Positions 1 through 63,210 of a stretch of DNA of 63,210 nt are shown here, piece by piece; within the stretch, counting starts at the first letter, position 1; every line of letters begins with the position of its first letter. A model generated the notes under the pieces. It was not told the origin of the DNA and ran no database searches. It saw nothing but the letters and a program-made list of their open reading frames with translations. Location of the stretch: positions 1 through 63,210 of the forward strand of contig JAGLWU010000020.1 of NCBI GenBank assembly GCA_023133275.1, in the 5' to 3' direction. The position numbers were made by a program, and so were the translations under genes. This stretch comes from Candidatus Moraniibacteriota bacterium (GTDB lineage: Bacteria > Patescibacteriota > Minisyncoccia > Moranbacterales > GCA-2747515).

Positions 1-2
1 TG

Positions 3-518
3 ATTGAGTTTGATAAAAAGTTTGTTATAGTTGGACATCAAAATGCTATTACATATAAAGAGATTTTCAAATTAATAAAAGATAATAAATTGTGGCTTGG
101 TTATGGTTTCAAAGGAGGAGCTGCTCATTTTATCAATAAACATTATGAAGATTATGTTACTGCTGGAGATCACAAAGAAGGAATGATTAGAGTTTCGGGC
201 GTTAATTGGTTTACGAATTTAGATGTAAAAAAGCGTCATGAAGATTTAATTCTTTATAAGACTTATAAGGGAAATGAAAAAGATTATTTAAAATATGAAA
301 ATTTTGATGCGATAAACGTTGATATAACAAAAGAAATTCCAGTGGATTATGAGGGGGCGATGGGCGTGCCGATTACTTTTATGGATAAGTATAATCCTGC
401 TCAGTTTGAGATTGTGAAATTTAGAAAAGGTGATGATGAAAAGGATTTGGTTTATACAATTGACGGTGAAAAGAAATGTCCTTATTTTAGGATTTTAATT
501 AGGAATAAGAAAATTTAG
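3..518 (+). CDS. N6-adenine DNA methyltransferase, M.EcoRI-like (5' end cut by window edge)
   Basis: The frame is open from nt 3, so the listed ORF start at 90 is internal. FDKKFVIVGHQNAITYKEIFKLIKDNKLWLGYG, GAMGVPITFMDKYNPAQFEIVKFRKGDDEKDL and CPYFRILIRNKKI parallel the C-terminal third of M.EcoRI as I recall it (YDKKFLIIANVNSITYKEVF, GVMGVPITFLHKFNPEQFELIKFRKG, CPYFRILIKNK). Confidence 0.8.
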   Translation: MEFDKKFVIVGHQNAITYKEIFKLIKDNKLWLGYGFKGGAAHFINKHYEDYVTAGDHKEGMIRVSGVNWFTNLDVKKRHEDLILYKTYKGNEKDYLKYENFDAINVDITKEIPVDYEGAMGVPITFMDKYNPAQFEIVKFRKGDDEKDLVYTIDGEKKCPYFRILIRNKKI

Positions 519-540
519 TTTTTGAAATTATAATAAAATA

Positions 541-1050
541 ATGAAAAGAAAAAATAAACCAATTAGCATTAGTTTACCTTATGTTAAAATTTATAGAGAT
601 GAAATTGAAGAAATAATAGCTATTTTAGAAGAAAGTGAACCTAAAAAAATAGAATTTGAAGCTAGAGACAAAATTTTTAGCTATGATGAAATAGATAAAT
701 TAAATTCGAATGATATTAGTAACCTTGTAATAAGTGCTAAATATGATTGGATTCAAAGTTTTAATATTGATTTTTATAGGTTTGGTGTTAATATTTTTGA
801 TACGCATAGTGATCATCCTATTAAATATAAAGGAATTGCTAGTGAAATAGAACAACTTTTAAAACAAAAAAAGAAATATTTTATCATTTTTAGTAAATTG
901 GAATTTACTTCAATAGGAAAAAAAATTTATAAAAATACAATTTTTTTAAAATATAAAAAAGATACGCCACATTTTTTTGAAAGAAATAAAGATTATATTA
1001 TAAATTTTTTCATTGCAATGATTAGTTTTTTATTGGGTAAATTTTTATAA
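541..1050 (+). CDS. hypothetical protein with C-terminal hydrophobic helix
   Basis: 169-aa ORF starting 22 nt after the methylase stop. No recognisable motif. The C-terminal FFIAMISFLLGKFL looks like a membrane anchor. Confidence 0.45.
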   Translation: MKRKNKPISISLPYVKIYRDEIEEIIAILEESEPKKIEFEARDKIFSYDEIDKLNSNDISNLVISAKYDWIQSFNIDFYRFGVNIFDTHSDHPIKYKGIASEIEQLLKQKKKYFIIFSKLEFTSIGKKIYKNTIFLKYKKDTPHFFERNKDYIINFFIAMISFLLGKFL

Positions 1051-1100
1051 AAACTTTCCTTAAAAACCAAAGTAATTTATAATAAAATTGTTATTTAAAA

Positions 1101-1136
1101 TAAAAAAAGCACCTACTTTCGAGAATCCGAAAGTAG
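1101..1136 (-). terminator. intrinsic terminator of the 61-aa minus-strand gene
   Basis: CCTACTTTCG / CGAAAGTAGG 10-bp stem (1111-1120 / 1127-1136). On the minus strand it is followed by TGCTTTTTTT. Confidence 0.7.
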
Positions 1137-1158
1137 GGCAGTGTAGGTCATGACCTTA

Positions 1159-1344
1159 TTAAACGTAATTAGCTGCTTTGGCTCGGAGAACTTCCTCTGT
1201 ACCGTCTTTGTGATTATGACGAAGTTGATCAAGTCGGCGTTTCTCTTTAGGGTCCAAGCCAATGGTATTTTTTTTAGCAACCAAGAAATTGCCTTCTTGA
1301 GCAATTTGATTTGTGTCATTAACTGCATGTCTAAGAGTTTTCAT
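1159..1344 (-). CDS. small hypothetical protein (61 aa)
   Basis: Chosen among three overlapping frames. It has an AGGAG Shine-Dalgarno about 7 nt before the ATG and a clean terminator just downstream. The region is locally more GC-rich. Confidence 0.5.
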   Translation of the reverse strand: MKTLRHAVNDTNQIAQEGNFLVAKKNTIGLDPKEKRRLDQLRHNHKDGTEEVLRAKAANYV

Positions 1345-1495
1345 TTCTGTTCTCCTGTAAAAATAAATAGTGGTTTGACTTAAAAATAAGCCATTAACAC
1401 GAGCGGGACTTCCCCAACTCGATAAATAATCATATCAAAAAAATAACATTTTGTCAATATCATTTTTAAACAATAATGATTTATAATAAAAATTC

Positions 1496-2542
1496 ATGAA
1501 AACCAAACTAAAAGAAATTTCGATGAAAGATGAATTAACAGAATTTCTTCTTTACACATCTCCCAGCGGAGAAATAAAAGTAGAAGTCTTTTTGCAGGAC
1601 GAAACAATTTGGCTTACCCAAAAAAGAATAGCAGAACTTTTTGGAAAGGGACGAAGTACCATCACAGAGCATTTACAAAATATTTTTAAAGATGGCGAAT
1701 TACAAGAAGAACTGGTTAGTCGGGATTTCCGACATACCACTCAACACGGTGCTATTGACGGAAAAACACAAGTAAACAGTGTTAAATTTTACAATTTAGA
1801 TGCAGTTTTATCTGTAGGATATCGAGTAAATTCATCACAAGCAACACAATTTAGGATTTGGGCAACTAAAATTTTAGAAGGTTATATCATTAAAGGTTTT
1901 GCAATGAATGTCGAAAGACTAAAAGACCCAACTCCTATTTTTGGAAAAGATTATTTTCGTGAACAGGTAGAAATAATTAGAGATATTCGCAGTAGTGAGC
2001 GAAGAATGTACCAGCAAATTACTGATATTTATGCAGAATGTTCTGTTGATTATGATAAAAATTCAGAAATAACCAAAGAATTTTTTGCCACAGTTCAAAA
2101 TAAACTTCACTGGGCTATCATAAAACAAACAGCCGCAGAAATTATTGTTAATAGAGCTGATTCTACAAAGGAAAAAATGGGACTGACTACTTGGAAAAAT
2201 TCGCCAAAAGGAAAAATAAGAAAGAGAGATGTAAGTGTCGCTAAAAATTATTTAACAGAAAAAGAATTGAAACCATTGAATAGGATAGTGGTAATGTATT
2301 TAGATTATGCTGAACATCAAGCACAGAAAAGTATTGCTATGACAATGAAAGATTGGATAAAAAAATTAGATATTTTTTTACAATTTAATGAAGAAGAGAT
2401 TTTAAAAAATTCAGGTAAGATAACAGCGGAAATAGCTAAAATATTTGCAGAAAATGAATTTGAAAAATATAAAGTAATTCAAAATAAAGATTATATTTCT
2501 GATTTTGACAAGGAAGTTGAAAAATTAAAAATTCATAAATAA
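1496..2542 (+). CDS. rhuM: RhuM-family (virulence protein RhuM-like) protein
   Basis: N-terminal IKVEVFLQDETIWLTQKRIAELFGKGRSTITEHLQNIF, YNLDAVLSVGYRVNSSQATQFRIWATKIL and the overall 348-aa length are typical of the RhuM family. Confidence 0.8.
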   Translation: MKTKLKEISMKDELTEFLLYTSPSGEIKVEVFLQDETIWLTQKRIAELFGKGRSTITEHLQNIFKDGELQEELVSRDFRHTTQHGAIDGKTQVNSVKFYNLDAVLSVGYRVNSSQATQFRIWATKILEGYIIKGFAMNVERLKDPTPIFGKDYFREQVEIIRDIRSSERRMYQQITDIYAECSVDYDKNSEITKEFFATVQNKLHWAIIKQTAAEIIVNRADSTKEKMGLTTWKNSPKGKIRKRDVSVAKNYLTEKELKPLNRIVVMYLDYAEHQAQKSIAMTMKDWIKKLDIFLQFNEEEILKNSGKITAEIAKIFAENEFEKYKVIQNKDYISDFDKEVEKLKIHK

Positions 2543-2568
2543 TTAATTTAAATTTTAACTAAAAAATT

Positions 2569-3651
2569 ATGAAAATCGAACTTAAAGAAATTTCAATTAA
2601 AGATGTCGTAAATAATTATATTAACAACAACGAAGAAGGAGTCATCGGCTACAACGGAAAACTAAACATCCGCCCAAAATACCAAAGAGAATTTGTTTAC
2701 AAAGACGCTCAAAGAGATTCCGTAATCAATACCGTCAGAAAAAATTTCCCACTCAATGTTATGTATTGGGTAAAAAACGAAGACGAAACCTATGAAGTTT
2801 TAGACGGACAACAGAGAACTATAAGCGTTTGCGAATACGTCGCAGGAAATTTTTCACTAAATTATCAATATTTTCACAACCTCGAAGATTCCGAAAAAGA
2901 CGAAATTCTCAATTATAAATTGATGGTTTATTTCTGCGAGGGAACACCTAAAGAAAAATTAGACTGGTTTGAAATCATAAATATTGCTGGAGAAAAATTA
3001 ACCGATCAAGAATTACGAAATGCAATTTACACCGGAACTTGGCTAACCGACGCAAAAAGACATTTCAGTAAATCAGGTTGTCCAGCTTACGGATTGGCAA
3101 GTGATTATTTAAAAGGTTCAGCGATTCGTCAAGATTATTTAGAAACGGCAATTCGCTGGATTAGCGATGATAGTATTAAAGAATACATGGCAGAAAATCA
3201 ACATAAACCAAACGCCAATGAATTGTGGCTATATTTTCAAAGTGTAATAAATTGGATTAAAGTTACTTTTCCAAAATATCGTAAAGAAATGAAGGGAATT
3301 GATTTTGGTGTTTTGTATAATGAATTTAAAGACAAAGAATTTGATTCAGAAAAATTAGAAAAAGAAATAATAGAATTAATGCAAGATGAGGATGTAACAA
3401 AAAAGTCAGGAATTTATTCTTATGTTTTGACAAAAAATGAAAAGTTCTTAAATATCCGTTCGTTTACAGAAAAACAAAAGCGGGAGACTTATGAAAAGCA
3501 AAAAGGTATTTGTGTGAAGTGTGAAAAACATTTTGAATTAAATGAAATGGAGGCGGATCATATTAAACCTTGGCACGAGGGCGGTAAGTCAACATCAGAA
3601 AATTGCCAGATGTTATGTAAAATGTGCAATAGAATTAAATCAGGAAAATAG
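2569..3651 (+). CDS. DUF262/ParB-like nuclease domain protein with C-terminal HNH endonuclease
   Basis: DGQQRT motif (DUF262, GmrSD N-terminal type) near the N-terminus. C-terminal HNH: CVKCEKHF, ADHIKPWHEGGKSTSENCQMLCKMCNRIKSGK. Sits 27 nt downstream of rhuM. Confidence 0.8.
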   Translation: MKIELKEISIKDVVNNYINNNEEGVIGYNGKLNIRPKYQREFVYKDAQRDSVINTVRKNFPLNVMYWVKNEDETYEVLDGQQRTISVCEYVAGNFSLNYQYFHNLEDSEKDEILNYKLMVYFCEGTPKEKLDWFEIINIAGEKLTDQELRNAIYTGTWLTDAKRHFSKSGCPAYGLASDYLKGSAIRQDYLETAIRWISDDSIKEYMAENQHKPNANELWLYFQSVINWIKVTFPKYRKEMKGIDFGVLYNEFKDKEFDSEKLEKEIIELMQDEDVTKKSGIYSYVLTKNEKFLNIRSFTEKQKRETYEKQKGICVKCEKHFELNEMEADHIKPWHEGGKSTSENCQMLCKMCNRIKSGK

Positions 3652-3700
3652 TTTTTATTTTATTGATAATAAGTTACAATTTATTTTATTAGACTTCCAA

Positions 3701-3834
3701 AAAAACCTACTCATCTCATTTCGACTGGAGCGAAGCGGAACGTAGAAATCTCAAAGCTTACAGAGAATCATAAAGTTTTGAGATCTCTCGACTTCGCTAT
3801 TGCTACACTCGAGATGACAGCATAAGAGGTTTTT
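3701..3834. repeat. about 130-bp imperfect palindrome (long hairpin element)
   Basis: Left arm AAAAACCTACTCATCTCATTTCGACTGGAGCGAAG...ATCTCAAA faces right arm TTTGAGATCTCTCGACTTCGCT...CTCGAGATGACAGCATAAGAGGTTTTT. The GAGATGACAG end resembles the ...ATGACAG ends of other intergenic units. Confidence 0.6.
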
Positions 3835-3883
3835 AAAGAAGTTTAATATTTAAAGACAATTTAAAATATATTTAGTAAAACAA

Positions 3884-4177
3884 ATGAAAAAATTAGATAA
3901 TTTTTTAAAATTTAAGAAAAAGAAAATTCAAAAAAGAAATATTGAAGTTGATGAAAAAACCATCTTCCATTTATTTATGCACGTTATCAAAGAAGAATTT
4001 GGTAATCAAGGGCAGAAAAATATTACTCCAACTTTTTTGAAAAATTCTGTTATTTTTGTGAAGATTCAAAATTCGATTTGGGCACAAGAATTGTGGATTC
4101 AAAGGAATTTTTTTATTGATAATTTGAATAATAAAATCGGCGGGGAAGTAATTAAGGATATTAAGATTTCTAATTAA
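3884..4177 (+). CDS. dciA: DUF721 / DciA-like protein
   Basis: 97 aa. VIFVKIQNSIWAQELWIQRNFFIDNLNNKIGGEVIKDIKI matches the DUF721 pattern (V.V.S..WAQEL....I...LN...G.EVIKDI). Confidence 0.5.
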   Translation: MKKLDNFLKFKKKKIQKRNIEVDEKTIFHLFMHVIKEEFGNQGQKNITPTFLKNSVIFVKIQNSIWAQELWIQRNFFIDNLNNKIGGEVIKDIKISN

Positions 4178-4295
4178 AATAGATTTTTAGAATGTTGGAT
4201 AACTAGACTGTTAAAATATAATTTATTATACTTTAGTGTTTATATAGATATTAAAGTGAATTATTTGATATATATTTTAAACTAAAAATAAAATT

Positions 4296-4739
4296 ATGAG
4301 AAATTATTTTCTTTCAAAAACTAAAATACCAGAAAAATTATCAGTGGAAATGCAAGGGGTAATTGATGATTTAAAACAATCTTCAAATCAAGAAGAATGT
4401 TTACAAAAAGTGTATAAAATTATGACGAGTAGATATCGTGGGTATAAACTTAGAACTTACAGAAGATTTTTTAATATTTTTACTTTTAATGTTGAAAAAT
4501 TGTGGAATGATGAAGGGTTTATCCATTGTCATAATGCTAATTTTTTGTTGAGAATTTTATTAGTAAAAAGTGGATTTTTTAAAAATGAGGATATTGAAAA
4601 TAAGTGGACGTTAACTGGGTATTTAGCGATTCATCAGTATTTGAAAATAAAATTATATAGTGGTAAAAATGTTAATATTGATGTTTGGGGTGCGTCGTAT
4701 GGAATTAAATTTGGTGATTATTCTAATGGTTTTCATTAA
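4296..4739 (+). CDS. hypothetical protein (possible transglutaminase-like Cys/His fold)
   Basis: 147-aa ORF. GFIHCHNANFLLRILL plus a later H and D loosely resemble a transglutaminase-like core. Function is uncertain. Confidence 0.4.
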   Translation: MRNYFLSKTKIPEKLSVEMQGVIDDLKQSSNQEECLQKVYKIMTSRYRGYKLRTYRRFFNIFTFNVEKLWNDEGFIHCHNANFLLRILLVKSGFFKNEDIENKWTLTGYLAIHQYLKIKLYSGKNVNIDVWGASYGIKFGDYSNGFH

Positions 4740-4765
4740 ATTATTAACTCTTTTCAAAATTAAAA

Positions 4766-4785
4766 CAAGGAGTCATGACTCCTTG
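4766..4785. repeat. perfect 20-bp palindrome CAAGGAGTCATGACTCCTTG next to a GC box
   Basis: Read directly. A sequence-variant partner, AACAAGGGGTCATGACCCCTTGTT, sits at 12261-12284 in the same position relative to a GC box. Confidence 0.8.
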
Positions 4786-4793
4786 TCCAAAAA

Positions 4794-4811
4794 AGCCCGT
4801 GCGGCGAGCAC
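4794..4811 (+). repeat. GC-box repeat, exact AGCCCGTGCGGCGAGCAC
   Basis: Exact 18-mer flanked by an A-run and a T-rich tract, between convergent genes. Confidence 0.9.
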
Positions 4812-4840
4812 TTTATTAAATTAAACTATTTAAAATTCAA

Positions 4841-4873
4841 AAAAAAGACTAGAAAATAACCTAGTCTTTTTTG
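4841..4873. terminator. bidirectional intrinsic terminator
   Basis: AAAAAAGACTAG-aaaataac-CTAGTCTTTTTT between the convergent 4296-4739 gene and the PBP1A gene. Confidence 0.7.
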
Positions 4874-4887
4874 TTATTTATAAGCAT

Positions 4888-7653
4888 TTAAGGGGTTGCT
4901 GGAGTTTCAGTTTTATCTTCTGTCTCAGGTTTAGGAATTGAAACTTTAACTTTTTTACTACTTTCCGCAGTATTTCCAGCAGAATCAGTAATTTTAACAC
5001 TAAAAGTTATTTCAGAACCATCTTTAGAATCAGGAATATCATATTCAACACTTTTATCTTTAGTTTCTTTAATTAAACTGCCGTCAGCAAAATATTCTAT
5101 TTTTTCCACGTCATAAGGACTATTTACATCAACTTTTATTTCCACTTTTTGCTCAGAAATTTTATCAGGCACAGAAATTTTTATTTCAGGTTTGTATTTA
5201 TCAAAATCATCTTTTTTACATTCATCAGGTTTTTCTTCAAAAATCATTTTAGAATCTTTTTCATAAAATTTCTTCACCCCTTTTTCCCAATTTTTATACT
5301 GAGGATCATCTTTAGCTTTTTCAGGTTTATCGCCTTGAGGATCATCTTTTTTTACATAGTAAAGAATATTGTGAATGTCGGCAAATTTTCTTTTTTTCCA
5401 TTTATCTTCAGGACAATATTTATTTGCCTCGCAATATTCATCATCTTTTCCAGGAATTTCACAAACTTCAATTTTTTCTGGTTCAGGTATTTCTCCATCT
5501 AAAATATCTTTTTTAGTTTCATTTTCATCTTTGTCATATTTTGGAAATTTTTCTCCGACAGAGTCTGAAAAAACTTCTAATAAAACTTTTCTAAAAATCG
5601 GTGCAGCGACAGCGGATCCACCGCCTGAATTACTCATTGAAGAATTGTCATTATTTCCACCCCACACACCAATGGCAATTTCAGGTGTGTAACCAATTGT
5701 CCAAGCATCTCGATTTTCATTTGTAGTTCCAGTTTTTGCAGCAACAGTGTTATCATCAAATTTCAAATCATTATTTTCTCCAAAAGCAGCAGATCGATAT
5801 TTATTATGAGAAAGCGAATGAGACAACATTGAAATATATTTTTCTTCAACAATTTTTTCTCCTTCATATTCTTCAACTTCTTCGAGAATTTCTCCATTTT
5901 TATCCTCCACTTTTAAAATTGAGCGTTTATCAAATTTAACACCATTATTTGCAAAAACGGAATAAGCGGCTACGTGGTCAACTAATTTAATTTCACCACC
6001 ACCTAAAACTAAAGATAATCCATAGCGATCAGGTTCGTTCAATCCAGTGATTCCTAATCTTTTCACAAAAGAAATCGTATCTTTTGGTCCAGCGAGGTAA
6101 AGAACTTTTACAGCAGGAATATTTAAAGACATTGAAAGGGCTTCTTTTAATTTTACTGGTCCACGAAAAGTTCCATCGTAATTTTGTGGTTCATACGGTT
6201 CACTGGCACCAGTTTCAAATTTAGTTTCCACATCGAAAATTATTGTTTCTGGAGTATAACCTTTTTCAAATGCGTGTAAATAAGCGTAAGGTTTGAAAGA
6301 AGACCCAGGTTGTCGTTCGCTTAAAGTTACATTAACTTGCCCGTCAATTTCTTCGTCGAAATAATCTCGAGATCCGATCATAGTTAAAATATCACCATTT
6401 TTTGGATCGATAGCGACTAAAGCAGCATTTTCGGCATTATATTTTTCTTTATTTTCTAAAGCAATTTCTTTTACAATTGCTTGTGCTTTTTCTTGTTTTT
6501 TCCAATCTAAAGTTGTGATAACTTTTAATCCATTTTTTTCTAAATATTCAGCTCCATATTTATCTTCTAAATATTCACGAACATAAAAAACGAAATGAGG
6601 TGCTTTTATATTTTCTCGATTCTTAGCTAATTTAACAAATACGTCCACATTTTTAGCTTCTGATGACTGTTCTGCAGAAATATAACCTAATTCTACCATA
6701 TTATTTAAAGTCTTTTCCTGACGCGATTTTAAATGTTCTCTATTATTTCCATAAGGAGACCATTTTGATGGAGCTTGAGGTAGTGAAGCTAGAATAGTTG
6801 CTTCGTCTAAAGTTAAATCTTTAGCGTTTTTATTGAAAAAAGTTTGAGCTGCTGCCTCGATTCCGTAAGCATTTGATCCATAAGGAATTTCATTTAAATA
6901 CATTCCGAGAATATCATCTTTTTCGAACTTCATTTCAATTTCTATCGCTAAAATTAATTCTTTGATTTTTCTTTCTATTCTTTTTTCATTTGTTAAGATT
7001 GAATTTTTTACAAATTGTTGAGTGATTGTTGAGCCTCCAACACTTTGTCCAATTCCGAAAACATTGGAAAGAATTGCTCGAATAAGTCCTTTTATGTCAA
7101 AACCGATGTGATGGTAAAAATTTTCATCTTCTAAAGCGACAGTGGCTTGTTTTACTATATCTGGAATTTCATCATGGGAAATAATTGTTCTTTTTTCTTC
7201 GCCGTGAATATCGTATAAAATTACTGTTCCAGTTCGGTCGTAAATTTTTGTGCTTTCGTCGATGGCTCTCATATTTACTTTTCCGGGTTCTGGTAAATCT
7301 TTGGCGATAAAAGCGAATATTCCGATTACGATAAATAATCCGACTAAAAATATAATTCCTGAGATTTTTAGGGTTTTTATGAAAATGGCTTTTTTATTTA
7401 GGTTTTGCCATTTGTATCTCATTTTGTCCCAGAAGTTTCCTCCGTTGAAATTGTTTTGTGGTTTTTGTTGTGGTCGGCGAGGGGTGTTTAGGGAATTGTG
7501 CTGGATTCGGTTGAATTTTTCGAATCGTTTTTCTCTTGTTTCTTTTTTATTGAAGGGGTTGGCTAGTTTGTTTTTTAGGCGACTGAAAAATCCACGGGGT
7601 TTTTGTTTGTGTGGTTTTCGGTGGAAATTTTTTGTTGTGAATGTGTTTCGCAT
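4888..7653 (-). CDS. mrcA: class A penicillin-binding protein (PBP1A: glycosyltransferase + transpeptidase) with C-terminal Ig-like extension
   Basis: Basic N-terminus plus TM helix. GT51 motifs (EDENFYHHIGFD, GGSTITQQ). Transpeptidase motifs (SSFKP, SLN, KTGTT). Confidence 0.9.
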   Translation of the reverse strand: MRNTFTTKNFHRKPHKQKPRGFFSRLKNKLANPFNKKETREKRFEKFNRIQHNSLNTPRRPQQKPQNNFNGGNFWDKMRYKWQNLNKKAIFIKTLKISGIIFLVGLFIVIGIFAFIAKDLPEPGKVNMRAIDESTKIYDRTGTVILYDIHGEEKRTIISHDEIPDIVKQATVALEDENFYHHIGFDIKGLIRAILSNVFGIGQSVGGSTITQQFVKNSILTNEKRIERKIKELILAIEIEMKFEKDDILGMYLNEIPYGSNAYGIEAAAQTFFNKNAKDLTLDEATILASLPQAPSKWSPYGNNREHLKSRQEKTLNNMVELGYISAEQSSEAKNVDVFVKLAKNRENIKAPHFVFYVREYLEDKYGAEYLEKNGLKVITTLDWKKQEKAQAIVKEIALENKEKYNAENAALVAIDPKNGDILTMIGSRDYFDEEIDGQVNVTLSERQPGSSFKPYAYLHAFEKGYTPETIIFDVETKFETGASEPYEPQNYDGTFRGPVKLKEALSMSLNIPAVKVLYLAGPKDTISFVKRLGITGLNEPDRYGLSLVLGGGEIKLVDHVAAYSVFANNGVKFDKRSILKVEDKNGEILEEVEEYEGEKIVEEKYISMLSHSLSHNKYRSAAFGENNDLKFDDNTVAAKTGTTNENRDAWTIGYTPEIAIGVWGGNNDNSSMSNSGGGSAVAAPIFRKVLLEVFSDSVGEKFPKYDKDENETKKDILDGEIPEPEKIEVCEIPGKDDEYCEANKYCPEDKWKKRKFADIHNILYYVKKDDPQGDKPEKAKDDPQYKNWEKGVKKFYEKDSKMIFEEKPDECKKDDFDKYKPEIKISVPDKISEQKVEIKVDVNSPYDVEKIEYFADGSLIKETKDKSVEYDIPDSKDGSEITFSVKITDSAGNTAESSKKVKVSIPKPETEDKTETPATP

Positions 7654-7721
7654 GGTACTTTTTGTTACTTGTAATGTTGTAATTTATTGTACTGCGAAAT
7701 GGAGGAGGAGTAAAGGTTAGT

Positions 7722-8576
7722 TTACTTTTTGCTTTTTTTGATTAAATAATCTATCATCATTCCAGAAATATCTATTCCTGTGAATTCTTGAGCCTTTGAA
7801 AAATTGCAAGGGAAATTTACTTCACTTACGTAAGGTTTATTATTTTTATCAATCATAATATCAACACCGCCAAATTCTATTCCTAAAGAATGAACAGCCT
7901 TAATAGCAATTTGATTTATTTCTTTAGGATATTCTTTAATTTCTTTTTTAATATTTATATTCAATCTAAATTCAGAGGAATGTTTTATATTACAAGTGCT
8001 TGCAATAACTTTATCACCTAAAACATTTATTCTAGCTTGTTCATTGTGATCTATAAACTCGCTTAATTTAAAATCTGTTTTGATATATTCAAATTTTTTT
8101 GAATTAAAAAAATCAATTATTGATATTAATGATTCCATACTATCTATTCTCATAACTCCAACACCATGACTTCCGCCCAAGGCTTTGATTACAATTGGAA
8201 AGCCTCCAAGATGCTCAACATACTTCTTTAGTAATTCTTTATTTTTTGGTAAATAATTTATTGTTTTAGGTATTGGTAGATTATTTTTATAATAAATTAT
8301 GTCTTGTAGATCTTTATTTATAAAGCTATAATCAGGATTTGTATAAAAAGAAGATACTTCTTCATTTAATAAAAAAGATTCTATAATTCGTGCCTTGCTT
8401 CCAGTTTTAACTCTATAAAATAAATCATTTTTTGTTAAATTTATTTTATTTGTAAAATTGAAATTTTCAACTTCTATTGGAATAAATTTTATATTTTTTT
8501 CTTCACATGATTTTTTTAAATATTTAAGGGATGTGTCGGTTGAATGTTTATTTTCTACTATACAATAAAAGCTCAT
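7722..8576 (-). CDS. RimK-like ATP-grasp ligase
   Basis: GGFPIVIKALGGSHGVGVMRI (ATP-binding Lys plus Gly loop), SEFID, ARINVLG, GGVDIM...YVSEVNFPC (E-x-N Mg site). Confidence 0.75.
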   Translation of the reverse strand: MSFYCIVENKHSTDTSLKYLKKSCEEKNIKFIPIEVENFNFTNKINLTKNDLFYRVKTGSKARIIESFLLNEEVSSFYTNPDYSFINKDLQDIIYYKNNLPIPKTINYLPKNKELLKKYVEHLGGFPIVIKALGGSHGVGVMRIDSMESLISIIDFFNSKKFEYIKTDFKLSEFIDHNEQARINVLGDKVIASTCNIKHSSEFRLNINIKKEIKEYPKEINQIAIKAVHSLGIEFGGVDIMIDKNNKPYVSEVNFPCNFSKAQEFTGIDISGMMIDYLIKKSKK

Positions 8577-8626
8577 ATTTTTTAAATAAGTGATTAATAG
8601 AATAAATTATAACATAAATTTGATTT

Positions 8627-9565
8627 TTAAGAAAAAATATTAGTTAAATCTTCATAAACTTTTATTGCAATCTTTTTATCTTCAGGTTTAAAAAGCATTC
8701 CTGGAGCAGAATTAAATTCAATTATCCATGGATTTTCTTTTTCATCAAACATAAGATCAATTGAATAATGTTTGTTTTCAAAAACTGAAAATAAATTATT
8801 TATATAATTAACTATTTCAATAATTTTGTCAGGCAAGTCTCTTGTATCGATTATAGTTTTGCTGCCACCTAATGAAACATTAGCTAATAAACTATCTTTT
8901 GGTGGTTGTCTGTAGTATGTATGAGAAATTTCATTATCTATCATTATAACTCTTAAATCATGCGTTCCTTTCATGATGTTTGGAATTCCATTTTTTGAAT
9001 TAATAAATTCTTGAACAATCCATGAATATGGAATGGTACTTTTTGAGATAAATTCACAAGTTTCTTTTTTATTTAAAATATGGATATCTCTTCCTCTGCT
9101 TAGGGTTGCAGGTTTTATAATAACTCTATTGCTCTTTAATAATGCAATCTCTTCAATATTTTTTTTATTTAAAATATTAATTTGTTTTTTTGTGTAAAAA
9201 GGTGCTAAAAAAGGCAAAAATCTTTTATTATCTAATAAAGTAGAAAAATCTAATGGATTTATGAATGGAAAAATATTTGCTAATTTTTGAACAATAGAGC
9301 CACATCTTTTCTCAGAAGTCAATTTATCAAAAATAACATCTGGTTTTATATTTTTGCATCTGATCCATTTACCATTTTTAAAACTCCAAGCGTGTGAAAA
9401 TATTTTATTTTCATCATTGAACCATTGATAAGAAGCTCTATATAATTTGATATCATTTTTATAAAAAGTCTCATACATCAATTCGTAAGAATATTTATAT
9501 GAGTCATCTGTAAAAACCTCTTCTTCCCATTTTTTTTTACCAAATAAGATCAGTGCTTTTTTCAT
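8627..9565 (-). CDS. ATP-grasp ligase, YheC/YheD- or TTL-like
   Basis: RVIIKPATLSRGRDIHIL, WIVQEFI, HDLRVIMID, SLGGSKT, YSIDLMFDEKENPWIIEFNSAPG. Confidence 0.65.
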   Translation of the reverse strand: MKKALILFGKKKWEEEVFTDDSYKYSYELMYETFYKNDIKLYRASYQWFNDENKIFSHAWSFKNGKWIRCKNIKPDVIFDKLTSEKRCGSIVQKLANIFPFINPLDFSTLLDNKRFLPFLAPFYTKKQINILNKKNIEEIALLKSNRVIIKPATLSRGRDIHILNKKETCEFISKSTIPYSWIVQEFINSKNGIPNIMKGTHDLRVIMIDNEISHTYYRQPPKDSLLANVSLGGSKTIIDTRDLPDKIIEIVNYINNLFSVFENKHYSIDLMFDEKENPWIIEFNSAPGMLFKPEDKKIAIKVYEDLTNIFS

Positions 9566-9569
9566 ATTT

Positions 9570-10508
9570 TTATTTAAAAAATTTTAATAAATCTTCATAA
9601 AACTCTTTTTGGTATTTCATTTCCTCTTTTTCCAGAATTAAACCCGGACGAGAATTCAGTTCAATCAACCAAATTTTATTATTATTATCAAACATAAAAT
9701 CTATTGCATAAAGTTTTTTATTTGCATCAATTTTATCTATTTCATCAATAATATTGTCAATAAAAATTTTAATATCATTATTTTTTAATAAATCTTCAAT
9801 CGGGATAACTTTTAAAGTTCCACCTTGGGAAATATTTGCAAGATAACTATTTTTTTTAGGAAAACGAGCAAATGAATAAAAAGGAGTTTTATTTCTAATA
9901 ATAACTCTAATGTCATGATAACTATTAACTAGATCATTTTTTATATTAGATGAATCAATAAACTCTTGTATTATAACAGGAAATTTAACTTTTTCTAAAT
10001 TATTTTTTAATAATTTTTTTTCTGTTACAAAAATACCTTCACCGCCAGACAATGATAAAGGTTTAATAATAATTTTTTGTGTTTTTAATTCATTAATTTT
10101 TTCTAAATCACTTTTTTTATTTAATGTAACAGATTTTGGAGAAAGATTTTTGAATTGTTGATAAGTTAAGTCTTTATCACTCATCAACTTACTTAATTTA
10201 AGACTATTATAAAAAGTGTAGCTTTTTTCGATAAGCTCTCTAATTTTTATTTTTTTAATAGATAGGCTATAGCTAGATTTGTCATAAACAACATTTGGAC
10301 TTATGTTTTTTTTCCATATCCATTTTCTATTTTCAAAAAATTGAGCTTTTTTAAAAATATTTTTTTCTTCATCATAAAAAGAAATAGAAGATCGACATAA
10401 TTTAATTTTATTTTTTTTAAAATAAGAATAAAGTGGTTCATAACCCATTTTGCCACTTTGAGGTGATTTTGTAGAGTTTCCGCTAAATAAAATTAATATT
10501 GTTTTCAT
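9570..10508 (-). CDS. ATP-grasp ligase, YheC/YheD- or TTL-like (paralogue of 8627-9565)
   Basis: KIIIKPLSLSGGEGIFV, VIIQEFID, HDIRVIIRN, SQGGTLK, YAIDFMFDNNNKIWLIELNSRPG. There is a 4-nt gap to the next gene. Confidence 0.65.
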   Translation of the reverse strand: MKTILILFSGNSTKSPQSGKMGYEPLYSYFKKNKIKLCRSSISFYDEEKNIFKKAQFFENRKWIWKKNISPNVVYDKSSYSLSIKKIKIRELIEKSYTFYNSLKLSKLMSDKDLTYQQFKNLSPKSVTLNKKSDLEKINELKTQKIIIKPLSLSGGEGIFVTEKKLLKNNLEKVKFPVIIQEFIDSSNIKNDLVNSYHDIRVIIRNKTPFYSFARFPKKNSYLANISQGGTLKVIPIEDLLKNNDIKIFIDNIIDEIDKIDANKKLYAIDFMFDNNNKIWLIELNSRPGLILEKEEMKYQKEFYEDLLKFFK

Positions 10509-10549
10509 ATATATTTTTATTATTAAAATTTGAAAATATTTGTAAAAGT

Positions 10550-11959
10550 TTATTTACTAATATCAATTAAAAAATTCGACAAATCCCTTTTGCCAACAAT
10601 CATCCCATATTTCAAATCACCCCGATCAACAATATTCACCCTAGCAATAACAACCTTCTTATCCATAACAAACCTAACCTTAACAACAGGACGAATAGAA
10701 GAACCACTAGAAGAAAAAACAACTGCCACATTATCCAAATCAGGAATCAAATCTTTATATTTCAATAAAAAATCTTTCTTAATCAAAGATTCTTTTTCAG
10801 GTTTTAAATCAAATTCAGATAAATCAATTTTATCAAATTCCTCCAAAGTCTTCCCAAATCCCAAATCAATCGCAATTTTCCGATCAATTGAACTAGAATA
10901 AGCACCCGTATCTATTTTAGCCTCAATTACCACTTCTTGTCCAGCCTTTCCAATCAATTTAACCTTTTCCACCGAACCAATCACACGCTTACCAGAAGTA
11001 CTTTCCAGTTCCTCCTCAATCTCACCACCAAACAAATTTTTACCAACAGCCACTCCTCGAGCAATGCTTTTAATTTTCAAACCAGCCACTCGTTCCAATC
11101 TCTTTTTTAATCCAGTCATATTGGCAACTTGAATAGATAAACCCGGTCGGGCATTTAATTCAAAAAAAACAGGTCCAAGATTTTTATCAACAGCAATGTC
11201 AGATCCTAAAAATCCTAGTTTAGAAACGACTTGAGCTTTTACTGCCAAAGTTAAAATTTCATTCCAATAAGGAATTTTAATACCTGACAACATCAATCTT
11301 GATTTAGGAACATATTCAACAATTTTTCCTTTTCCCTGAACGGCAGTCGTTGTAACACCTTTTGCCATATCAATTCCAATCCCAATCCCGCCTTGTTGCA
11401 AATTAGCTTTGCCGCCAGACTCTCTGGTGGGAATACGGAGCATTGCCATCACAGGAACTTTATTATAAACAATTACTCGAATGTCAGGTATTCCTTTATA
11501 AGCGTACGGTTTAAAATCTTTTATAATTTGCAATCTTTCTTCAAAAAAGGCAATGTCAGGACTGTTGGAAATTGAAAAACCGCCATCGAGAATATTGCGA
11601 ATGTGATCAGTTAAATCCTGTACAGTTACAATTTTCCCATCAGCTTTTATCCATCGATCGTCAAAGCCTTTTTTTCTGGCGTAAACTACTAGAATTCCAG
11701 AACCACCTAATCCACTGTTCGGTTTTAAAACAAAACTTGGTGGTAAAATACTCCAATCAAAATTTTCCAAAGTTTTATGAGAGGAAATTTGGGCAATTAA
11801 TTTTGGAACGGGGATATTATTTTTTTTCAAAAGTTTTTTGGAACGGATTTTATCATCGGCCAGCCTTTTGGCTCCTTTGAGATTATTAGGTCGAATGTAG
11901 GTTAAATTTCGAGCATTCATTCCTAAAATATTTTTTCCAGCTTTGAGTATATTAAACAT
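10550..11959 (-). CDS. alpha-L-glutamate-ligase-related ATP-grasp fused to a C-terminal retropepsin-like (DUF785/RimB-type) domain
   Basis: N-terminal ILGMNARNLTYIRPNN...AKRLADDKIRSKKLL is typical of the RimK-related glutamate-ligase-like family. ATP-grasp core: FVLKPNSGLGGSGILV, PDIRVIVYN, LQQGGIG, VFFELNARPG. C-terminus: VIEAKIDTGAYSSSID, a D-T-G-A aspartyl motif. Confidence 0.75.
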   Translation of the reverse strand: MFNILKAGKNILGMNARNLTYIRPNNLKGAKRLADDKIRSKKLLKKNNIPVPKLIAQISSHKTLENFDWSILPPSFVLKPNSGLGGSGILVVYARKKGFDDRWIKADGKIVTVQDLTDHIRNILDGGFSISNSPDIAFFEERLQIIKDFKPYAYKGIPDIRVIVYNKVPVMAMLRIPTRESGGKANLQQGGIGIGIDMAKGVTTTAVQGKGKIVEYVPKSRLMLSGIKIPYWNEILTLAVKAQVVSKLGFLGSDIAVDKNLGPVFFELNARPGLSIQVANMTGLKKRLERVAGLKIKSIARGVAVGKNLFGGEIEEELESTSGKRVIGSVEKVKLIGKAGQEVVIEAKIDTGAYSSSIDRKIAIDLGFGKTLEEFDKIDLSEFDLKPEKESLIKKDFLLKYKDLIPDLDNVAVVFSSSGSSIRPVVKVRFVMDKKVVIARVNIVDRGDLKYGMIVGKRDLSNFLIDISK

Positions 11960-12072
11960 AATATTTAGATTTTTAGTATTTTAGACAATTAGACTCGTAG
12001 AAACGTAGTACTGCTACGTTTCAAATTTCAATTAGAAATTTATAAATTAATATTTTTCAAAAAGTACAGCCA

Positions 12073-12241
12073 GTCATTCTGAACGGATTTATTTTTTCTA
12101 ACAAAAAAATAAAGGAATAAAAAATCTCAATAAGTTTTTCTGATATTTTCACTTTACTAATTTCAAAGTTTAATATTTTTCCGCAGGGGATTCTTCACTT
12201 CATAAATTTTTTTACAAAAAATTTATTATGTTCAGAATGAC
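12073..12241. repeat. 169-bp palindromic (MITE-like) unit with inverted ends GTCATTCTGAACGG / (C)ATGTTCAGAATGAC
   Basis: The ends and inner segments (AAAGGAATAAAAAATCTC vs GGGGATTCTTCACTTC) are mutually complementary. A second full copy lies at 32442-32604, with half copies at 20436-20492 and 46922-46984. Confidence 0.75.
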
Positions 12242-12291
12242 AGTAAACTTTCAGAATTTCAACAAGGGGTCATGACCCCTTGTTTCAGAAA

Positions 12292-12309
12292 AGCCCGTGC
12301 GGCGAGCAC
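12292..12309 (+). repeat. GC-box repeat, exact
   Basis: AGCCCGTGCGGCGAGCAC, preceded by the 24-bp perfect palindrome at 12261-12284. Confidence 0.9.
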
Positions 12310-12447
12310 AAAAAAATTTTTTGAAAATAATTTAAAACTTAAAACTTAATTAAACTTTTAGATTCAATCTACAAAATTAAACTAATTAATTATTTAAAAA
12401 TTAAAATTTCAATCAAAATTCAAAATTTGTAATTCAAAATTTTCAAA

Positions 12448-13152
12448 CTATTCTTTTATTCTTTTCAACACTTCGCGAAAACGAAAATATTCATTTAATC
12501 TTAATCCAGTCCATTTACCAATAAAAACGTTAAAAGGCAAAATTAGTAAAATTACGAATGGATAAGCTAATACAAAACTTATAATATTGTGTCCAACAGA
12601 TGTTCGGTAGCTCATTAAAATGTATCCGACCAAAGCAATAATCAAAGTTTCTAAAGCTAAAATTGAAGCGGTTTTTGTTCCTTTTTCGATTTGAACGGCG
12701 ACAAATTTTTCTACCAAAGTGATTATGATTAAAATAGCAAATATTGAAGCGGAGGCAAATCCTGTGCGATTGAAATGTCCTGCGACGGCCAATAAAATAA
12801 GTGTGGTGAATGATACGACGGTTATCATTATTGCTACTCTAGGTAAATAAAGAAGACGCATTTTTTTCAAAACATAACGCATGAGCATTCCTGTTGCTAA
12901 AACAATTACATAAATTGCAATGGCATATTTCAAATCCCAAAAATTATTTTCCGCAATTTTAATAAAAGAGACAGTAATAATTGTTGGCGTGTAAACTCCA
13001 AAAGCTTTAATTCCAAGGACTTGTCTTAAAATAACCACGATAGTAGCAATTAATGGAAAGAGAAGTAATAAAATAACAGTGTTTAAAGGTACTCCTGATT
13101 GGATAAAAAAAAGATTGATCCAAGGATGGATGTTAGTGAATAAATTTTCCAT
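12448..13152 (-). CDS. 7-TM membrane protein (7TM_transglut / CapC-PgsC-like)
   Basis: Seven hydrophobic helices. LGIKAFGVYTPTIITVSF resembles the G..P.G..VPG helix of PgsC/CapC-type proteins. The C-terminal GKWTGLRLNEYFRFREVL tail is typical of the 7TM module that accompanies RimK-related ligases. Confidence 0.55.
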   Translation of the reverse strand: MENLFTNIHPWINLFFIQSGVPLNTVILLLLFPLIATIVVILRQVLGIKAFGVYTPTIITVSFIKIAENNFWDLKYAIAIYVIVLATGMLMRYVLKKMRLLYLPRVAIMITVVSFTTLILLAVAGHFNRTGFASASIFAILIIITLVEKFVAVQIEKGTKTASILALETLIIALVGYILMSYRTSVGHNIISFVLAYPFVILLILPFNVFIGKWTGLRLNEYFRFREVLKRIKE

Positions 13153-13163
13153 TGTGAATTTTT

Positions 13164-13673
13164 TTATGAATTAAGTTTCTGTTGGTAAAGACGTGAATTT
13201 AAATGACAAAAGCTAACCGCTAAAGCGTCGGCAGCATCATCTGGTTTCGGAATCTCTTTTAATTTTAGCACATTTTTTATCATTAATTGCATTTGTTTTT
13301 TGTCAGCTCTTCCGTATCCGGTCAAGGCTTGTTTTATTTGTAGAGGTGTATATTCGCCGATTGGTAATTTTTTGTTTTTGCAAATATATAATATTACACC
13401 TCGAGCTTGAGCAACTGTGATGACTGTTTTTTTGTTTTTAAAATAAAATAATTCTTCAACAGCAACTTCATCAGGTTTGTATTCTTTGATTAATTCTTTT
13501 AAATCTTCGCCGATTAAATTTAAACGTTCAGGATTTGGTAAATCAGCAGAAGTGGTTATTTGTCCGTAATCGATTGTTTTTATTTCTTTAGAATTGTCTT
13601 GTTGTTCTAAAATTCCCCAACCAACGATTGCGGTCCCTGGGTCAATTCCAAGAACTTTGATTTTGTTTTTCAT
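13164..13673 (-). CDS. ruvC: crossover junction endodeoxyribonuclease RuvC
   Basis: VLGIDPGTAIVGWGIL, VAVEELFYFKN, ADKKQMQ, DDAADALAVSFCH. Confidence 0.9.
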   Translation of the reverse strand: MKNKIKVLGIDPGTAIVGWGILEQQDNSKEIKTIDYGQITTSADLPNPERLNLIGEDLKELIKEYKPDEVAVEELFYFKNKKTVITVAQARGVILYICKNKKLPIGEYTPLQIKQALTGYGRADKKQMQLMIKNVLKLKEIPKPDDAADALAVSFCHLNSRLYQQKLNS

Positions 13674-13692
13674 ATTTTCGAAAAATTAAATT

Positions 13693-13710
13693 GTGCTCGC
13701 CGCACGGGCT
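13693..13710 (-). repeat. GC-box repeat, exact (reverse orientation)
   Basis: GTGCTCGCCGCACGGGCT, 20 nt upstream of the ruvC start codon. Confidence 0.9.
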
Positions 13711-13714
13711 TTTT

Positions 13715-13734
13715 GGGTTTAAAATTTTAAACCC
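13715..13734. repeat. perfect 20-bp palindrome GGGTTTAAAATTTTAAACCC followed by CTACAA
   Basis: Same position relative to the GC box as GGGTTTGCCAGTGGCAAACCC at 41843-41863 and GGGTTTGCCAGTAGCAAACCC at 54595-54615. A reverse copy lies at 32644-32667. Confidence 0.85.
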
Positions 13735-14051
13735 CTACAAATTTTTAAATCCTCCAGTTTTATCATTCAGACATGTCATTCCGGAAAATTTTTTATTTTT
13801 GAAAAAAATCAAAAATTTATCCGGAATCTTAAACTTTAATATTTAAGAAAACATTAAGTACAATGTTCTTCCGAGATCCTTATAAAAAATGAAATAATTT
13901 TTCAGGATGACAAGACAGAGAGGATCTGCACTCAGCTTGATTGGGTGATGACACATAATAGATTTGTGATAATTTTTATTTAGAACGACAAACTTTTCTC
14001 TTCTCTTTTTTCAAAAAGTCTAGTTTTCTAATCATCTAATGAGTTAATTAT

Positions 14052-14786
14052 CTATTCCACGTTGTCAAAAATTTCTTGAACATCATCTTGACTGTCGATG
14101 ATCTCAAAAAGTTTATTATACTCCATTTTTGTCTCTTTGTCAATGATAATCGGTTGTTTTGAAATATAATTTATTTTTAAATCTTTGACTTGAAAACCAT
14201 CTTTCTCAAGCTTTTTATAGACTTTTTGCACATTAATTTTTTCAGTAATTACAAGTATTTCTTTTTCACTGACTTTTTCTAAATCTTTTGCACCTGCTTC
14301 GATTATAGCTAATTCAATAAAATCAAAATTATCGGATTTTTCAGTTTCTAAAATGAATTGTCCGACTTCTTCGAACTGAAAACTGACGCTTCCGTTGGGT
14401 ACAAATTTTCCACTATTTTTTTTCAACAAAGATTTTATTTCGCTGACTGTTCTGTTTATATTATCAGTGGCACAGAGAATCATCATGGCGATCATTTCGT
14501 CGGTGTTGGTGGGGAAGTAGGCTTCATAAAATACTTCCTCGATTTTTCCTTCACCGCTTTGTCCCAATCCTCTTTTTATTGCTCGGTTGATGTTGTCTTT
14601 TGGCATATTGGCTTTTTTGGCTTGTTCGATGGCGATTTTTAAGGTGGAGTTTTTTTCGATGTCATTGCCTCCGCTTTGGACGGAAATTATGATTGCTTTG
14701 GCGAGGCGGGAGAATATTTTTGAGCGTTTGGAGTCTTGGGCTTCTTTGCGGTGTTTGATTCCTGACCATTTATTGTGTCCTGACAT
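14052..14786 (-). CDS. yebC: YebC/PmpR-family transcriptional regulator
   Basis: MSGHNKWSGIKHRKEAQDSKRSKIFSRLAKAI, NMPKDNINRAIKRG. Confidence 0.9.
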   Translation of the reverse strand: MSGHNKWSGIKHRKEAQDSKRSKIFSRLAKAIIISVQSGGNDIEKNSTLKIAIEQAKKANMPKDNINRAIKRGLGQSGEGKIEEVFYEAYFPTNTDEMIAMMILCATDNINRTVSEIKSLLKKNSGKFVPNGSVSFQFEEVGQFILETEKSDNFDFIELAIIEAGAKDLEKVSEKEILVITEKINVQKVYKKLEKDGFQVKDLKINYISKQPIIIDKETKMEYNKLFEIIDSQDDVQEIFDNVE

Positions 14787-14931
14787 GTGATTTATTTTTA
14801 AGTGATTATTTGTATTTATATTGTAGTGATTTTTTTTGATTTTGTCATCTTTTTAAATTAGTAACTGGTAATTAGTAACTTGTAACTGGCTTTTTAAGAA
14901 TTTGGTATTTTGAATTTAAAAAAATTTTCAC

Positions 14932-14960
14932 TTGACTTCTTTTTATTCTTCTGATAAATT
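14932..14960 (+). promoter_or_regulatory. sigma70-like promoter TTGACT-17-TAAATT
   Basis: TTGACT at 14932-14937, a 17-nt spacer, TAAATT at 14955-14960. Lies upstream of two small plus-strand ORFs. Confidence 0.4.
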
Positions 14961-15024
14961 GTAATTTCTCTACTAATGGAGCGGTGGAGAAATTTTGAAA
15001 TAGTTCCAAAGGAGAAAAATTGCC

Positions 15025-15147
15025 ATGAGTAAGGAAGAAAAAATAGAGCAATATAAGAAAGATCTAGTTGCTTTGTTTGAGAAAAACGGATATTGGCCAC
15101 AAAGACTGATGAATAATTACGGTTTATCTGTAGAAGAGATTCTGTAG
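15025..15147 (+). CDS. possible 40-aa small protein
   Basis: ATG preceded by AAAGGAGAAAAATTGCC (Shine-Dalgarno). Encodes MSKEEKIEQYKKDLVALFEKNGYWPQRLMNNYGLSVEEIL and is followed by the hairpin GGAGGTcggagcacCACCTCC. It is below the ORF-track size cutoff. Confidence 0.3.
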   Translation: MSKEEKIEQYKKDLVALFEKNGYWPQRLMNNYGLSVEEIL

Positions 15148-15267
15148 ATAAGGAAGGAGGTCGGAGCACCACCTCCTGAGGAAATGTCGTAGTTTTATAT
15201 AGTTTTTGGTGGAAGCTCGAAGTTTTGAACTTCTTACTTTATTAATTTAACTTTGAGGGTATAGAAA

Positions 15268-15510
15268 ATGGCAGTAGTAATTGTAAAAAATTTTGAAGGT
15301 ACTTGTCCATGCGGAGTGATGCTCGAAGTTCATTTAACCAGAAATGAAAAAGGCGACTTTACTAATGGTGATAATAGCTTAATTTGTAGCAGTTGTAGTA
15401 CTGTGTTTAAGGTTGTTATTACTAATCCCAGTGGTGATTTTGGTGTTAAAAACATGAAGTGTACTGTTAGTAGGACGGTAACGTTGAATAAACCACTGAT
15501 CCAAGGTTAA
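15268..15510 (+). CDS. small zinc-ribbon-like protein (80 aa)
   Basis: CPCG ... CSSC cysteine pairs, with GAGGG 8 nt upstream of the ATG. Confidence 0.4.
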   Translation: MAVVIVKNFEGTCPCGVMLEVHLTRNEKGDFTNGDNSLICSSCSTVFKVVITNPSGDFGVKNMKCTVSRTVTLNKPLIQG

Positions 15511-15562
15511 TATATTTAGTGGGAACTTATATTGCATTGTGAGAACTCGCTTTATTTTTTAT

Positions 15563-18289
15563 TTAAACAAATTTTACAATTCCAAAATCAATTTTAGTAA
15601 AAGTAAAATTTCTATTTTCTATAAATATAAAAGCGAGAGCTTTATTTTTAAACCAAGCTAAATAATTTTCTTTAAAAACATTAGCTAAAGTATTTTTAAT
15701 ATTTTCAAAAGGCAAAAAATTTTTATTTAACAACAAATTAATCTTTTCCAAAAAATTACCAAACGAGTTTTTACTTTTTATAGAAATCTCTTTTTTATTA
15801 TCAATATTTTTATTTTTATTCACTAAATTCATAGCAACCGATTGCATAAATAATTCATCTTGAAAACCTTTTTCATTCGCCAAGGCTTGAGCAATTATTT
15901 TTTGCACTTCAGGATCATTCAAATCATTTTCACCGCCATTTAAAATCCATTGCCATTCGCTATTTATTTTTTCGTAAGATTCATCATTTTTAATCTTTTC
16001 TTTTTCGTAAGAAACTTTATCAATCACTTTTCCATCAGGTTGTCGCAACTCGATAAAACCTTTTTTGTTCGGCAGGGAAATGGCGGAATATTCTCGAGTG
16101 ATTTTTTCGCTTTTTCCTTTTCCTATTTTTAAACTTTTTTTGATTGGATGATTGGTTAATTTATCTTTTTTCGATCCAGTGGCAATGCTCCAGCCCTCCA
16201 AATTTATTTTTTCTTTTGATTTATTTTCAATAACTAAATATTCATTTCCGCTATCTTTTCCTTTTGGATTTGGAACGATTTTTATAATTTCAATTTTGTA
16301 TTTTGGATATTTTTTCACTTCAATGGTAAAATTTTTCATAACTTCTTCACTCCCGTCTTGAACATGCAAACTTCCGTGATAAATTCCAGTTTCTATATAT
16401 TTATGTTTAGTTTCGGCTTTGTAACTTTTTCGTCCATCGCCGAAATCCCAACGAATTTTCAATTCTTCGTCGTCAATGTCAAAAACTTCTACTTTAAAAT
16501 TGGCATAAGTATTTTTGTAACTATTTTCATCAACGGAAAACTTTTTGATTTCTGGTAAATTGTTAAATTTATTTTTTGCGTTCGGTGTTAAAAATTTGCT
16601 CCACCGCCAATTTTTTTCATCTAAATTAAAATTATAAGAAATATTTTCTCTGGCACTTTTGTAACTTATTTCTGATTTTATTTTTTGATTGGGGGCGGTT
16701 AAAGTTACGGTTTCGCCACCAGAATTATTTAAAGCGAAATCAAAAGTTTTTCGATAAATTGTGAAATATGAATTAGCTGAAATTTTTTGATTTTCTGTAA
16801 AAGTATAATTTCCAGTTTTTGAGGAATCTTTTATCATCCAGTTTTCTAAATTAATTTCAAAATTATTTGGATTATAAATTTCGATAAATTCATCAGTTTT
16901 TTCTTCGCCAATTGGATTGGGTAAAATTTCGGAAAGTTGTAAGTCAGGATGTTTTTTAGTCAAAGGATTTTCATTATTTTTTTCGTTCGGCGTTGGCTCG
17001 GCAGAATAATTTTTTGACTTATCAAAATTCATCGAGAAACTCTCAATTGGATTTTCGTAAGTAAAAATTGTTTCAATGTTCGGATTTGGTGTTTTTAAAT
17101 AAATTGTGTCAGTATCATTATTTAACGAAAAGGAAAAATCTTTTTTCTGGTATAAAATTAAATATTCAAAAGGTTTTATTTCGATATTTTCTAAAACTTT
17201 TTTTGTGGATGAATTGTCTTTTAAAATCCAACCAGTTAAATCTACGGTTTCATCGTTGGGATTATAGAGTTCGATAAATTCGTTTTCAGTGTCAGTTCCG
17301 TTTGGATTTGGTAAAACTTCATTGATAATTATTTTGGGATATTTTTTTGTAGTTGGGTTTTCTGTGTTTTTATCGTTTGGTGTTGGAGTTGCTTCGTACC
17401 AGTTGTTTTTATCGTAATTCCAAGAAATGCCTTTTGTTGAAGTCGTATAACTTTTTTCTAAGAATATTTTTTCATTTGGAGCGATTAAATAAACTGTTTC
17501 ACCGCCAGAATTATTTAAAGCAAAAGAAAAATCATCACCTTTTGAAAAAGCAATTTTTTTTCCAGATTTTATTTTTACATTATTGAATTTTAATTTACTC
17601 TTAGTTTCATCTTTTAAAATCCAATTTGTTAAATCAATTTCTTTATCTCCATAATTATAAAGTTCTATAAATTCAGAATCGCCATCATTCGGATTTGCTA
17701 AAATTTCATTAATTCTAATTTTAGTTTCAGAGTAATCTTTTTTTTCAGGATTGTCATTATTTTTTTCGTTCGGCGTTGGAGTTTCTTCGTACCAATTATT
17801 TTTATCATAATTCCAAGATTGACCGCTAGTAGCAGAAGTGTATTTAAATTGAGATATTATATCTTTATTATCATCGTCATGATTATAATATAAAATTATT
17901 TCAGCTCCTGAATTTATAAGATTAGAAGGGTTGATTAATATATATTTATCCTCAATTTCGAAATCATTTAAACTCCAAATATTTGAAGGGTTATCTTTTA
18001 ATAATTTTCTATAACTTAATTTTAAATTTGTTAAATCAATTTTACTTTCAATGTAAATCTCAATAAATTCATTTCCAGAATCTTTGCCGTCGGGATTTGG
18101 CAAAATTTCATTAATTCTAATTTTAGTTTCAGAATAATCAATTTCTTTTTCAGCAGAAACTTTTATCGAAAAATAATTTGTGTTAAATAAAAGCAAATAA
18201 AAAATAAAACAAAGCGAAAACATCCTTTTGAAAGAATGTTTTTTGAAATTTATATTTTTGTTTCTAGAATTATTTTTGCGTTTGACCAT
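15563..18289 (-). CDS. secreted protein with five lamin-tail domains (LTD) and a PKD domain
   Basis: An IRINEILPNP.G.D..NEFIE(I/L)YN....(I/V)DL..W.(I/L)KD unit recurs five times. PKD-like segment: IRWDFGDGRKSYKAETKHKYIETGIYHGSLHVQDGS. N-terminal signal/TM present. The start may instead be the internal Met (MFSLCFIF). Confidence 0.8.
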   Translation of the reverse strand: MVKRKNNSRNKNINFKKHSFKRMFSLCFIFYLLLFNTNYFSIKVSAEKEIDYSETKIRINEILPNPDGKDSGNEFIEIYIESKIDLTNLKLSYRKLLKDNPSNIWSLNDFEIEDKYILINPSNLINSGAEIILYYNHDDDNKDIISQFKYTSATSGQSWNYDKNNWYEETPTPNEKNNDNPEKKDYSETKIRINEILANPNDGDSEFIELYNYGDKEIDLTNWILKDETKSKLKFNNVKIKSGKKIAFSKGDDFSFALNNSGGETVYLIAPNEKIFLEKSYTTSTKGISWNYDKNNWYEATPTPNDKNTENPTTKKYPKIIINEVLPNPNGTDTENEFIELYNPNDETVDLTGWILKDNSSTKKVLENIEIKPFEYLILYQKKDFSFSLNNDTDTIYLKTPNPNIETIFTYENPIESFSMNFDKSKNYSAEPTPNEKNNENPLTKKHPDLQLSEILPNPIGEEKTDEFIEIYNPNNFEINLENWMIKDSSKTGNYTFTENQKISANSYFTIYRKTFDFALNNSGGETVTLTAPNQKIKSEISYKSARENISYNFNLDEKNWRWSKFLTPNAKNKFNNLPEIKKFSVDENSYKNTYANFKVEVFDIDDEELKIRWDFGDGRKSYKAETKHKYIETGIYHGSLHVQDGSEEVMKNFTIEVKKYPKYKIEIIKIVPNPKGKDSGNEYLVIENKSKEKINLEGWSIATGSKKDKLTNHPIKKSLKIGKGKSEKITREYSAISLPNKKGFIELRQPDGKVIDKVSYEKEKIKNDESYEKINSEWQWILNGGENDLNDPEVQKIIAQALANEKGFQDELFMQSVAMNLVNKNKNIDNKKEISIKSKNSFGNFLEKINLLLNKNFLPFENIKNTLANVFKENYLAWFKNKALAFIFIENRNFTFTKIDFGIVKFV

Positions 18290-18860
18290 TTTTAATATCT
18301 TCAGGATTGAATTTCTTTTTCTTGTGAAAAGTCTTACGTTGGCTTTTATGTTGCAAGGAAATTAATGTCGCTTTTATCGCATAAGGATTAGGAACAGAAC
18401 GAAACATGAAATTTGATTGCTGAGCGGCAGTTTGAATGTGGACATGTCCGTAATTCAAAATAGTAGGAATGAACCCACTAATATTAGTTGAAATATCTTG
18501 AATTTGCAAGAACCTTAACTCACTCACATGACGGGAAAATAAACCTTTTTGTTCAACATTAATTACTCGTTGATTGGTGATAATCCAAACATCTAAATAA
18601 TAGTCAAACCAAATTATAAAGCTGTATATCCAAATTATTAGCAACAATAAAGTTTGTGTAAAATAAAATAGGGTAATAGAATTTTCGTTAGTAAAATTGC
18701 TAAAAATATAAGGATTTAAAATTAAACCACCTAACATAATTATTAGCAAAATGATAATTGGAAAATATTGTTTTAAAATGTCAAACCAATGTCGATGAAA
18801 AACGTGAAGAACCTGTTCATTTTCATGTTGATTTGAGAAATAAAAGTCTAGAGGTTTCAT
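18270..18860 (-). CDS. bacterial PH-domain (bPH_2, YdbS/YdbT-like) membrane protein
   Basis: Two TM helices followed by YYLDVWIITNQRVINVEQKGLFSRHVSELRFLQIQDIS. Overlaps the LTD gene start by 20 nt. Confidence 0.7.
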   Translation of the reverse strand: MKPLDFYFSNQHENEQVLHVFHRHWFDILKQYFPIIILLIIMLGGLILNPYIFSNFTNENSITLFYFTQTLLLLIIWIYSFIIWFDYYLDVWIITNQRVINVEQKGLFSRHVSELRFLQIQDISTNISGFIPTILNYGHVHIQTAAQQSNFMFRSVPNPYAIKATLISLQHKSQRKTFHKKKKFNPEDIKNGQTQK

Positions 18861-18919
18861 AATTTTTTTAAATTTTTATAAAAATATTTTTTTATTTAAA
18901 TAAAAAGTTACATTTTTTA

Positions 18920-19144
18920 CTAATAATAAAGATTGGACGGCAAAAAGTTATTAAATGGAAGTTGAATGAAAAAGTAAACATTGGTAATTATTAAAGCGGT
19001 TGTGATGATGAAAAAAATGATTATCATTGGACTGGTTAGTCGGGGATTGATGGAATATTTTTTTAAATGGAAAGTGGCGAGGAATCCTACTGTTAGAATT
19101 CCTATGATGAAAAAGAAATGAATTATACTTAGAATTATTATCAT
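18920..19144 (-). CDS. small two-TM membrane protein
   Basis: 74 aa, entirely hydrophobic helices, located between ruvB and the bPH gene. Confidence 0.4.
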   Translation of the reverse strand: MIIILSIIHFFFIIGILTVGFLATFHLKKYSINPRLTSPMIIIFFIITTALIITNVYFFIQLPFNNFLPSNLYY

Positions 19145-19235
19145 TTTTTGCCTTTATTATTAAATTTTTATTAAGTTATTTTTCTTAATTTATTTTAAAC
19201 GTAGCGGTGCTACGTTTTTACAAATTTAAAATTGT

Positions 19236-20255
19236 TTACTTATTCAATTTCTTAATATGTTCATAACCCAATTCCGTAACAATCCTACCACGAGGCGAAC
19301 GAGTAATCAAACCCAATTGCATCAAAAACGGTTCATAAACATCCTCAATCGTTTGTACTTCCTCAGAAAGAGCATTGGCAATCGTCTGAATTCCAACTGG
19401 GCCACCTTTAAACTTTTCAATAATTAATTGTAAAAAAGCACGATCAGTAGACTCTAATCCCTTTTCATCAACATCTAACATATCTAAAGTTTTCTCAGCA
19501 ACAAAATCATCAATATTTTCATTATCATGAACTTCTGACCAATCTCTTGCTCTTTTCAAAAGTCGGTTGGCAATTCGAGGAGTTTGTCGGGCAGACCTTG
19601 CTAATTTTTGAGAACCTTCTGTAGTTATTTGACAATTTAAAATTGTCGCATTTCGAGTAATAATTTCTTGAATATTATCTTCCCCGTAAAATTCCAGTCG
19701 GTGAATTACTCCAAATCGATCTCGCAATGGTCCAGTCAGCGATCCCATTCTCGTTGTTGCTCCGATCAATGTAAATTTCGGCAAATCAATTTGTAAGGCT
19801 TGAGCACTCGGTCCTTTCCCTACCACTAAATCCAGTTTGTGATCTTCCATGGCAGGGTAGAGAACTTCTTCGACAGATTTATTCAAGCGATGAATTTCAT
19901 CAATAAAAAGAACGTCGCCGTCTTGCAAATTAGTTAAAATTGAACCTAAATCGCCAACTCGTTCAATCGCTGGACCAGAGGTAGTTTTTATATTCACATT
20001 CATTTCTTTGGCAATAATATTCGCCAAAGTTGTTTTTCCTAAACCGGGAGGTCCGTAAAGTAAGATGTGTTCTAAGGAATCACCTCTTTTTTTTGCAGCC
20101 CCGAGAAATATTCGTAATTGTTTTTTTATTTTTTCTTGTCCAACATATTCATCTAGTTTTTGTGGTCGTAAAGTTAATTCAAAAGGCAATTCTTTTGTTT
20201 CGGTGATTTTTTCTTTTTCGTTATTTACAGGTTTGTCGCTTTCTTTTTCGATCAT
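19236..20255 (-). CDS. ruvB: Holliday junction branch migration ATPase RuvB
   Basis: [22 protein letters not shown] (Walker A), LFIDEIHRL (Walker B), [15 protein letters not shown] place the start at the ATG at 20255. The ORF-track TTG at 20297 lies inside an intergenic repeat. Confidence 0.9.
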
Positions 20256-20375
20256 TTGATTAAATTTAGACGAGTAAATTGGTAGATATTTAGACAATTA
20301 GATTTGTAAAAATGTTGTATTGTAATGTATTTAGATTTATAAATCAAACTTTTTTTATTCTTTCAAAAAATAATA

Positions 20376-20393
20376 GTGCTCGTCGCACGGGCT
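20376..20393 (-). repeat. GC-box repeat, 1 substitution
   Basis: GTGCTCGTCGCACGGGCT, whose reverse complement is AGCCCGTGCGACGAGCAC. Confidence 0.85.
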
Positions 20394-20435
20394 TTTTTGA
20401 AACCATAGTAATTTAAAACTCTCGTGATTTTCTGT

Positions 20436-20492
20436 GGGGGATTCTTCATTCCTTTATTTTTTTAAAGAAAAAATAAATCCGTTCAGAATGAC
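20436..20492. repeat. half copy of the palindromic unit
   Basis: GGGGGATTCTTCATTCCTTTATTTTTTTAAAGAAAAAATAAATCCGTTCAGAATGAC is the reverse of the left half of the 12073-12241 unit. Confidence 0.7.
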
Positions 20493-20564
20493 AGGAAATT
20501 TTAAAAAAACTTATTGGGATTATTGTACTCACAATACACTTTTATTCTTTCAGTATAACACCAC

Positions 20565-20593
20565 TTGACACGATTTCAAAACTGTGATAGTAT
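20565..20593 (+). promoter_or_regulatory. near-consensus sigma70 promoter TTGACA-17-TAGTAT
   Basis: TTGACA at 20565-20570, a 17-nt spacer, TAGTAT at 20588-20593. Confidence 0.5.
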
Positions 20594-20599
20594 TTGGAG

Positions 20600-20848
20600 T
20601 TACATTAAAAATTTGTTAAATTTCTTTAGGAATTTTTGAAATATTAAATATTTTAAGTTCTAAAGAATTATAGTAATTTCAGGGCTGTGGGCATGTTTGG
20701 GCTTCTCTATCTTTTGGCCTAAATATTGGAAGTTTTCGTCCAGATTGGGTAAGGTGGTTTCGGCTGTGTTATTCCTCGACATTTCTTCTGCCTCATTTGC
20801 ATCATTGATCATTGAGTTTGTCTACAGCCCTGAAATTGTTATTTTTTG
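20600..20848 (+). ncRNA. candidate structured non-coding RNA (unclassified)
   Basis: Promoter just upstream. A perfect 14-bp closing helix AATTTCAGGGCTGT (20675-20688) / ACAGCCCTGAAATT (20824-20837) encloses about 135 nt of locally GC-enriched sequence and is followed by GTTATTTTTTG. No long ORF. Confidence 0.35.
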
Positions 20849-20946
20849 AAAAACGACTTTACTTTAAAGTTGTTTTTTTGTTTTTCAAGTTGACAAATTA
20901 TGAGGGGGGGTAAAATGTAAATATAATTTATTAAAATAAAAATATT

Positions 20947-21828
20947 ATGAGAAATAGATTTGAGGGTAACAGTATGAGTGTGTCTGTTTCGCCACGAGAA
21001 GTTAAAAAAGAGATTGATGAGGGAATTGAGACTCATCAAGAGGGAGAACAATTAGACTATAATATTGAGGAAGAAGTGCCTGTTTTTGATAAAGACGGTA
21101 ATTTAGATGATTGGGAGTATTATAATTCTGAAGGTAATTGGGGCTTTATTGAAACAGAAGAAGGTTCTGTTACTAAGTCTATAGTTTTATTTGATAATTA
21201 CCAAGCTTCATTGGAGGAGTATAGTAAAATGATAGGCTCTTTGAGATCAATGAATAGAGGAAAGAGAAATCATCCAGATGTTGAAATATATAATGATCCC
21301 ATGAATCTTTATTTTAAATTAAAAGAAGAGGAAATAGATAGTATATGGGATGCAAAAATTAAACCAGTTAGTGAAAATCAAGAACAGCTAGATTTTTTGA
21401 AAAAATTAGATGATGAGGCTAAAAAAATATCTAAAGATATTTTTATTAATAGAGAGGGTTCAGATATTTATTTTGAAGGAATTGAATTAAATTCAGATGA
21501 TATTAATGATATAGTAAGTAGATTAAATGCTCCTAGAAAAATTGGGAGGAAAATGATTAAGTCTCCTATTGCTAGTGATGAGCATTTTCAAGAAAGACTT
21601 GAACTTGAACTTAGAAAATTTTTATATAAAATGTCTGTTGAAAAAAATCTTTTACCAGAAACTTCTGATAAAATGGAATACGTGTATGAAACAAGAAGTG
21701 GGTATGAATTTAGATTAAGCAATTCAAATCTTAATAAGATTGGTTTTGATGGGGGCGATGGTAGTAAATATTGTTATAGTATGTTTTTTAAGCCAGGTTT
21801 AGATAAAAGAAGAAATGAGAGTCAATGA
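20947..21828 (+). CDS. hypothetical acidic protein
   Basis: 293-aa ORF with no recognised motif. Confidence 0.5.
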   Translation: MRNRFEGNSMSVSVSPREVKKEIDEGIETHQEGEQLDYNIEEEVPVFDKDGNLDDWEYYNSEGNWGFIETEEGSVTKSIVLFDNYQASLEEYSKMIGSLRSMNRGKRNHPDVEIYNDPMNLYFKLKEEEIDSIWDAKIKPVSENQEQLDFLKKLDDEAKKISKDIFINREGSDIYFEGIELNSDDINDIVSRLNAPRKIGRKMIKSPIASDEHFQERLELELRKFLYKMSVEKNLLPETSDKMEYVYETRSGYEFRLSNSNLNKIGFDGGDGSKYCYSMFFKPGLDKRRNESQ

Positions 21829-21842
21829 TAATGTATGGATAA

Positions 21843-21875
21843 TAAAAACCACTTCTAAGTTGAGAAGTGGTTTTT
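21843..21875. terminator. bidirectional intrinsic terminator
   Basis: AAAAACCACTTCtaagttGAGAAGTGGTTTTTA between convergent genes. Confidence 0.7.
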
Positions 21876-21896
21876 ATTTGCAAATTTTCTGAAATA

Positions 21897-24800
21897 TTAC
21901 AAATCTGTAACTCTTTTAACTTCATCAAAAGTCGTAACACCTTCCAACGCCTTCAAAACACCATCCTGTTTTATCGTTAACATACCATTTTCAATCGCTT
22001 TCTTTTTAATTTCAGAAGCCAGTTCACCATGCGAAATCACTAAACGCAAATCATCGTCTATCACCAAAATTTCACTAATTACCGTTCTACTTTTATAACC
22101 AATTTCATTACATTTCTCACAACCAACCTTTTCGTATAAATAATTCATTTCAGGAATTGGAAAATCAATTTTTGGAGTAATATTTTCAATAATTTTTGAA
22201 ATAATATTTTTTTGTTCTTCTGTTATTTTTACTTTCTTTTTACAATCGCAAAGTTTACGCACCAATCTTTGAGCGACAAAAGCATTTACAGAAGTAGTAA
22301 TATCATCCGTACTAATTCCTAAATTTAACAATCTTTGAATTGCACCAATTGCATCATTCGTGTGAAGTGAAGAAATTAATAAATGTCCCGTCAAAGCAGC
22401 ATTTACAGCCGTTTCAGCCGTTTCATTGTCACGAATTTCACCAACCAACATTATATCGGGATCCTGACGAAGAAGTGAACGTAAAGCAGAAGAAAAAGTG
22501 TAGCCAGATTCCTGATCAATTTGAGTTTGCAAAATTCCATCCAACTGATATTCAATCGGATCTTCAATAGTTATAATTTTAACTTCAGGACTTTGAATTT
22601 CTTTTAACAGACTGTAAAGAGTGGTAGTTTTTCCAGAACCAGTTGGTCCAGTGTTCAAAATAATTCCATGAGGTTTTTTTACTTCTTTAATTATTTTATT
22701 TAAATTGTACGGACGAATTCCCAAGACATTAATATTTAATTCTACAGTTTCTCTATTCAACAAACGCAACACAACCGTTTCACCAAAGCCTCCAGCGATT
22801 ATAGAAACACGAACATCCATTTTAAAATCTTTCATTTCATTTTCCACTTCATAAAGAACTCGGAAGCGACTATCGGAAACGCCTTGTCGAACTGTAGTGG
22901 GAATATTACTCAATTCTTTTATTTTTCCAAGTAGCGGAGGATAATTAATTAAAGGTATTTCAGCTATATTTTGTAACACGCCATCAACTCTCATTCTGAT
23001 AAAAACTTTTTCTTCTTGTGGTTCAATGTGAATATCACTGGCTCTCAAAAATTTTCCGTAAGCAAAAATGAGAGGTAGCATATCTTGATCGTTGGCTTTA
23101 TTTATACTTTCATTAATAACATTTTTACCGTGAGAAAGCTCTTGCGACATTTTCTGTTTTTCAATATCGACGAAAACTCCACGAGAAAGAGTTTGAAACA
23201 TTAAATCATCGTAAAGACTTTTAATTAAATCACTTTCTGACGTAACTCTAAAAATTTCTTCCATTGAAGTAACGCCGTCAATTGCTTTTAATACACCATC
23301 TTGTGTCATAGTAACAAAGCCTTCCTCAATTGCCGTTTTCATAATTGCTGTTTCACTTTCCATATTTAAAATCAATTTTTCAATATTTTCGCTCATGGTG
23401 AGAACTTCAAAAATTCCAATCCGTCCTTTGTAGCCAGTTTGATTACATTTTTTACAACCTCTTGGTTTATAAAGATGGGAAACGGTTTTTGGGATTTTCA
23501 CTTTTGCTTTTGGAGAAACTAAAGTCAACATTTGCAATAAAGTTTCAATTGTTTCTTGAGCAGGTTCATATCTCTCTTTGCAACCACACAATTTTCGAAC
23601 TAATCTTTGTGCCATAAAAATATTGGTAGCGGCGGGAATTAAAGTTGGCTTAACTCCTAATTCTAAAAGTCGAGAAACAGTGGCTGGAGCATTATTAGTG
23701 TGTAAAGTTGATAAAACTAAATGTCCTGTCAAGGCAGCATTGATAGCAATGTTAGCCGTTTCATCATCACGAATTTCACCAACTAAAATAATATCAGGAT
23801 CTTGACGAACGATGGCACGTAAACCCTTGGCAAAAGTATAATTTTTATCTTTAGAGACTTCAGTTTGAGAAATTCCTTCAATCTCATATTCAATCGGATC
23901 TTCAATCGTAATTATTTTTGTTTTAGGAGTTTTGATATGATTTACTAAAGTGTAAAGAGTAGTAGTTTTACCAGAGCCAGTTGGTCCTGTCGTTAAAATC
24001 ATTCCAGTATTTTTACTAATATTATTTTGAACATCCTCCGCCGCTTTTCCAATCAAGCCTAATTCTGACATTTGAACATTGATACTTTCGTTATCTAAAA
24101 GACGCATCACAATTCCTTCAAATTTTTTCCCTGGAATACTACTGACTCTGACATCAATGGAACGAGTTTTATTAACGCTAAAAGAAAAGTGTCCATCTTG
24201 TGCTTCTCTTTTAATATTGATTTTCATTCCGCTCATTAATTTAATCCGAGAAAGAGCTAATTTATAAGTTTTGTGTGGAAAATTAACAATATCTTGTAAA
24301 ACACCATCAATTCTGTAACGTAATCGCACACCCTCTTTTTGTGGCTCAAGATGAATGTCGCTGGCATTCAATTTTACTGCCGCAGAAAAAAGAATATGTA
24401 AAAGCTCAGTGGTCGGCATTGAATCAATTTTATTTTTCAAATCCAACAGTTTTCCAATTCCTGTGTTAAAATTTTCTAACTCTTCGCCAGTCAACATTAA
24501 ACGCATCACGTCTATTGAATCGATAAAATAAGCCCCTCGATATTGTTTTAAGGCTTGTTCTAAAGATGATGGTGAAATTACATACAATCTAATTTCCCAA
24601 TTATTTGTTTCACTTAATTCATTTAGAAATTCTAAAGTATCGCTGTTCAACGGATCGGTTGTTCCTATTCTTATTAAATTTCCAGCTCGGAAAAAAATGA
24701 CTAGATTGTATTTTTCAGAAAGTTCTTGTTTTATTAAAGATACGTCATCACTATTTATTGGCAGTAGGTGTAAATCTGCATAACCCAAACTTAATTTTCT

Positions 24801-24917
24801 GGCTATTCGAGAGGCATATTCCTCAGATCCTTTTTCTTGAAGCATTTCTATTTCTCGTCGAGTTTCTTCTTCGTGGAGAGGTTGTGATTTTTGTGTTGTT
24901 TGGGTTACTTTGACCAT
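21897..24917 (-). CDS. pilB: tandem-duplicated type IV pilus / T2SS assembly ATPase (PilB/GspE x2 in one polypeptide)
   Basis: N-terminal T2SSE_N-like domain, then two full ATPase cores. Module 1: ASDIHLEP, GPTGSGKTTTLYTL, DPDIILVGEIRD, TGHLVLSTLHTN, CGC...CKKCNQTGYKGRIGIFE. Module 2: ASDIHIEP, GPTGSGKTTTLYSL, DPDIMLVGEIRD, TGHLLISSLHTN, CDC...CEKCNEIGYKSR. Confidence 0.85.
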   Translation of the reverse strand: MVKVTQTTQKSQPLHEEETRREIEMLQEKGSEEYASRIARKLSLGYADLHLLPINSDDVSLIKQELSEKYNLVIFFRAGNLIRIGTTDPLNSDTLEFLNELSETNNWEIRLYVISPSSLEQALKQYRGAYFIDSIDVMRLMLTGEELENFNTGIGKLLDLKNKIDSMPTTELLHILFSAAVKLNASDIHLEPQKEGVRLRYRIDGVLQDIVNFPHKTYKLALSRIKLMSGMKINIKREAQDGHFSFSVNKTRSIDVRVSSIPGKKFEGIVMRLLDNESINVQMSELGLIGKAAEDVQNNISKNTGMILTTGPTGSGKTTTLYTLVNHIKTPKTKIITIEDPIEYEIEGISQTEVSKDKNYTFAKGLRAIVRQDPDIILVGEIRDDETANIAINAALTGHLVLSTLHTNNAPATVSRLLELGVKPTLIPAATNIFMAQRLVRKLCGCKERYEPAQETIETLLQMLTLVSPKAKVKIPKTVSHLYKPRGCKKCNQTGYKGRIGIFEVLTMSENIEKLILNMESETAIMKTAIEEGFVTMTQDGVLKAIDGVTSMEEIFRVTSESDLIKSLYDDLMFQTLSRGVFVDIEKQKMSQELSHGKNVINESINKANDQDMLPLIFAYGKFLRASDIHIEPQEEKVFIRMRVDGVLQNIAEIPLINYPPLLGKIKELSNIPTTVRQGVSDSRFRVLYEVENEMKDFKMDVRVSIIAGGFGETVVLRLLNRETVELNINVLGIRPYNLNKIIKEVKKPHGIILNTGPTGSGKTTTLYSLLKEIQSPEVKIITIEDPIEYQLDGILQTQIDQESGYTFSSALRSLLRQDPDIMLVGEIRDNETAETAVNAALTGHLLISSLHTNDAIGAIQRLLNLGISTDDITTSVNAFVAQRLVRKLCDCKKKVKITEEQKNIISKIIENITPKIDFPIPEMNYLYEKVGCEKCNEIGYKSRTVISEILVIDDDLRLVISHGELASEIKKKAIENGMLTIKQDGVLKALEGVTTFDEVKRVTDL

Positions 24918-25070
24918 AGATTTTTTTTGTTTATTTTTCTATAGTGTAACAGTTTTTTAAATTAAATAAAAGTAAAAGAGAGACTTAATGTTGCTTTGTA
25001 AATTTGGTTTGACTAAGTTTAAGTTTTAATTTAAAATATTATTTATAAGTTAATAATAAATAATACTTTT

Positions 25071-26198
25071 ATGAAAAATTTAGTTATAGAAAAAATAGCT
25101 ATTGCAGTTGGTATAATTTTTGTGCTTGTGATTATTGTAGTAATGTTTATTTTTAATAAAAAAGAAAAGAATGATATTCAAAAAGAGGTGGTTATTGATG
25201 AAATAGTAGATGTTGAGGAAAAAATAGTTGAAGAAGAAATAGCTGAATTTGAAGAGGTTGAGAATGAGAAAGAATCTATTGAAGAGTTTAAAGAAGCTCA
25301 AAATTTAAGTAGTTTAGAAAAAGATATTGAGCCTAAAGAATTTAAGGAGTCTGAAAAATCTGAAGAAAAGGAAGAAAAAACAATAGATAATACTTTAAGT
25401 AAAAAAGATACAATTAAAAAGAAAAAAAGTAAGAAAATTTTGTTTCTGAAAGATCACTGTTATTTTTTTAATAACATCAATAACTGTACAGAATATCATA
25501 CAAATATTTATTCTTTTGATCCTGAGGATAATAATATAGAAAAAATATATGAATTGGGAGAAACGGGGAATGGTTATTTATTTGAGCCAGAGAATAAAAA
25601 GGTATTTTATAGAACTAAAAGTGGAGGGGTGGCAGAATTGAGTTTAGTTGATAAAAGTTGGCGATTAATAATAAAAAGAGATTATAATGGTAAAGTCACT
25701 GATATGTTAATCGAGGATGGTAAGCTTTTCTATTTATCGGGAAGCTGTGGAGAAAATGTGAAATCTGATTGTATTTTGCAATATATTGACATGTCTACTG
25801 GCTTCAATAAATTTATTGCTAGTGATATTAAAAGTGAAGAGCTAAATCCTAGTTTAACTGGTATTGTTACTTTAGGAAGTTATGATAAATCTAAAAAGTC
25901 TTTGTATTTTCTAAATAGTATGGGTAAAAAAGGTATTATTGATGGCAGTTATGGTAGTTTATATAAAATAAATATTGAAAATGGTATTGTTGAAGTGGTA
26001 GGTAGAACTGGTGATGATGGATATTATGAATCGATTGGGAAACATTATTCAATGGAGCTGAATGATAATCGTGAATATTGTTATGATAAATTAGGCTTAG
26101 TAGTTGATTTAGGAGAAATAGCTAAAATTAGTTCAAGAGGAAGTAATGAAGGTCCGCATACTATATACACTCTTTTAGGGTGTGTTAATGATATTTAA
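25071..26198 (+). CDS. hypothetical membrane-anchored protein with acidic linker
   Basis: N-terminal TM helix, a Glu/Lys-rich segment, then a roughly 250-aa globular region. No motif recognised. Confidence 0.5.
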   Translation: MKNLVIEKIAIAVGIIFVLVIIVVMFIFNKKEKNDIQKEVVIDEIVDVEEKIVEEEIAEFEEVENEKESIEEFKEAQNLSSLEKDIEPKEFKESEKSEEKEEKTIDNTLSKKDTIKKKKSKKILFLKDHCYFFNNINNCTEYHTNIYSFDPEDNNIEKIYELGETGNGYLFEPENKKVFYRTKSGGVAELSLVDKSWRLIIKRDYNGKVTDMLIEDGKLFYLSGSCGENVKSDCILQYIDMSTGFNKFIASDIKSEELNPSLTGIVTLGSYDKSKKSLYFLNSMGKKGIIDGSYGSLYKINIENGIVEVVGRTGDDGYYESIGKHYSMELNDNREYCYDKLGLVVDLGEIAKISSRGSNEGPHTIYTLLGCVNDI

Positions 26199-26209
26199 CT
26201 TTCAAATTT

Positions 26210-27463
26210 CTAATAAATAACAACTTTAGTTCCAACATCTGCCCATTCGTACATCTTTTGAGAATCCTGAGCATTATGACGAACACATCCCGGACCAACA
26301 GGGGAGCCAATACTTTTAATACTTTCTTTACCTCCCTCTGGCATATCAGTATGACCCTCAGGCCAAACAGGAAGATCATGAAAACCATATTTACCATCAG
26401 AAGTAAAAGCCATCCAGTAAGGCATATAAACTTGAAACATATTAGACAAAGCATAAGGATGTTTATTATACACTTGATAAGTTCCAGTTGGAGTTGGAGT
26501 GTCAGCAGCACCAGTCGAATTTATAAAGCTCTCAACAAATTTTCCATTTTCAAACAAAGTAGTTATTTGTGCTTCTAAATTTACATCTATATATTTACCT
26601 TTTTTATTTTTTGCAACAGTAGATTGACGAGCAATTAATAATCTCTCGGCATATTTTTCAGGCCACTCTTCAGGAGTAGGTAAAAGAGTACTAAAAGTCA
26701 AGGCACCTATTGGGAAAAAACCACGCTGTTTTTGTTTTTTATGTTTTACGAATATAGTGATTGTATGAGAACCAAAATGTTTTACATTTTCTAATGGGGT
26801 AATTACTAAAGTTTGAGTTTCTGAATTATATTCTTGCTCAACTTCAATAAAAGGTCGAGACACTACTTGTATGTCAAAATCATCAATATTTTTGTTAAAT
26901 TGTATAGAAATTTTATTATTTTCATCAAAAACAAATCCTTGCTCGCCCTCGGCTGGAGTAGTTTTTATTATTTTGGGGTAAGATAATGTTTCAAATAAAA
27001 ATAGGTAAGAGGGAGTATTTTCTTTGAAATTTAATTTAGGAACTGACAAAGTGTATTCTGTTTCAGGTTGCCAAATATCGGCAGGGGTAATTTTTAAATG
27101 TGTTTTTTCAAGATCCCAAGTAAAGACAAGGTTTTCTTTTGGGAAAATGGCAATTTTTTCTTCATATTTTTCTACTTCAGCAATCGGTTTGGAAAATTCT
27201 AAAGAAATTTCTTTTTCTAAGTTGATAACTGTTTCGTTTAAAATAACAGGCTTGGAAAAATTTGAATTGGAATCCTCATCTATGTATAAGCTAATGCCAG
27301 CACCAGCTGAGCCAACTGGTAGCATTATTAAGCCAAATAAAACTATTTTTTTACGAAAAAAAGAAGTGATAAGTTTTTTTATTTCTGTAAAGCCGTTTGA
27401 TTCTGCTTCTGAACTATGGCTTTGAGTGCTTTTGTTTGCTGTAAAAGTGAGTGTTTGATACAT
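26210..27463 (-). CDS. L,D-transpeptidase (YkuD domain) with N-terminal Ig-like domains
   Basis: C-terminal GFHDLPVW...SIGSPVGPGCVRH is the YkuD catalytic H...G.GC.R motif. N-terminal TM anchor present. Confidence 0.75.
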   Translation of the reverse strand: MYQTLTFTANKSTQSHSSEAESNGFTEIKKLITSFFRKKIVLFGLIMLPVGSAGAGISLYIDEDSNSNFSKPVILNETVINLEKEISLEFSKPIAEVEKYEEKIAIFPKENLVFTWDLEKTHLKITPADIWQPETEYTLSVPKLNFKENTPSYLFLFETLSYPKIIKTTPAEGEQGFVFDENNKISIQFNKNIDDFDIQVVSRPFIEVEQEYNSETQTLVITPLENVKHFGSHTITIFVKHKKQKQRGFFPIGALTFSTLLPTPEEWPEKYAERLLIARQSTVAKNKKGKYIDVNLEAQITTLFENGKFVESFINSTGAADTPTPTGTYQVYNKHPYALSNMFQVYMPYWMAFTSDGKYGFHDLPVWPEGHTDMPEGGKESIKSIGSPVGPGCVRHNAQDSQKMYEWADVGTKVVIY

Positions 27464-27577
27464 TTTATTTTTGTTTTTAAATAAAAAAAGAGCAAATAGC
27501 TCTTAAAAGAGATCTATTTACTCACCCGATGACTTTATTATAGCATATTTTTTTGTGAAAGTCAAAAAAGTTGGGTC

Positions 27578-27606
27578 TTGATTCAAATAAAATTAAGTGA
27601 TATACT
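27578..27606 (+). promoter_or_regulatory. sigma70-like promoter TTGATT-17-TATACT for tRNA-Ser
   Basis: TTGATT at 27578-27583 and TATACT at 27601-27606, about 30 nt upstream of the tRNA. Confidence 0.45.
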
Positions 27607-27635
27607 GCCAGAGTGAAAATATTTTGAATATTTTT

Positions 27636-27724
27636 GGAGAGTTGCCAGAGTGGTCGAATGGGGCACACTGCTAATGTGTTGATCGGGTCAAACCGATCCG
27701 AGGGTTCGAATCCCTCACTCTCCG
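27636..27724 (+). tRNA. tRNA-Ser (anticodon GCU)
   Basis: Hand-folded cloverleaf. Acceptor GGAGAGT/ACTCTCC, anticodon stem GCACA/TGTGT with loop CTGCTAA, long variable arm TGATCGGGTCAAACCGATCC, T arm GAGGG-TTCGAAT-CCCTC. CCA is not encoded. Confidence 0.9.
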
Positions 27725-27752
27725 CATTTAAAAAATTCAATAAAAAAAACTT

Positions 27753-28250
27753 ATGGAGTATATTTTGATAATAATTGTAATTATATTATTTTTTAGTTTT
27801 AAAAGCTTACAGGAAAAAGTTAATAAAAATGAATTATTACTATCACATGTTGTTACTTCATTAAGCTATTATGAAAAATTCTTACTAAAAAATAATATTT
27901 TATCACAAACAGATATTCATAACGCAAGAAGAATTATTAAAAATAATTTAAGTGAAAAAGATTTTGAAAAATTAAAAAATCTTATTTTACTAACCGATGA
28001 AGATTATTCTGAACTTTTAGAAGTTGCTCTTGCTAATTCTAAAGCAAGAACCCTACAAAACAGTATAAAAGATGCCGTTTATTATAAAAATAATCGTGAT
28101 GTTAGAGAAATATTAAAAATAATTGAGAAGAATAATATTGAGAATGATTTATTAAAAGACGGCGAAGAAGATCATTTAAAACATCCCAGTGCTGATAGTT
28201 GGATAAATCACAAATATGGAAAAAATTACTTTTTTCCTGATAGTGAATAA
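27753..28250 (+). CDS. hypothetical protein with N-terminal TM helix
   Basis: 165-aa ORF with no motif recognised. Confidence 0.45.
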   Translation: MEYILIIIVIILFFSFKSLQEKVNKNELLLSHVVTSLSYYEKFLLKNNILSQTDIHNARRIIKNNLSEKDFEKLKNLILLTDEDYSELLEVALANSKARTLQNSIKDAVYYKNNRDVREILKIIEKNNIENDLLKDGEEDHLKHPSADSWINHKYGKNYFFPDSE

Positions 28251-28265
28251 AAAAATAAAACATCT

Positions 28266-28832
28266 CTATAAAGGAGATGTTTTACTTTTTAAAAATTCTT
28301 TAGAAAAAAACTTTCCTTTTTTAGTAAATTTTAATTTTTTATTCATGCCAAAAGAAAATCCCTCAGCATGGTCAAACTCTTCGATTTCACCTATTATTAT
28401 AATTTCATAAGCAATACAATAATCAATTATTTGTGAGCGATACTTATAATGTACTTCAAAATCAAAACAATCCCCATTAACCCATCGTATAATATTTTCA
28501 AATTGGTCAAAAAACTTTAAATATGTAAATTCTACAAAATCTCCCTCCCATTTTTCAGGATTATTTTTTGAAAATTTATCTTCTAGATCTTTCAATGTTT
28601 TTTTAAGTTCTTTAATTTGTTTTTTATAATAAAAATTGAAAATAATAGAGACACTTAAAATTAAAATGTTCAAAATTAAAATCCATAATTGAATGTCTGT
28701 ACTTTTATTCCAATCTAACTTTTTTATAAAATTATAAAAATCAGTAAAAATTAAAAGTGCTATTCCAACAATAATTCCACCACCAATAGTTATTATTAAA
28801 ACCGTTTTGTTTTTTATAAAAAATTCTTTCAT
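28266..28832 (-). CDS. hypothetical two-TM protein
   Basis: 188 aa, 11 nt downstream of the NYN gene on the same strand. Confidence 0.45.
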   Translation of the reverse strand: MKEFFIKNKTVLIITIGGGIIVGIALLIFTDFYNFIKKLDWNKSTDIQLWILILNILILSVSIIFNFYYKKQIKELKKTLKDLEDKFSKNNPEKWEGDFVEFTYLKFFDQFENIIRWVNGDCFDFEVHYKYRSQIIDYCIAYEIIIIGEIEEFDHAEGFSFGMNKKLKFTKKGKFFSKEFLKSKTSPL

Positions 28833-28843
28833 ATTTTTATTTT

Positions 28844-29341
28844 CTACCGAATCAAAAACTTTCCCTTATCATCTGACAAGTTCAAAAAATCATCCAGAGA
28901 CTCAATCAAACGCATGCTCGTCGATTCCCCAAAAGAAACACCCTCAACCCTACATCCAGTCGTTGCCTGCAAATACTCCACTAAAGGAATATAATCACCA
29001 TCACCAGACGCCAAAATAATCACATCTACATGTTTTGACAATTTAATTGCATCTACTGCCACCCCAACATCCCAATCACCTTTCTTCTGCCCACCTGGAA
29101 AAATCTGTAAATCTTTAGTTTTCACTTCGTAACCAGCTTTCTCCAAAGCATCAAAAAATTTATCTTCTGACGCTTCTTCAGTTGCAATGCCATAACCGAT
29201 TGAACGAATTAATTTTCGATTCCCCACAGATTCAGTCAACAAATTCTTATAATTCACCTTTTTTTTATACAAAACTTTCGCACTGTAATATAAATTTTGA
29301 ATGTCCACCAAAACGGCCACTCGTTGATCTTTATGTTTCAT
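28844..29341 (-). CDS. NYN-domain (LabA-like) protein
   Basis: RVAVLVDIQNLYYS, GDWDVGVAVDAI, VDVIILASGDGDYIPLVEYLQ. Confidence 0.8.
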   Translation of the reverse strand: MKHKDQRVAVLVDIQNLYYSAKVLYKKKVNYKNLLTESVGNRKLIRSIGYGIATEEASEDKFFDALEKAGYEVKTKDLQIFPGGQKKGDWDVGVAVDAIKLSKHVDVIILASGDGDYIPLVEYLQATTGCRVEGVSFGESTSMRLIESLDDFLNLSDDKGKFLIR

Positions 29342-29702
29342 AAACTTTTTATTTAAAAATTACTACTTTTATTTTATCACACATTTTGTTTTAGTAAAAA
29401 ATATTTTGGAAAAAACAAGGATTTAATGTGTTGAATAAAATTTATCGAAATTGTTATATTTTATTTTAATTTACTTTTATTGTATTTGCAAAGATGAAAA
29501 TTTTTTAAATTTATTTTTTTGAAAATGTTTAATGCAAGTTTATTTACAGACAAATTATTCAAAAATAAGGATTGACATTAAATTAGGTAAAGTTTATTCT
29601 TAATTATAATTGAGGAAAAGGTTGTGATAAAAATTTGAAAAATCTTTTTGAAAATTTTCATTTTAAATATAATAAAATGAAAATGCAAACTATTTTCAAA
29701 AA

Positions 29703-29720
29703 AAGCCCGTGCGGCGAGCA
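29703..29720 (+). repeat. GC-box repeat, exact
   Basis: AGCCCGTGCGGCGAGCAC, 25 nt upstream of the 29745 start codon. Confidence 0.9.
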
Positions 29721-29744
29721 CTTTTTTAATTATTAAAATATTTT

Positions 29745-30491
29745 ATGAAAGAACAGGATATTATTGAGCGGTTTCGGATTTGTCGTTATGGTAAATCGGA
29801 TTCTGTTGTCGTGGAGGGGATTCATGCTTTTAAACATGCGTATCGTTTTGGGGCGAAATTTGAAAATGTTTTTTGTTCGAATAAAAATAAAGTTATTTCT
29901 TTGACGGCGAAAATTGCGAGTGAGAGGGAGGCAAAAATTTTGAGTGATTTGATTGTGGAAGTGGATGGTGATTTTTTAGCGAAACTGTCTCCGCATCCGA
30001 TTCGAACTGAATTGATTTCTTTGGTGAAAAAACCTGAACAGAAAAAGATTACGGATTTAGATCAGGATAAACCGATTGTTTTTTTGGAAAATCCACATGA
30101 TACGAAGAATGTTGGAGCGACGGTTCGAGTGGCAGCGGCGTTTGGGGTGGCGGCTTTGTGTGTGAGTGGGGAAATTAATCCTTGGCATGCGGGTTGTGTT
30201 AAATCTGGTTCTGGTTTGCATTTTGCGATTCCGATTTTTAAAGTAAAAAGTCTTGAGGAAATTTCTTCAGGGCGAATGACAGTGGCTTGTGATGCGGATG
30301 GTGAAAATATGTATGAGACGGTTTTGCCGAAAAATTCTATTTTGGTTTTTGGGACGGAGCGGTATGGAATTACGGACGGGGTTAAGAAATCTGTGGATAA
30401 AATTATTTCGATTCCGATGATGGAGAATGTTTCGAGTTTGAATTTGGCGACTTCGGTTTCGGCTGTTTTGTTTGGAGCTAATTTTAGCTAG
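29745..30491 (+). CDS. TrmH/SpoU-family RNA 2'-O-methyltransferase
   Basis: FLENPHDTKNVGATVRVAAAFG, LVFGTERYGIT, ISIPMMENVSSLNLATSVSAVLF. Confidence 0.85.
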   Translation: MKEQDIIERFRICRYGKSDSVVVEGIHAFKHAYRFGAKFENVFCSNKNKVISLTAKIASEREAKILSDLIVEVDGDFLAKLSPHPIRTELISLVKKPEQKKITDLDQDKPIVFLENPHDTKNVGATVRVAAAFGVAALCVSGEINPWHAGCVKSGSGLHFAIPIFKVKSLEEISSGRMTVACDADGENMYETVLPKNSILVFGTERYGITDGVKKSVDKIISIPMMENVSSLNLATSVSAVLFGANFS

Positions 30492-30525
30492 TAGTTTGTA
30501 GAGAGTGGATTATTAGAAATCAGAT

Positions 30526-30553
30526 TTGACAAAAAGTAAGGTATGAGTATAAT
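30526..30553 (+). promoter_or_regulatory. consensus sigma70 promoter TTGACA-16-TATAAT
   Basis: TTGACA at 30526-30531 and TATAAT at 30548-30553. Confidence 0.55.
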
Positions 30554-30559
30554 GAAGGT

Positions 30560-30703
30560 GTTAATTTAAAATTTTTAAAAAGATGTTGAATTTTGTAAAA
30601 ACAATTTGTATTTCAAAGAAGTATTGGTTTGTCCTGATGGGACGAGGTCGGTTTGTTTTTGCAAGTAAACATAAGCCGATCTCAAATGAGATGCGGTTTT
30701 TTT
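30560..30703 (+). ncRNA. candidate small RNA (promoter to terminator, about 145 nt)
   Basis: Consensus promoter upstream. Terminator hairpin CCGATCTCA-aa-TGAGATGCGG (30676-30696) followed by TTTTTTT. An internal helix CGGTTTGTTT/AAACATAAGCCG is possible. The only ORF is 39 codons with no Shine-Dalgarno. Confidence 0.3.
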
Positions 30704-30862
30704 AGTTCTTTGAATAATTTAGTCTTTTCTTTTGTGATTTAGAATATTTAATTATTTTTGTAAGTTAATCTCTCTTTGTTTGAATTTTTTTGAATAAAGA
30801 GAAGTTAGCTTATGGATGAGCTGACATTTTTATAAAGTAATTTTTATTAGAGGATTAATAAT

Positions 30863-31018
30863 ATGAAGAAACAATCAGAATTTGCAGAAAATTGTGATAA
30901 AATCACTGAATTAAAGAAAAAAATAAAGAGAGTAGAGAATCCTGTTGAAAAAAATAAGCTTAAAATTGAATTGCATAGACTTGAAAGAAGTCAGAATAAA
31001 ATAACTGCCTTGGTTTAA
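30863..31018 (+). CDS. possible 51-aa coiled-coil small protein
   Basis: ATG preceded by AGAGGATTAATAAT. Encodes MKKQSEFAENCDKITELKKKIKRVENPVEKNKLKIELHRLERSQNKITALV. It is below the ORF-track cutoff. Confidence 0.3.
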   Translation: MKKQSEFAENCDKITELKKKIKRVENPVEKNKLKIELHRLERSQNKITALV

Positions 31019-31141
31019 TTTTCACGCTAGTCGTCGTGTAGTATTTGCGACGACTGGTGGGGAAAAGTAAAATTATTATTTTGCTTTTCCTTCTCATTTT
31101 CTTACTAATCTGTAAAGAAGATTGGTGAAAAAATTGAGAAT

Positions 31142-31173
31142 AAAAAACCGTTTCGGTAACGAAACGGTTTTTT
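31142..31173. terminator. bidirectional intrinsic terminator
   Basis: AAAAAACCGTTTCG-gtaa-CGAAACGGTTTTTT, immediately 3' of the minus-strand tRNA. Confidence 0.75.
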
Positions 31174-31196
31174 ATTATATCTAATCTATATCTATG

Positions 31197-31283
31197 CGGA
31201 GGCGGAGGGATTCGAACCCCCGGGACCCGTGAAGGCCCTTCGGTTTTCAAGACCGATGCATTCGACCACTCTGCCACGCCTCC
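31197..31283 (-). tRNA. tRNA-Ser (anticodon UGA)
   Basis: The reverse complement folds as follows. Acceptor GGAGGCG/CGCCTCC, anticodon stem TCGGT/ACCGA with loop CTTGAAA, long variable arm, T loop TTCGAAT. Confidence 0.9.
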
Positions 31284-31419
31284 TTTCATCACAATGCAAT
31301 AAAACTATCATAACAGTTAGTAACAATTTTGTAAATATGCTAAAATTAGATTATTAAATTAGACAGCTAGACTTTTAAACAAGCAGACTTGTAGATAGTT
31401 AGAAAATTAAAATAAAAAA

Positions 31420-32334
31420 ATGAAAATAGATTTGCGAAATAATATGTTGGATAAAACTCAAGAGGAAAAAAGTCAGAAAAAAACTGGATTATTCAACAGT
31501 CTTTTTGGTAGTAAAAAAAAGATTAAAAAGTTAAAATCAGGATCTCGAATAATTAAAAAAATAGAAGCACCTAAACAAATTGGGCAAGAAAATTTACAAA
31601 TAAATAACCAGTCAAAATCATCGGTTCAATTTGATGTTTCAAATAAATTTTCAGAATTAGAAAATAACATTTCAAAAATTAACGAAATTGGTATTGGAGA
31701 ATCAGAATTTCAACCAAAAAAAGAAACTGAGCAAAAGGAAAGAAAACAAGAAAAAATTATTGGAGAGAAAAATTTTGAGCAGAAAAAAAACTCTAAAAAT
31801 TCTATTGAACAGGATTATCAGCGAAATGTTAAATATTCTTATCAAGAAAGTGAATACATAAAAGAGTCGCCTGAAAAAGTGTTGATTAAGTGGCAGGGAC
31901 CAGATTATGAAATTTATCCGAAGAGTAAACGGTGGTATACGATTGCAGGATTTATTTTGGCTGGGTTGGTAGCTTATGCGGTTTTTAAGGACAGTCCTTT
32001 GACGGCGATTGTTTTTATTCTTATTGGGATTGTGGGGTATATGTATTTGGAGCGTGATCCTCAGTTGACTGATTTTGCGGTTAGTTATGATGGGATTGTG
32101 GTGGGGAACGAAATTTATGATTGGGATGATATTGTTTCTTTTTGGATTTTTTATGATCCGCCACATACTCGAGTGATTAGTTTGCACATGAAAGGGAAAT
32201 TGATGCCTTACATTCATATTCCTTTGCACCAGATTGATCCAGTTGAGGTTCGGGAAAAAATGATGGAATTTGTTCCAGAAATTAAACAGGAACAGGGAAT
32301 GGTGGATATTTTGGAGCGACTTTTACACATGTAA
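31420..32334 (+). CDS. hypothetical membrane protein (low-complexity N-terminus, two TM helices, bPH-like C-terminus)
   Basis: 304-aa ORF. Lys/Glu/Gln-rich N-terminal half, then WYTIAGFILAGLVAYAVF and AIVFILIGIVGYMYL helices. Confidence 0.5.
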   Translation: MKIDLRNNMLDKTQEEKSQKKTGLFNSLFGSKKKIKKLKSGSRIIKKIEAPKQIGQENLQINNQSKSSVQFDVSNKFSELENNISKINEIGIGESEFQPKKETEQKERKQEKIIGEKNFEQKKNSKNSIEQDYQRNVKYSYQESEYIKESPEKVLIKWQGPDYEIYPKSKRWYTIAGFILAGLVAYAVFKDSPLTAIVFILIGIVGYMYLERDPQLTDFAVSYDGIVVGNEIYDWDDIVSFWIFYDPPHTRVISLHMKGKLMPYIHIPLHQIDPVEVREKMMEFVPEIKQEQGMVDILERLLHM

Positions 32335-32340
32335 GGATAA

Positions 32341-32678
32341 ATTTTTAAACAATTAGACTTGTAGAAACGTAGCAATGCTACGTTTTGAATAGAGATTTAT
32401 AAATTAAAAATTTTCAAATAATACAGTTCGTCATTTTGTCTGTCATATCTGAACGGATTTATTTTTTCTTCAAAAAAATAAAGGAGTGAAGAATCTCGAT
32501 AAGTTTTTCTGGTATTTTAGTAATTTCAAAGTTTTGTGATTTTCCGCAGGGGATTCTTCACTGCATAAATTTATCTGCGATAAATTTATTACGTTCAAAA
32601 TGACAGCAAACTTGAATAACAAAAAATTTGAATGTTGAAATTTGTAGGGGTTTAAAATTTTAAATCCAAAAAGCCCGT
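32341..32678 (+). repeat. composite intergenic element, copy A2 (ends in a truncated GC box AGCCCGT)
   Basis: Collinear with 11961-12309. Includes the 163-bp palindromic unit at 32442-32604 and the reverse GTAG palindrome TGTAGGGGTTTAAAATTTTAAATCC. Confidence 0.85.
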
Positions 32679-32764
32679 ATTTGAAAATGTTTTGAAGATA
32701 TTAAAAAACCACCAATGAGAATTGGCGGTTTTTTATTTTATGAAACTCTTGCTTTTTATAGTTT

Positions 32765-33487
32765 TTATTCACATTCTTTTTCTTTGCACATTTCTTTTTC
32801 GTGTTTTAATTTTTCGTCAGCAACTTCTATTGTTCGATCAGCAAGAGTTCTTTTGGTGTATAAATTCATCAGAGAAAACATAACCATTGCGGCTAAAACT
32901 ATTCCGGCGATATTTATTAAAAACATAGCTAAAGCACTGGAAATTAAACTCATTTTAAAATGAGCGAGACCAATTCCGATGGTGGCTAGTGGTGGGACTA
33001 AAGTTATGGCAATGGCGGTTCCTGGCAAGGCTTCGTTTATGTCGGGTTTTACACGGGCGAAGGCGGTGGTTGCTCCAGCGATGACAGCAATTAATAAATA
33101 AACAATTGATGGGCTGGTTAGGAAATCTATTTGGGAATTGATGACATATTCTTTTCCTCCGCTTGTCCAAAGCAGCCAAGTTAAAATGAAAGATACTCCA
33201 ACACTAAAAACGATTGATTTTAGTAATACGTAAAATGATCGAGATATTAGTTTTCTGTCGTTCATGATTATTCCTAAGGCGAGAGACAAGACTGGTGAAA
33301 GTAGAGGAGCGATTAGCATTGAGGCGATGAGTACGGCGATGTTGTTGATTAGTAATCCGCAGGTTGCCATGGATACGGACATGATTACGAGGAAGAAGAA
33401 TGTTGGTCGTGGGGTTGAATCTTCGATTAGGTCTTTGATGGCTTCGATTTTGTTTTCTTCGTTTATGTTTTCGAATAGTAAACTCAT
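32765..33487 (-). CDS. DUF389-family integral membrane protein
   Basis: LIASMLIAPLLSPVLSLALGIIMND and multiple TM helices are typical of DUF389. Confidence 0.55.
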   Translation of the reverse strand: MSLLFENINEENKIEAIKDLIEDSTPRPTFFFLVIMSVSMATCGLLINNIAVLIASMLIAPLLSPVLSLALGIIMNDRKLISRSFYVLLKSIVFSVGVSFILTWLLWTSGGKEYVINSQIDFLTSPSIVYLLIAVIAGATTAFARVKPDINEALPGTAIAITLVPPLATIGIGLAHFKMSLISSALAMFLINIAGIVLAAMVMFSLMNLYTKRTLADRTIEVADEKLKHEKEMCKEKECE

Positions 33488-33689
33488 AATAATAGACTTT
33501 TAGATTGTTAGATTTGTAGAGATATTGTATTGTAATGTTTTTTTGAATTATAATTTTATTATAACATAAAGATTTTTGTTAGGAATTGGTTATTAAAATT
33601 TGTGGGGGCAGTGCCTTGTGCTTACTTATGCGGTGAATGAAAAGTTTTACGATGAGGGCGATTACGAGGGATCGCCCCTATTATTATAT

Positions 33690-33707
33690 AGCCCGTGCGG
33701 CGAGCAC
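33690..33707 (+). repeat. GC-box repeat, exact
   Basis: AGCCCGTGCGGCGAGCAC, preceded by the hairpin GGGCGATtacgaggATCGCCC. Confidence 0.9.
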
Positions 33708-34082
33708 TTTTTAAAGTATTAGAAAAATTTGTGATGTATTTATAGTGTCAGAAAAACTTATTGGGATTGCCACGTTTCTTCCTACAGTCGTTCCTCGCAA
33801 TGACGTGCTTATGCCAAAATTGACTTTTTTGCTTTAAAATGCGAGAATTAAAATAGTAATTTATTAATTAGAAAAATAGTTTTTTGGCTATGAAGATACA
33901 TATGCGTTTTGTTTTATTTTTTAATGAATGCGTATGTATATTTATAGCAACTTTGTTTAAAGTTTAAGATTCCGGATAAAATTTTCATTTTTCTATGAAA
34001 AACAAAAATTTTTCCGGAATGACAGAATTTTTTAAATTATTCAAAAAATAAAGTTAAACAAAAATTATTTTTCTTAACAAAT

Positions 34083-36209
34083 ATGATGGAACAAAAACAA
34101 TGGTCACTTGAGGTGGCAGGACGAGAACTTATTGTGGAAACAGGTAAGTTAGCAAAGCAAGCAGGTGGAGCAGTAACAGTACGTTATGGCGACACACAGA
34201 TTTTAGCAACAGCAGTGATGAGTAAACGTAAAGGTTTTACAATGGGATATTTTCCATTGATGGTTGATTATGAAGAGCGATATTATGCAGCAGGGAAAAT
34301 CAAAGGCTCACGTTTTATTAAACGAGAAGGGCGACCGAGTGATGAGGCGGTTTTGACTGGTCGAGCGGTTGACCGAACGATTCGTCCACTTTTCGACATG
34401 CGAATGCGAAATGAGGTTCAGGTTGTTATTTCTGTGCAATCAATTGATGGAGAAAATGATCCAGATATTATTTCAATTATTGCGGCTTCACTGGCACTTT
34501 CTATTTCTGATGTGCCGTGGAATGGTCCTGTGGCGGCAACGAAGGTTGCTTTGATTGACGGTGAATTGGTGATTAATCCTACGAGAGAACAAAGTGAAGA
34601 GACTTCATTGAGCCTTACTTTGGCGGGAACTGAAGGTAAAGTTAATATGATCGAGGCTGATGCTAAAGAATCTTTAGAGGAAGATGTTGTTCGAGCGTTT
34701 GAGGCTGGTCATGCTGAGATTGCGAAAATTGCTAAATTTATTAGTGATATTAAAGCTGAAGTTGGTAAAGAAAAACGAGAACCTATTTTATTGGTTGGAA
34801 GTGAAGAGACTGAAAATGCGATTAAAGAGTCTTTGATTGAAAATGGTTTGGAGAAGGCTTTGTACGGAAATAAGGAAGAGATTGAAAGTCAAACTTCTGA
34901 AGTTAAGGAAAAAGCGAAAGAACAGCTTTTGGAAAAATTGGCGGAAGAAGAATTATCAAATTTTGATGATGTTTTGGGATTGGTTTTTGATGAAGTTTGT
35001 GATGGAATTGTTCATAAAAATATTTTGGAAAGTGATAAGCGTCCAGATGATCGGAAGCCAGAAGAGATTCGTCAGATTACTTGTGATACTGGTATTTTGC
35101 CTCGACCGCATGGCTCAGGTTTGTTTACTCGAGGAGAAACTCAGGCTTTGACTGTTACAACTTTGGGAGCACCTGGTGATCATCAGATTATTGATACGAT
35201 GGAAGTTGATGAGAAAAAACATTATATTCATCATTATAATTTTCCTCCATTTTCTGTGGGAGAAGTTCGATTTATGCGAGGGCCAGGGCGACGAGAGATT
35301 GGGCACGGTGCTTTGGCTGAAAAGGCTTTGATGCCTGTTCTTCCTCCAACGGAAAAATTCCCGTATACTATTTTGTTAGTTTCTGAGATTTTGGAATCTA
35401 ATGGTTCGTCTTCAATGGCGGCGACTTGTGGTTCTACTTTGTCTTTGATGCATGCTGGTGTTCCGATTATTCGACCAGTGAGTGGTATTGCGATGGGTAT
35501 GATGAGTGATGCGTCTGGAAATTATAAGGTTCTTTCTGATATTCAAGGTGCTGAGGATCATTATGGTGATATGGATTTGAAAGTGGCTGGTACTGAAAAG
35601 GGTATTACTGCTTTGCAAATGGATGTGAAAATGGAAGGTATTGATGTTGAAATGTTTAAGGCGACTTTAAGTCAGGCGAAAGAAGGACGTGCTTATATTC
35701 TTGGTAAAATGTTAGAGGAAATTGCTGAGCCGAGTAAGGAAATGTCTCCTTATGCGCCTCGTATTATTACGATGTCAATTGATCCAGAAAAAATTCGAAC
35801 GGTGATTGGACCCGGCGGTAAAATGATTAATGAAATTATTGAAAAGACCGGTGTTAATATTGATATTGAGGATGATGGTTCTGTGTTTATTACTGCAGTT
35901 GAGGCTAAGGGCGGTGATGAGGCTCAGAAGATTATTTTTGATCTTACTCGTGAGATTGAGGCTGGTGAGACCTTTGAGGGAACTGTTGTTCGCTTAATGG
36001 ACTTTGGTGCTTTTGTTGAGGTTTTGCCTGGTAAGGATGGTCTTGTTCATATTAGTGAGATGGCTCATGAGCGGGTTGGTAAGGTTGAGGATGTGGTGAA
36101 GATTGGTGATAAGGTTAATGTTAAGGTTAAGGAGATTGATAGTCAGGGTAGGATTAATCTTTCGATGAAGGCTTTGATTGAGAGGAAAGTGGTTAAGAAA
36201 GAGGCTTAA
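34083..36209 (+). CDS. pnp: polyribonucleotide nucleotidyltransferase (PNPase)
   Basis: Two RNase PH domains (RPLFD, GETQAL, MDLKVAGT), a KH domain (GPGGKMINEI) and an S1 domain (GAFVEVLPGKDGLVHISE). Confidence 0.95.
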   Translation: MMEQKQWSLEVAGRELIVETGKLAKQAGGAVTVRYGDTQILATAVMSKRKGFTMGYFPLMVDYEERYYAAGKIKGSRFIKREGRPSDEAVLTGRAVDRTIRPLFDMRMRNEVQVVISVQSIDGENDPDIISIIAASLALSISDVPWNGPVAATKVALIDGELVINPTREQSEETSLSLTLAGTEGKVNMIEADAKESLEEDVVRAFEAGHAEIAKIAKFISDIKAEVGKEKREPILLVGSEETENAIKESLIENGLEKALYGNKEEIESQTSEVKEKAKEQLLEKLAEEELSNFDDVLGLVFDEVCDGIVHKNILESDKRPDDRKPEEIRQITCDTGILPRPHGSGLFTRGETQALTVTTLGAPGDHQIIDTMEVDEKKHYIHHYNFPPFSVGEVRFMRGPGRREIGHGALAEKALMPVLPPTEKFPYTILLVSEILESNGSSSMAATCGSTLSLMHAGVPIIRPVSGIAMGMMSDASGNYKVLSDIQGAEDHYGDMDLKVAGTEKGITALQMDVKMEGIDVEMFKATLSQAKEGRAYILGKMLEEIAEPSKEMSPYAPRIITMSIDPEKIRTVIGPGGKMINEIIEKTGVNIDIEDDGSVFITAVEAKGGDEAQKIIFDLTREIEAGETFEGTVVRLMDFGAFVEVLPGKDGLVHISEMAHERVGKVEDVVKIGDKVNVKVKEIDSQGRINLSMKALIERKVVKKEA

Positions 36210-36244
36210 GATTTTTTGTTAAACTTTAAGATTTTGGGAAAATT

Positions 36245-36278
36245 AAAAACACCTTGGCGGGAGCTGAGGTGTTTTTTT
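36245..36278. terminator. bidirectional intrinsic terminator
   Basis: AAAAACACCTtggcgggagctgAGGTGTTTTTTT between pnp and the convergent R-M cassette. Confidence 0.65.
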
Positions 36279-36291
36279 GATTTTAAATTGT

Positions 36292-37041
36292 TTATTTTAC
36301 ATTAAAGTCATTTGAAAATCCTTGATATTTTTTAAAGGATAATAGATAGAGACTTTCTAAAGTATTTTCAGAATATTCACGAAGTTCGTTTAGCACAGTA
36401 TTTGTTGATGTTCTATCATCTAATATATTTACTGCATCATTTATTATAATAGGTAGTTGTTCACATAATTTTTTAAATGCAAATTTATCTTCTGTTACAA
36501 TTTCATAAAATATATCAATTGAAATCCTTCTTATTTTTTCATTTGAAATCGATTCTCCATCAAGAGATATTTGCCATGGAATATTTTGACTATTTTTCGC
36601 AATTACTTCAACAAGAAAACATACTGCATTAGGTTTAGAATTAATCTTATGTTGCATTCGCATATATGTTTTTTGGGAAGATGATGAATTCATTGTGTTG
36701 TGTTTATTCTTCATTTCTACATAAATTTTTTCTTTCTCATTTATAATATCAAAGCCTTTTTTTGGGACATTCCAAAAATTGGTTATATATTTAAAAATAT
36801 TTTGATGAAAATAGCCGATAAGATTTGTGTTGCTTTTATCAATTTGTCTACTAACTTCGTTTTCAATTCTATCTTCAATATTTTCCTTATAAACTCTTGA
36901 ATCAAAGGTCATTTTGATTGGGTCTATTAAATTTTTATTAAAATCTTTTAAATCAATTGCAAATCTATACTTTTCCACAGTTTCTTTTACATGTTTTAAT
37001 ATATTTTCGTCTGATATAAAATCTAAATTATATTTGCTCAT
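36292..37041 (-). CDS. probable type II restriction endonuclease (partner of the adjacent C5-methyltransferase)
   Basis: 249-aa ORF, 5 nt downstream of the methyltransferase gene on the same strand, with no other recognisable family. The call rests on context. Any Eco47II-like affinity is only a guess. Confidence 0.45.
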   Translation of the reverse strand: MSKYNLDFISDENILKHVKETVEKYRFAIDLKDFNKNLIDPIKMTFDSRVYKENIEDRIENEVSRQIDKSNTNLIGYFHQNIFKYITNFWNVPKKGFDIINEKEKIYVEMKNKHNTMNSSSSQKTYMRMQHKINSKPNAVCFLVEVIAKNSQNIPWQISLDGESISNEKIRRISIDIFYEIVTEDKFAFKKLCEQLPIIINDAVNILDDRTSTNTVLNELREYSENTLESLYLLSFKKYQGFSNDFNVK

Positions 37042-37046
37042 ATTTT

Positions 37047-38072
37047 TTATTTTAACTTTAATAAATATTTTTTAATTTGTTTTCCGACTGCATATGCAAG
37101 ATTAATGGGGACAGCATTACCAATCTGTTTATATTGTTGAGATACTGAACCTGTAAATTTCCAATTATCAGGAAATCCTTGTATCCTTGCAGATTCTCGA
37201 ATTGTTAAAGGTCTTATTTCATCTGGATGACATCTTTCAGTTTGCTTTTGTGCGGGGCTACATAAAATTGTTAAAGAGGGTTCATTCCATGATAATTTTC
37301 TAGCTATTCCAGTTTTTCCACCTCCTAAATAATAACTCTTTCCCATATATTCTTTCGCAATTTCTTCTGGTAAATCACGCCAACATCCGCCAGCAGGAAC
37401 TAATTTAAAAATATTTATTTTTTTTTCATTATATGGAGAATGTGGTGATTCTGGAACATTTTTTAAAACATCTTTTAATACAGGTTTTTTATTTGATGGT
37501 TTAGGAAATACAAAATCAGAACCTATTTTTTTATGTATATCATTTCTAACGCCTATTATAAAAACTCGCATTCTTTTTTGTGCCACGTTATAATCCCATG
37601 AGTTTAAAACTTGATATACAACATTATATCCAGCATTTTCAAATACCTTTATCATTATTTTTAGTGTTTTTCCTCCATCGTGAGATACTAAACCTTTTAC
37701 ATTTTCTGCTAAAAACATTTTTGGTTTAATTTCAGAAAGAATTTTAGCAAAATCATAAAATAAAGTTCCACGTACATCTTCTAATCCAAGTTTTCTTCCT
37801 GCATAACTAAAAGATTGACATGGATATCCTCCAGATAATAATGTAACTTCTTCTGATGAATTTAAATACTTTTTAATACCTTCCTTTGAAAATAATTGAA
37901 CATCTTTATTTTCAATATTCCAATTAGGTCTATTCAGTTTTAATGTGTTTATGCTATGAGCATCATTATCTGTAATAAGAGTTTTTTTGAAATCAGCTTT
38001 TTCTAAGCCTAATGCAAGTCCTCCGGCTCCAGCAAATAATTCAACAACTGTTAATTTTTTCTTTTCTGACAT
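37047..38072 (-). CDS. dcm: DNA (cytosine-5)-methyltransferase
   Basis: Motif I ELFAGAGG, motif IV GGYPCQSFS, motif VI LAENVKGL, motif VIII QKRMRVFIIG, motif X QIGNAVP. Confidence 0.9.
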   Translation of the reverse strand: MSEKKKLTVVELFAGAGGLALGLEKADFKKTLITDNDAHSINTLKLNRPNWNIENKDVQLFSKEGIKKYLNSSEEVTLLSGGYPCQSFSYAGRKLGLEDVRGTLFYDFAKILSEIKPKMFLAENVKGLVSHDGGKTLKIMIKVFENAGYNVVYQVLNSWDYNVAQKRMRVFIIGVRNDIHKKIGSDFVFPKPSNKKPVLKDVLKNVPESPHSPYNEKKINIFKLVPAGGCWRDLPEEIAKEYMGKSYYLGGGKTGIARKLSWNEPSLTILCSPAQKQTERCHPDEIRPLTIRESARIQGFPDNWKFTGSVSQQYKQIGNAVPINLAYAVGKQIKKYLLKLK

Positions 38073-38185
38073 TATTTTTTTATTAAAAATGTTTTATTTA
38101 CAATATTTTAATTTATATTTAAATTATATACTAAAAAAATTATTGTAACAAATGAAAATAAAAATCATGCTATAATTAAAACATC

Positions 38186-38863
38186 ATGAAAAAAACTACA
38201 CAACAATTAAAAAAATACCACTCACCAAAAGTCTACAAAATCAAAGACAAAATCAATTTTATCATAACCGCAATATTACTACTAGAAATAGCCTTCGCAC
38301 TTTTCCGCACCGAATGGACAATTTTATTCATCACAATCATAACACTCGTTCTAATTTCCTCAGTCCAATTTTTCACAAAAAAAACACAAAGTTACATTTA
38401 CATACCAGAAGAGTTTCAAATCGCAACCGTTCTTTTTATTTTCGCAACCTTATTTCTTGGAGAAATTCACGGATATTACGAAAGCTTTTGGTGGTGGGAT
38501 TTAGTTTTGCACACAGGTTCTGCGGTTGTTTTTGGATTTGTTGGATTTATTATTTTACTAGTTTTACAAAGAGGAGGACGAGTTGAGGCAAAAGCATTAT
38601 GGTTGGCAATTTTTTCTTTCGCATTTGCGATGGCGATTGGTGTTGTGTGGGAAATTTTTGAATTCACAGCTGATCAACTTTTTAATTTAAACATGCAAAA
38701 GTCTGGTTTAACTGATACAATGTGGGATTTGATAGTAAATGCTTTAGGTGCATTATTTGCATCATTTGTTGGATTTTTATATTTAAAAGGCGAAGACAAG
38801 TTTTCTTTTTCAGTTTTGATAGATAGATTTATTAAAAATAATCCCCAATTTTTTAAAGAGTAA
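38186..38863 (+). CDS. integral membrane protein, YjdF/DUF2238-like
   Basis: Six predicted TM helices. WEIFEFTADQ...DTMWDLIVNALGALFA resembles the YjdF E.IEW...D.W D...D....GA signature. Confidence 0.45.
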   Translation: MKKTTQQLKKYHSPKVYKIKDKINFIITAILLLEIAFALFRTEWTILFITIITLVLISSVQFFTKKTQSYIYIPEEFQIATVLFIFATLFLGEIHGYYESFWWWDLVLHTGSAVVFGFVGFIILLVLQRGGRVEAKALWLAIFSFAFAMAIGVVWEIFEFTADQLFNLNMQKSGLTDTMWDLIVNALGALFASFVGFLYLKGEDKFSFSVLIDRFIKNNPQFFKE

Positions 38864-38865
38864 AA

Positions 38866-38947
38866 ATAGATGAGTAGAATGGTAGATTTTTAGACAATTA
38901 GATCTGTAGAACAGTAGACTTGTAGAAATGTTGCATTGTAACGTTTT
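38866..38947 (+). repeat. phased TAGA array plus GTAG-headed hairpin
   Basis: TAGATGAGTAGAATGGTAGATTTTTAGACAATTAGATCTGTAGAACAGTAGACTTGTAGAAATGTTGCATTGTAACGTTTT, with TAGA every 8-9 nt. The hairpin needs G.U pairs available only in plus-strand RNA. Confidence 0.75.
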
Positions 38948-39140
38948 GAAATGAAAAAATATAAAAAATTTCAAATTATAAATTTTAAACTTTGATTAGA
39001 ATTATAATTTTTTTAATTTTGCAAAAATAGTGTTTTGTGTTTGTTCGAGAAAAAATAAAAGAATATGTTATAATATAAAAAGTTATGAAAATATTTTTGT
39101 ATCAAAATAAAAAATAAAATCTTAATATTAAAATAAAGTT

Positions 39141-40391
39141 ATGGAAAATAAATTAGGAGAGTTTCAAGTTCACACAATGGGTGGGAGTAATATATCTGGA
39201 AATGCGAGTACAGGAAACATTAATTCTTCCAAATCCGCACAAAGTATTCCGAAGAAAGCTCAATCAAATTTGTATCAACGAAATCCTCTTTCTTCACAGC
39301 CTAAATCAAGTACTTTAAATAGTGGTACGCAAAGCAGTTTGAATAAACCATTTGTAGGAACGCCAACCCCTTCATCAGCGGGTAGTGGTTTTGGTCAAGT
39401 TGGTACAGGTGGAGGTTCTGGTGTTCCGGTTATGAGTGATTCGTTTGAAGAGGGTGAATTGTCGGGAAAATCTTCAAATAAGTTATTGAAAATAATTATA
39501 GGTGTTTTTATTGGAATTGTTTTGATAGGTGGAGCGGTTTTTGGAGTTTTTGTTTTAAATGATAAAAAAGGTGATGTTGTTGAAGAGGAGGGAATTGCGG
39601 ATCAAGTGTTGATTGATAAATCGGATGTGGTTGTGCCTGAACAAAATGCTGAAAATAAAATTGACACGCCTTCAACAACTACTTTGAATAAAAGATATTC
39701 TGAAGAACTTCTTAATTATTTGATGATAGATACTGAAAGTGAGAATGTTTTATCTGACATTAAAAAAGAATTAGAGGCAGTTAGAACTAGTTTGCCTTCT
39801 CAAAATTTTTCAAAGCCAATTACTTTTGTTGTTACCAATAAACAAAGTAAGCCAATTTCATTTAGTGATTTTTCATCGCATGCTAACATGAATATTCCAG
39901 CTGATATTTTATTGACTTTGGAAGATAAATTTGAATTGTATGCTTTTAATGATTTTGATGCGGGTGTGCGTTTTGGTTTTCGGGTGGATGTGAAAAATGA
40001 AGCGACTTTAGTGGCAACTTTAGATTCTAATGCTTCAGCTATTCCTCCAGCGATGATGATTTTTTTCAAGGATTTTAAATTGGATGTTGCTCAGGAAATG
40101 ATTTTTAAGAATGGTAGTTATAAAAATTATGCAGTGAAGTATTTGAATTTGAACGAAGCGGAGACTAGTTCTATTGATTATATAATTAATGATAGTCGTT
40201 GGATTTTGGGAACGAATCAGAAGACTTTGAGGGCGATTGCGGATAAGATTGATGGAAAAAGTAATTCTTCTTCTGATACGGATTCAAATATGGAAAATTC
40301 TGAAAATACAACTTTAAAAGCAGAGAGTTCTACAGAAGATAATTCAGATTCAATAATACAAACTAGTAGTTTTGATGAAATGGTAAATTAG
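39141..40391 (+). CDS. hypothetical single-pass membrane protein (Ser/Gly-rich N-terminus)
   Basis: 416-aa ORF with TM helix LLKIIIGVFIGIVLIGGAVFGVFVL and no catalytic motif. Confidence 0.5.
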   Translation: MENKLGEFQVHTMGGSNISGNASTGNINSSKSAQSIPKKAQSNLYQRNPLSSQPKSSTLNSGTQSSLNKPFVGTPTPSSAGSGFGQVGTGGGSGVPVMSDSFEEGELSGKSSNKLLKIIIGVFIGIVLIGGAVFGVFVLNDKKGDVVEEEGIADQVLIDKSDVVVPEQNAENKIDTPSTTTLNKRYSEELLNYLMIDTESENVLSDIKKELEAVRTSLPSQNFSKPITFVVTNKQSKPISFSDFSSHANMNIPADILLTLEDKFELYAFNDFDAGVRFGFRVDVKNEATLVATLDSNASAIPPAMMIFFKDFKLDVAQEMIFKNGSYKNYAVKYLNLNEAETSSIDYIINDSRWILGTNQKTLRAIADKIDGKSNSSSDTDSNMENSENTTLKAESSTEDNSDSIIQTSSFDEMVN

Positions 40392-40489
40392 TTATCACTA
40401 GTATTTTGAATTTTTAAAAGAACTAGTTTTGTGGCTAGTTCTTTTTGTTTTATTTATTTTAAAAATATTTCAGAATGATATGTCTGGGA

Positions 40490-40585
40490 GTAGGAAACGC
40501 ATATATGCGTTCCCTACTACGAAATGAAGGAATATTTTAGAATTTCGAAAAATGTTGAATGGTGAAAAGTCCGTGCGGCGAGCAC
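40490..40585 (+). repeat. GTAG palindrome + conserved linker + GC box (copy C1; box has 1 substitution)
   Basis: GTAGGAAACGCATATATGCGTTCCCTAC, then ..GAATGAAGGAATATTTTAGAATTTCGAAAAATGTTGAATGGTGAAA, then AGTCCGTGCGGCGAGCAC (40568-40585). Confidence 0.85.
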
Positions 40586-40601
40586 TTGAATTCTCTTAAA
40601 A

Positions 40602-41795
40602 TTAAATATTTTCTTTAATTTTTTGTTGGACAAGATTGTAAGCATTTTTTCTAGCTTTAGTTTCCAAGGTAATTTTATAAATCCCTTCAGAAATCGGTTC
40701 ACCAAATTCCTTTTCCGAAAGTTCACCGATCTTTTCTGCATCAATAATTGCAGTATAATTATTTTTTTCATCTTCATAAAGAATAATGTAAATCTTTCCG
40801 TCAGAATAATTTTGCTTAATTTTTTTCAAAACAGTGTAAAGATCATTTGTTTGAGCGTCTGTTATTTCAATTTCTTTTTTACTTAAAATAGTCCAAATTA
40901 AATCATTTTTTTCATCATTATTCAAATTTGCCATTGCTTTGCCCCACAATTTTATCAAAGAAAGTGGTTGAGTTTTATAAAGATGTTGAACGATGTTTTG
41001 TTGGTCAGCTCCTTTTTCGATTAAATAACTCGCCAAATTCATGGAGTTAGGCGTTGTGTTTTGTTTTTGGAAGCTGTGAGTCGCACTGATAATTCCTGTC
41101 AACAAACAATCAGCACAATCTTTTGAAATACTTTCTTTGTCGACTGATTGAAATAATTCTCCGACTATTTCGGAGATTGAGGAGGCGGTTATTTTTACAA
41201 TATTTAATTGTCCAAATTGATTATTTTCATTTTTGTTGTCAATGTTGATTACAGGCATTTCGTAAAATAAATCGGGAACTTCATCATGGATTTTTCCAGC
41301 AGATTCTCGTTCGGTCATTCCCAAAGTTATAATTAAATTGTAGGGAAATTTTGCGGGCATGAAAGAAAAATCTCGTGAGTCAACCATTCCTTGTTCGGGC
41401 GTGATGTAAATGCGAAATTCGTCTTCAAGCCGTTCAGTTCTTGTTTTGAGAATATTGTTATATTTTGTTTTAAAACTTAAAATTAAATCTCGAGAGCCGG
41501 TGAGTGAATGGGTAATATTGGTGTTTTTGGGCATTTCGAGAAAATTGATGGATTTCTGATTTTCTTGCGGATCGATGTAGGCGAGGGTAGTTTGGATATT
41601 TTTTTGATCACAAAAGTGAGATAAGCCCAGTCCGGAGCTCAAAGTGTCGTAGTTTGGGTTTTCGGGTAGGATGATTAAAACATGAGTGCTTTTTAGTAAT
41701 AATTTTGTGAATTGTGTGGTAGTATTTTGATTCATTGAGTCTTTTATAATAATGGGATGATAGGTAATGGTATCATTGGAAATTTTTTGTGTCAA
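40602..41795 (-). CDS. DHH/DHHA1-like protein with degenerate catalytic motifs
   Basis: Architecture and length resemble NrnA. However, motif I reads PNYDTLSS (first Asp lost), the DHH position reads IDNK, and there is no GGGH in the C-terminal domain. Confidence 0.45.
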   Translation of the reverse strand: MTQKISNDTITYHPIIIKDSMNQNTTTQFTKLLLKSTHVLIILPENPNYDTLSSGLGLSHFCDQKNIQTTLAYIDPQENQKSINFLEMPKNTNITHSLTGSRDLILSFKTKYNNILKTRTERLEDEFRIYITPEQGMVDSRDFSFMPAKFPYNLIITLGMTERESAGKIHDEVPDLFYEMPVINIDNKNENNQFGQLNIVKITASSISEIVGELFQSVDKESISKDCADCLLTGIISATHSFQKQNTTPNSMNLASYLIEKGADQQNIVQHLYKTQPLSLIKLWGKAMANLNNDEKNDLIWTILSKKEIEITDAQTNDLYTVLKKIKQNYSDGKIYIILYEDEKNNYTAIIDAEKIGELSEKEFGEPISEGIYKITLETKARKNAYNLVQQKIKENI

Positions 41796-41820
41796 ATTTT
41801 TTTACTTTTGCATATTTTTT

Positions 41821-41868
41821 GTGCTCGCCGCACGGGCTTTTCGGGTTTGCCAGTGGCAAACCCCTACA
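41821..41868 (-). repeat. GC box (exact, reverse) + palindrome GGGTTTGCCAGTGGCAAACCC + CTACA
   Basis: GTGCTCGCCGCACGGGCTTTTCGGGTTTGCCAGTGGCAAACCCCTACAG. The box lies 26 nt upstream of the 41795 start codon. Confidence 0.9.
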
Positions 41869-42053
41869 GATTTTTAAACCCCCTAAGATATGTCATTCCG
41901 GAAATTTTTTTATTTTTGAATTTTATCGTAGAGACGTTTTGCCAAAACGTCTCTATTTGATTATGTGATGACAAAATGAAAAAATGTATAAGTTTTACGA
42001 AAAGGGATTTTAAAAAATGTTATTTGTGTTATAATAAATGTAATATAAAATAA

Positions 42054-44168
42054 ATGTCAAGTTTTTTAAATAAAAATAAATTTAAAAATAAATTTAAAAA
42101 TAAATCGTTTAAAGTAGCCACAAGGGTACTTGTTTTTTCTTGCTTTCTTTTTCTTTCTTGCAATATTGTTAATGCACAAGATATTAGTGACCCTAATATA
42201 AATCCTCCAATTAATGTTGACGGGGATAATGGATCTGCTGGAAGTAATCTAAATCCTGCTAACTGGATACCAAATATATTACTTTCTATTTTACAACTTA
42301 TGGGTTGGTTTGTTAAAATAGCAGCTAATTTATTTAACGTAGCAATTAATCCTTCGCTTTTTAATGAGATTTTTGTAGAAAAAGGAAAAGTTTTGTATGA
42401 TATGTGGAGTTTCATCAAGGATTTTCTTAATATCTTTTTTATTTTAATTTTGCTTTTAAGTGCTTTTGCGACGGTTTTTCAGGTTTCAAAATATCACATC
42501 ATGAAAGGAAATATTCTTTTGTGGGTGGTTTTAATGGCTCTTTTGGTTAATTTTAGTTGGCCAGTTACTCGGGTGATTATTGATATGAGTAATGTTACGA
42601 TGTATTTTTTTGTAGATGAGATGCTGGGTGATTCTGGTGGTACAGGTACTACGGCAAAATTAGGTGCATTATCTAATTTGAGCGATCTAATGGTTCCAAA
42701 TAATTATGATAAAACAATTGGGGGAAGTGGGTTGGATATTTCTTATATTTTGATGGCAATAGTGGTTATGTTTATTTTTGCGATGACTTTATTTGCTTAT
42801 GCGGGGGTTTTATTGATTCGAGTAATTGCCTTGACTATGTTGCTAATTTTTTCGCCAATTGGTTTTGTGGCAGCAGCTTTTCCGGCGACTAGTAAATATG
42901 CGACTCAATGGTGGGATGCTTTGTTTAAATATGCGTTTAATGGGCCTATTTTGGTTTTTATGTTAGTGGTGGCTATTAAGATGATGGAGGCTATTGGAAA
43001 AAGTGATATAGGTGAAAATAATACAAATCTTTTGGATATAATCGCAAAAGGTTCTACGACTAATTTTTTTAATGAAATTGCTACAAGTGCTACTTTTTTT
43101 GCGATTCCTATTTTTATTCTTTGGATGGCTTTGATTGTGGCTGGGAAGACTGATGGTGCTTCTGGTTGGGCAGCTAAAAAGGCTCAGGGGTGGACGAAGG
43201 ATACTGGAAAATGGGCTGCTAAATATAGTAGAAAAGGTATGGCGACTGGTACTGATATTCTCGCTAATCAAACAGTTGGTAGGGCAACTCGTGGTGTGGG
43301 TAGCTTGATGTCAAAGTCAAGGCATGAGCGTGTACGTAAGGCGGGAGATGTTTTAAAAGAGAAAAAATTTACGCCTATTATTGCGGGGCAGGGTGTTTTT
43401 CAGGGGGGCGTTCAGAGGAGTAAGAATATGTTGACGAAGTGGGATAAGGAAAGACAAGGGGAGATTGCTGGCGTGAAAGCGGGAACTATGGAAACACTTG
43501 GAGATAAAGCAGCTATGCAAAATCTTGAAAATCAGCAAGTTTCCGAAATCAAGAAAGATCTTAAAGATAGAAATGTTGATTTTGATAGTATGGTTGAACA
43601 AGCTAAAACTGCGAAAGGTACTAGATTGAGAGCTTTGACTGAGACTATTTCAAGTCATAATCAATTACCTTATATTGATTCAAAAGATTATGGGAAGATT
43701 ATGAATCAGTTAGAAAATGATACTTCTAAATCTGTTAAAGAATTAAGTAAATCTTTAACAGGAAGTCTAAGGTCTAAGGGTGGTGGTAGTGTTATAGTGA
43801 AAAACGAATTAGTTAAAGGCACTGATGCAAAGATAATTTTTGAAGATAATTTTAGTAAAATAAAAGGGAAAGATCTTGCTAAACATGGAGGTTTATTTAC
43901 AGAAAAAGATGAGGAAACAAGAAAGCATATTATAGGAAATGCCTCTAAAAAAGGTACGGTTGCTAATGAGTTGAGAGAAGCTATGAAAGATTCTGAATTT
44001 AAACAAAGTTTTTTATTGAACGCATCAACGGCTGTTAAAAAAGGCGCTGTAGAAGCTGGAATTTTATTAGATGAAAATAGAATATCTGAAATAAAACAAA
44101 AAACTATTCTTACTCCCGAAGAAGACAGTATTTTAAGAAATCAAGAACAATTAAATGCAAGAAAATAA
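42054..44168 (+). CDS. large polytopic membrane protein with signal peptide and hydrophilic C-terminal half (VirB6/TrbL-like topology, speculative)
   Basis: Signal sequence ending VNAQD, at least 7 hydrophobic helices in residues 70-370, then a roughly 330-aa Lys/Glu-rich tail. Confidence 0.5.
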   Translation: MSSFLNKNKFKNKFKNKSFKVATRVLVFSCFLFLSCNIVNAQDISDPNINPPINVDGDNGSAGSNLNPANWIPNILLSILQLMGWFVKIAANLFNVAINPSLFNEIFVEKGKVLYDMWSFIKDFLNIFFILILLLSAFATVFQVSKYHIMKGNILLWVVLMALLVNFSWPVTRVIIDMSNVTMYFFVDEMLGDSGGTGTTAKLGALSNLSDLMVPNNYDKTIGGSGLDISYILMAIVVMFIFAMTLFAYAGVLLIRVIALTMLLIFSPIGFVAAAFPATSKYATQWWDALFKYAFNGPILVFMLVVAIKMMEAIGKSDIGENNTNLLDIIAKGSTTNFFNEIATSATFFAIPIFILWMALIVAGKTDGASGWAAKKAQGWTKDTGKWAAKYSRKGMATGTDILANQTVGRATRGVGSLMSKSRHERVRKAGDVLKEKKFTPIIAGQGVFQGGVQRSKNMLTKWDKERQGEIAGVKAGTMETLGDKAAMQNLENQQVSEIKKDLKDRNVDFDSMVEQAKTAKGTRLRALTETISSHNQLPYIDSKDYGKIMNQLENDTSKSVKELSKSLTGSLRSKGGGSVIVKNELVKGTDAKIIFEDNFSKIKGKDLAKHGGLFTEKDEETRKHIIGNASKKGTVANELREAMKDSEFKQSFLLNASTAVKKGAVEAGILLDENRISEIKQKTILTPEEDSILRNQEQLNARK

Positions 44169-45573
44169 AAATTACAAAAAAGAAGAAAAATATTATCCAA
44201 TGTTAGTTCCGATTAATTATGGTCGGACGGACAAAGATGATGAATTTTTAAATTTATGGGAGCGTTTTCGATCATTGCAAGAAAGCAAAAAAAACATTGT
44301 AAGTTCAGACAAACTTGTAGATTTTATCTATGGAGCATCTCAGCGTTACAATTTAGACGAGACAAAAACCGAAGAATTCTCACGGACAGTCCGACAATAT
44401 TTTTTCAACGAAATACAAGACGGACAATTTGCCCGAAAAATCGCAGAACTTTGCAACACATCAAATGAAGAAGGATTAGAAATCCTAAACTCTATCAAAA
44501 ACATCCAGCCAGAATTCGAAACAGAAACCAAAAGAAATTTAATAACAGGACAAACTTACACAGCGTCTAAACAAACCCCAACAGTTTCTCGACGGCAAAC
44601 TACTAGGAGTCAAATGAGTAGTACAACCACTCCGCAAGTTTCAAACATAGTTCAAATTCCAGTTAGAAAAGCTTTAAAATTATATCCAAAATTAGAATCA
44701 CAAACTTTAACTCAAAATCCAATTATTTCCAAGCCATTTTTAAAGCCAGTTAAACCGACGATTAAAAATTGGTTGACAATTTACGAGGAATTGATGGGGG
44801 CAGGAAAAAAAGGAGCGATTGATCGGGGAAATTTTCTTTTTCATTCGGAGGCGACGAAAAATTTACCAACTGAAGAACGACAAAAATTAGCTCAAGTGTT
44901 TAAGTCAGCCGATGAAAATTTAGATTTGAAAATTGATACGATCAAGGGTGAAATTATTTTTTCAGTTGTTTCTGACAAAAAAAAATATTCTGGTAAAAAT
45001 CTTTCTGATAGCTCGATTGAGAAAAGTTTTGATAAAAATAAGTCGTCTGATAAATTTGATGAAAGTATTTTTGATGGTAAATTTGAAAAAAAGTTGGAGG
45101 ATAATTTTGTGAGTGGTCAGTTTAAAAAATCTGTTAATACTTCTCAAAAAACTTTTCAACCTCAACAAAAAGTTGCTAACAATCCAGTTTTAGATTTTTC
45201 TAAACTTAAACCTAAATTTAAGTCTGAGTCTGACGTTGTTTCACAAGAAAATTACTTTCAAAAATTGACTCCTGATAATTCTTTATCACAAAAAAATAAT
45301 GTGTTTGCAAAAAATCCGCAATCTTTTGTGAATGATCGCAATTCAAAAACAACTGATGCGAGTTTTCAGTCAGATAATTTTATTAACCAAGGGAATGATA
45401 ATTTGAATAATTTTTCTGTTGATGGAGGCGTTGAGAAAGTTAGCAGCATGGGGAATGATAGTTTTGATGTGCCTAAACAAGAGGGCGATTCTTTAATTTC
45501 TTTGGATAATTCTGATGAGGAAAGTATGAGTTTTAGTTCCAGTCATGTTTTGCCGATTGAGAAGAAAGAGTGA
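44155..45573 (+). CDS. hypothetical hydrophilic protein, translationally coupled to the 42054-44168 gene
   Basis: Its ATG lies 14 nt inside the upstream gene. Ser/Thr/Gln/Asn-rich C-terminal half. No motif recognised. Confidence 0.5.
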   Translation: MQENKNYKKEEKYYPMLVPINYGRTDKDDEFLNLWERFRSLQESKKNIVSSDKLVDFIYGASQRYNLDETKTEEFSRTVRQYFFNEIQDGQFARKIAELCNTSNEEGLEILNSIKNIQPEFETETKRNLITGQTYTASKQTPTVSRRQTTRSQMSSTTTPQVSNIVQIPVRKALKLYPKLESQTLTQNPIISKPFLKPVKPTIKNWLTIYEELMGAGKKGAIDRGNFLFHSEATKNLPTEERQKLAQVFKSADENLDLKIDTIKGEIIFSVVSDKKKYSGKNLSDSSIEKSFDKNKSSDKFDESIFDGKFEKKLEDNFVSGQFKKSVNTSQKTFQPQQKVANNPVLDFSKLKPKFKSESDVVSQENYFQKLTPDNSLSQKNNVFAKNPQSFVNDRNSKTTDASFQSDNFINQGNDNLNNFSVDGGVEKVSSMGNDSFDVPKQEGDSLISLDNSDEESMSFSSSHVLPIEKKE

Positions 45574-45668
45574 TTAGATTTGTAATAATCAGTAAGTAGA
45601 TAATTAGATTTTCACTATCTCTCGTACATGTCATTCAGGATGACATGATTAAAAGTTTTGTGATTTTT

Positions 45669-45764
45669 GTAGTGAACGCACATGTGCGTTCACTACTACA
45701 GAATGAAAGAATGTTTTAGAATTTCGAAAAATGTTAAATGGTAGAAAGCCCGTGCGGCGAGCAC
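45669..45764 (+). repeat. GTAG palindrome + conserved linker + GC box (copy C2, box exact)
   Basis: Perfect 28-bp palindrome GTAGTGAACGCACATGTGCGTTCACTAC, then the linker ..GAATGAAAGAATGTTTTAGAATTTCGAAAAATGTTAAATGGTAGAA, then the box at 45747-45764. Confidence 0.9.
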
Positions 45765-45876
45765 TATTAAAATTTTTGAAAAATAAAAAAGTTTAGTTTT
45801 TAAGATTAAAAAGTTTTAAAATAATAATAATTTATAGTTATTGATGGATAGTTACTAATTTACTAAATTTGGATTT

Positions 45877-46671
45877 ATGAAAATAATTACTTGGAATGTT
45901 AATGGTTTGAGAGCGGTGGAGCGGAAAGGTGAAATTCAAAAATTGGTTGAAAATGAAAATCCTGATTTTTTGTTTTTGCAAGAAATTAAGGGAAAAAAAG
46001 AGCAGTTTTCTGAATTTTTAACGGAAAATAAAATTTATTCTCAATTTTATCATAGTGCGGAAAAAGCTGGTTATGCAGGTACGGGAATTTGGGCAAAAAA
46101 AACTTTTTTGGAAAAATGTGATAATATTAATTTTGATACGGAAGTGCCGAAAAATCCAGTAGCGGATGAAGGACGAATTTCACATTTGTCTTTTTCTATA
46201 AAAAATAAAAAATATCATTTGCTTTCTATTTATTTTCCGAATGGTGGAAAGAGTGAACAGGCTTGGGCAGAAAAGTTGATTTTTTTTGATCGAGTTTTAG
46301 ATTTTATGAATGAGTTGAGAAAAGATGGTGGCGAGGTAATTATTGGTGGTGATATGAATGTAGCTCATCGGGAGATTGATTTGGCTCGACCGAAAGCGAA
46401 TGATGGGAGGATTGGTTTTCATCCTGAGGAGCGAGCGTGGGTTGATCAGGTTTTGAAAAATGGCTGGCTAGATGTTTGGCGGAGTAAAAATTTTGAAGTT
46501 GAAAATATATATTCTTATTGGGATATGAAAACGAGGGCGAGGGATCGGAATGTTGGTTGGCGGATTGATTATTTTTTTGCTGATGAGAAAATTTTAAGAA
46601 AAGTTAAGGAAATTAAATATATTTCAGAACAAATGGGTTCGGATCATTGCCCTTTGATGATAGAGCTATAG
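45877..46671 (+). CDS. xth: exodeoxyribonuclease III
   Basis: MKIITWNVNGLRA, FLFLQEIK, GDMNVAH, IDYFF, SDHCPL. Confidence 0.9.
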   Translation: MKIITWNVNGLRAVERKGEIQKLVENENPDFLFLQEIKGKKEQFSEFLTENKIYSQFYHSAEKAGYAGTGIWAKKTFLEKCDNINFDTEVPKNPVADEGRISHLSFSIKNKKYHLLSIYFPNGGKSEQAWAEKLIFFDRVLDFMNELRKDGGEVIIGGDMNVAHREIDLARPKANDGRIGFHPEERAWVDQVLKNGWLDVWRSKNFEVENIYSYWDMKTRARDRNVGWRIDYFFADEKILRKVKEIKYISEQMGSDHCPLMIEL

Positions 46672-46727
46672 ATAATTAGATTTGTAGATCATTTAGACAA
46701 GTAGATTTTTTGTGAATCTTTTAAGAC

Positions 46728-46904
46728 GTATCCTGCTGAAAGATATAATTTGTTTAAGGGCAGAGCGTTTGAATACAAATTAATCTATTCAGTATTTACA
46801 CTTTAAGTTTAAAGAAAATTTAAAGTGGATCTTTCTTTCGAGATCCTGAATAAATTATTTAATTTTTCTGCGAAAACTAAAATAATTTTTCAGGATGATG
46901 TGAG
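46728..46904 (+). repeat. about 177-bp intergenic repeat, copy B1
   Basis: Collinear with 49665-49843. Shared segments: ...ATATAATTTGTT.AAG.GC.GAGCG.TTGAATACAAATTAAT...ACACTTTAAGTTT.AAGAAA...GATCCTGAATAAATTATTT.ATTTTTCTGCGAAAA.TAAAATAATTTTTCAGGATGAT. Confidence 0.85.
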
Positions 46905-46921
46905 TTGGGAGTTTTATGTTT

Positions 46922-46984
46922 TTCCGTTCGGGATTCTTCACTTAATAAATTTATCTGCGATAAATTTATTCTGTTTAGAATGAC
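46922..46984. repeat. right-half copy of the palindromic unit
   Basis: TTCCGTTCGGGATTCTTCACTTAATAAATTTATCTGCGATAAATTTATTCTGTTTAGAATGAC is nearly identical to 32541-32604. Confidence 0.8.
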
Positions 46985-47030
46985 AGGGAAACTTAAAGTA
47001 TCTTTAAATAATTTTGATTTGTAAAATATT

Positions 47031-47630
47031 ATGGCAAAAAAACGTGTGCGACATCATGTGAATCCTTTAGCGGATTTAACAGAATATTCATTTCAGGGAT
47101 TTGAAAATAATAATCCTATTATTATTGATGTGGGGGCGGATCATGGTGAATTTATTGAGGGATTATTGAAAAAATTTAGTGATGAGAAAAATTTTATTGT
47201 TTTTGAAATTCGTAAACCTTTGGCGGAAAAATTGAGGGAAAAATTTTCAGAATATAAAAATGTGATTGTTTTTGATGGTGATGCAAATCGTAATTTTGAA
47301 AATATTGTTCGACCTTGTTTAGAAAAATCTGAAGTTGAAGAAATTTATGTTAATTTTCCTGACCCTTGGTTTAAGGCTCGACACAAGAAACGGCGTTTTG
47401 TGAATGAGGGTTTTTTGCAGTCAATTAAAGATTGGATGTCGAGTTCAACGGAGTGGATTTTTCAAACGGATCAGAAAAAGTTGTTTGAGGATACTTTGGA
47501 GGTTTTGGAAAATGTTGGGATTGATAGGATTGAGTTTTTTAAAAATTCTCTTTATGATTTGCAAACTAAGTGGGAAAAGGCTAAGATTAAAGAAGATTCA
47601 GAAATTTATCGGATGAGGTTTAAAATTTAG
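47031..47630 (+). CDS. trmB: tRNA (guanine-N7)-methyltransferase
   Basis: IIDVGADHGEF and NFPDPWFKARHKKRRF, the TrmB signature. Confidence 0.9.
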   Translation: MAKKRVRHHVNPLADLTEYSFQGFENNNPIIIDVGADHGEFIEGLLKKFSDEKNFIVFEIRKPLAEKLREKFSEYKNVIVFDGDANRNFENIVRPCLEKSEVEEIYVNFPDPWFKARHKKRRFVNEGFLQSIKDWMSSSTEWIFQTDQKKLFEDTLEVLENVGIDRIEFFKNSLYDLQTKWEKAKIKEDSEIYRMRFKI

Positions 47631-47698
47631 ATTGGTAGATTTTTAGATTAGTAGATGATTAGGCTTGTAAAACTTACTGAAATTACTACGTCATTTTT

Positions 47699-47791
47699 GG
47701 GTTGAAAATTTTTAACCCCTACATTGCAATGATGAGGATGTTTTAGAATTTCAAAAAATGTTGAATGGTGGAAAGCCCGTGCGGCGAGCAC
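47699..47791 (+). repeat. palindrome-CTACA + conserved linker + GC box (copy C3, box exact)
   Basis: GGGTTGAAAATTTTTAACCCCTACA, then ..GATGAGGATGTTTTAGAATTTCAAAAAATGTTGAATGGTGGAA, then the box at 47774-47791. Confidence 0.9.
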
Positions 47792-47848
47792 TTTTAGTTT
47801 TTTAAGTTTTTAGATAAATTTTTTACTTTTAAATTTAATAATAAAAAT

Positions 47849-48472
47849 ATGAATATTACAAATGCAAAATTTATTCGGGGAGTGGTTGGATCGCATAATC
47901 TTTTGGTGGATGAAAAACCGCACATCGCTTTTATTGGGCGGTCGAATGTGGGGAAATCGAGTGTGATTAATATGTTGGTGAATCAGCGGAAGTTGGTTAA
48001 GTCTTCGAGTACGCCGGGGAAAACTCAACAGATTAATTTTTTTCTGATTGATGAGTGTTGTTATTTTGTGGATTTGCCGGGCTATGGTTATGCGAAAATT
48101 TCGCGGAAACGACGGGAGAAATTGCGGAAATTGATTTTGTGGTATTTTGTGAGTGGGGAGGCTCCGATTGGTAAGGCTTGTTTGATTGTGGATGCAAAAG
48201 CGGGGTTACGGGATTTTGATCGTGAGATGATGGGTGTTTTGACTGAGTATGATATTCCGTTTGTGGTGATTGCGAATAAGATTGATAAGTTGAATCAGAA
48301 GAATTTGCATAGGTCTTTGGTGAGTATTCAGGAGGAGATTGGTGATTGGGTGGAGGTTTTTCCGATTAGTGCGAAAAGTGGGAATGGGAAGGAGAAATTG
48401 TTGAAGGGGATTTTTCGTGGGGTTAGTTTTCCGGAAGTTGAGGAAATGGATGATGAGATTGTGAGGGATTGA
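47849..48472 (+). CDS. engB: ribosome biogenesis GTPase YihA/YsxC (EngB)
   Basis: IAFIGRSNVGKSSVIN (G1), PGKTQ, VDLPGYGYAK (G3), NKIDK (G4), SAK (G5). Confidence 0.9.
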   Translation: MNITNAKFIRGVVGSHNLLVDEKPHIAFIGRSNVGKSSVINMLVNQRKLVKSSSTPGKTQQINFFLIDECCYFVDLPGYGYAKISRKRREKLRKLILWYFVSGEAPIGKACLIVDAKAGLRDFDREMMGVLTEYDIPFVVIANKIDKLNQKNLHRSLVSIQEEIGDWVEVFPISAKSGNGKEKLLKGIFRGVSFPEVEEMDDEIVRD

Positions 48473-48513
48473 TTTTTGTGATATTGTTTTAGTATAATTA
48501 ATTTTTAAAATTT

Positions 48514-49026
48514 ATGAAAAAAATTGCTTTAGTTTTTATTTTAGTTTTTGTGTTTACTGGGTGTGGAAATAAAGAGGTAGAGAAAATAAAAGTGAATGAC
48601 GATGAACAATTAGAAGAAATGAAAAATTTGATTGAACAGCAAAAAAATGAAATTGAAAATTTAAATCAAAAATTTCAAGAGATGGAAAATAATAATGCTG
48701 AAGAGAAAACTGGAAAGGAAAGTGTTAATATTGAAAAGGATAATGAAATCACCGAAGAAGAGGCTAAAAAAATTGCTTCTAATGTAACTTATTGTCAAGC
48801 TAATGCAAATAGTTATTCATTAGATAATTATAATAGATTAAAAAAAGGACCTAAACAAATGAAAGAGAAATGTGAAGAAAAAAATGAATTAAAGGAAGAT
48901 CTTTGTAAGTCAACTGGAAATGAATGTGATGATGAGGATGATTGTGATAAAGTCTATAAAAATAACATGAAAGAAGTTGAGGAGTATAAAATTAAGTATG
49001 ATGAATATCATCAAAAGTGTGATTAG
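48514..49026 (+). CDS. lipoprotein, coiled-coil with Cys-rich C-terminus
   Basis: Signal peptide with lipobox FTGC. Confidence 0.55.
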   Translation: MKKIALVFILVFVFTGCGNKEVEKIKVNDDEQLEEMKNLIEQQKNEIENLNQKFQEMENNNAEEKTGKESVNIEKDNEITEEEAKKIASNVTYCQANANSYSLDNYNRLKKGPKQMKEKCEEKNELKEDLCKSTGNECDDEDDCDKVYKNNMKEVEEYKIKYDEYHQKCD

Positions 49027-49051
49027 TTAAAAATAAAAAACTGCTTTAAGA

Positions 49052-49597
49052 CTAGCAGTTTTTTGTTTCTTTAACTTTTAAAATTTCCTCAATAAATCCT
49101 TGAATAAGTAAATTTTTTGCATCACTTTCCGAAACACCACGAGACATTAAAAAATAAAGCTGAGCTTTGTTCAAGTCAGAAACAGTTGCAGAGTGAGAGC
49201 ATTTTACTTCATTTGGTAAAATTTCCAGTTGCGGTAAAGTAGAAACTTTTGCATTATCACTAATAATTAAATTCTGATTTTTTAAACTAGCTTGAGTTTT
49301 TTGAGCTTTTCTTTCGATTCTGATTTTTCCTTCGTAATCAAATTGTGATTCATTATCCAAAACAGTTTTAATTAAAAGATGACTTTCTGAATTTGGATAT
49401 TTGTGATGTTGGTTAGTTTTTAAATTGAATTTATTTTTTTCTTTTCCCTGATATAATCCAAAGATAAAAACTTTAGCTTTTTCACTTTCAATAGAAAAAG
49501 TAATTTCACCACTTTTATTTTCAAAATAGAAAATGTGTTTGCCTGATTCTTTGATGGTGTATTTTGTTTGATTGTCTTCGGTGATGTTTTTGAACAT
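49052..49597 (-). CDS. sufD: short SufD-like (SufBD family) protein
   Basis: C-terminal SufBD signature: VKCSHSATVSDLNKAQLYFLMSRGVSESDAKNLLIQGF. At 181 aa it is much shorter than canonical SufD. Confidence 0.65.
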   Translation of the reverse strand: MFKNITEDNQTKYTIKESGKHIFYFENKSGEITFSIESEKAKVFIFGLYQGKEKNKFNLKTNQHHKYPNSESHLLIKTVLDNESQFDYEGKIRIERKAQKTQASLKNQNLIISDNAKVSTLPQLEILPNEVKCSHSATVSDLNKAQLYFLMSRGVSESDAKNLLIQGFIEEILKVKETKNC

Positions 49598-49664
49598 TTT
49601 GGAAAGATTTATGAATTAAGATTTAAGAATAATTTAATTGTTTTTTTAAAATTCTTCAATATAT

Positions 49665-49871
49665 GTCATGCTGGAAAATATAATTTGTTCAAGAGCGAAG
49701 CGATTGAATACAAATTAATTTATTTAGTATCTACACTTTAAGTTTGAAGAAAGCTAAAAGCAGGTCTTTCTTCCTAGATCCTGAATAAATTATTTCATTT
49801 TTCTGCGAAAATTAAAATAATTTTTCAGGATGATATAAATGAGAAGTCGTGGAAGCCCGTGTGGCTAGCAC
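49665..49871 (+). repeat. intergenic repeat copy B2 followed by a GC box (2 substitutions, 49854-49871)
   Basis: See B1. The box AGCCCGTGTGGCTAGCAC ends 5 nt from the sufB stop codon. The element fills the sufB-sufD spacer. Confidence 0.85.
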
Positions 49872-49875
49872 TTTT

Positions 49876-51270
49876 TTATCCAACAGATTTTTTCATTTCT
49901 AAATTAATTAAGCGGTATAACTCTACTGAATATTCTAGCGGAATTTTGCGAATAATGGAATCGAAAAAACCGTTGATGATCATAGCTTGAGCTTTATCTT
50001 TTGATAATCCACGGGACATTAAGTAAAATATTTTATCTTTGTCGATTTTTTCTGTGCTGGCTTCGTGGGCGATGATGGAAGTTTTATTTTCCTGATTGAT
50101 TTTTGGATAAGTGTCAGATTGGGAAATGTCGTCCAAAATTAAAGCGTCGCACTGGGTATAATTTTTAGAATTTTCAGCATTCTTTTTTATATCGACTAAT
50201 CCTCGGTAACTGGAACGTCCGCCGTCTTTGGCGATAGATTTGTTAATTATTTTTGAGATTGTGTTTGGGGCGAAGTGAATCATTTTTCCGCCAGTGTCTT
50301 GATGTTGGTTTTCTCCAGCGAGTGAGATTGAAAGTAATTCTCCACGAGCTTTTTCACCAGCTAAAAGTATAGCGGGATATTTCATGGTTACAGCTGAACC
50401 GATGTTGCAATCGACCCATTCGACGGTGGCTTTTTTTTCCGCTCGAGCACGTTTGGTTACTAAATTATAAATATTGTTACTCCAGTTTTGAATGGTGGTG
50501 TAGCGAACTCTGGCGTTTTCTAGAGCAAAGATTTCTACAACGGCGGCGTGTAGGGAATTAGTTGAGTAAGTTGGAGCAGTGCAACCTTCAATGTAATGGA
50601 TGGAGGAATTTTTGTCGGCGATAATTAGTGTTCTTTCGAATTGTCCGAAGCGTTCTTGATTGATTCTGAAATAAGCTTGCAAGGGTAACTCAACTTTTAC
50701 GTTTTCGGGAATGTAGATAAAAGTTCCACCTGACCAAACAGCAGTGTTTAAAGCGGCGAATTTATTATCTGTTGGTGGAATTAGTTTTCTGAAATATTTT
50801 TTTACAATGTTGGGATATTTTTTTACAGCGGTATCCATGTCGCAGAAGATGACACCTTTTTCTTCTAAGTCTTTTTGGATTGATTCGTAGACTACTTCAC
50901 TTTCGTATTGGGCGGAAACTCCAGATAGCCATTTTTTTTCATGTTCGGGTACGCCGATTGCTTCGTAAGTTTCTTTGATTTCGGTGGGGAGCTCTTCCCA
51001 AGATTTTTTCTTTCCTTCGGTGGCTTTTAGAAAATAAGTTATTTCGTCGAAATTTATTTTAGATAAATCTGGTCCCCAATTTGGTAATTTTTTTTCTTGA
51101 AAAATTTTGTAGGCTTTTAATCGGGATTCTTTCATCCAGCTATCTTCTTTTTTGTAGTTGCTAATTGTTTCGACTACTTTTTTGTTTAATCCTTTTTTGA
51201 TTTTATGAAAAGCGACTTCTGGTTTGGAGAAGTTATGGTTTTGATTGAATTGTAGGTTTTGGTTAGGCAT
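49876..51270 (-). CDS. sufB: Fe-S cluster assembly protein SufB
   Basis: GVIFCDM, AALNTAVWSGG.FIYIP, RTLIIADKNSSIHYIEGCTAP, TQCDALILD, EASTEKI, FYLMSRGL. I place the start at MPNQ (ATG at 51270). The track start at 51288 is a non-ATG extension. Confidence 0.9.
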   Translation of the reverse strand: MPNQNLQFNQNHNFSKPEVAFHKIKKGLNKKVVETISNYKKEDSWMKESRLKAYKIFQEKKLPNWGPDLSKINFDEITYFLKATEGKKKSWEELPTEIKETYEAIGVPEHEKKWLSGVSAQYESEVVYESIQKDLEEKGVIFCDMDTAVKKYPNIVKKYFRKLIPPTDNKFAALNTAVWSGGTFIYIPENVKVELPLQAYFRINQERFGQFERTLIIADKNSSIHYIEGCTAPTYSTNSLHAAVVEIFALENARVRYTTIQNWSNNIYNLVTKRARAEKKATVEWVDCNIGSAVTMKYPAILLAGEKARGELLSISLAGENQHQDTGGKMIHFAPNTISKIINKSIAKDGGRSSYRGLVDIKKNAENSKNYTQCDALILDDISQSDTYPKINQENKTSIIAHEASTEKIDKDKIFYLMSRGLSKDKAQAMIINGFFDSIIRKIPLEYSVELYRLINLEMKKSVG

Positions 51271-51868
51271 TTTTAAAATAATTATCAAAGTCTTTTGGTA
51301 AATTATTTAAAGGTTTTGATTTTGAATAATATTTTGAGTCAAATGAAGTAAAGTCAACGCCTCCAACTTTCGTTATAACATTGAATTCTCCTAAAGCTTC
51401 GTCAAGAAATAAAAATCCTACTTGTATAAATAACTTTCTAGATTCATCTTTATAGTTTTTAAATAAAAGAAGAATTCCAACTTTGTTAGGGTTTTCATCT
51501 TTAAATAATAATATGTATTTAACTTCAGAGGCTTTTATTTTTGTATTAGCAATTTCAATATTGCTCAATTCTTTTCTTCTAGGTCTGAATTTTATAACAT
51601 TGAAAAGTTTTAATTTAGGGGTTTGTTTGTGTAGTTTTTCAACAGAGATAAAAGCTGATTTTATTCCATCTGCACTTATAACAAAATTCCTCCTGTTATT
51701 CCTAATTGATCCAAATTCAAAAGTTAGATTGTTATCTATTTTATGTAATTCTATAGATAACTCGTCAAATATTTTTCCTTGATCTTTTTCAAAATTATAA
51801 ATTTTTTCTTCATTTTTTTGAAAGTATTTCCAGAACCTTTTTTCTTTTTTTGAGTCAAATAAAAACAT
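51263..51868 (-). CDS. hypothetical protein embedded in the suf operon
   Basis: 201-aa ORF, 17 nt after sufC. Its stop overlaps the sufB start (ATGCCTAA). No motif recognised. Confidence 0.5.
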   Translation of the reverse strand: MFLFDSKKEKRFWKYFQKNEEKIYNFEKDQGKIFDELSIELHKIDNNLTFEFGSIRNNRRNFVISADGIKSAFISVEKLHKQTPKLKLFNVIKFRPRRKELSNIEIANTKIKASEVKYILLFKDENPNKVGILLLFKNYKDESRKLFIQVGFLFLDEALGEFNVITKVGGVDFTSFDSKYYSKSKPLNNLPKDFDNYFKNA

Positions 51869-51885
51869 ATGATTAATATTAATAA

Positions 51886-52605
51886 TTATATTTTATCAAA
51901 GCCTTCTTTTTCTATTTTTTCTATTAATTTGAAATCTCCTTCTTTTATTATTTCTCCGTCTTTTAGGACTAGGACGTGGTCGGGTTTTAATTCTTTAAAG
52001 ATCTTGTTTTGGTGGGTGATTATTACTAATGTTTTTTCGGTATTTCGGATAAAGTTTTTTAGGAAAGTTGAGATTGTTTTTATTGCATCAACGTCTACTC
52101 CTGTGTCAATTTCGTCGAGGAAGATATATTCTGGGTCGAGAATTGCCATTTGTAATAATTCCATTTTTTTTCTTTCGCCACCGCTAAATCCTTCATTAAG
52201 TGATCTGTCTAGTAATTCTTCGGGGATTTTTAATTCTTCGGCGTAGAGGGATATTTTTTTTAGTAATTCTTTGGCTGGGATGGATTTGTTTTTGGTTACG
52301 GCACGGAGGAGTTGTTTTATGGTTACGCCTGAGATTTCGGGTGGGGACTGTATGGATGCGAAAATGCCTTGTTCTGCTCGTTCGTTGGTTTCGATATTTT
52401 TGATTGATTTTTCGTTTAATTTTATTTCACTATTTTGGGAAATTGTGAAAAGGGGATCTCCCATGATTGTTTTGACGAGGGTTGATTTTCCGCTTCCATT
52501 TACACCCATGACGGCATAGATTTTTCCTTTTTGAAAAGTAGCAGTGATGTTTTTAAGGATGGTTTTTTTGTTGGCTTTTGTGGTTAGGTTTTTTATTGAA
52601 AGCAT
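51886..52605 (-). CDS. sufC: Fe-S cluster assembly ATPase SufC
   Basis: GVNGSGKST (Walker A), FSGGERKK (ABC signature), IFLDEIDTGVD (Walker B), ITHQ. Confidence 0.9.
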   Translation of the reverse strand: MLSIKNLTTKANKKTILKNITATFQKGKIYAVMGVNGSGKSTLVKTIMGDPLFTISQNSEIKLNEKSIKNIETNERAEQGIFASIQSPPEISGVTIKQLLRAVTKNKSIPAKELLKKISLYAEELKIPEELLDRSLNEGFSGGERKKMELLQMAILDPEYIFLDEIDTGVDVDAIKTISTFLKNFIRNTEKTLVIITHQNKIFKELKPDHVLVLKDGEIIKEGDFKLIEKIEKEGFDKI

Positions 52606-52933
52606 AAGTTAGTTTTTAGTTAGTAGAAAGTAGCTAATAGGTTTTTAGAAAGGTGTGTCATTTTGGATATGGTGAAAGGGTCATTTTTTGTAATGATGTG
52701 CCTTCTTTTATTTAAAGGGTTTTTTGGGAATTGGTCAAGGCTTGACAAGATGATGATGATGATGTATGCTTAGCTGTTATGGTATGAGATTAATTTAATT
52801 TCTATTGTAACTTGTTCTTTGAATGAATTGAAATGTGCTTCTTTTGTCAATTATGTTTTTTAGAGTTTTTTAGAAGATATAATTTGACAAGTAGAAGTAT
52901 ATTTTTAATTTTTTGTCCTAGGAGGGCAATATT

Positions 52934-53329
52934 ATGACAAAAGCAATTCTTTTCTTTTTTCTGGCAATTTTTATGACTCTCGTTTCTTTTTCTGCCGTTG
53001 GGGCAGAGGAGAAATGTTTTACTAAAGATGTCTTGCGGTTGGAGTTATTGACGGGAGAAAAACCCTCATGTTGGATAAAAAAAGAACAGGAGGAGGCTGA
53101 AAGGAGAGAAGATAAATTTTGGGAAAAATTTTATCAGATTCTGGAGAATGAATCGGAGAACTCTAGGCCTAGGATGGTTAGCTTGAGATTTATGAAAGAG
53201 TTGGAAGAAAATTACAGAAGTATTTGTAATGATATAGAGGGGATACTTTCTGGAAGTTTTCTAACAGAAAAACAAAGAAAAGATTTAATAAGTTTAAGAT
53301 CTTTTTTTTGTGAAGATCCAGCGGAATAA
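52934..53329 (+). CDS. small secreted protein
   Basis: Signal peptide AILFFFLAIFMTLVSFSAVGA. AGGAGG Shine-Dalgarno 8 nt upstream. Confidence 0.5.
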   Translation: MTKAILFFFLAIFMTLVSFSAVGAEEKCFTKDVLRLELLTGEKPSCWIKKEQEEAERREDKFWEKFYQILENESENSRPRMVSLRFMKELEENYRSICNDIEGILSGSFLTEKQRKDLISLRSFFCEDPAE

Positions 53330-53336
53330 TCCGCAA

Positions 53337-53387
53337 AAAGACCGGTTGACTAAATGCGTTTACGCTTTAGAGTCATCGGTCTTTTTT
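53337..53387 (+). terminator. intrinsic terminator
   Basis: AAAGACCGGTTGAC ... GTCATCGGTCTTTTTT. Confidence 0.6.
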
Positions 53388-53445
53388 AAATTGTCTAAAA
53401 ATTCTATGGTAAAATAAAAAAGAAATAAATTTTAAAAATAATCTT

Positions 53446-54495
53446 ATGCAAAAAATAAATTTAGCAGTAATTTTTGGAGGAAAATCTGGAGAACATGAAA
53501 TTTCACTTTCATCTGCTCGAGGAGTAATCAGTTCGTTAAATAAAGAAAAATACAACATTCAACATTTAGCCATAACCAAAAAAGGACAGTGGCTCGCAGG
53601 ACAAGAAGCTGAACAATATTTAGAATTAACTGAAAAGTTTAAAATAAATAGTGAAGAAGTAGAAAAACTAATTTCCGAAAGCAAAAAGGATGGATTAGAA
53701 ATTTTAATTAAAAAAGAAATTGATGGAGAAAAAATCGATGTGATTTTACCGATTTTGCACGGACCTTTTGGAGAGGATGGAAAACTTCAGGGAATGTTAG
53801 AAATAATTAATTTACCTTATATTTTTTCAAAACCTTTAGCTCATGCAATTGCCATGAATAAACCGAAAGCTAAAATTATTGCAGAACATGTGGGAGTTTT
53901 GACAGCTAACAGTTTTTCGTTTAATAAAAAAGATGAACTTGATGTGAATGAAATTATTGATGAATTAGATTTTCCAATTGTGGTAAAACCAGCGGAATTG
54001 GGTTCTTCTGTTGGGATGACGCTTGCAAAAAATGAAAAAGATTTGAAAGCAGGAATTAAAAAGGCTTTTGCGGTAGATGAAAATATTATTTTGGAGCGAT
54101 TTATTTCAGGGCGGGAAATGACGGTTCCTGTGGCGGATATTAAAAAACCTGAGGCAGTGGCGGTTATGGAAATTATTGCACAGAAAGTAGAGTGGTATGA
54201 TTACAATTCAAAGTATGAGGAGGGTGGTAGTCGGCATGTTTGTCCAGCGGAAATTCCTGAGGAAGTTGAACAAAAATTGAAAGAGCAGGCAGTGAGAATT
54301 TTTCAGGAAATTGGTTGTCGAGATTTGGCACGAGCGGATTTTATTTGGGATGATGAGAATGATCAAATTTATTTTTTGGAAATTAATACGATTCCAGGGA
54401 TGACGCCGACGAGTTTGGCTCCAGAAACAATTCAGAAAAATGGAATGGAGTTGGGTGATTTTTTGGATAAATTAATTGAGAAACGTTTGGGTTAG
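53446..54495 (+). CDS. ddl: D-alanine--D-alanine ligase
   Basis: INLAVIFGGKSGEHEISLSSA, LHGPFGEDGKLQG, PIVVKPAELGSSVG, LEINTIPGMT. Confidence 0.9.
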   Translation: MQKINLAVIFGGKSGEHEISLSSARGVISSLNKEKYNIQHLAITKKGQWLAGQEAEQYLELTEKFKINSEEVEKLISESKKDGLEILIKKEIDGEKIDVILPILHGPFGEDGKLQGMLEIINLPYIFSKPLAHAIAMNKPKAKIIAEHVGVLTANSFSFNKKDELDVNEIIDELDFPIVVKPAELGSSVGMTLAKNEKDLKAGIKKAFAVDENIILERFISGREMTVPVADIKKPEAVAVMEIIAQKVEWYDYNSKYEEGGSRHVCPAEIPEEVEQKLKEQAVRIFQEIGCRDLARADFIWDDENDQIYFLEINTIPGMTPTSLAPETIQKNGMELGDFLDKLIEKRLG

Positions 54496-54531
54496 TTTTT
54501 GAATAAGAGGACATGACCTCTTATTCATTTT

Positions 54532-54562
54532 AAAAAGCAAGATTTACTTCTTGCTTTTTTTT
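54532..54562 (+). terminator. intrinsic terminator after ddl
   Basis: GCAAGA-tttact-TCTTGC followed by T8. It is preceded by a second hairpin, GAATAAGAGGacatgaCCTCTTATTC, at 54501-54526. Confidence 0.7.
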
Positions 54563-54573
54563 GATTAATTTTT

Positions 54574-54621
54574 GTGTTCGTCGCACGAGCTTTTGGGTTT
54601 GCCAGTAGCAAACCCCTACAA
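54574..54621 (-). repeat. GC box (3 substitutions, reverse) + palindrome GGGTTTGCCAGTAGCAAACCC + CTACA
   Basis: GTGTTCGTCGCACGAGCTTTTGGGTTTGCCAGTAGCAAACCCCTACAA. Confidence 0.8.
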
Positions 54622-54681
54622 ACAAACTTTTAATTTATCGCAGGGTAGGTGCAAAGCACTGTCCTTACAAAATTGAAAAAT

Positions 54682-54996
54682 TTAATTTAAAATAAGTTGT
54701 AAATTATTTTTTGTGGAATATTTTTTTAATGAATTTTTGATTGATTCTTTTGCGTCGGTGTAAATTCTGATTTCTTGGATACTAGCGGTTCCGCGGATTT
54801 TTAGTAATAATCCACTTTCCATTTCGCTAACTTTGATAGCGTGTTTTCCGCTTTTAATTCCGTGTTTAATAAATCCAACAGAAATTTTTTTGACTTCTGG
54901 ATTTTTACTTAATAAATCTACAATTTTTTCAGCAACAGGGATTATAGTGGTGTGTCGTCCTTTTATTTTTCCGCCTTGTCGGTGTCCTTTTGACAT
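54682..54996 (-). CDS. small basic hypothetical protein (104 aa)
   Basis: MSKGHRQGGKIKGRHTTIIP... No family assigned with confidence. The gene is bracketed by inverted GC boxes at 54574 and 55071. Confidence 0.5.
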   Translation of the reverse strand: MSKGHRQGGKIKGRHTTIIPVAEKIVDLLSKNPEVKKISVGFIKHGIKSGKHAIKVSEMESGLLLKIRGTASIQEIRIYTDAKESIKNSLKKYSTKNNLQLILN

Positions 54997-55070
54997 AATT
55001 ATTTTTTCAAAAATTTATTTCTTGCTTCGTTATATTTTTTATAAACTAATTTAATTCTTTAAAATTTAAA

Positions 55071-55088
55071 AGCCCGTGCGACGAGTGC
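55071..55088 (+). repeat. GC-box repeat, 3 substitutions
   Basis: AGCCCGTGCGACGAGTGC, 13 nt from the stop of the 55101-56162 gene. Confidence 0.8.
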
Positions 55089-55100
55089 TTTTTTATTGGC

Positions 55101-56162
55101 TTAAAAATTACTACAATCCAATGAAAAATCACCTTCAGTATTATTTTTTATAACATTGTCTTTATGCTTAATGACAGATGAAAAAAAAGGACGAACTTTT
55201 TTTGGAGGACTTTTATGTCTGGCACAGCGAATACCAAATCTTTCATTATTTTTAATGGAATTATTTTTAATAGTAATTTCTCCAATTCCTTCAGCAGTTA
55301 GCAAAGCAATTCCACTTCTTAAATTATTTTCAATTTTGTTGTTTTCTATAATTAAAATATTATCTTCGATTTCTGACTCTACACCACTTTCACCATTACT
55401 TATAATTTCGTTATTTTTTATTTTTGCGTACATGTGCGGATGAAAGTCGATACCTTCTTCGCCATTATTAATTATTTTTGAATTTTCAATTTCAATATGA
55501 CCATCTTTTAGATATAGACCTTGTTTCCTGCTACTTTGAATAATAGAATGACTGATTCTAACTAGGGGTAATTTTTCTAATTCTTTTTTTGTTTTATTTA
55601 AAATGACTTCTTTGGCAATTTCGTTTTCGTAATATTCTCGATTTTCGGTAGCTTCCATTTTTAATCCATATTTTGAGCAATTGGAAATATTTGTATTTAT
55701 TATTTTTGTGGCGGTGTTAAATGGTATATAAATCCCGATGTGTCCATTGTTGATATTTAAATTTATTAAATTTGTATTATTGGAAACGGTGATGGTGTTG
55801 CTTATTTCTATGTTTGGATTATTGATGTTAACTTTTTTTTCTTTATTTATCTCTCCGATTAAAGTAGTATTTTTAGGAATAATTAAAACCTCCTGATATT
55901 CTCCATTTGAAATTATAATTGTCCAATTTTTTTCTAAAGATTTCTCGTTTCTTTTATTGAGAGCTTCTTGTATAGTTTGAAAAGGATAATTAATTGAACC
56001 TGTTTTTAATTCGTTATTTTTATTTTGATCGACGAATATTGTTTGAGCGATATTTTTTTCTAAATCGTTTGGGTATTTTTTTTCTAAGTAATTTTTTGTA
56101 GGGAAGAATGCTATTATTCCTAATATTATATATAGTATTATTCTAATGAAAGATGTTTTCAT
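55101..56162 (-). CDS. secreted right-handed beta-helix repeat protein (pectin-lyase fold / NosD-like)
   Basis: N-terminal signal/TM. Repeated I.NN.I.NN...GI units, for example IENNKIENNLRSGIAL and IKNNSIKNNERFGIRC. Confidence 0.65.
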   Translation of the reverse strand: MKTSFIRIILYIILGIIAFFPTKNYLEKKYPNDLEKNIAQTIFVDQNKNNELKTGSINYPFQTIQEALNKRNEKSLEKNWTIIISNGEYQEVLIIPKNTTLIGEINKEKKVNINNPNIEISNTITVSNNTNLINLNINNGHIGIYIPFNTATKIINTNISNCSKYGLKMEATENREYYENEIAKEVILNKTKKELEKLPLVRISHSIIQSSRKQGLYLKDGHIEIENSKIINNGEEGIDFHPHMYAKIKNNEIISNGESGVESEIEDNILIIENNKIENNLRSGIALLTAEGIGEITIKNNSIKNNERFGIRCARHKSPPKKVRPFFSSVIKHKDNVIKNNTEGDFSLDCSNF

Positions 56163-56289
56163 GTTTTTGATTTTTAAGGTAAATTAGGTTTTTTTCTATT
56201 ACTTTTATTATATGATTAATTTGATGTTTTGTCTATTTATCAATTTTAAAATGTGTTAAGATAGACTTAAGATTAAAAATAATATTATT

Positions 56290-56916
56290 ATGAACAAAAA
56301 AACCAAAGCAGTAATTTTTGATTTTGACGGGGTAATTGCGGATACTTTTGAATTTCATCGAAAGCATTTTAAAAAATATTTAAATTTATCTTTATCAAAA
56401 AAAGAATATCAAAATTTACATAAAGGAAATGTTTTCGATGGTAAAGACTTGAATGACAAAGAAAAAATAATTAGTGAAAATTTAGTTAAATATTTTAAAT
56501 TTATTGAAAAAGATCATCATAACGTAAAATCTTTTAAGAGAATAAATGCTTTGTTGAAGATGTTAAATGAAAAATATAATCTTTTTATTATTACTTCAAG
56601 TAGCAAGGTAAATATTATAAATTTTTTGAAAAGAGAAAATGTGTTTGACTGTTTCACAGAAATTTTGGGAGTTGAATTTGATAAGTCTAAAGTTGTGAAA
56701 TTTAATTATATTCTTGAAAAATATAAATTGGAAAAGGATGATGTTTTGTTTGTGACTGATACTTCTGGGGATGTGTTTGAGGCGAATAAGGTTGGTGTTA
56801 AATCGATTGCGGTTACTTGGGGTTTTCATGATCGAGAAATTTTGGCGGAGAGTGAGCCGTTTGCTTATGCGGATGATGTGGAGAAGGTTTTGGAAATAGT
56901 TGAGAGTAATCTATAA
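56290..56916 (+). CDS. HAD-superfamily hydrolase
   Basis: AVIFDFDGVIADT (motif I), IITSS (motif II), FVTDTSGD (motif IV region). Confidence 0.8.
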   Translation: MNKKTKAVIFDFDGVIADTFEFHRKHFKKYLNLSLSKKEYQNLHKGNVFDGKDLNDKEKIISENLVKYFKFIEKDHHNVKSFKRINALLKMLNEKYNLFIITSSSKVNIINFLKRENVFDCFTEILGVEFDKSKVVKFNYILEKYKLEKDDVLFVTDTSGDVFEANKVGVKSIAVTWGFHDREILAESEPFAYADDVEKVLEIVESNL

Positions 56917-56927
56917 GGAATAATTTT

Positions 56928-57509
56928 ATGCAAGAAAATAATTCAGAAGAAAAAACAATTAAGAGACCTTGGCAGGCGAATGCTTGGGTTGGAATAATAG
57001 CTTTATTATTTTTTGTTACTAGTAGTAGATTTTTGTTTTGGGATATAAGGCTTAATGATGTTTATGAGCCTAGTATTAATTATTTTAGTCACTTTATTTC
57101 AGATGTAACTTTAGCATTTTCTTTGTTTGTTAATCCATTTTCTATTATTTTTCTATTTTTAAAAATGATTGATTATGGAAATGGTTCGGTTTTTATTTCT
57201 ATTTTCGTTTTGCTTTTTCTTTTTATTTTTTTAATGAAGGGACTTTTAAAAGGGATTAAAAGTTTTGTTTGGATAGTTATATTTATTTCGTTTATTAGAT
57301 TTTCTTTTTTAATTTATTTTTTATTTAAAGAGTATTCAGATTTTGAACATCTATATTATCTTTTCTATACTCCGTTATTATTTTCTTTATTGTTTGTTTT
57401 TTTGATACTTCTTTCATATCTTGAAATATCTTGTCTAAAACATCCATTTTACAATCAAAAAAAGTTGAACAGAAAAGTTAAAAAGCCCGTGCAGCGAGTA
57501 CTTTTTTGA
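56928..57509 (+). CDS. hypothetical polytopic membrane protein
   Basis: 193 aa with 5 hydrophobic helices. The last 9 codons (KKPVQRVLF) are encoded by a GC-box repeat. Confidence 0.45.
   Translation: MQENNSEEKTIKRPWQANAWVGIIALLFFVTSSRFLFWDIRLNDVYEPSINYFSHFISDVTLAFSLFVNPFSIIFLFLKMIDYGNGSVFISIFVLLFLFIFLMKGLLKGIKSFVWIVIFISFIRFSFLIYFLFKEYSDFEHLYYLFYTPLLFSLLFVFLILLSYLEISCLKHPFYNQKKLNRKVKKPVQRVLF
57484..57501 (+). repeat. GC-box repeat, 2 substitutions, inside the 3' end of an ORF
   Basis: AGCCCGTGCAGCGAGTAC followed by TTTTTTGA, which supplies the stop codon. Confidence 0.8.
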
Positions 57510-57597
57510 AGGATGTGTTTAAATAATGGTTGGAGATTGAAAATGTTTTTTAAGTTTTAGACTAATTGCAAGTTGCAGATTACTAATTACCAAAACA

Positions 57598-59217
57598 ATG
57601 ACTTTATTACAAAAATTAACTGATTGGCAAAAGGAACAGGCTCGGATTGAGAGTTTAGAAGGTTATATGGTTTTGCCGTTTAAATCTTTGCAGGAAATTT
57701 CTCGAACTTTACCTAAAAATAATACGGAACTTTTGGCGGTTAAAGGAGTTGGTCCAGTTAAAGTTAATAAATATGGAAAAACTATTTTAAATATTGTAGC
57801 GGGAAAGGATATTGGTATAAATAATTCTTTGAACAATATTCAGGAGTTGGCGGGAAATTCTTTTGATGATGCTGATGTGATTAATAATTTTTTGGGAACT
57901 GGTGGGAGCGATGAGGTTGAGAATAATTTTTTTTCGGGGAAAATTGATTTGAAAAATGAATCGGTTTTTAGGAATGAGAATGTTTTTGAAAATAATGTTG
58001 ATAATTTTAAAAATAAAATTGATCTAGAGACAGGGGAAATTTTAAGTTTTGAAAATGATGCACTTTCAGTAAGTGAAGCTTTGGATGTTTGTAATGCGTC
58101 TTTGATTCAGAATAGATTGCGAGTTCAGGGTGAAGTCATGAGAATTGATTTTCGTGAGCGAGTGATTTATTTTACTTTGAAAGATGGTGAAGATGAAAGT
58201 GTGGTGAGTTGTCTGATTTTTCGTAATAATTATGAGCTGAGTGGTGTTTCTTTGACGGAAGGGGTGGAGGTTATTGTGGAGGCGACGGCGGAAATTTATA
58301 AGTTGACAGGTCGTTTGAGTTTAAAAGCGAGTAGTGTTGAGCTGGCGGGAGAAGGTGCGTTGAAAAAAGCTTATGAAGATTTGAAGAAAAAAATGGATAG
58401 GGATGGTTTGTTTTCCTCAGAACGAAAGCGGGAGATTAAAAAGTTGCCACAGAGGATTGGTTTAATTACTTCTCGAGATGGGGCGGCGATTGGGGATTTT
58501 ACAACTAATTTGGGAAGTTATGGTTTTAAGATTATTTTTTGTCATTCAAGTGTCGAGGGACAAAAAGCGGTTGGTGAAATTTTGTCGGCGTTGAAAATTA
58601 TGAGTGAAAAGAATTTAGATTTATTGGTGATTGTGCGAGGTGGCGGGAGTTTGGAAAGTTTGCAGGCTTTTAATAATGAGAAAATTGTTAGGGCAGTGGC
58701 TGATTTTTCTGTTCCAATTATAGCGGGAATTGGTCATGAACAGGATGAGACTTTGACGACTTTGGTGGCGGATGGGGGTGTTTCGACTCCGACGGCAGCA
58801 GCTAGAATTGTTCGGGAAAGTTGGGATTTGGCGAAAGAAAATGTTGGTCAGCAGGAAAGTTTTTTGCTGGGTTCTTTTGAAAATATTTTGTTAGATGTTA
58901 AAAATAAGTTGAAAAATAGTTCGGAAATTATGATGGGTTTTTTTGATCAGGTTAATGATGATTTTGAAAATAAAGTGGGAAGTTTAAAAAATTGTTTTGA
59001 TAATTTAGGTTTTAAAATTAAGGAGATAAAAAATGGTATTAAATTTTCGGAAAAATTTTTGCAACAAAATGATCCTGAGAGGCAGTTAAAATTAGGTTAT
59101 TTAATTGTTCGGGATAAGAATGGTGAGATTTTGCGGAGCGTTAAGGGTGTTGGTGAGGGTGATGTGATTGAGTTGGAGTTGGGGGATGGTTCTGTGAATG
59201 CGGAAATTATTAAATAG
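57598..59217 (+). CDS. xseA: exodeoxyribonuclease VII large subunit with N-terminal HRDC-like extension
   Basis: OB fold (LRVQGEVMRIDFRERVIYFTLKDGEDESVVSCLIF), catalytic core (IGLITSRDGAAIGDF, VRGGGSLESL, IIAGIGHEQDETL). The N-terminal 70 aa (LEGYMVLPFKSLQEISRTLPKNNTELLAVKGVGPVKVNKYGKTIL) resemble a RecQ-type HRDC domain. Confidence 0.8.
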   Translation: MTLLQKLTDWQKEQARIESLEGYMVLPFKSLQEISRTLPKNNTELLAVKGVGPVKVNKYGKTILNIVAGKDIGINNSLNNIQELAGNSFDDADVINNFLGTGGSDEVENNFFSGKIDLKNESVFRNENVFENNVDNFKNKIDLETGEILSFENDALSVSEALDVCNASLIQNRLRVQGEVMRIDFRERVIYFTLKDGEDESVVSCLIFRNNYELSGVSLTEGVEVIVEATAEIYKLTGRLSLKASSVELAGEGALKKAYEDLKKKMDRDGLFSSERKREIKKLPQRIGLITSRDGAAIGDFTTNLGSYGFKIIFCHSSVEGQKAVGEILSALKIMSEKNLDLLVIVRGGGSLESLQAFNNEKIVRAVADFSVPIIAGIGHEQDETLTTLVADGGVSTPTAAARIVRESWDLAKENVGQQESFLLGSFENILLDVKNKLKNSSEIMMGFFDQVNDDFENKVGSLKNCFDNLGFKIKEIKNGIKFSEKFLQQNDPERQLKLGYLIVRDKNGEILRSVKGVGEGDVIELELGDGSVNAEIIK

Positions 59218-59370
59218 ATGGTTAGATTTGTAGAAATGTTGCATTGCAACGTTTTGGTGTAAAAGTTTTTAGTTTGTGATATTCTGAGATTCTGAATAAA
59301 TTTTTTAATTTTTTAGGATGACATGTTTTGGATTTTTGTGGAAATATAATTAATAATTTATTTTAAAAAT

Positions 59371-59583
59371 ATGAAAAAAGATAAGAAAAATTTGAGTGAG
59401 TCTTTGAAAGATCTTGACGAAATTGTGGATTGGTTTGAGGAGCGGGATGAGGTTGATGTTGAGGGTGGTTTGAAAAAAGTTAAAATTGGGGTTAAATTGG
59501 TTTCTGAAATTAAAAAACAATTGAAAGATGTGGAGAATGAATTTGAGGAGGCTAAGAAGGAATTGGGGGATGGTAATTTATAG
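59371..59583 (+). CDS. xseB: exodeoxyribonuclease VII small subunit
   Basis: 70 aa. LSESLKDLDEIVDWFE....VDVEGGLKKVKIGVKLVSEIKKQL fits the XseB helical hairpin pattern. The gene lies adjacent to xseA. Confidence 0.7.
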   Translation: MKKDKKNLSESLKDLDEIVDWFEERDEVDVEGGLKKVKIGVKLVSEIKKQLKDVENEFEEAKKELGDGNL

Positions 59584-59590
59584 TTTTATC

Positions 59591-59641
59591 TATAGTTAAA
59601 CACCAACTACAGATTCTTTTTTATTTAAGCTAAAAATAAGC
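59591..59641 (+). repeat. 51-bp direct repeat R1 upstream of the wHTH-PRT gene
   Basis: TATAGTTAAACACCAACTACAGATTCTTTTTTATTTAAGCTAAAAATAAGC. Confidence 0.8.
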
Positions 59642-59661
59642 ATTTTAAGTCATTTTTTATA

Positions 59662-59712
59662 TATAGTTAAACACTAACTGTAGATTTCCCTTTGGTTAAG
59701 CTAAAAATAAGC
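59662..59712 (+). repeat. 51-bp direct repeat R2
   Basis: TATAGTTAAACACTAACTGTAGATTTCCCTTTGGTTAAGCTAAAAATAAGC, starting 71 bp after the start of R1. Confidence 0.8.
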
Positions 59713-59714
59713 TC

Positions 59715-59743
59715 TTTACAATATATTTTATCCATAGTATAAT
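59715..59743 (+). promoter_or_regulatory. promoter TTTACA-17-TATAAT, positioned for a leaderless or near-leaderless mRNA
   Basis: TTTACA at 59715-59720 and TATAAT at 59738-59743. The ATG is at 59751, only 7 nt after the -10 box, and there is no Shine-Dalgarno. Confidence 0.45.
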
Positions 59744-59750
59744 ACAAACT

Positions 59751-60908
59751 ATGAATAAAGAAATATCTAAAATTATTTTTGAAACTTTAATACAAGAGGG
59801 TGTTTTTTTTATTTCTCAAATTGATGAAAAAAGTACTTTTTCTAAAGAAACTATTAGAAAAACTATTAATGAACTTATTGATAATGCAATTTTAGAAAGA
59901 TTAAATTCAAGGGGTTCAAATGTTAGGTATAGACTTAGAATTGATGCTAGGGCTGTTTTTCTAATTTTTGATTATAAAGAAAATTTTTATATAGAAGATT
60001 TTGCTAGAGTTTGGGGGGTAAGCATTAATACTGCTAAAAAGTATATTAAAAAATTTGTTTATGATTTTGTTGAAAAAATTGGAAAGCCTCCGCAGAAAAT
60101 AATATATGTAAAAGCTAAGTCTGAAATTATTTCTTTTTCAGATCCAGAGGCTATTGAAAAAAATTATGCCTACACAACTCCTGACGGACAATTACTGAGA
60201 GGCACTCAAGGTTTTATTTTTTGGGCGAAAAATAGATCTGGCAGAAAAGATATAGAGAAATTGGCTGAAGAATATGTTGAGTTGAGAGAAAAATATTATG
60301 GTAAAAATAATAAAGTTTTATTGATTGATTCTACAGATAAATTAAAAAATGTTTTTGGTGAAGATGTTTATCTTGAAAAATTATTTCATAAAGATTTTGA
60401 TGCTTTGCCGATTTTTGGTAAAACTTATTTGAGTCAGTTAGTTAGAATAGCAAAATCTGGTCGTACAAATAAGGAATTAATGTTAAACATTGTGAATAAA
60501 ATTCAAAATAGTGCTAGTGAAATTATTGATAAATATAATATTGATTGCATTGGTTTTATTCCGCCAACAGTGGCTCGTAAGACACAGTTAATGAAATTTA
60601 TTTCTGAATATTTAAAATATTCTTGCAAGGAGTTGAGGATTTCTAAAATTAAAAGTTTGGTTGCGGTTCAGCAAAAAAGTTTACGTAAAATTGAGGATAG
60701 AATTTTAAATGCTAAAAAAACTATTGAAGTTAAAAGTAATTTTAAGTGTAAAAATGTTTTGTTGATTGATGATGTTACTGGTTCTGGGGCGACTTTAAAT
60801 GAAACGGCTAAGAAAATTATTGATCAAGGGATTGGTAAAAAGGTTTATGGTTTTACGATTACGGGAAGTGCGAAGGCAGGGGTTTTTGATATTATTTCCG
60901 AGGCTTAG
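59751..60908 (+). CDS. winged-helix + ComF-like phosphoribosyltransferase-domain protein
   Basis: C-terminal PRPP-binding loop VLLIDDVTGSGATLNETAKKI...KVYGFTITGS. N-terminal ISQIDEKSTFSKETIRKTINELIDNAILERL looks like a wHTH. There is no ComFC-type zinc finger. Confidence 0.6.
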   Translation: MNKEISKIIFETLIQEGVFFISQIDEKSTFSKETIRKTINELIDNAILERLNSRGSNVRYRLRIDARAVFLIFDYKENFYIEDFARVWGVSINTAKKYIKKFVYDFVEKIGKPPQKIIYVKAKSEIISFSDPEAIEKNYAYTTPDGQLLRGTQGFIFWAKNRSGRKDIEKLAEEYVELREKYYGKNNKVLLIDSTDKLKNVFGEDVYLEKLFHKDFDALPIFGKTYLSQLVRIAKSGRTNKELMLNIVNKIQNSASEIIDKYNIDCIGFIPPTVARKTQLMKFISEYLKYSCKELRISKIKSLVAVQQKSLRKIEDRILNAKKTIEVKSNFKCKNVLLIDDVTGSGATLNETAKKIIDQGIGKKVYGFTITGSAKAGVFDIISEA

Positions 60909-60923
60909 TTTGTAAGCACTGTT

Positions 60924-60945
60924 AGATTCAGTAGCGTTGTTTACA
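60924..60945 (+). repeat. left arm of an inverted repeat (AGATTCAGTAGCGTTGTTTACA)
   Basis: Its 13-nt core AGCGTTGTTTACA is the exact reverse complement of TGTAAACAACGCT at 61122-61134. Confidence 0.75.
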
Positions 60946-61121
60946 TTTTTACTTTTAAATTGATTTATTTAAAATTACCTATCTAGTATTGAATTTTCTT
61001 TATAAAATTCAAATAGGTCTATTTTCTAAGCACTAGACACAAATTTAGATAGTTCTATAAAACACATTTGATTTTATAATAATTTTGACTAAATTAACTA
61101 ATTTAAAATTATGAATAAAAG

Positions 61122-61143
61122 TGTAAACAACGCTGTAGATTCT
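61122..61143 (-). repeat. right arm of the inverted repeat (TGTAAACAACGCTGTAGATTCT)
   Basis: See the left arm. The arms are about 177 bp apart. They share TAAACA...CT.(C/T)AGATT with R1 and R2. Confidence 0.75.
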
Positions 61144-61208
61144 TACAACTTATGTTATAATAAAAATATCAAATAGAAAGAAACAAAACAAAAAACAAAT
61201 TTAAAAAA

Positions 61209-62912
61209 ATGAATAAAACTTTTAAAGAAGATTTTACTATTGTAGTTGCGGGACAAGCCGGGCAAGGAATTCAGACGGTAGCTAAAATACTTTCTCATAT
61301 TTTAAAACTTTCAGGTTATCATGTTTTTGTGACGCAAGAATACATGTCTCGTGTGCGTGGTGGAATAAATTCAACTACGATTCGAGTTTCAAATCAGCGA
61401 CGGAACGCTCAGCTTTCCAAAGTCGATCTTTTTATTTCTCTCGATTCGACAGCGTGTCATCATTGTCAGCAAAGATTTTCTTCTGAGACTTTATTTTTAG
61501 GTGAGAAAAATTTGACTAATGAAAAACAGGAATTTCTGCAAATAAATTTTAATGAAATTGCTAATCGAGTAGGGAATCGACTTTTTGCAAATACGGTAGC
61601 GATTGGTTCTATTTTAGGCTTGATGGGTGTGAATGAATCAACAGCTAAAAATTATGTAAAAGATTATTTTTCTAAAAAAGGAAAGGATATCGTAGATAAT
61701 AATCTGGAGGCTTTTCAAATTGGTTATAAGAATGGGAATCATTTGGCTTTTTCGAATGATATTAACTTTGAATTTAAGGAAAATCAGGAGGTTAAAGATG
61801 ATGTTTTTCTTTCAGGTGCGGAAATTATTGGACTAGGTGCGTTGGCGGGCGGATGTAATTTTTGTTCATCTTATCCAATGTCACCTTCGACTAATGTTTT
61901 AAATTTTTTAGCAAAGCATGGAAAAGAAAATGGTGTGATTGTTGATCAGGCGATGGATGAAATTGAAGCGGTGAATATGGTTTTGGGTGTTTGGTATGCT
62001 GGTGGGCGTGGTTTGGTGAATACGGCGGGTGGTGGTTTTGCTTTGATGTGTGAAACGATTTCTTTGGCGGGAATGATTGAGATGCCGTTGGTTGTGCATG
62101 TGGCGGGTCGTCCTGGTCCAGCGACTGGATTACCAACTCGGACAGCACAGGAGGATTTAAATTTGGTTTTATACGCTGGTCATGGTGAATTTATGCGAGC
62201 TATTTTTGCACCTGGGACGGCGATGCAAGGTTATGAATTGATGGTAAAAGCGTTTGATGTGGCGGATAATTTTCAGGTTCCAGTTTTTGTTTTAACTGAT
62301 CAACATTTTATTGATTCTCTATTTTGTATTGAGCGAAAGGATTTTGCGGTACGGTTGAGTGATAATAACATTGTGAAAACGGAGGAAAATTACAAGCGTT
62401 ATGAATTGACTGAGTCGGGAATTAGTAAGCGAGGTGTTCCGGGTTGGGGCGAAGGTTTAGTTTGCGTGGACGGGGATGAGCATGATGAGGATGGGCGGAT
62501 TACTGAGGACATGCAGTTTTTGAGAAAAGAGATGATGGACAAGAGATTTTTTAAGCGAAAGGAATTATTGGAAGAAGTGGCTTTGGTTCCGACGACGGAA
62601 AATTTTAAAGAAAGTGAAAAGGTGATTGTTTGTTGGGGTTCTAATTTTAATGTGGTGAAAGAAGCGATTGAGAGATCGGGTAGGGATGACTTGGGGTTTG
62701 TGCATTTTTCTCAGCTTTTTCCTTTTCATAAAAAGACGAAGGAGATGTTTTCTAGGGATAGGGAATTTGTTATGGTGGAGAATAATGCTTCGGGTCAGAT
62801 GGCGGATTTGATTGAGAAGGAATTGAAAGTTAGGATTGAGAAAAGGATTTTGAAGTTTAATGGTGAGCCGTTTTGTGTGGAGGAATTGGTGGAGGGGTTT
62901 TTGGAATTGTAG
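61209..62912 (+). CDS. korA: 2-oxoacid:ferredoxin oxidoreductase, fused gamma/alpha subunit
   Basis: N-terminal gamma-type domain (VVAGQAGQGIQT..., YMSRVRGG) followed by the alpha-subunit core (SYPMSPST, DEIEAVNMVLG, GGGFALM, GRPGPATGLPTRTAQEDL). Confidence 0.8.
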   Translation: MNKTFKEDFTIVVAGQAGQGIQTVAKILSHILKLSGYHVFVTQEYMSRVRGGINSTTIRVSNQRRNAQLSKVDLFISLDSTACHHCQQRFSSETLFLGEKNLTNEKQEFLQINFNEIANRVGNRLFANTVAIGSILGLMGVNESTAKNYVKDYFSKKGKDIVDNNLEAFQIGYKNGNHLAFSNDINFEFKENQEVKDDVFLSGAEIIGLGALAGGCNFCSSYPMSPSTNVLNFLAKHGKENGVIVDQAMDEIEAVNMVLGVWYAGGRGLVNTAGGGFALMCETISLAGMIEMPLVVHVAGRPGPATGLPTRTAQEDLNLVLYAGHGEFMRAIFAPGTAMQGYELMVKAFDVADNFQVPVFVLTDQHFIDSLFCIERKDFAVRLSDNNIVKTEENYKRYELTESGISKRGVPGWGEGLVCVDGDEHDEDGRITEDMQFLRKEMMDKRFFKRKELLEEVALVPTTENFKESEKVIVCWGSNFNVVKEAIERSGRDDLGFVHFSQLFPFHKKTKEMFSRDREFVMVENNASGQMADLIEKELKVRIEKRILKFNGEPFCVEELVEGFLEL

Positions 62913-62962
62913 ATGATTAGACTTGTAGAGATGTTGATTGTTTACTTTTTAATTTATAAATT

Positions 62963-63210
62963 ATGAAAGAAATTTTAAGGAAAAATAAAGAAAAAATTAT
63001 AGTAAATTCAACTATTGGACTTATTGTTGTTTTACCTACAGCAATTGTTACACTTATTACTTCTAATGAAAAAGATTTGAGTTTATTTAAAACATTTTTT
63101 AATTTTAAAATACCCTTATGGGTTGGATTAGCTTTTGTATTTTTTATTGTTTGGTTTTTTAATTTTATGTATAAAAAAGAAGAGAAAAGAAAATTAGACG
63201 AAATATATAA
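62963..63210 (+). CDS. hypothetical membrane protein, 3' end beyond window
   Basis: ATG at 62963. The frame is open to the window end (82 codons) with two hydrophobic helices. It is absent from the ORF track because there is no stop within the window. Confidence 0.35.
   Translation, partial: MKEILRKNKEKIIVNSTIGLIVVLPTAIVTLITSNEKDLSLFKTFFNFKIPLWVGLAFVFFIVWFFNFMYKKEEKRKLDEIY

Follow-up and report, generated by a model that had tools for sequence, protein, structure and literature searches.

A GC-rich box of 18 nucleotides recurs between genes in the window, i.e., the 63,210-nucleotide stretch of a Moraniibacteriota (CPR) contig analyzed here, which starts just right of dnaA/oriC and has a GC content of ~30%. 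The reading that we tentatively prefer is that short non-autonomous elements between genes, REP/BIME-like mosaics that would be handled as single-stranded DNA, may have this 18-mer as their invariant, strand-polar end-module. The box occurs in high copy number, is excluded from gene interiors, is polar with respect to replication, forms sub-families and borders a region of sharp-edged turnover on the side flanked by an A-run (the A side, the opposite one being the T side). In the genome of a sister species, RAYT-type Y1 transposase genes are flanked by a GTAG hairpin and by the box.

Copy Number and Placement of the Box

A first, sequence-only reading of this DNA had reported 14 copies, eight of them identical and the others bearing 1–3 substitutions. 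A recount at ≤3 mismatches gave the same result (eight exact, two with one, two with two and two with three mismatches), and none of 100 dinucleotide-preserving shuffles of the window contained any match (0 expected by chance). The coordinates given earlier were all correct except 29703, the true start being 29704, and the distances to gene ends were accurate to within 1 nt. The truncated copy reported near 32672 is real: AAAAAGCCCGT lies at 32671–32678 and retains only the first seven bases of the box. Pfam confirms the names given to the neighboring genes, namely RuvC, RuvB, Exo_endo_phos (xth-like), MMR_HSR1 GTPase (engB-like), exonuclease VII large subunit, SufB, Ddl, PBP1A, SpoU/TrmH, DHH, beta-helix protein and 7TM protein. 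The boxes of the window are as follows.

4794–4811, +, exact box; T side to the PBP1A 3′ end (76 nt), past the PBP1A terminator
12292–12309, +, exact box; between two minus-strand genes, opposed to them, along replication
13693–13710, −, exact box; upstream of ruvC, start 19 nt away; A side adjoined by a GTAG-type hairpin (repeat family D12)
20376–20393, −, one mismatch (G11A); 120 nt upstream of ruvB; sister ortholog L024:5458
29704–29721, +, exact box; 23 nt upstream of trmH; exact at this site in four species
32672–32678, +, truncated box (AGCCCGT); A-side GTAG hairpin still joined; full box, promoter and tRNA gene at this site in the sister genome
33690–33707, +, exact box; 375 nt upstream of the PNPase gene; ortholog L042:3642; matching intergenic region of a third species (L093) without a box
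40568–40585, +, one mismatch (C3T); 16 nt from the DHH gene 3′ end; matching L093 intergenic region of only ~58 nt, without a box
41821–41838, −, exact box; just upstream of the DHH gene promoter (TTGACA-17-TACCAT); kept in L093
45747–45764, +, exact box; 112 nt upstream of the xth-like gene; terminates a 97-nt composite (family D6)
47774–47791, +, exact box; 57 nt upstream of the engB-like gene; terminates a D6 composite
49854–49871, +, two mismatches; 4 nt from the sufB stop codon, opposed to the flanking genes; ortholog L004:1112
54574–54591, −, three mismatches; past the ddl terminator; sister ortholog with a 21-nt hairpin insertion
55071–55088, +, three mismatches; 12 nt from the beta-helix gene 3′ end
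57484–57501, +, two mismatches; overlaps the final codons of ORF 56928–57509; 96 nt upstream of xseA

The motif is not confined to the window, as at least 72 copies were found in a 352-kb metagenome-assembled genome of a sister species (HOU_bin.0114), which diverges from the genome of the window by ~31% at 4-fold degenerate positions. Boxes occupy the same sites in two further species, and relatives with a TrmH identity of ≤75% had no box in the small amount of DNA compared. The density is about one box per 4.5–5 kb. No copy was found in gene interiors in either the window or the sister genome, although ~82% of the DNA is coding. Boxes always border a promoter region on its outer side or lie past a gene end or terminator: many boxes are 19–31 nt upstream of a start codon, with a varying distance to the promoter, 11 copies lie between divergent genes, and the T side is near a gene 3′ end in 27 of 85 copies, in some cases at 3–16 nt from the stop codon and without another intervening hairpin. 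As for the flanking runs described previously, an A-run is the rule (67–84 of 84 copies have A at positions −1 to +1) but the T-run is a tendency only, the T side starting with A in about half of all copies and in 4 of the 14 within the window.

That the box is an artefact of assembly or contamination, or a chance effect of composition, has a negligible probability. Logan contigs do break at boxes (L093 and L101 both begin at one), and the junction L093:50 could be a k-mer chimera. This explanation is nevertheless already refuted by the shuffles, by the identity of the window locus in three independent assemblies and by the presence of orthologous boxes in four species recovered from different samples.

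Orientation Along the Replication Arms

Box orientation tracks chromosome replication rather than transcription. The forward box sequence is on the leading strand in 67 of 81 boxes (p = 2e-9), and the orientation reverses on passing the dnaA/DnaA-box region to the left of the window and again at the GC-skew switch of contig 5 of the sister genome. Between tandem genes, the box is leading-oriented in 8 of 10 lagging-strand pairs and 36 of 39 leading-strand pairs (p = 0.27, no difference), whereas it is co-oriented with the genes in 2 of the former and 36 of the latter (p = 1.4e-5). The neighboring modules are polar too (TAGA repeats 21:3, module E 14:1). Such polarity fits a REP/BIME-like repeat system better than a terminator or a DNA-uptake signal.

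The last of these, a DNA uptake sequence read by the type IV pilus/competence machinery, had been raised speculatively in the sequence-only reading and is very improbable. The motif is over-represented and common to sister species, several neighboring genes are DNA-repair genes, and the box contains GTGCGG, as does the Haemophilus USS. Against this stand the strong strand polarity, the absence of gene-interior copies despite the high coding fraction, the density given above and the physical joining of the box to mobile modules; neither polarity nor a recombination-like A-side edge would be explained by the uptake of double-stranded DNA. The uptake reading thus finds no support.

Structure of the Box

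The box can be read as a tiny hairpin in which GTGC and GCAC enclose a 5-nt loop, preceded by a conserved 5′ tail, (AAA)AGCCC. With a stem of 4–5 bp, it has a folding energy of −5.7 to −6.2 kcal/mol, no better than that of shuffled sequence (z about −0.1 to −0.35). Indel variants all fall within the loop, and of the seven non-consensus stem cells, six retain pairing as G-U on the forward strand, 97.9% of cells being paired. The box itself was ruled out as a REP, since it has no stable palindrome and no GTAG.

These features bear on an RNA-level role, in which the box would act as a weak terminator, possibly in both directions, or as a hairpin protecting mRNA 3′ ends or marking their processing, as has been described for E. 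coli REPs. A small GC hairpin with an A-run on one side and often a T-rich run on the other, the G-U compatibility of most stem substitutions, the T sides close to gene 3′ ends and the extension of the box sequence to a perfect 9-bp hairpin in one unrelated genome (L008) are all in keeping with this role. We nonetheless regard it as quite unlikely. Besides the unremarkable folding, a terminator scan flagged two variant copies only, in agreement with the earlier statement that the box is not a normal terminator, and classical terminators with AT-rich stems are present, sometimes between the gene and the box. Orientation follows replication, not the flanking genes; copies occur between divergent genes; efficient termination at boxes lying 19–31 nt before start codons would silence the gene; and 18 invariant nucleotides far exceed what a hairpin requires.

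Mosaic Layout and Turnover of the A Side

The modules that adjoin the box, GTAG hairpins included, have a fixed order and a fixed orientation relative to it. In the window they comprise:

40490–40567, +, A-side composite of a GTAG hairpin and the ‘AGAATTTCGAAAAATGTT’ module, adjoining the box (family D6); further copies at 45669–45746 and 47696–47773
12153–12250, +, 98-nt long-hairpin module, GGGGATTCTTCAC...GTTCAGAATGACAG (family D2); further copies at 20404–20501, 32516–32613 and 46896–46993; on the A side where a box is also present
38858–38947, +, period-8 TAGAnnnn repeats, then a GTAGAAA..TTTC hairpin (families D4, D7, D10 and D15), forming the origin-proximal end of the mosaics; further starts at 11974, 20258, 32338, 33468, 47619, 59215 and 62910

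That the other modules lie on the A-run side was confirmed for four module types across the 81 boxes of both genomes (19:2, 12:1, 9:0, and 9:0). Many boxes are solitary, with no recognizable module alongside.

Alignments of orthologous sites from up to four species extend over the box and the T flank but not over the A flank, the break in homology falling within ~1 nt of box position 1 in every orthologous pair; judging from these alignments, the box and its T-side flank are kept and the A-side content is replaced. Orthologous boxes differ at 8 of 144 sites, none of these differences being on the sister-genome side, vs. 31% at 4-fold degenerate sites. Conservation this strong calls for a reader of the sequence, and since a purely selfish element would decay, it points to either a host function or a homogenizing process. 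Dispersed copies also have variants in common (C5T four times, a GA-to-AG swap three times), and one 21-nt palindrome occupies the same position in about 10 boxes as well as fixed spots in other modules. From their sequences, these shared variants and the identical nested insertion look like the outcome of copying, not of independent maintenance.

The same data could be explained by a host cis-acting site that a chromosomal protein binds sequence-specifically in double- or single-stranded DNA, with purifying selection preserving each copy individually. Such a site might bound or insulate transcription units at their edges, or might serve as a replication-polar signal, and mobile modules would merely accumulate on its unconstrained side. 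The near invariance of orthologous copies, the exact copy upstream of trmH in four species, the position at the outer edge of promoter regions or past gene ends and terminators, the polarity along replication and the conservation of the 18-mer in non-coding DNA of other phyla (see below) speak for such a site. However, the sub-family variants and the nested insertion suggest copying, the homology breaks exactly at the box edge, which simple lack of constraint at 31% neutral divergence would not predict, the distance to promoters varies, no candidate reader protein was found, and known polar motifs (KOPS, Chi) are shorter (5–8 bases) and intragenic. We therefore consider a host site rather unlikely. 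The broader proposal of a sequence-specific protein-binding site, also made previously, is compatible with the data and partly overlaps with the REP/BIME reading.

RAYT Genes and a Possible Mechanism

The search for a RAYT gene suggested in the sequence-only reading yielded two in the sister genome, scoring 29.3 and 34 bits against Pfam Y1_Tnp (cut-off 23) and 79.6 and 70 bits against NCBIfam REP_Tyr_transpos (cut-off 80). Both genes are preceded by a GTAG...CTAC hairpin and followed, 18 or 151 nt downstream, by a box in the same orientation. No RAYT was found in the 72.7 kb examined of the window’s own genome, and the protein database contained no ortholog of either sister RAYT above 66% identity. 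Relatives in other genera (63–65% identity) had no box in the surrounding DNA compared, and on the one contig with a repeat beside such a relative (L097) the repeats are GTAG REPs; RAYT is therefore not dependent on the box.

Between the two forms of end-module proposed earlier, REP/BIME is favored by the fixed mosaics, the GTAG hairpins, the sub-families and the sister RAYTs. The MITE version was rejected because the elements have neither terminal inverted repeats nor target duplications.

Under the preferred REP/BIME-like reading, the box strand would be the lagging-strand template, where it would be transiently single-stranded. Its reader, a RAYT or another protein, would be an enzyme that acts sequence-specifically on single-stranded DNA, with a RAYT-type HUH Y1 transposase as the best candidate, and recognition by this protein may be what keeps the box invariant. 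The A-side edge (GGGC|T, bottom strand) would be the joint, and the putative site of cleavage and strand transfer, where modules, GTAG hairpins among them, are gained, swapped or lost; the box and the T-side DNA (promoter region or gene 3′ end) would remain in place. Published biochemistry agrees with this scheme: RAYT works exclusively on single-stranded DNA, cuts at C|T both around REPs and within linkers, and generates BIME variants by strand exchange (PMC3333891), and the lagging-strand template is its preferred substrate (PMC6006769).

Comparison with Known Systems

E. coli BIMEs consist of REP/PU hairpins with conserved extra-REP linker or flanking motifs and are associated with a RAYT, TnpA-REP (PMC3333891; PMC6006769). 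Like them, the box mosaics are extragenic and of high copy number, lie at gene 3′ ends and between genes, are built from a few conserved modules including GTAG-tagged hairpins, are accompanied (here in the sister genome) by a Y1 transposase gene flanked by repeats and, as we propose, would vary by exchange at module joints. In contrast to BIMEs, the anchor is an almost non-palindromic 18-mer without GTAG, more invariant than the adjoining hairpins, strongly replication-polar and kept at orthologous sites across 31% neutral divergence; the RAYT relatives of other genera lack the box in the DNA compared; and the host belongs to the CPR, with a genome of roughly 1.2 Mb.

The IS200/IS605 family and its miniature derivatives (PATEs) likewise have two dissimilar ends (here the TAGA/GTAG end and the box end), no inverted terminal repeats, no target duplication, a Y1 HUH enzyme (here in the sister genome) and an orientation bias as expected from insertion into the lagging-strand template (PMC6006769). 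Unlike in these elements, the box hairpin is tiny, and the box persists when the remainder of the “element” changes, many boxes being solitary. No full-length IS copy with TAGA/GTAG and box ends was seen, and the insertion of IS608 3′ of a short active-strand target maps poorly onto the observed box strand.

In the Neisserial intergenic mosaic elements, compared here together with Correia elements, dRS3 repeats flank variable RS blocks and are 20-bp inverted repeats used by phage integrases. The box resembles them in punctuating variable intergenic blocks with a short conserved repeat that coincides with rearrangement points (cf. the possibly chimeric junction L093:50), but it is asymmetric and no integrase link was found. 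DUS/USS, KOPS and Chi are, like the box, over-represented oligomers common to related species, and KOPS and Chi have a similar replication polarity. However, KOPS and Chi have 5–8 bases and are mostly intragenic, and DUS/USS are non-polar and occur inside genes, whereas the box spans 18–21 nt, is extragenic and is tied to mobile modules.

The 18-mer in Other Phyla

The identical 18-mer also turns up in Actinomycetota, Elusimicrobium, Oscillospiraceae, and Acidobacteriota, in DNA that appears to be non-coding, and loop variants of it occur in gut contigs; no RAYT was found in the few kb around these copies. The REP/BIME reading does not account for this distribution, which a lineage-specific transposon end does not predict. 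In Actinomycetota, the copies lie in units of ~45–51 nt between a stop and a start codon, sometimes in tandem and with a mini-ORF overlapping both codons, a layout reminiscent of the MIRU-type intercistronic repeats of mycobacteria; the boxes of the window, by contrast, are neither tandem nor translationally coupled. The occurrence in other phyla, the replication polarity and the sharp A-side break in homology had all escaped the sequence-only reading.

Copy Number, Placement and Distribution of the Box

CPR/Patescibacteria genomes are regarded as streamlined, and literature searches yielded no description in them of REP/BIME-type mosaics or of RAYTs (REP-associated Y1 HUH tyrosine transposases). 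In the ~1.2-Mb genome considered here, much of the intergenic DNA consists of polar mosaics anchored by one invariant 18-nt GC-rich sequence, the box. The reading with the best support makes the box the end-module, or joint, of REP/BIME-like mosaics: an invariant element, polar with replication, in mosaics that are processed in single-stranded form, probably by enzymes of the Y1 HUH type.

The box, AGCCCGTGCGGCGAGCAC, occurs 14 times in the window at up to three mismatches, eight copies being exact, as had been counted by the sequence-only reading, and matches were obtained in 0 of 100 dinucleotide-preserving shuffles. The positions listed by that reading hold for all copies except the one placed at 29703, which starts at 29704; the truncated copy near 32672, the AT-rich composition (window GC ~30%), the gene names and the distances to gene ends were likewise correct. 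So was the placement at gene boundaries, every copy lying within the intergenic ~16% of the window and none within a gene interior. The framing by homopolymer runs stands in part: an A-run on the A side (before box position 1) is general, and a T-run on the opposite, T side is only a tendency. Copy 57484 alone reaches into a gene, sharing the final codons of ORF 56928-57509; window 57484-57509 reads there as the coding C-terminus ..KSPCSEYFF*. The box is possibly also coding at L036:4282-4314 of the sister genome described below, in an N-terminal extension MSTPKSPCGEH...

The window sequence, whose source samples are ENA ERZ23498665 / SAMN18200500, is also scaffold_119 of ERZ23498665 and NCBI DAOVMA010000002.1; the three window assemblies are identical, and no recent insertions were visible by strain comparison among them. 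In a scan of one genome per GTDB species, many copies were found only in the MAG Candidatus Moraniibacteriota bacterium HOU_bin.0114, whose genes are 80-92% identical to those of the window, with 31% difference at 4-fold degenerate sites. On this divergence, HOU_bin.0114 is a sister species and not the window's source. The 352 kb retrieved from this sister genome contain 72 copies (56 exact), and these, like the 14 of the window, leave gene interiors free, in agreement with the extragenic, high-copy occurrence of REPs. Two further species (Logan contigs L093 and L101; TrmH ~80% identical) each have an exact box upstream of trmH. No box or analogue was detected in the few kb available for each relative with TrmH identity ≤75%, nor any analogue in contigs L094, L095, L098, L099 and L100 of more distant Moraniibacteriota.

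Mosaic Architecture and Evolution

A small number of module types make up the intergenic mosaics; they are listed here with their usual place.

Components of the intergenic mosaics
TAGAnnnn repeats and GTAG...CTAC hairpins: usually at the origin-proximal end of mosaics
Long-hairpin module: GGATTCTTCAC...GTTCAGAATGAC type
Module centred on TTTCGAAA: mosaic component
Box: terminus-proximal end of mosaics
Period-8 TAGAnnnn repeats, window: 11974-12048, 20258-20331, 32338-32412, 33468-33541, 38858-38947, 47619-47685, 59215-59255 and 62910-62950

The TAGAnnnn repeats place stop codons in all three frames and are followed by GTAGAAA...TTTC hairpins. That the other modules lie on the A-run side, as first noticed from the sequence, was borne out: the box is accompanied by them on its A side only, and their orientation with respect to the box is constant. 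BIMEs are mosaics of REPs and conserved non-REP motifs in a defined order, and here too the order and orientation of modules with respect to the box are fixed.

Orthologous intergenic regions were compared at eight window-versus-sister sites and at further sites that also have a counterpart in L093 or L101. Where alignable, the box and its T-side flank are 76-95% identical; the A side is unalignable, the break falling within ~1 base of box position 1. Between orthologous boxes, 8 of 144 positions carry a difference, in each case in the window copy, compared with 31% of 4-fold sites, and the box sequence is therefore maintained. The main rival to the REP/BIME reading takes the box as a protein-binding site selected by the host, and the two may hold together.

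Boxes have evidently been copied, to judge from the variants and the nested palindrome common to dispersed copies. In the sister genome, C5T is common to four dispersed copies and a GA-to-AG change to three, and ~10 copies have an identical 21-nt palindrome between GCGAG and CAC that also recurs at fixed positions in other modules. This palindrome, CCTGCCTGT(T)CGGCAGACAGG, is nested in the box and in both arms of the long-hairpin module (e.g., L074:1000-1030, L004:5850-5960, L079:5100-5210) and is absent from the window. At L093:50, the A flank of box 57484 is joined to the T flank of box 29704, either through rearrangement at the box or as a chimera of k-mer assembly.

Several intergenic regions differ in other content. 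The sister region L017:5831-6483 contains a tRNA gene whose TTGACC-17-TATTAT promoter closely follows the box; in L093 this gene lies within a neighbouring intergenic region (L093:2862-3696). It is missing at window 32335-32764, where the truncated box is left. In the sister genome, the ortholog of box 33690 has 4.4 kb of additional DNA inserted at its A side (seen at L042:1-3641), in which a sortase-like ORF and a Cys/Asp-rich repeat protein are encoded. Two further features of the window were noted.

20640-20900 (+): ncRNA-like gene with a TTGACA-17-TAGTAT promoter and its own terminator, without an Rfam match and with a modest folding z-score (-1.6); well conserved in the sister genome, whereas the remainder of this intergenic region is not
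59371-59583 (+): conserved 70-aa ORF downstream of xseA, below the 80-aa ORF filter, with a weak Pfam match to the exonuclease VII small subunit (xseB-like)

Orientation of the Box with Respect to Replication

L102:5697-8925, 0.5-3.8 kb left of the window start, contains dnaA and dnaN beside an intergenic stretch in which several DnaA boxes resemble TTATCCACA, the window starting 0.5 to 3.3 kb right of dnaA-dnaN and this stretch. The window start therefore probably adjoins oriC; from this arrangement, the plus strand was taken as the leading strand throughout the window. A DciA gene lies at window 3884-4177.

In the sister genome, box orientation tracks GC skew and replication arm. On the contig of the window, one copy lies left of the putative origin, and it points the opposite way to most of those on the right. 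The forward box sequence is on the leading strand, i.e., on the lagging-strand template, in 67 of 81 copies (67:14). Copies between tandem genes were stratified by gene strand.

Box orientation between tandem gene pairs
Gene pair on the leading strand: box on the leading strand, 36/39; box co-oriented with the genes, 36/39
Gene pair on the lagging strand: box on the leading strand, 8/10; box co-oriented with the genes, 2/10

Between the two classes of gene pairs, leading-strand placement does not differ significantly (Fisher test, p = 0.27), whereas co-orientation with the genes does (p = 1.4e-5), and box orientation is therefore set by replication rather than by transcription. Other modules show the same leading-strand polarity (period-8 TAGA repeats over both genomes, 21:3; module E, 14:1), the TAGAnnnn repeats being nearly always on the leading strand regardless of gene strand. 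An orientation bias toward the lagging-strand template, here independent of gene strand, is a property of IS200/IS605-type ends. Such ends also have subterminal hairpins recognised by TnpA and are inserted 3' of a short fixed target; the box has only a 4-bp stem, and A/T richness is all that its T-side flanks have in common. For REP-like DNA, the combination of a polarity set by replication and not by transcription, a nucleotide-sharp boundary between stable and fast-replaced sequence, and near-perfect conservation at orthologous sites is unusual.

Folding and Alternative Functions

The box folds with energies of -5.7 and -6.2 kcal/mol on its two strands, no better than shuffled sequence (z -0.09 to -0.35). 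Its best stems of 4-5 bp fall short of the 20-40 nt imperfect palindrome with a stable hairpin that defines REPs, and the small stem is preceded on its 5' side by AGCCC instead of GT[AG]G. On the other hand, the neighbouring GTAG...CTAC modules are perfect palindromes that form stable hairpins, and GTAG is present both in the hairpin modules adjoining the box and in hairpins flanking the RAYT genes presented below. The earlier proposal of a terminal module of a REP/BIME- or MITE-like family survives in its REP/BIME half, refined to a polar joint of mosaics, and fails for MITEs, terminal inverted repeats and target duplications being absent: nothing at the scale of an element forms an inverted pair with the box (the closest such pairs lie 0.5-1.4 kb from each other, with genes between them), and no target-site duplication was seen at box junctions.

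All box indel variants fall in the loop of GTGC...GCAC, and most substitutions in the stem still allow G-U pairing on the forward strand, which weakly suggests a small hairpin with a conserved 5' tail. Substitution asymmetry was also considered as a sign of whether the box acts as RNA or as DNA: over the whole box, C-to-T substitutions outnumber G-to-A by ~11 to 5 in our count, an excess that could equally be mutational. An alternative stem, GCCCG/CGAGC, was discarded, only 78% of cells pairing. At gathering score, Rfam models matched only two tRNA-Ser genes in the window, and permissive scans of box regions, composites and foreign copies returned nothing relevant.

The reading of the box as a terminator, already doubted from its weak self-pairing, is disfavoured by the folding energies, by a consensus terminator scan, by an orientation that does not follow the genes and by the lack of an immediate T-run in half of the copies. 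Ordinary terminators with AT-rich stems exist in this organism, some of them between a gene and a box. A promoter at fixed distance downstream was rejected as well, a 9/12 sigma-70-like match being present in only 18 of 58 copies, at +6 to +74; the box lies 19-31 nt from the start codon in many copies. The suggestion of an uptake signal is also disfavoured: the box shows strand polarity and leaves gene interiors without copies, in both respects departing from DNA uptake sequences.

RAYT Genes in the Sister Genome

A search for RAYT genes, proposed from the sequence, was positive in the sister genome.

L033:7222-7764 (-): RAYT1
L053:6547-7140 (+): RAYT2

Both genes score above the Pfam Y1_Tnp threshold and at or just under that of the NCBIfam model "REP-associated tyrosine transposase". 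A GTAG hairpin immediately precedes each gene, and a box in the same orientation follows it, at 18 nt in one case and 151 nt in the other. The paralogs are 46% identical to each other and 57-66% identical to their nearest database relatives. The hairpin upstream of RAYT1 resembles the GTAG REP beside a 63%-identical RAYT of another lineage (L097). Among related RAYTs in other genera, the flanking DNA examined contained no box, with GTAG REPs on one contig (L097). No RAYT was found in the 72.7 kb examined of the window's own genome, and no orthologs from the other box-bearing species were found in the protein database.

RAYT is active on single-stranded DNA only; it cleaves at C|T, both near REPs and within linkers, and strand exchange produces BIME variants (PMC3333891); Y1 enzymes prefer the lagging-strand template (PMC6006769). 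This published behaviour matches the polarity of the box and the shuffling of modules. The C|T cleavage would also agree with the box joint, which reads GGGC|T on the bottom strand. With its unusual combination of features, the box is a tangible test case for how such repeats are built and maintained by Y1 HUH enzymes or by another reader.

The Same 18-mer in Other Phyla

The identical 18-mer was found in apparently non-coding DNA of unrelated phyla (contigs L029, L039, L045, L055, L062, L037, L007, L054, L076 and L008). In several Actinomycetota it is preceded by GCGCGAGCGNAGCGAG..CC and lies between a stop and a start codon; the unit there spans ~45-51 nt (GCGCGAGCGNAGCGAG..CC, box, then TGTC/GGTG) and by eye contains a mini-ORF, ..RERSE.QPVRRA... 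Copies are in tandem in L062, L007 and L054; by genome, tandem copies occur in one Propionibacteriaceae MAG among the Actinomycetota, in an Acidobacteriota MAG (three copies) and in an Oscillospiraceae MAG (two copies, upstream of an apparent upp). The 18-mer is also present in Elusimicrobium posterum, and in L008 it is extended into a perfect 9-bp hairpin.

By our estimate, tens to hundreds of exact matches to an 18-mer of this composition are expected by chance in 596 Gb. Chance does not predict the recurring partner motif, the tandem copies or the low-GC contexts; some of the scattered single matches of the GTDB scan are not chance matches. This argues for a constraint on the sequence that is broader than the transposon of one genus. 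A further proposal, which we consider rather unlikely, is that the AGCCCGTGCGGC(GA)GCAC 18-mer forms the core of a so far undescribed cross-phylum family of short elements, intergenic or intercistronic (CPR, Actinomycetota, Elusimicrobium, Firmicutes, Acidobacteriota and Bacteroidota-like gut contigs), read as a small hairpin with a 5' tail by a widely shared factor; in this CPR genus, it would have been amplified to hundreds of copies as a replication-polar joint or boundary under selection at individual sites. Should the copies turn out to be related, the box would indicate a small element of wide occurrence that has so far gone unrecognised.

Scans of JGI metagenomes gave 0 matches to the exact box with A/T flanks and single matches to a loop-degenerate pattern, some with GGCTC or GGCAA loops. 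In viral contigs, matches were only chance, coding or in Bacteroidota-like prophage; plasmid and E. coli collections gave nothing informative, and literature searched by the box sequence string nothing relevant. In Bacteroidota-like gut contigs, variants whose loops read GGCTC or GGCAA adjoin start codons. One loop variant, AAAAAGCCCGTGCGGCTCGCAC, precedes by 1-2 nt the ATGAC start codons of genes unrelated to one another (leuS, one resembling atpC, a prophage gene), sometimes with a second, degenerate copy 48 nt upstream.

Contigs with loop variant AAAAAGCCCGTGCGGCTCGCAC: L118, L142, L152, L163, L173, L183 and L225-L227 (gut metagenome/viral)

Follow-up and report, generated by a model that had tools for sequence, protein, structure and literature searches.

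A putative RloABC-type ligase and trimming-protease cluster with accessory ATP-grasp ligases in Moranbacteria

Gene content and kinship to RloABC

We analysed a stretch of 63,210 nucleotides (the window) from Candidatus Moraniibacteriota contig JAGLWU010000020.1, in which five ORFs on the minus strand appear, from profile assignments, to form a candidate-phyla (Moranbacteria) variant of the RloABC, or Rlo/Rim-type, ligase and trimming-protease system. Most probably it makes and trims an acidic peptide tail or polymer in a membrane-coupled way. The five genes, as well as a 4-nt gap (9566-9569) and a 488-bp spacer between them, were found exactly where a preliminary description of the sequence had placed them, and PBP1A was indeed the next gene after the ligases.

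13164-13673, minus strand: RuvC, conserved gene upstream of the 7TM gene at a distance of 11 bp (RuvC, 1.3e-48)
12448-13152, minus strand: RloB-like membrane protein of 234 aa with the 7TM module alone (PF14402 7TM_transglut, 1e-25)
11960-12447, no strand: spacer of 488 bp separating the 7TM gene from the fusion gene (dispersed repeats)
12293-12312, minus strand: terminator-like hairpin GCTCGCCGCACGGGC followed by TTTTC (terminator scan)
10550-11959, minus strand: core enzyme, 469 aa, RloC-like ATP-grasp ligase with a C-terminal RimB/RloA-like retropepsin domain (ATPgrasp_ST, 3e-66)
11087-11911, minus strand: ATP-grasp ligase part of the fusion protein (residues 17-291), containing K79, D254, E267 and N269 (extent of the Pfam match)
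10985-11074, minus strand: Glu-rich inter-domain linker IKSIARGVAVGKNLFGGEIEEELESTSGKR (translation)
10553-10984, minus strand: retropepsin-like protease domain, residues 326-469 (RloA profiles)
9570-10508, minus strand: accessory ATP-grasp ligase G2, 312 aa, RimK/LysX/GshB-like clade (ATPgrasp_YheCD 3e-13, GSH-S_ATP 1e-10)
8627-9565, minus strand: accessory ATP-grasp ligase G3, 312 aa, paralogue of G2 (36% identity, E 8e-50)
7722-8576, minus strand: accessory RimK-like ATP-grasp ligase, 284 aa (PF08443, 1.6e-21)
4888-7653, minus strand: class A penicillin-binding protein PBP1A, conserved downstream neighbour, 68 nt from the RimK-like ligase gene (Transgly 4e-59, Transpeptidase 3e-22)

The three core parts were placed by Pfam in ATPgrasp_ST, 7TM_transglut and, weakly, Zn_protease, and by NCBIfam in the RloC-like TIGR02291, RloB (7TM half only) and RloA models; the cluster therefore appears to be an RloABC variant. 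The triad of ligase, 7TM protein and DUF785 protease had been recognised correctly in the preliminary description, which knew it only as a prediction of comparative genomics. RloABC has since been described genetically in Pseudomonas aeruginosa, along with structures and in-vitro cleavage of polyglutamate, in a study published in 2025 (PMC12239564). A protease triple mutant of this organism was rescued by deletion of rloB or rloC, indicating that the ligase and the membrane protein produce what the protease must process. Defects of the rlo mutants concerned the shape of the cells, their sensitivity to beta-lactams and their tolerance of hypo-osmotic conditions, and the authors proposed a link to peptidoglycan synthases or hydrolases (PMC12239564).

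Unlike in RloABC, the protease in the window is joined to the C-terminus of the cytoplasmic ligase and lacks both a signal peptide and a Cys pair, the membrane protein has no transglutaminase-like ectodomain, the core is followed by three accessory ATP-grasp ligases that belong to the RimK/LysX/GshB clade, and PBP1A lies downstream. The match of the 7TM protein to the NCBIfam RloB model was confined to model positions 312-507 of 508, and the protein aligned with residues 310-505 of Legionella RloB at 25% identity (E 3e-18). It contains about seven hydrophobic segments and a conserved C-terminal motif, GKWTGLRxxEYxRF, that is common to RloB; no transglutaminase-like or other ectodomain was detected in its 234 residues by Pfam and NCBIfam profiles.

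The fusion enzyme and the accessory ligases

Homologues of the fusion protein of about 469 aa formed more than 120 clusters at 64-85% identity. Its ligase domain was 38-39% identical to the RloC proteins of Aeromonas and Legionella, the latter from a canonical rloABC operon carried on a plasmid, and the protein scored 268 bits against TIGR02291, which is under the curated cutoff. K79, D254, E267 and N269 showed no variation in 25 homologues. No protein segment in the neighbourhood was better conserved than the ligase domain (85, 77, 69 and 68% identity to four relatives, with YebC, RuvC and PBP1A at 49-86%). An AlphaFold2 monomer model of the fusion (pLDDT 80) gave RimK and ArgX as the closest structural matches. 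RimK is a poly-alpha-glutamate synthetase. Neither a transmembrane segment nor a signal peptide was predicted, and the fusion protein is thus predicted to be cytoplasmic.

The linker is nearly invariant, with L309, F310, G311, G312, E313, E315, E319, S322 and G323 unchanged in the 25 homologues, and is predicted to be flexible from the pLDDT of less than 50 over residues 313-328. Its Glu-rich stretch is missing from stand-alone RloC; in distant fusions the LFGG...SGK frame is present, and the glutamates are missing.

The protease domain carries the catalytic D350-T351-G352 (10904-10912) within KIDTGAY (10898-10918 in translation), and D350-T351-G352-A353 was invariant among the 25 homologues. 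NCBIfam assigned the domain to RloA3, RloA2 and RloA1 (2e-8 to 1e-4), Pfam Zn_protease matched at 1e-5, under the gathering score, and a profile of the 25 homologues matched the RloA crystal structures 9G59 and 9G58 (5e-6) and 2PMA (3.5e-4). Identity to Legionella RloA was 24%. The domain contains no cysteines between residues 326 and 469, and the missing Cys pair fits the cytosolic type. Three conserved basic residues, K348, R423 and R446, correspond in position to K46, R114 and R137 of RloA, all of them polyglutamate-binding and required for function; R114 and R137, which contact polyglutamate, are separated by 23 residues, as are R423 and R446 (PMC12239564).

All four ligases are predicted to be cytoplasmic and have intact catalytic motifs, and profile and structure searches placed them in the RimK/LysX/GshB/TTL clade and not with PurK, CarB or Ddl. 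The G2 family profile matched RimK (8e-12) and GshB (7e-9) in the PDB, and the AlphaFold2 model of G2 (pLDDT 93.5) had ArgX/LysX as its top match (1.5e-14), followed by RimK. G3, whose paralogy with G2 had been noted earlier, scored about 1e-9 against each of RimK, YheCD and TTL. The 284-aa protein is RimK-like, as first described, matching RimK structures from Pseudomonas (7QYR, 9e-17) and E. coli within a range of 1e-15 to 9e-17, and TIGR00768 at 104 bits (cutoff 143). Scores of the accessory ligases were far under the NCBIfam curated cutoffs for RimK, GshB, LysX and MptN.

The initial claim that all four ligases retain their catalytic residues was upheld on alignment: K149, D270, E283 and N285 were invariant in 52 G-type sequences, and K131, D239, E252 and N254 in 47 R-type sequences. 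The motifs given for them needed correction, as the lysine motif reads VLKP in the fusion and VIKA in the RimK-like protein, and G3, which keeps K, D and E-x-N, has an atypical Gly loop (SRGRD versus the family consensus SGGKG, with the invariant Gly present).

Conservation of the locus and the local spacer

Relatives were found in at least 580 species-level genomes, and synteny was counted in the best 80 loci. In 78 of these 80 the fusion gene is immediately preceded by the 7TM gene. RuvC is upstream in 69 (and likewise in a distant locus, L093) and may be co-transcribed with the 7TM gene, and PBP1A is downstream in 65, on the same strand in 62. Among the 65 loci, the slot between the fusion gene and PBP1A holds no accessory ligase in six, one in 30, two in 23 and three in six, while L093 has at least five consecutive ATP-grasps after the core. 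The conserved core therefore consists of the 7TM protein and the fusion only. The accessory ligases are a hypervariable cassette: compared with those of the closest relative they were 27-42% identical, whereas the housekeeping neighbours of that relative were 81-86% identical.

The three extra ligases of the preliminary description are thus present, but the total of four is the upper end of a cassette of zero to three accessory genes. Similarly, the fused protease and the absence of a transglutaminase-like module are real but not special to this genome; this architecture is the norm in Moranbacteria, with related fusions in other candidate phyla. Ligase-retropepsin fusions persist down to 38% identity. 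The 7TM protein and ligase form a single polypeptide on a Halobacterium plasmid (L091) and in P0322. In Peregrinibacteria, triple fusions that include a MATCAP/DUF1704 carboxypeptidase are widespread; the retropepsin-like segment there is shortened, sometimes with DTS, and protease activity is therefore not universal across the wider family.

The spacer consists of locally inserted, dispersed repeats, copies of which recur elsewhere in the window, so that its description as repeat-filled was truer than had been meant. It contains a MITE-like element with inverted ends (about 12073-12241; 35-nt arms at 12073-12107 and 12207-12241), a 24-bp perfect palindrome (12261-12284) and the terminator-like hairpin. 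A 173-bp stretch was 84% identical to 32448-32613, with more pieces at 20448-20492 and 46930-46986, and the predicted RNA fold was far better than that of shuffled sequences (z = -4.7). The hairpin lies about 140 nt past the stop codon of the 7TM gene and belongs to a dispersed motif with matches at nine or more other window sites (e.g. 13673-13713, 41815-41842 and 45745-45782). No ORF of 60 aa or more, the sizes covered by the ORF list, was listed within 11960-12447. The doubt about co-transcription raised earlier is local: in the best 80 related loci the corresponding gap, measured approximately, was about 15 bp at the median and reached about 322 bp at most, and some genes overlapped.

Proposed function and alternative readings

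We favour, at somewhat better than even odds, an Rlo/Rim-type variant in which 7TM-coupled ligation of acidic residues is combined with trimming by the fused protease and extension by the accessory ligases. The RloC-like ligase would dock at the cytoplasmic face of the 7TM protein and use ATP to attach alpha-linked acidic amino acids onto an acceptor carboxylate, which a peptide, an envelope precursor or the C-terminus of a protein could provide. Glutamate is the most likely substrate by analogy with RimK and the RloA cleavage assays. The fused aspartic protease would act as a dimer, which retropepsins require, to trim or limit the acidic chain in the cytoplasm, as RimB does for RimK, whereas RloA trims in the periplasm. 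Enzymes of the accessory clade (RimK, LysX/ArgX, GshB, TTL) extend peptide or protein carboxylates, and G2, G3 and the RimK-like ligase would probably add further, different residues. The stepwise synthesis of a hetero-oligopeptide suggested in the preliminary description stays, like its cross-bridge proposal for the cell wall, at the level of a hypothesis. Substrate and product, the part played by the 7TM protein and a coupling to PBP1A, if any, belong to the inferred portion of this scheme. Against it stand the TIGR02291, TIGR00768 and Zn_protease scores below their thresholds, the shortened retropepsin-like segments of Peregrinibacteria, and the hairpin between the 7TM gene and the ligases in this genome.

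The ligases could instead add amino acids to the stem peptide or cross-bridge of peptidoglycan precursors used by the adjacent PBP1A, much as ATP-grasp D-Asp ligases modify the cell wall in some Firmicutes. PBP1A is retained downstream despite the changing genes between, FemAB and a Mur ligase are close by in L004, L092 carries MurD-like and MurJ genes no more than 7 kb away, and the rlo mutant defects are also consistent with this role (PMC12239564). However, PBP1A was not adjacent to the cluster in the Peregrinibacteria loci examined, so the linkage may be mere inherited synteny, as for YebC-RuvC. Matches to Ddl-type models were weak and under cutoff, and a genuine Ddl is encoded elsewhere in the window (53446-54495). 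In addition, a fixed wall chemistry fits poorly with zero to three copies and non-orthologous replacement among close relatives, and a protease with basic residues of the RloA polyglutamate-binding type has no obvious role in precursor synthesis. We consider this reading unlikely, although a cell-wall link of the cluster is plausible.

The sugar-modifying genes in the variable slot of relatives, together with the Pfam family name 'sugar-transfer associated ATP-grasp', mean that a glycan could take the place of a peptide as acceptor. Amino acids would then be amide-linked to the amino-sugars or uronic acids within a polysaccharide of the surface or a lipid-linked glycan; the 7TM protein would handle the glycan, and the cassette would be a variable surface-structure locus. 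In relatives the slot holds a YdjC-like deacetylase (nine of the 80 loci; ligase-fused in P0177), a GT4 glycosyltransferase (L004 and L005), a DegT sugar aminotransferase (L093) and methyltransferases, and a hypervariable cassette between conserved flanks recalls capsule or O-antigen loci. Within the window, however, the cluster contains no sugar-modifying gene, the enzymes nearest in structure and sequence all work on carboxylates of peptides or proteins, and the peptidases fused to or associated with the system (retropepsin, and MATCAP, with stand-alone MATCAP-like genes in the slot of 10 of the 80 loci) indicate a peptide product. Both the glycan acceptor and the surface-locus role of the cassette are improbable.

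That the accessory ATP-grasps are independent of the core, for instance as synthetases of glutathione-like peptides or as a RimK that modifies ribosomal protein S6, is more doubtful still. Distant G-type homologues do occur apart from any fusion or 7TM gene, six of the 65 loci have no accessory ligase, and the RimK-like protein resembles true RimK. Yet all ligase genes share one strand with gaps of 4-50 nt, at least one ATP-grasp occupies the slot in 59 of the 65 loci, second ATP-grasp domains are joined to the core protein in P0210, and the scores fall well short of the curated RimK, GshB, LysX and MptN models. Cyclisation or cross-linking of a ribosomal precursor in graspetide/microviridin fashion, with the protease removing the leader, is scarcely credible: G2 model matches to RiPP ligases (7MGV, PsnB, MdnC; about 1e-12) are generic for the fold and rank below or beside ArgX/RimK, the RimK-like protein matched MvdD-type models weakly, NCBIfam gave 24-25 bits against cutoffs of 350-475, the ligase genes lie just 4-68 nt apart, and the spacer offers no listed precursor ORF of 60 aa or more.

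For the favoured Rlo/Rim-type variant, the strain-variable cassette implies that the product would vary between lineages. By analogy with the P. aeruginosa rlo phenotypes, its physiological role would probably lie in envelope homeostasis.

Composition of the cluster and its likeness to Rlo and Rim

An ORF list placed the five minus-strand genes of the cluster at exactly the coordinates claimed in the preliminary description, in a window with a G+C content of ~30%.

Table. Genes of the cluster and its flanks, with the gap to the next gene listed
13164-13673, minus strand: RuvC; gap 11 nt
12448-13152, minus strand: 7TM protein, 234 aa; gap 488 nt
10550-11959, minus strand: fusion of ligase and protease, 469 aa; gap 41 nt
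9570-10508, minus strand: accessory ATP-grasp G2, 312 aa; gap 4 nt
8627-9565, minus strand: accessory ATP-grasp G3, 312 aa; gap 50 nt
7722-8576, minus strand: RimK-like accessory ATP-grasp, 284 aa; gap 68 nt
4888-7653, minus strand: PBP1A

A triad of ligase, 7TM protein and protease is said to have been predicted by comparative genomics by Iyer et al. in 2009. The preliminary description treated it as such a prediction and had the families right, but the system was characterised as Rlo in 2025, from the rloABC operon of P. aeruginosa; Rlo also occurs in other Gammaproteobacteria (Lormand et al., mBio 2025, PMC12239564). RloA is a secreted retropepsin-like peptidase that has two redundant paralogues and in vitro cuts stretches of 8 or more glutamates; RloB carries an inactive transglutaminase domain ahead of its seven membrane helices; and RloC is a cytoplasmic ATP-grasp (PMC12239564).

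The ligase domain of the fusion matched ATPgrasp_ST (PF14397) at 3e-66 over residues 17-291 in a Pfam search. An NCBIfam search gave a match to TIGR02291, 'alpha-L-glutamate ligase-like', at 1e-79, and the score of 268 bits did not reach the curated cutoff (314), since the linker stands in place of the last 24 positions of the model. Identity to RloC of Legionella and Aeromonas was 38-39%, and the fusion belongs with RloC, the cytoplasmic ATPgrasp_ST/TIGR02291 ligase. Residues K79, G83/85/86/88, D254, E267 and N269 were invariant in 25 homologues.

The C-terminal 145 residues matched the NCBIfam models RloA3, RloA2 and RloA1 at 2e-8 to 1e-4, all far below the cutoffs, and Pfam Zn_protease at 1e-5, below threshold; they also aligned with Legionella RloA. 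No match was found when the fusion sequence was searched directly against the PDB, and a profile of homologues was required to reach the RloA structures 9G59/9G58 (5e-6). The fusion of protease to ligase proposed earlier is borne out by these matches. Among 25 homologues of 63-85% identity, D350-T351-G352-A353, R423 and R446 were invariant and K348 was at least 90% conserved. K348 and D350 correspond to K46 and D48 of RloA, and the spacing of R423 and R446 (23 residues) equals that of RloA R114 and R137, which contact polyglutamate and whose mutation abolishes function (PMC12239564). The polyglutamate-binding basic residues of RloA are thus kept, and the domain is predicted to be an RloA with the DTG motif and the basic substrate channel.

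A disulfide-forming Cys pair marks periplasmic RloA orthologues (PMC12239564). The sequence of the protease domain contains no cysteines, and no hydrophobic segment or signal peptide was found in the four ligases; the protease is therefore expected in the cytoplasm. A model of the fusion generated with AlphaFold2 (pLDDT 80) contained two folded domains and a low-confidence linker, residues 313-328. Structure prediction had been put forward in the preliminary description as a check on the fused protein, and the closest structural matches were RimK and ArgX. We considered whether the Glu-rich linker could be a retroviral-style self-cleavage site or pseudo-substrate. This idea was weakened by the LFGG...SGK frame, which is kept in distant fusions with non-acidic linkers, and the linker has at most 3 consecutive Glu as against the 8 or more needed by RloA in vitro (PMC12239564). 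In the single-chain model it appears only as a disordered segment.

The 7TM protein matched 7TM_transglut (PF14402) at 1e-25 in a Pfam search and residues 310-505 of Legionella RloB in BLASTP (E 3e-18), and is assigned to the seven-helix membrane module of RloB. A transglutaminase-like module had been reported as missing, and indeed the NCBIfam RloB model was covered at positions 312-507 only (73.6 bits against a cutoff of 900). The inactive transglutaminase ectodomain (Transglut_i_TM) is absent, the 234-aa protein being the 7TM module alone, unlike Legionella RloB, which carries PF14400. The window protein ends in Glu, and its C-terminus was considered as an acceptor for polyglutamylation; this was rejected, as the last residue in 78 orthologues was K, L, Q, M or other, never Glu.

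The canonical rloA-rloB-rloC operon of a Legionella plasmid was used for comparison. Three families are common to both systems, namely the ATPgrasp_ST/TIGR02291 ligase, the 7TM_transglut protein and the DTG retropepsin-like peptidase, and the window 7TM protein and RloB have in common the 7TM module and a C-terminal motif. Unlike the secreted RloA, with its signal peptide and disulfide pair, the window protease forms residues 326-469 of the cytoplasmic ligase polypeptide. The window membrane protein lacks the inactive transglutaminase ectodomain, and the gene order is 7TM, then ligase-protease, rather than rloA-rloB-rloC. One to three accessory ATP-grasps and PBP1A lie downstream in Moranbacteria-type loci, and the host, as a member of the candidate phyla, is expected to lack an outer membrane. 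We consider it very likely that the window cluster is a variant of an Rlo-type system.

RimK is the poly-alpha-L-glutamate ligase for ribosomal protein S6, and RimB is its cytoplasmic retropepsin-like trimming protease. The partnership of a cytoplasmic ATP-grasp and a cytoplasmic DTG protease, which binds its ligase and regulates it, recurs in the window cluster, where the fusion makes the association covalent; RimK is the top structural match of the ligase domain, and one accessory gene is RimK-like. From its sequence features, the fused protease should be active in the cytoplasm, like RimB alongside RimK. The core ligase nevertheless belongs to the RloC family and not to the RimK family (only 46 bits against TIGR00768); it lacks the usual N-terminal domain, its ATP-grasp match beginning at residue ~17-34, and the 7TM partner is absent from Rim. 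The rpsF gene, encoding ribosomal protein S6, was not present in the window.

Accessory ligases and the repeat-filled spacer

In profile searches, G2 and G3 were generic RimK/YheCD/GSH-S/TTL-like ATP-grasps. They are true paralogues, as the preliminary description held (36% identity, E 8e-50), and the RimK-like protein is related to them at the level of the fold only. The profile of the G2/G3-like family found RimK (8e-12), GshB (7e-9), LysX/ArgX and TTL/TTLL, all of which join an amino acid to a carboxylate of a peptide or protein; the top matches to the G2 model (pLDDT 93.5) were ArgX/LysX and RimK. Residues K149, G156, D270, E283 and N285 were invariant in 52 sequences of the G2/G3-like family, and K131, D239, E252 and N254 in 47 of the RimK-like family. 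The accessory proteins thus carry the sequence hallmarks of an ATP-grasp amidoligase (Lys, Gly-rich loop and D...E-x-N), and because the catalytic Lys, Asp and E-x-N are invariant across both families, they are predicted to be working enzymes. The claim that all four ligases keep intact catalytic sites stood for these residues but needs qualification for G3, whose Gly-rich loop is atypical (SRGRD).

The 488-bp spacer at 11960-12447, between the 7TM and fusion genes, is made of dispersed repeats, in keeping with the earlier report that it is repeat-filled. Its components are a MITE-like element of ~170 bp bounded by 35-nt inverted ends (GTCATTCTGAAC...), a 24-bp palindrome found again immediately downstream of PBP1A, and a terminator-like hairpin GCTCGCCGCACGGGC followed by T-rich sequence. 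The hairpin stretch has matches at at least 9 further intergenic sites of the window, in both orientations, and the motif could be the genome's usual terminator or a REP-like repeat.

Table. Dispersed repeats in the window (intergenic)
12073-12241 and 32448-32613: MITE-like element, two near-complete copies, 84% identical
20448-20492 and 46930-46986: fragments of the MITE-like element
12293-12312 and 13691-13709: terminator-like hairpin, first and second copy
12288-12329, 13673-13713, 41815-41842, 45745-45782, 29701-29721, 47772-47791, 20376-20403, 33690-33707, 40564-40585 and 4764-4811: matches to the hairpin stretch

The spacer is a local insertion, and its gap is the largest among the related loci compared below. 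In this genome, ruvC and the 7TM gene may share a transcript, and a promoter within the spacer may serve the ligases. A promoter scan gave 42 sites against 37 expected, which is uninformative in such AT-rich DNA, and no Rfam families were found in the cluster or spacer. Several other features of the window were recorded.

Table. Other features of the window
1496-3651, plus strand: RhuM-family gene (9e-107) beside a GmrSD-N/HNH endonuclease gene, at the edge of the window and perhaps part of a defence or mobile island
4296-4739, plus strand: ORF of 147 aa, convergent with PBP1A; its Cys...His...Asp spacing resembles a transglutaminase by eye
4888-7653, minus strand: PBP1A N-terminus, an unusually long, very basic cytoplasmic tail of 88 aa ahead of the membrane helix (25 K+R, 4 D+E)
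15563-18289, minus strand: 908-aa protein, four lamin-tail domains and one PKD domain; a protein of this type is conserved upstream of YebC in relatives
21897-24917, minus strand: 1006-aa protein with two T2SSE (type II/IV secretion ATPase) matches
36292-38072, minus strand: type II restriction-modification pair, Eco47II-family endonuclease (1e-85) and C-5 cytosine DNA methylase (1e-87)

The ORF at 4296-4739 was rejected as a separate transglutaminase-like protein, having no Pfam or PDB support and being found in the closest relative only. Similarly, the basic tail of PBP1A (net +21) was rejected as a polyglutamate-binding partner, since relatives do not conserve it and have a median tail length of 25 aa.

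Conservation in Moranbacteria and in the wider family

More than 120 fusion-like clusters of ~469 aa and 64-85% identity are present in public data, and the fusion is the usual arrangement throughout a large lineage. The relatives, from metagenome-assembled Moranbacteria (Patescibacteria) genomes, are encoded in at least 580 species-level genomes, and the best 80 all have the full-length fusion. ORFs were called in these 80 loci and classified with the window proteins.

Table. Gene neighbourhood of the fusion in the 80 best loci
7TM gene directly upstream, same strand: 78/80 loci
RuvC upstream: 69/80 loci
YebC upstream: 61/80 loci
PBP1A downstream: 65/80 loci, 62 on the same strand
Accessory ATP-grasps between fusion and PBP1A (65 loci): none in 6, one in 30, two in 23, three in 6

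Co-localisation in related genomes, which the preliminary description had proposed to check, therefore holds for the core genes. The approximate gap between the 7TM and fusion genes had a median of ~15 bp and a maximum of ~322 bp over the 80 loci, and the two genes often overlap. The three extra ligases described for the window are present, but are not a fixed complement: with 0-3 counted among the 65 loci, three is the upper end of the range. Genes for MATCAP/DUF1704-like carboxypeptidases (10 loci), methyltransferases and R2K-type ATP-grasps also occupy the position between the core and PBP1A. In several relatives, the fusion gene is followed in this slot by ORFs of ~590-650 aa matching accessory ATP-grasps (L031:8417-10195, L038:8417-10357, L041:8416-10323, L044:10070-11845 and L056:5975-7756), which appear from their matches to be two ligases fused in tandem.

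Table. Identity of window proteins to those of the closest relative (L001) and of three more distant loci (L009, L013, L030)
YebC, RuvC, PBP1A: 81-86%; 49-69%
Fusion ligase domain: 85%; 68-77%
7TM protein: 77%; 54-64%
Protease domain: 83%; 52-56%
G2, G3, RimK-like: 27-42%; 27-43%, the RimK-like protein unmatched in L009

Over the more distant comparisons, no protein of the neighbourhood is as well conserved as the ligase domain, whereas the accessory ligases form a hypervariable cassette. Since even those of the closest relative are only 27-42% identical, the accessory ligases must, on sequence comparison, have been replaced and not inherited as orthologues.

An exhaustive search of 50%-identity representatives recovered full-length fusions down to 38% identity and several further architectures. 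These included ~790-aa proteins (ATPgrasp_ST, retropepsin-like segment and MATCAP), ligases fused with YdjC or with a second ATP-grasp, and one 880-aa protein with Transglut_core, 7TM_transglut and ATPgrasp_ST. On plasmid CP007061 of Halobacterium sp. DL1, an unannotated ORF of 584 aa (L091:5170-6924) contains 7TM_transglut (51-243) and ATPgrasp_ST (286-557), with neither a transglutaminase-like domain nor a protease nearby, and is predicted to be an archaeal RloB and RloC in a single polypeptide. Such fusions fix the topology, with the 7TM C-terminus on the cytoplasmic side, and favour a ligase that works on the 7TM module by direct coupling.

Triple fusions of ligase, retropepsin and MATCAP occur widely among Peregrinibacteria and other Patescibacteria, with a gene for a PKD-7TM_transglut protein upstream. 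They resemble the window fusion in ligase family, LFGG...SGK linker frame, retropepsin-like segment and upstream 7TM_transglut gene, and differ in the added C-terminal metallocarboxypeptidase-like domain, the PKD ectodomain of their 7TM protein and a shorter, partly degenerate retropepsin segment. One locus (L093:5398-16376, Patescibacteria GCA_042571345.1) has the order YebC-RuvC-[PKD+7TM]-[ligase-retropepsin-MATCAP], followed by a DegT aminotransferase, at least 5 consecutive ATP-grasp genes and a DUF3541 gene; it shares with the window the upstream YebC-RuvC and an accessory ATP-grasp array, which is much larger than that of the window. Accessory ligases and an adjacent PBP1A are both missing from the two Peregrinibacteria loci, and adjacency to PBP1A was seen only in Moranbacteria-type loci. 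From these loci and fusions, the universal unit is the 7TM protein with the ATPgrasp_ST ligase, and the ectodomain, peptidase partner and accessory enzymes vary. For the triple fusions, we found database entries only and no published study.

A parallel exists with the tubulin tyrosination/polyglutamylation cycle, in which TTL/TTLL ATP-grasp ligases add C-terminal or side-chain residues, and MATCAP and other carboxypeptidases remove them; TTL-like ATP-grasp and MATCAP folds are genetically linked in relatives of the window cluster. The analogy is one of logic only, and the TTL similarity is weak (~1e-4 to 1e-9). The window has no MATCAP gene, and we know of no tubulin-like substrate for a cluster of this type.

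Product of the cluster and its significance

A triple protease mutant of P. aeruginosa does not survive in low-salt medium, has an abnormal shape and shows heightened sensitivity to cell-wall antibiotics; deletion of rloB or rloC rescues it. Rlo influences cell shape, biofilm formation and tolerance of osmotic change, as well as sensitivity to beta-lactams (PMC12239564). The authors weigh polyglutamylated proteins or free poly-alpha-glutamate as the product, and speculate on a link to a peptidoglycan synthase or hydrolase (PMC12239564). For the window cluster, we lean towards a mechanism of the Rlo/Rim type, in which a membrane-docked ligase would build an acidic alpha-peptide on an acceptor, the accessory ligases would diversify it, and the fused protease would limit its length. 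The repeated linkage of the ligase to further ATP-grasps and MATCAP-type carboxypeptidases points to a product that is a peptide, built and trimmed.

Two alternatives keep the same enzymology and change the acceptor. The ligases could modify peptidoglycan precursors, which we regard as unlikely. Matches to Dala_Dala_lig_C were found, at only 6e-7 to 6e-5 and without an N-terminal Ddl domain match; the RimK-like protein (29.5 bits) was just over the gathering threshold of 24, and G2 (23.1 bits) just under. The preliminary description had named placement in a Ddl-type family as grounds for rejecting its reading, and this did not occur: NCBIfam Ddl models gave 15-28 bits against cutoffs of 243-262, and a genuine Ddl lies elsewhere in the window (53446-54495). 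Equally doubtful is the decoration of a glycan with amino acids; YdjC-like deacetylase genes (9 loci) and a GT4 glycosyltransferase gene were found in the slot between core and PBP1A in relatives. Less probable still, the accessory ATP-grasps could be independent housekeeping ligases. The RimK-like protein did match PF08443 above gathering (1.6e-21), but reached only 104 bits against the cutoff of 143 for TIGR00768, and 67 against 331 for the equivalog PRK10446. RiPP maturation is very improbable, with MvdD/SAV_5884-type maturase models at 24-25 bits against cutoffs of 350-475, and gaps of only 4-68 nt among the ligase genes, which count against a precursor peptide gene between them.

A more far-reaching extension of the Rlo/Rim-type mechanism, which we put forward as speculative and improbable as it stands, is that the cluster is a membrane-coupled, non-ribosomal assembly line making a lineage-specific hetero-oligopeptide that tunes wall synthesis. 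The RloC-like ligase would start the acidic alpha-peptide, using an acceptor that is bound to the envelope and held by the 7TM protein, and each strain-variable accessory ATP-grasp would add a different residue, giving rise to the lineage-specific hetero-oligopeptide. Its length would be set by the fused retropepsin, and the product would act on or with the co-transcribed class A PBP, thereby tuning wall synthesis. If true, candidate-phyla bacteria would have an envelope polymer or regulator of a kind not seen before, which would also supply the missing physiological output of Rlo in pathogens.

The proteins of the window cluster are already in public databases, under generic names. What is new here, as known from sequence comparison, is a predicted fused, ectodomain-less candidate-phyla form of Rlo; no publication on this variant, its accessory cassette or the PBP1A linkage was found in the literature. 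RloB has been described as almost confined to Proteobacteria (PMC12239564), and the Rlo family is now widened well beyond them. The pair of 7TM protein and RloC-like ligase is ancient and widespread, occurring in Moranbacteria, Peregrinibacteria, other Patescibacteria and a haloarchaeal plasmid, and the ectodomain of the 7TM protein varies, being absent, a PKD domain or transglutaminase-like. The trimming protease can be cytoplasmic and covalently joined to the ligase, which bridges Rim and Rlo and argues that the conserved function is control of product length, and not periplasmic location. The small, fused, soluble Moranbacteria enzyme may offer a convenient biochemical entry to the product of the whole family.

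Follow-up and report, generated by a model that had tools for sequence, protein, structure and literature searches.

The closest known counterparts of the repeats described here come from Neisseria. In the Ssn-related motif (SRM) system, the NTS repeats of Neisseria are paired with SsnA, a single-domain GIY-YIG (cd10448) nuclease of single-stranded DNA (Chenal et al. 2025, PMC11893778). The NTS is CGTCATTCCCGCG..CGCGGGAATCYRG (CGTCATTCCCGCGMAVGCGGGAATCYRG); SsnA binds ssDNA only, does not interact with RNA and cuts upstream of the motif, and cutting and binding are decided by key positions, the three nucleotides preceding the palindrome and the C that follows it (PMC11893778). An IS-like NTS-ssnA-NTS layout was also described, a search pattern for SRMs was derived from 29 genomes of four phyla, and 19% of the genomes with more than 200 SRMs were devoid of an ssn homolog (PMC11893778). 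The NIMEs are dRS3-RS-dRS3 arrangements, in which inverted dRS3 repeats flank RS elements of 50-150 bp; they were reported to be Neisseria-specific and GC-rich, with more than 100 RS families and long arrays (PMC1797815).

The DNA analyzed here (63,210 nt, hereafter the window) belongs to a chromosome of Candidatus Moranbacteria (CPR/Patescibacteria) from a cold-seep metagenome. Its + strand is the leading strand, as dnaA/dnaN lie about 2-3 kb to the left of the window. Two of its intergenic regions carry composite elements, A (11961-12309) and B (32341-32679), which by pairwise alignment are collinear and share the same module order. As the initial annotation had proposed, they match module for module: A 11979-12250 and B 32343-32613 are about 85% identical over 270 bp, with a mean column identity of 83% over 412 columns. 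A third collinear copy, C (L139 1537-1876), lies in the same genome 8 kb to the left of the window, and the three composites fall within about 73 kb. Two further copies of their central unit were found in GCA_942490825.1, the genome of a related species with an ATP-grasp ortholog of 85% identity. The anatomy outlined in the initial annotation (modules, inverted ends, half-units and related hairpins) proved correct, and the modules could be placed exactly.

Each composite begins with a TAGA array. In copy A (11966-12000, + strand), where a TAG recurs every 8 nt, 7 nt separate the array from the ATP-grasp start codon on the (-) strand, and in copy B (32346-32364, +) the array follows the stop codon of the gene at 31420-32334 (+) by 12 nt; CTA-type arrays were also seen upstream of the orthologous ATG in contigs L004 and L005. 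The GTAG hairpin GAAACGTAGTACTGCTACGTTTC comes next, at 12000-12022 (+) in A, where the RNA fold has -12.5 kcal/mol (z = -4.0), and at 32364-32386 (+) in B; it is also present in C. The alignment then places an AT-rich linker with ATTTATAAAT at 12034-12069 (+) and 32391-32426 (+), and similar sequences come after TAGA/hairpin modules elsewhere as well. The unit itself occupies 12073-12243 in A and 32430/32442-32606 in B (left half 32442-32497, right half 32549-32606), the latter with an additional 13-nt GTCATTTTGTCT at its left end (32430-32441). Beyond it is an optional module, which in A is the perfect palindrome AACAAGGGGTCATGACCCCTTGTT (12261-12284) and in B a GTAG palindrome of unlike sequence, GTAGGGGTTTAAAATTTTAAATCC (32644-32667, +). 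The last module is the GC box, complete in A (AGCCCGTGCGGCGAGCAC, 12292-12309, +) and cut down to AAAAAGCCCGTA in B (32668-32679, +). The palindrome/GC-box region of B (32644-32679) is 82% complementary to 13704-13769.

At the core of the composites, over 165 bp, two inverted SRM hairpins form a doublet with a conserved spacer of about 55 nt between them. In copy A, the left half (12073-12128, +) is an SRM-type hairpin in GTCAT orientation with a degenerate 3' arm (AATAAAAAATCTC). The centre of about 57 nt, ..AAGTTTTTCTG..TAATTTCAAAGTTT..TTTTCCGCA (12129-12185), is conserved in five units from two species. The right half (12186-12243) reads, on the (-) strand, CTGTCATTCTGAAC, an AT hairpin and GTGAAGAATCCCC, and is identified by its DNA fold (z = -3.7), by covariation and by its cross-phylum arms; on the other strand, a half-unit reads YTGTCATTCTGAACG, an AT-rich hairpin and AGTGAAGAATCYC. 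The inverted ends of the unit comprise at least 12 bp (GTCATTCTGAAC/GTTCAGAATGAC), with GTCAT facing outward at both, and on the left flank (TTCAAA.A.TACA) conservation continues past the inverted repeat. The full unit of copy B folds with z = -6.0. In the inner hairpin, compensatory changes were observed in 7 of the 11 pairs and 98% of the cells were paired, a level that none of 500 shuffles reached. Wobble pairs fill eight cells of the half-unit alignment. Read on the GAT...ATGAC strand, every one is T.G; on the GTCAT strand, the one that SsnA reportedly cuts, they would be C.A mismatches. The sequence GTTCAGAATGACAG occurs five times, against 0.27 in shuffles.

Half-units also occur alone. 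Those that had been noted at 20436-20492 and 46922-46984 were both recovered, the first at 20436-20494 (-), where it includes part of the unit centre, is 96% complementary to 32448-32495 and lies near a GC box (20376-20392), and the second at 46929-46986 (-), with a fold z of -5.7. Summed contig depth reached 220-330x for the right half-unit and 699x for the GC box; single-copy flanks had 12-14x, so that the half-unit stands at 15-25 times single-copy depth.

The half-units and the ATGACA-ended hairpins of the window carry the GTCAT-stem...stem'-ATC-Y signature of SRMs (NTS/dRS3). In the unit hairpins the oriented signature is GTC-ATTCT...AGAAT-C, which includes both the upstream triplet and the downstream C, and the flanks seen in the window are YTGTC-ATTCT..AGAAT-CCCC, GTC-ATTCCGG..CCGGAAT-CTT and GTC-ATCCT..AGGAT-CTC. 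The elements are imperfect palindromes able to form hairpins (as judged by the folds and the 98% pairing), with GTC right before and C right after the palindrome, and they are intergenic, multi-copy and clustered. Because their stems are AT-rich and their loops long, the published pattern HGTCWYN(0-2)YYVSBRHN(0-5)WNVSBRGN(0-2)RNCYNB had no matches in the window; a manual check showed that the short form seen across phyla, GTCATTCTGAACGNAGTGAAGAATC, falls outside it too. Judged from sequence, membership of the SRM family would rest on the common arms and on intermediate forms. The family is therefore one already named, and the repeats are an AT-rich variant of the known dRS3/NTS (SRM) repeats; as this variant is missed by the published pattern, current censuses probably undercount the family.

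The arm pattern was found at 119 loci or more, in more than 15 phyla, against about 16 expected by chance by our own estimate. Among the matches listed, positions left free in the pattern were conserved, with C after GATTCTTCA in 121 of 128 and A after ATGAC in 95 of 128, and scanning viral contigs with the half-unit pattern gave nine matches. Single-domain GIY-YIG ORFs of 95-115 aa (PF01541) were present at 7 of the at least 119 loci, six of them less than 1.5 kb from the motif; a GIY-YIG gene near the motif was thus seen at 6% of the cross-phylum loci among the matches listed. For example, GTCATTCTGAACGCAGTGAAGAATCTC precedes a GIY-YIG gene of about 95 aa by 6 nt in a contig of Saccharibacteria, themselves members of the CPR, and a similar gene by about 35 nt in a Nitrospina contig. 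In the Saccharibacteria contig, the SRMs flank the ssn gene with the same outward GTCAT geometry as the unit. A protein search with this Ssn named homologs from Patescibacteria and Daviesbacteria, and none among the best 120 was labelled Moranbacteria. Screening of six-frame ORFs from the window and every locus with phmmer revealed no ssn gene in this lineage, the DNA covered being the window, its 9.5-kb extension and 29 kb of the relative (window, L139, L004 and L101), and the window ORFs contained neither a transposase, a RAYT nor a GIY-YIG gene. The main text of the Ssn paper (PMC11893778) never mentions CPR or Patescibacteria, and we came across no published account of repeats of this kind in CPR when searching the literature; the suggestion that they are undescribed in this type of genome is therefore plausible but not proven.

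About 20 elements were located in the 63 kb, every one of them intergenic, and most hairpin copies fold as DNA with z between -2.3 and -6.2. The related hairpins ending in ...ATGACA that had been listed earlier were all present; one of them, 3701-3834, needs correction, as it is itself a doublet (3715-3752 and 3780-3820). This doublet (3715-3820) is of another type, CTCATTTCGAC..GAAATCTC / GAGATCTCTCGA..CTCGAGATGACAG, and is 83% conserved at the orthologous site of the relative L004. The hairpin ATGTCATTCCGGAAA...TCCGGAATCTTAA at 13773-13832 (+; z = -4.8) has the stem ATTCCGG..CCGGAAT, close to the ATTCCC..GGGAAT of dRS3, and its sister lies at 33964-34025 (-; z = -6.2). Further SRM-type elements are TTGTCATCCTGAAA..AAGGATCTCGG (13871-13914, -) and ACGTCATTGCGAGGAACGA..GTGGCAATCCCAA (33761-33806, -), the latter with pairing limited to a 5-bp ATTGC/GCAAT foot; 33761-33806 and 3780-3820 folded no better than shuffles. 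A truncated SRM (ATGTCATTCCGGAAA..., 41890-41920, +) sits beside a GTAG palindrome and a GC box (41821-41837), GAGATTCTGAAT...TTAGGATGACATG (59286-59325, -) is a degenerate hairpin, and ACATGTCATTCAGGATGACATG (45626-45647) is a short palindrome. Self-comparison also revealed a second doublet type at 46706-46912 and 49641-49847.

The GC box occurs 14 times in the window, against none in shuffles, and relatives have the exact 17-mer at their orthologous sites. The (-) strand of the box gives a small hairpin, GCTCGCCGCACGGGC, followed by TTTT, that resembles a terminator. A role as a plain terminator was ruled out, as the box occurs in divergent, convergent and tandem spacers alike, often 20-110 nt upstream of starts. 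GTAG-plus-palindrome modules adjoin GC boxes at 13715-13738, 32644-32667, 41840-41865 and 54593-54618. A metagenome scan for the GC box gave 12 matches, all attributable to chance and in high-GC contigs.

The comparison of orthologous spacers, which the initial annotation had recommended as a check for presence or absence, did reveal differences, the relatives either lacking the unit or having other modules. Copy A indeed separates the 7TM gene from the ATP-grasp array, in a spacer of 488 bp that in relatives measures 123 and 146 bp. The GC box stays fixed at orthologous sites while the neighbouring modules differ: at two conserved GC boxes, units lie alongside in GCA_942490825.1 and other modules in the window. 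Contigs from other loci show the TAGA array joined straight to the GC box, or the end of the unit joined to it without a palindrome. With the third copy and the units of the relative, such variable junctions bear out both the recurrence of module boundaries and the modular shuffling that had been claimed. Outside the motifs, the intergenic regions of the relatives have diverged too far for an alignment that would fix the exact insertion boundaries.

We consider it probable, on balance, that the composite is a non-coding hairpin mosaic with an SRM-doublet core, handled by an Ssn-type nuclease. The hairpins would extrude in ssDNA, either during replication or in incoming transforming DNA, and would be bound by a small GIY-YIG nuclease of the Ssn type encoded elsewhere in the genome or lineage. 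Cuts just outside each GTCAT, combined with recombination between hairpins, could then lead to the spread, deletion and reshuffling of units beside conserved landmarks (the GC box and the TAGA/terminator modules), and the outcome would be NIME-like arrays that differ between related genomes. Since GTCAT faces outward as in SRM-ssn-SRM, the unit may be to the SRM-ssn-SRM element what a MITE or REPIN is to its parent IS. The DNA examined contained neither an ssn gene nor a transposase, and no target-site duplications were seen, so this mobilizing mechanism is one that we infer. Several observations weigh against the reading: the failure to find ssn in the DNA examined, the lack of any match to the published SRM pattern, the figure of 6% for cross-phylum loci with a GIY-YIG gene nearby, the C.A mismatches that the wobble cells would give on the GTCAT strand, and the conservation of the spacer and of the left flank, for which it does not account. 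By analogy with Neisseria, a possible host role is to limit the recombination of ssDNA taken up by a DNA-scavenging lineage. A more specific and decidedly tentative version is that this CPR lineage runs its own NIME-like Ssn/SRM system, in which the 165-bp doublets would be non-autonomous derivatives of SRM-ssn-SRM that insert preferentially beside the lineage-specific 17-nt GC box of conserved position, and Ssn would gate the recombination of incoming ssDNA.

Alternatively, no dedicated enzyme may be involved, and homologous or illegitimate recombination together with replication slippage between hairpins would shape the arrays, the SRM likeness being a fossil of an ancient invasion. The syntenic landmark arrays whose content varies by species, as in NIME arrays (PMC1797815), and the module junctions that differ from locus to locus agree with this, as do the failure to find a local ssn gene and the SRM-rich genomes that have no ssn homolog (PMC11893778). 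We nevertheless regard it as unlikely, since the entire unit, with its spacer, is conserved at sites in two species that are not orthologous, and the GTC/C determinants and the hairpin pairing have been kept through compensatory change; such conservation points to ongoing selection or templated spread.

That the unit or its half-units act as RNA, as a small RNA gene or as a cis-acting stabilizer, terminator or insulator in operons, also appears improbable. The strong covariation of the hairpin, the confinement of all wobble pairs to one strand, the position of arrays inside probable operons (YebC-RuvC, 7TM-ATP-grasp) and the terminator-like appearance of the neighbouring GTAG hairpin and GC box would suit such a role. 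Against it, copy A is inverted relative to transcription when compared with copies B and C, the unit is two-fold symmetric, and the SRM stems have no T-run after them; the Neisseria enzyme, moreover, has no interaction with RNA (PMC11893778). Rfam returned only two tRNAs and noise, both for the whole window at the gathering threshold and for 11900-14100 at E<=10, with no match to the unit, and a search of RNA runs retrieved none with window sequence.

The unit had also been called MITE-like, which holds for its shape. Its 165 bp, its inverted ends and its presence or absence at orthologous sites would fit a classical TIR MITE mobilized in trans by a DDE transposase, a reading to which we give little credence: no flanking direct repeats, and hence none of the target-site duplications that had been proposed as a check, were found at any of the five aligned units, the conserved left flank runs beyond the inverted repeat, half-units occur alone, the ends are SRM hairpins of the kind that adjoins GIY-YIG genes, and the approximately 100 kb examined contained no transposase. 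Even less probable is a RAYT-dependent (Y1 transposase) REP/BIME system, as the GTAG hairpin, the GTAG-plus-palindrome modules beside GC boxes and the mosaic arrangement might suggest. The GTAG palindromes are separate modules, the unit itself ends in GTCAT, no Y1_Tnp/RAYT was present among the ORFs examined, and the neighbour that recurs across phyla is GIY-YIG, not Y1.

Finally, the possibility that a duplicated or chimeric repeat arose in assembly can be dismissed. Short-read contigs do break at the repeats (L001 and L005 start inside them), and the two halves of copy B are joined at a 30-mer common to another contig, so that this join rests on the assembler. However, A and B differ by about 15%, unitigs of two independent runs tile both with no differences, and three assemblies as well as a second species show the same architecture. 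The assembly duplication that the initial annotation had named as its refutation therefore does not apply.

The intergenic repeats of one CPR genome are in this way tied to the recently characterized Ssn/SRM system, and Patescibacteria are shown to have an equivalent of NIME-type mosaics, which were once regarded as confined to Neisseria. Such repeats lengthen spacers within operons, as with the 488 bp instead of about 130 between 7TM and ATP-grasp, and disrupt the short-read assembly of CPR genomes. In organisms reliant on DNA uptake, the repeats may influence how incoming DNA recombines, provided that an Ssn nuclease is encoded. Should the lineage have its own Ssn/SRM system, the control of transformation known from Neisseria would extend to Patescibacteria, and the GC box would be a target-site landmark new for SRMs.

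Among known systems, integron attC sites were ruled out, because the R''/R' cores depart from RYYYAAC/GTTRRRY. Correia elements and other TIR-type MITEs resemble the unit in their length (about 150 bp), terminal inverted repeats and intergenic, sometimes intra-operonic location. Correia elements have 51-bp TIRs and TA target duplications, whereas the ends of the unit are self-folding hairpins that also occur alone, and no target duplication was seen. With REPINs and BIMEs (PMC3116915, PMC2817692) the unit shares inverted hairpin doublets with a spacer, mosaic clustering, a presumed ssDNA-hairpin enzyme encoded as a single copy elsewhere and the lack of target-site duplications; REPs, however, have a 5' GTAG and a Y1 HUH transposase, in place of which the unit has GTCAT ends and GIY-YIG as the associated family. 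The resemblance to enterobacterial BIMEs that had been suggested is thus valid as regards a shuffled intergenic mosaic, but the closest known architecture is the NIME of Neisseria and not the REP/RAYT-based BIME. As in NIMEs, inverted dRS3-type repeats of about 20 bp surround spacers of 50-150 bp (here the centre of about 55 nt in five units), other repeats are interspersed, and the arrays are syntenic with content that differs between genomes, as at the GC boxes of the window and GCA_942490825.1. The differences are a Moranbacteria-like host instead of the genus Neisseria, stems beginning ATTCT.., ATTCCGG.. and ATCCT.. instead of ATTCCC-N8-GGGAAT, one or two conserved spacer families in short arrays, and additional lineage-specific modules (the GC box and the TAGA arrays). 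With SRM/NTS repeats, the elements have in common the oriented hairpin of GTCAT, stem, stem', ATC and a pyrimidine, with stems that begin ATTC(C/T), and their occurrence as intergenic, multi-copy, clustered repeats, while the outward GTCAT of the unit reproduces the geometry of the SRM-ssn-SRM layout. Unlike in SRM/NTS, the stem is rich in A and T and contains tandem G.A mismatches, an AT-rich hairpin of 11-12 bp takes the place of the short, GNA-type loop, and the element measures about 58 nt instead of 20-50 nt; conserved 165-bp doublets and a CPR host set the repeats of the window apart from those published.

The two intergenic composites of ~340 bp, copies A and B, are collinear (pairwise alignment of 11950–12335 with 32325–32700; 83% mean column identity), and the module-for-module correspondence proposed in the initial annotation was borne out, with exact module positions located in both. 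In copies A and B, respectively, the TAGA array lies at 11966–12000 and 32346–32364, the GTAG hairpin at 12000–12022 and 32364–32386, the linker with ATTTATAAAT at 12034–12069 and 32391–32426, the core unit at 12073–12243 and 32430–32606, the palindrome, whose sequence differs between the two, at 12261–12284 and 32644–32667, and the short repeat called the GC box at 12292–12309 and 32668–32679 (truncated). This multi-copy mosaic organisation includes a third complete composite, copy C, at 1537–1876 of the scaffold that extends the same genome to the left (L139), with the same module order on the opposite strand. The modules exceed chance, as judged by the GC-box count (14 in the window, all intergenic, and none in shuffles), the GTTCAGAATGACAG count (five vs. 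0.27 in shuffles) and the fold of the unit (z = −6.0). Solitary half-units were confirmed at 20436–20494 and 46929–46986, as were the other ATGACA-ended hairpins previously listed in the window.

The unit consists of two inverted half-units flanking a centre of ~55 nt. On the strand that begins with GTCAT, the half-unit reads YTGTCAT-TCTGAAC-G-(11–12-bp AT hairpin)-A-GTGAAGA-ATC-YC, and ten aligned half-units, those of copies A, B and C, of both solos and of the related species, are 81% identical. The outer stem is near-invariant (ATTCT/AGAAT, two unpaired positions per side, then AC/GT), while the inner hairpin is constrained in its pairing: its sequence varies among copies and the pairing is kept in 98.3% of cells, with double changes in 7 of the 11 pairs, a result matched by none of 500 shuffles. 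In the remaining window hairpins, GTCAT...ATC is constant and the stem foot varies in complementary fashion (ATTCCGG/CCGGAAT, ATCCT/AGGAT, ATCTCGA/TCGAGAT and ATTGC/GCAAT). Although a one-strand bias of wobble pairs keeps open a role of the unit as RNA, this is the less likely reading, since copy A has the opposite orientation with respect to transcription from that of B and C, the symmetry of the unit speaks against it, and Rfam gave no match. We favor a reading in which the hairpins would act as single-stranded DNA structures and be the targets of an Ssn-type GIY-YIG nuclease whose gene lies elsewhere.

The window sequence is that of contig DAOVMA010000002.1 of the metagenome-assembled genome GCA_030630955.1, from cold-seep metagenomes, and homologs of its ATP-grasp proteins carry Moranbacteria or Parcubacteria names. 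An assembly duplication, named at the outset as the case against the composites, is excluded because copies A and B diverge by ~15% and are tiled with no differences by unitigs of two runs. One caveat is that the halves of copy B join at a 30-mer common to another locus. The left extension (9.46 kb, ENA scaffold) reaches dnaA/dnaN; together with a GC skew that is uniformly positive along the window, this identifies the + strand as the leading strand.

Turnover was observed at orthologous sites, beside landmarks that stay fixed. The 7TM/ATP-grasp spacer, at 488 bp in the window, is shorter in two relatives: 123 bp in GCA_942490825.1, whose ortholog is 85% identical, and 146 bp in another at 79%. 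In an 84% relative it holds a GC box and no unit. Similarly, the YebC/RuvC spacer is 378 bp in the window vs. 87 bp in GCA_942490825.1. In both species the exact GC-box 17-mer occupies orthologous sites, one upstream of ruvB, the other downstream of the PBP1 gene. Complete units adjoin two other orthologous GC boxes in GCA_942490825.1 (locus L101, 905–1072 and 5835–6057), where the window has another doublet (49641–49847) at one and a GTAG palindrome (54593–54618) at the other. In metagenome contigs of other loci, the TAGA array abuts the GC box directly, the unit end leads into the GC box without a palindrome, or the unit centre is joined to the GC box. Summed metagenome depth was 220–330× for the right half-unit and 699× for the GC box, against 12–14× for the flanks. 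Flanking direct repeats are absent from all five aligned units, and ~15 nt to their left are conserved too. L101 also has CCTGCCTGTCGGCAGACAGG, a GC-rich palindrome of small size that sits inside a unit at two places (5766–5800 and 5850–5945) and splits a GC box, being a further, species-specific invader absent from the window.

The 14 GC boxes, (A)AAGCCCGTGCGGCGAGCAC, start at 4795, 12293, 13693(−), 20376(−), 29705, 33691, 40569, 41821(−), 45748, 47775, 49855, 54574(−), 55072 and 57485; the exact 17-mer is retained at orthologous sites of two related genomes but gave chance matches only in JGI metagenome contigs. The box always borders a repeat array, with a gene boundary 4–110 nt away on its GAGCAC side, and on the reverse strand it folds into a small terminator-like hairpin. 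Yet divergent spacers have it too, 19–25 nt ahead of start codons (RuvC, 29745, 41795). In the 400-bp divergent spacer 29341–29745, a near-consensus TTGACA box (~29576) and a GC box that leads into a T-run, ending 23 nt upstream of the SpoU methylase start, could mark an unannotated small transcript. The ten TAGA arrays, at 11966, 14020(−), 20283, 32354, 33493, 38867, 46661, 47628, 59215 and 62910 (22 overlapping matches vs. 0.9 in shuffles), carry TAG every 8 nt (TAGAnnnn) and so give stops in all three frames. Seven begin at or just past a same-strand stop codon, the first TAG often being that codon, and lead into a terminator-like hairpin; the other three are antisense and directly precede the starts of (−) strand genes. 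In relatives, the start of the ATP-grasp ortholog likewise has CTA-type arrays in front of it.

Other repeats were also present. A second doublet family of ~207 bp (46706–46912 and 49641–49847, 82% identical), with ends ATATGTCATGCTGG.../...TTCAGGATGAT, has the inverted architecture of Ssn-related motifs (SRMs) seen in the unit, with different arms and centre. A 97-nt family (40490–40586, 45669–45765, 47696–47792) runs from a GTAG...CTAC palindrome through conserved GAATGTTTTAGAATTTCGAAAAATGTTGAATGGTG to a GC box. Perfect palindromes centred on GTCATGAC or its near variant AACAAGGGGTCATGACCCCTTGTT, with back-to-back GTCAT/ATGAC within that centre, lie downstream of genes beside GC boxes (4765–4788, 12261–12284, 54505–54528 and L139 8966–8989). 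Two direct repeats of ~70 nt, TATAGTTAAACAC.AACT.TAGATT...TTAAGCTAAAAATAAGC, occupy 59585–59745, upstream of the gene 59751–60908. Among the genes, the dnaN-dciA interval (90–3651; L139 9028–13111) holds an EcoRI-type methylase, a RhuM-family gene and a GmrSD/HNH gene; since relatives lack these three genes there (dnaN is near dciA in loci L004 and L005), the interval is a small insertion of defence type close to the origin. An Eco47II-type restriction endonuclease is paired with a C-5 cytosine methylase at 36292–38072(−). The 1006-aa product of 21897–24917 has two T2SSE (PilB-like) ATPase modules, and its internal DNA repeats (22351–22668 vs. 23689–24006, 75–78% identical) point to a tandemly duplicated secretion/pilus ATPase.

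Family resemblance extends across phyla. The arm pattern GATTCTTCAN{26,40}GTTYARAATGAC, searched in one genome per prokaryotic species, matched at least 119 loci against an estimated chance expectation of ~16. The matches listed include Bacteroidota, Clostridia, KSB1, Acidobacteriota, Planctomycetota, Chloroflexota, Nitrospinota, Cyanobacteria, Saccharibacteria, Paceibacterota and others. Among them, positions left free by the pattern show strong conservation (C after GATTCTTCA in 121 of 128, A after ATGAC in 95 of 128, and CTNC before GTTCAGA), and the insert forms a hairpin more often than its shuffled versions do (stem of ≥6 bp in 45 vs. 9). A short form, GATTCTTCACTNCGTTCAGAATGACA, is common and frequently tandem. 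The sole recurrent neighbour family among the matches listed is a ~100-aa GIY-YIG protein (seven loci; single-domain PF01541 in all), its gene within 1.5 kb of the motif in six. In a Saccharibacteria contig (L097), GTCATTCTGAACGCAGTGAAGAATCTC ends 6 nt upstream of the GIY-YIG start codon and an inverted SRM follows the gene; in a Nitrospina contig, GTCATTCTGAACGCAGTGAAGAATCTC precedes the gene inside an array of several SRM types. Ssn homologs occur in Patescibacteria, Daviesbacteria and Saccharibacteria. No GIY-YIG gene was found in the window, its left extension or 29 kb of GCA_942490825.1, and no transposase in the DNA examined. The doublet may be a non-autonomous derivative of an SRM-ssn-SRM element, and cuts outside its outward-facing GTCAT ends, with recombination, would spread and reshuffle the units. 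The GC box and the TAGA/hairpin module resemble punctuation at gene boundaries, with SRM units grafted on.

The Neisseria Transformation Sequence (NTS), CGTCATTCCCGCGMAVGCGGGAATCYRG, is an oriented extension of the dRS3 repeat; SsnA, a 94-aa GIY-YIG protein, binds it solely as single-stranded DNA and cuts a few nucleotides upstream, cleavage depending on the 3 nt preceding the palindrome and binding most on the C following it (Chenal et al. 2025, PMC11893778). In the same study, SRMs flank 71% of ssn homologs, the system reduces transformation by DNA carrying NTS, and NTS-ssnA-NTS is likened to an insertion sequence. The window half-units share GTC before and C after the stem, and so both determinant positions (GTC-ATTCT...AGAAT-C). 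In contrast to published SRMs, they are AT-rich with a long hairpin in place of the loop, and no window element matches the published degenerate pattern; their assignment to the SRM family therefore follows from the arms that they share and from their linkage to GIY-YIG genes, not from that pattern. The composite is a variant of the Ssn/SRM family, for which we found no previous description in this lineage; what makes it of interest is that it would extend the Ssn/SRM system to the CPR and that it reveals AT-rich forms that the published pattern misses. The shuffled mosaic of mobile-looking hairpin modules envisaged initially was right in spirit, but the likeness to enterobacterial BIMEs is better replaced by a NIME-like mosaic of SRMs. 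Neisserial intergenic mosaic elements (NIMEs) comprise inverted dRS3 around 50–150-bp RS elements, in arrays syntenic yet variable and in 2007 unknown outside Neisseria (Bentley et al. 2007, PMC1797815); the unit of the window likewise has inverted dRS3-type repeats around a spacer, a dRS3-RS-dRS3 layout whose GTCAT ends point outward, as they do on either side of ssn in L097.
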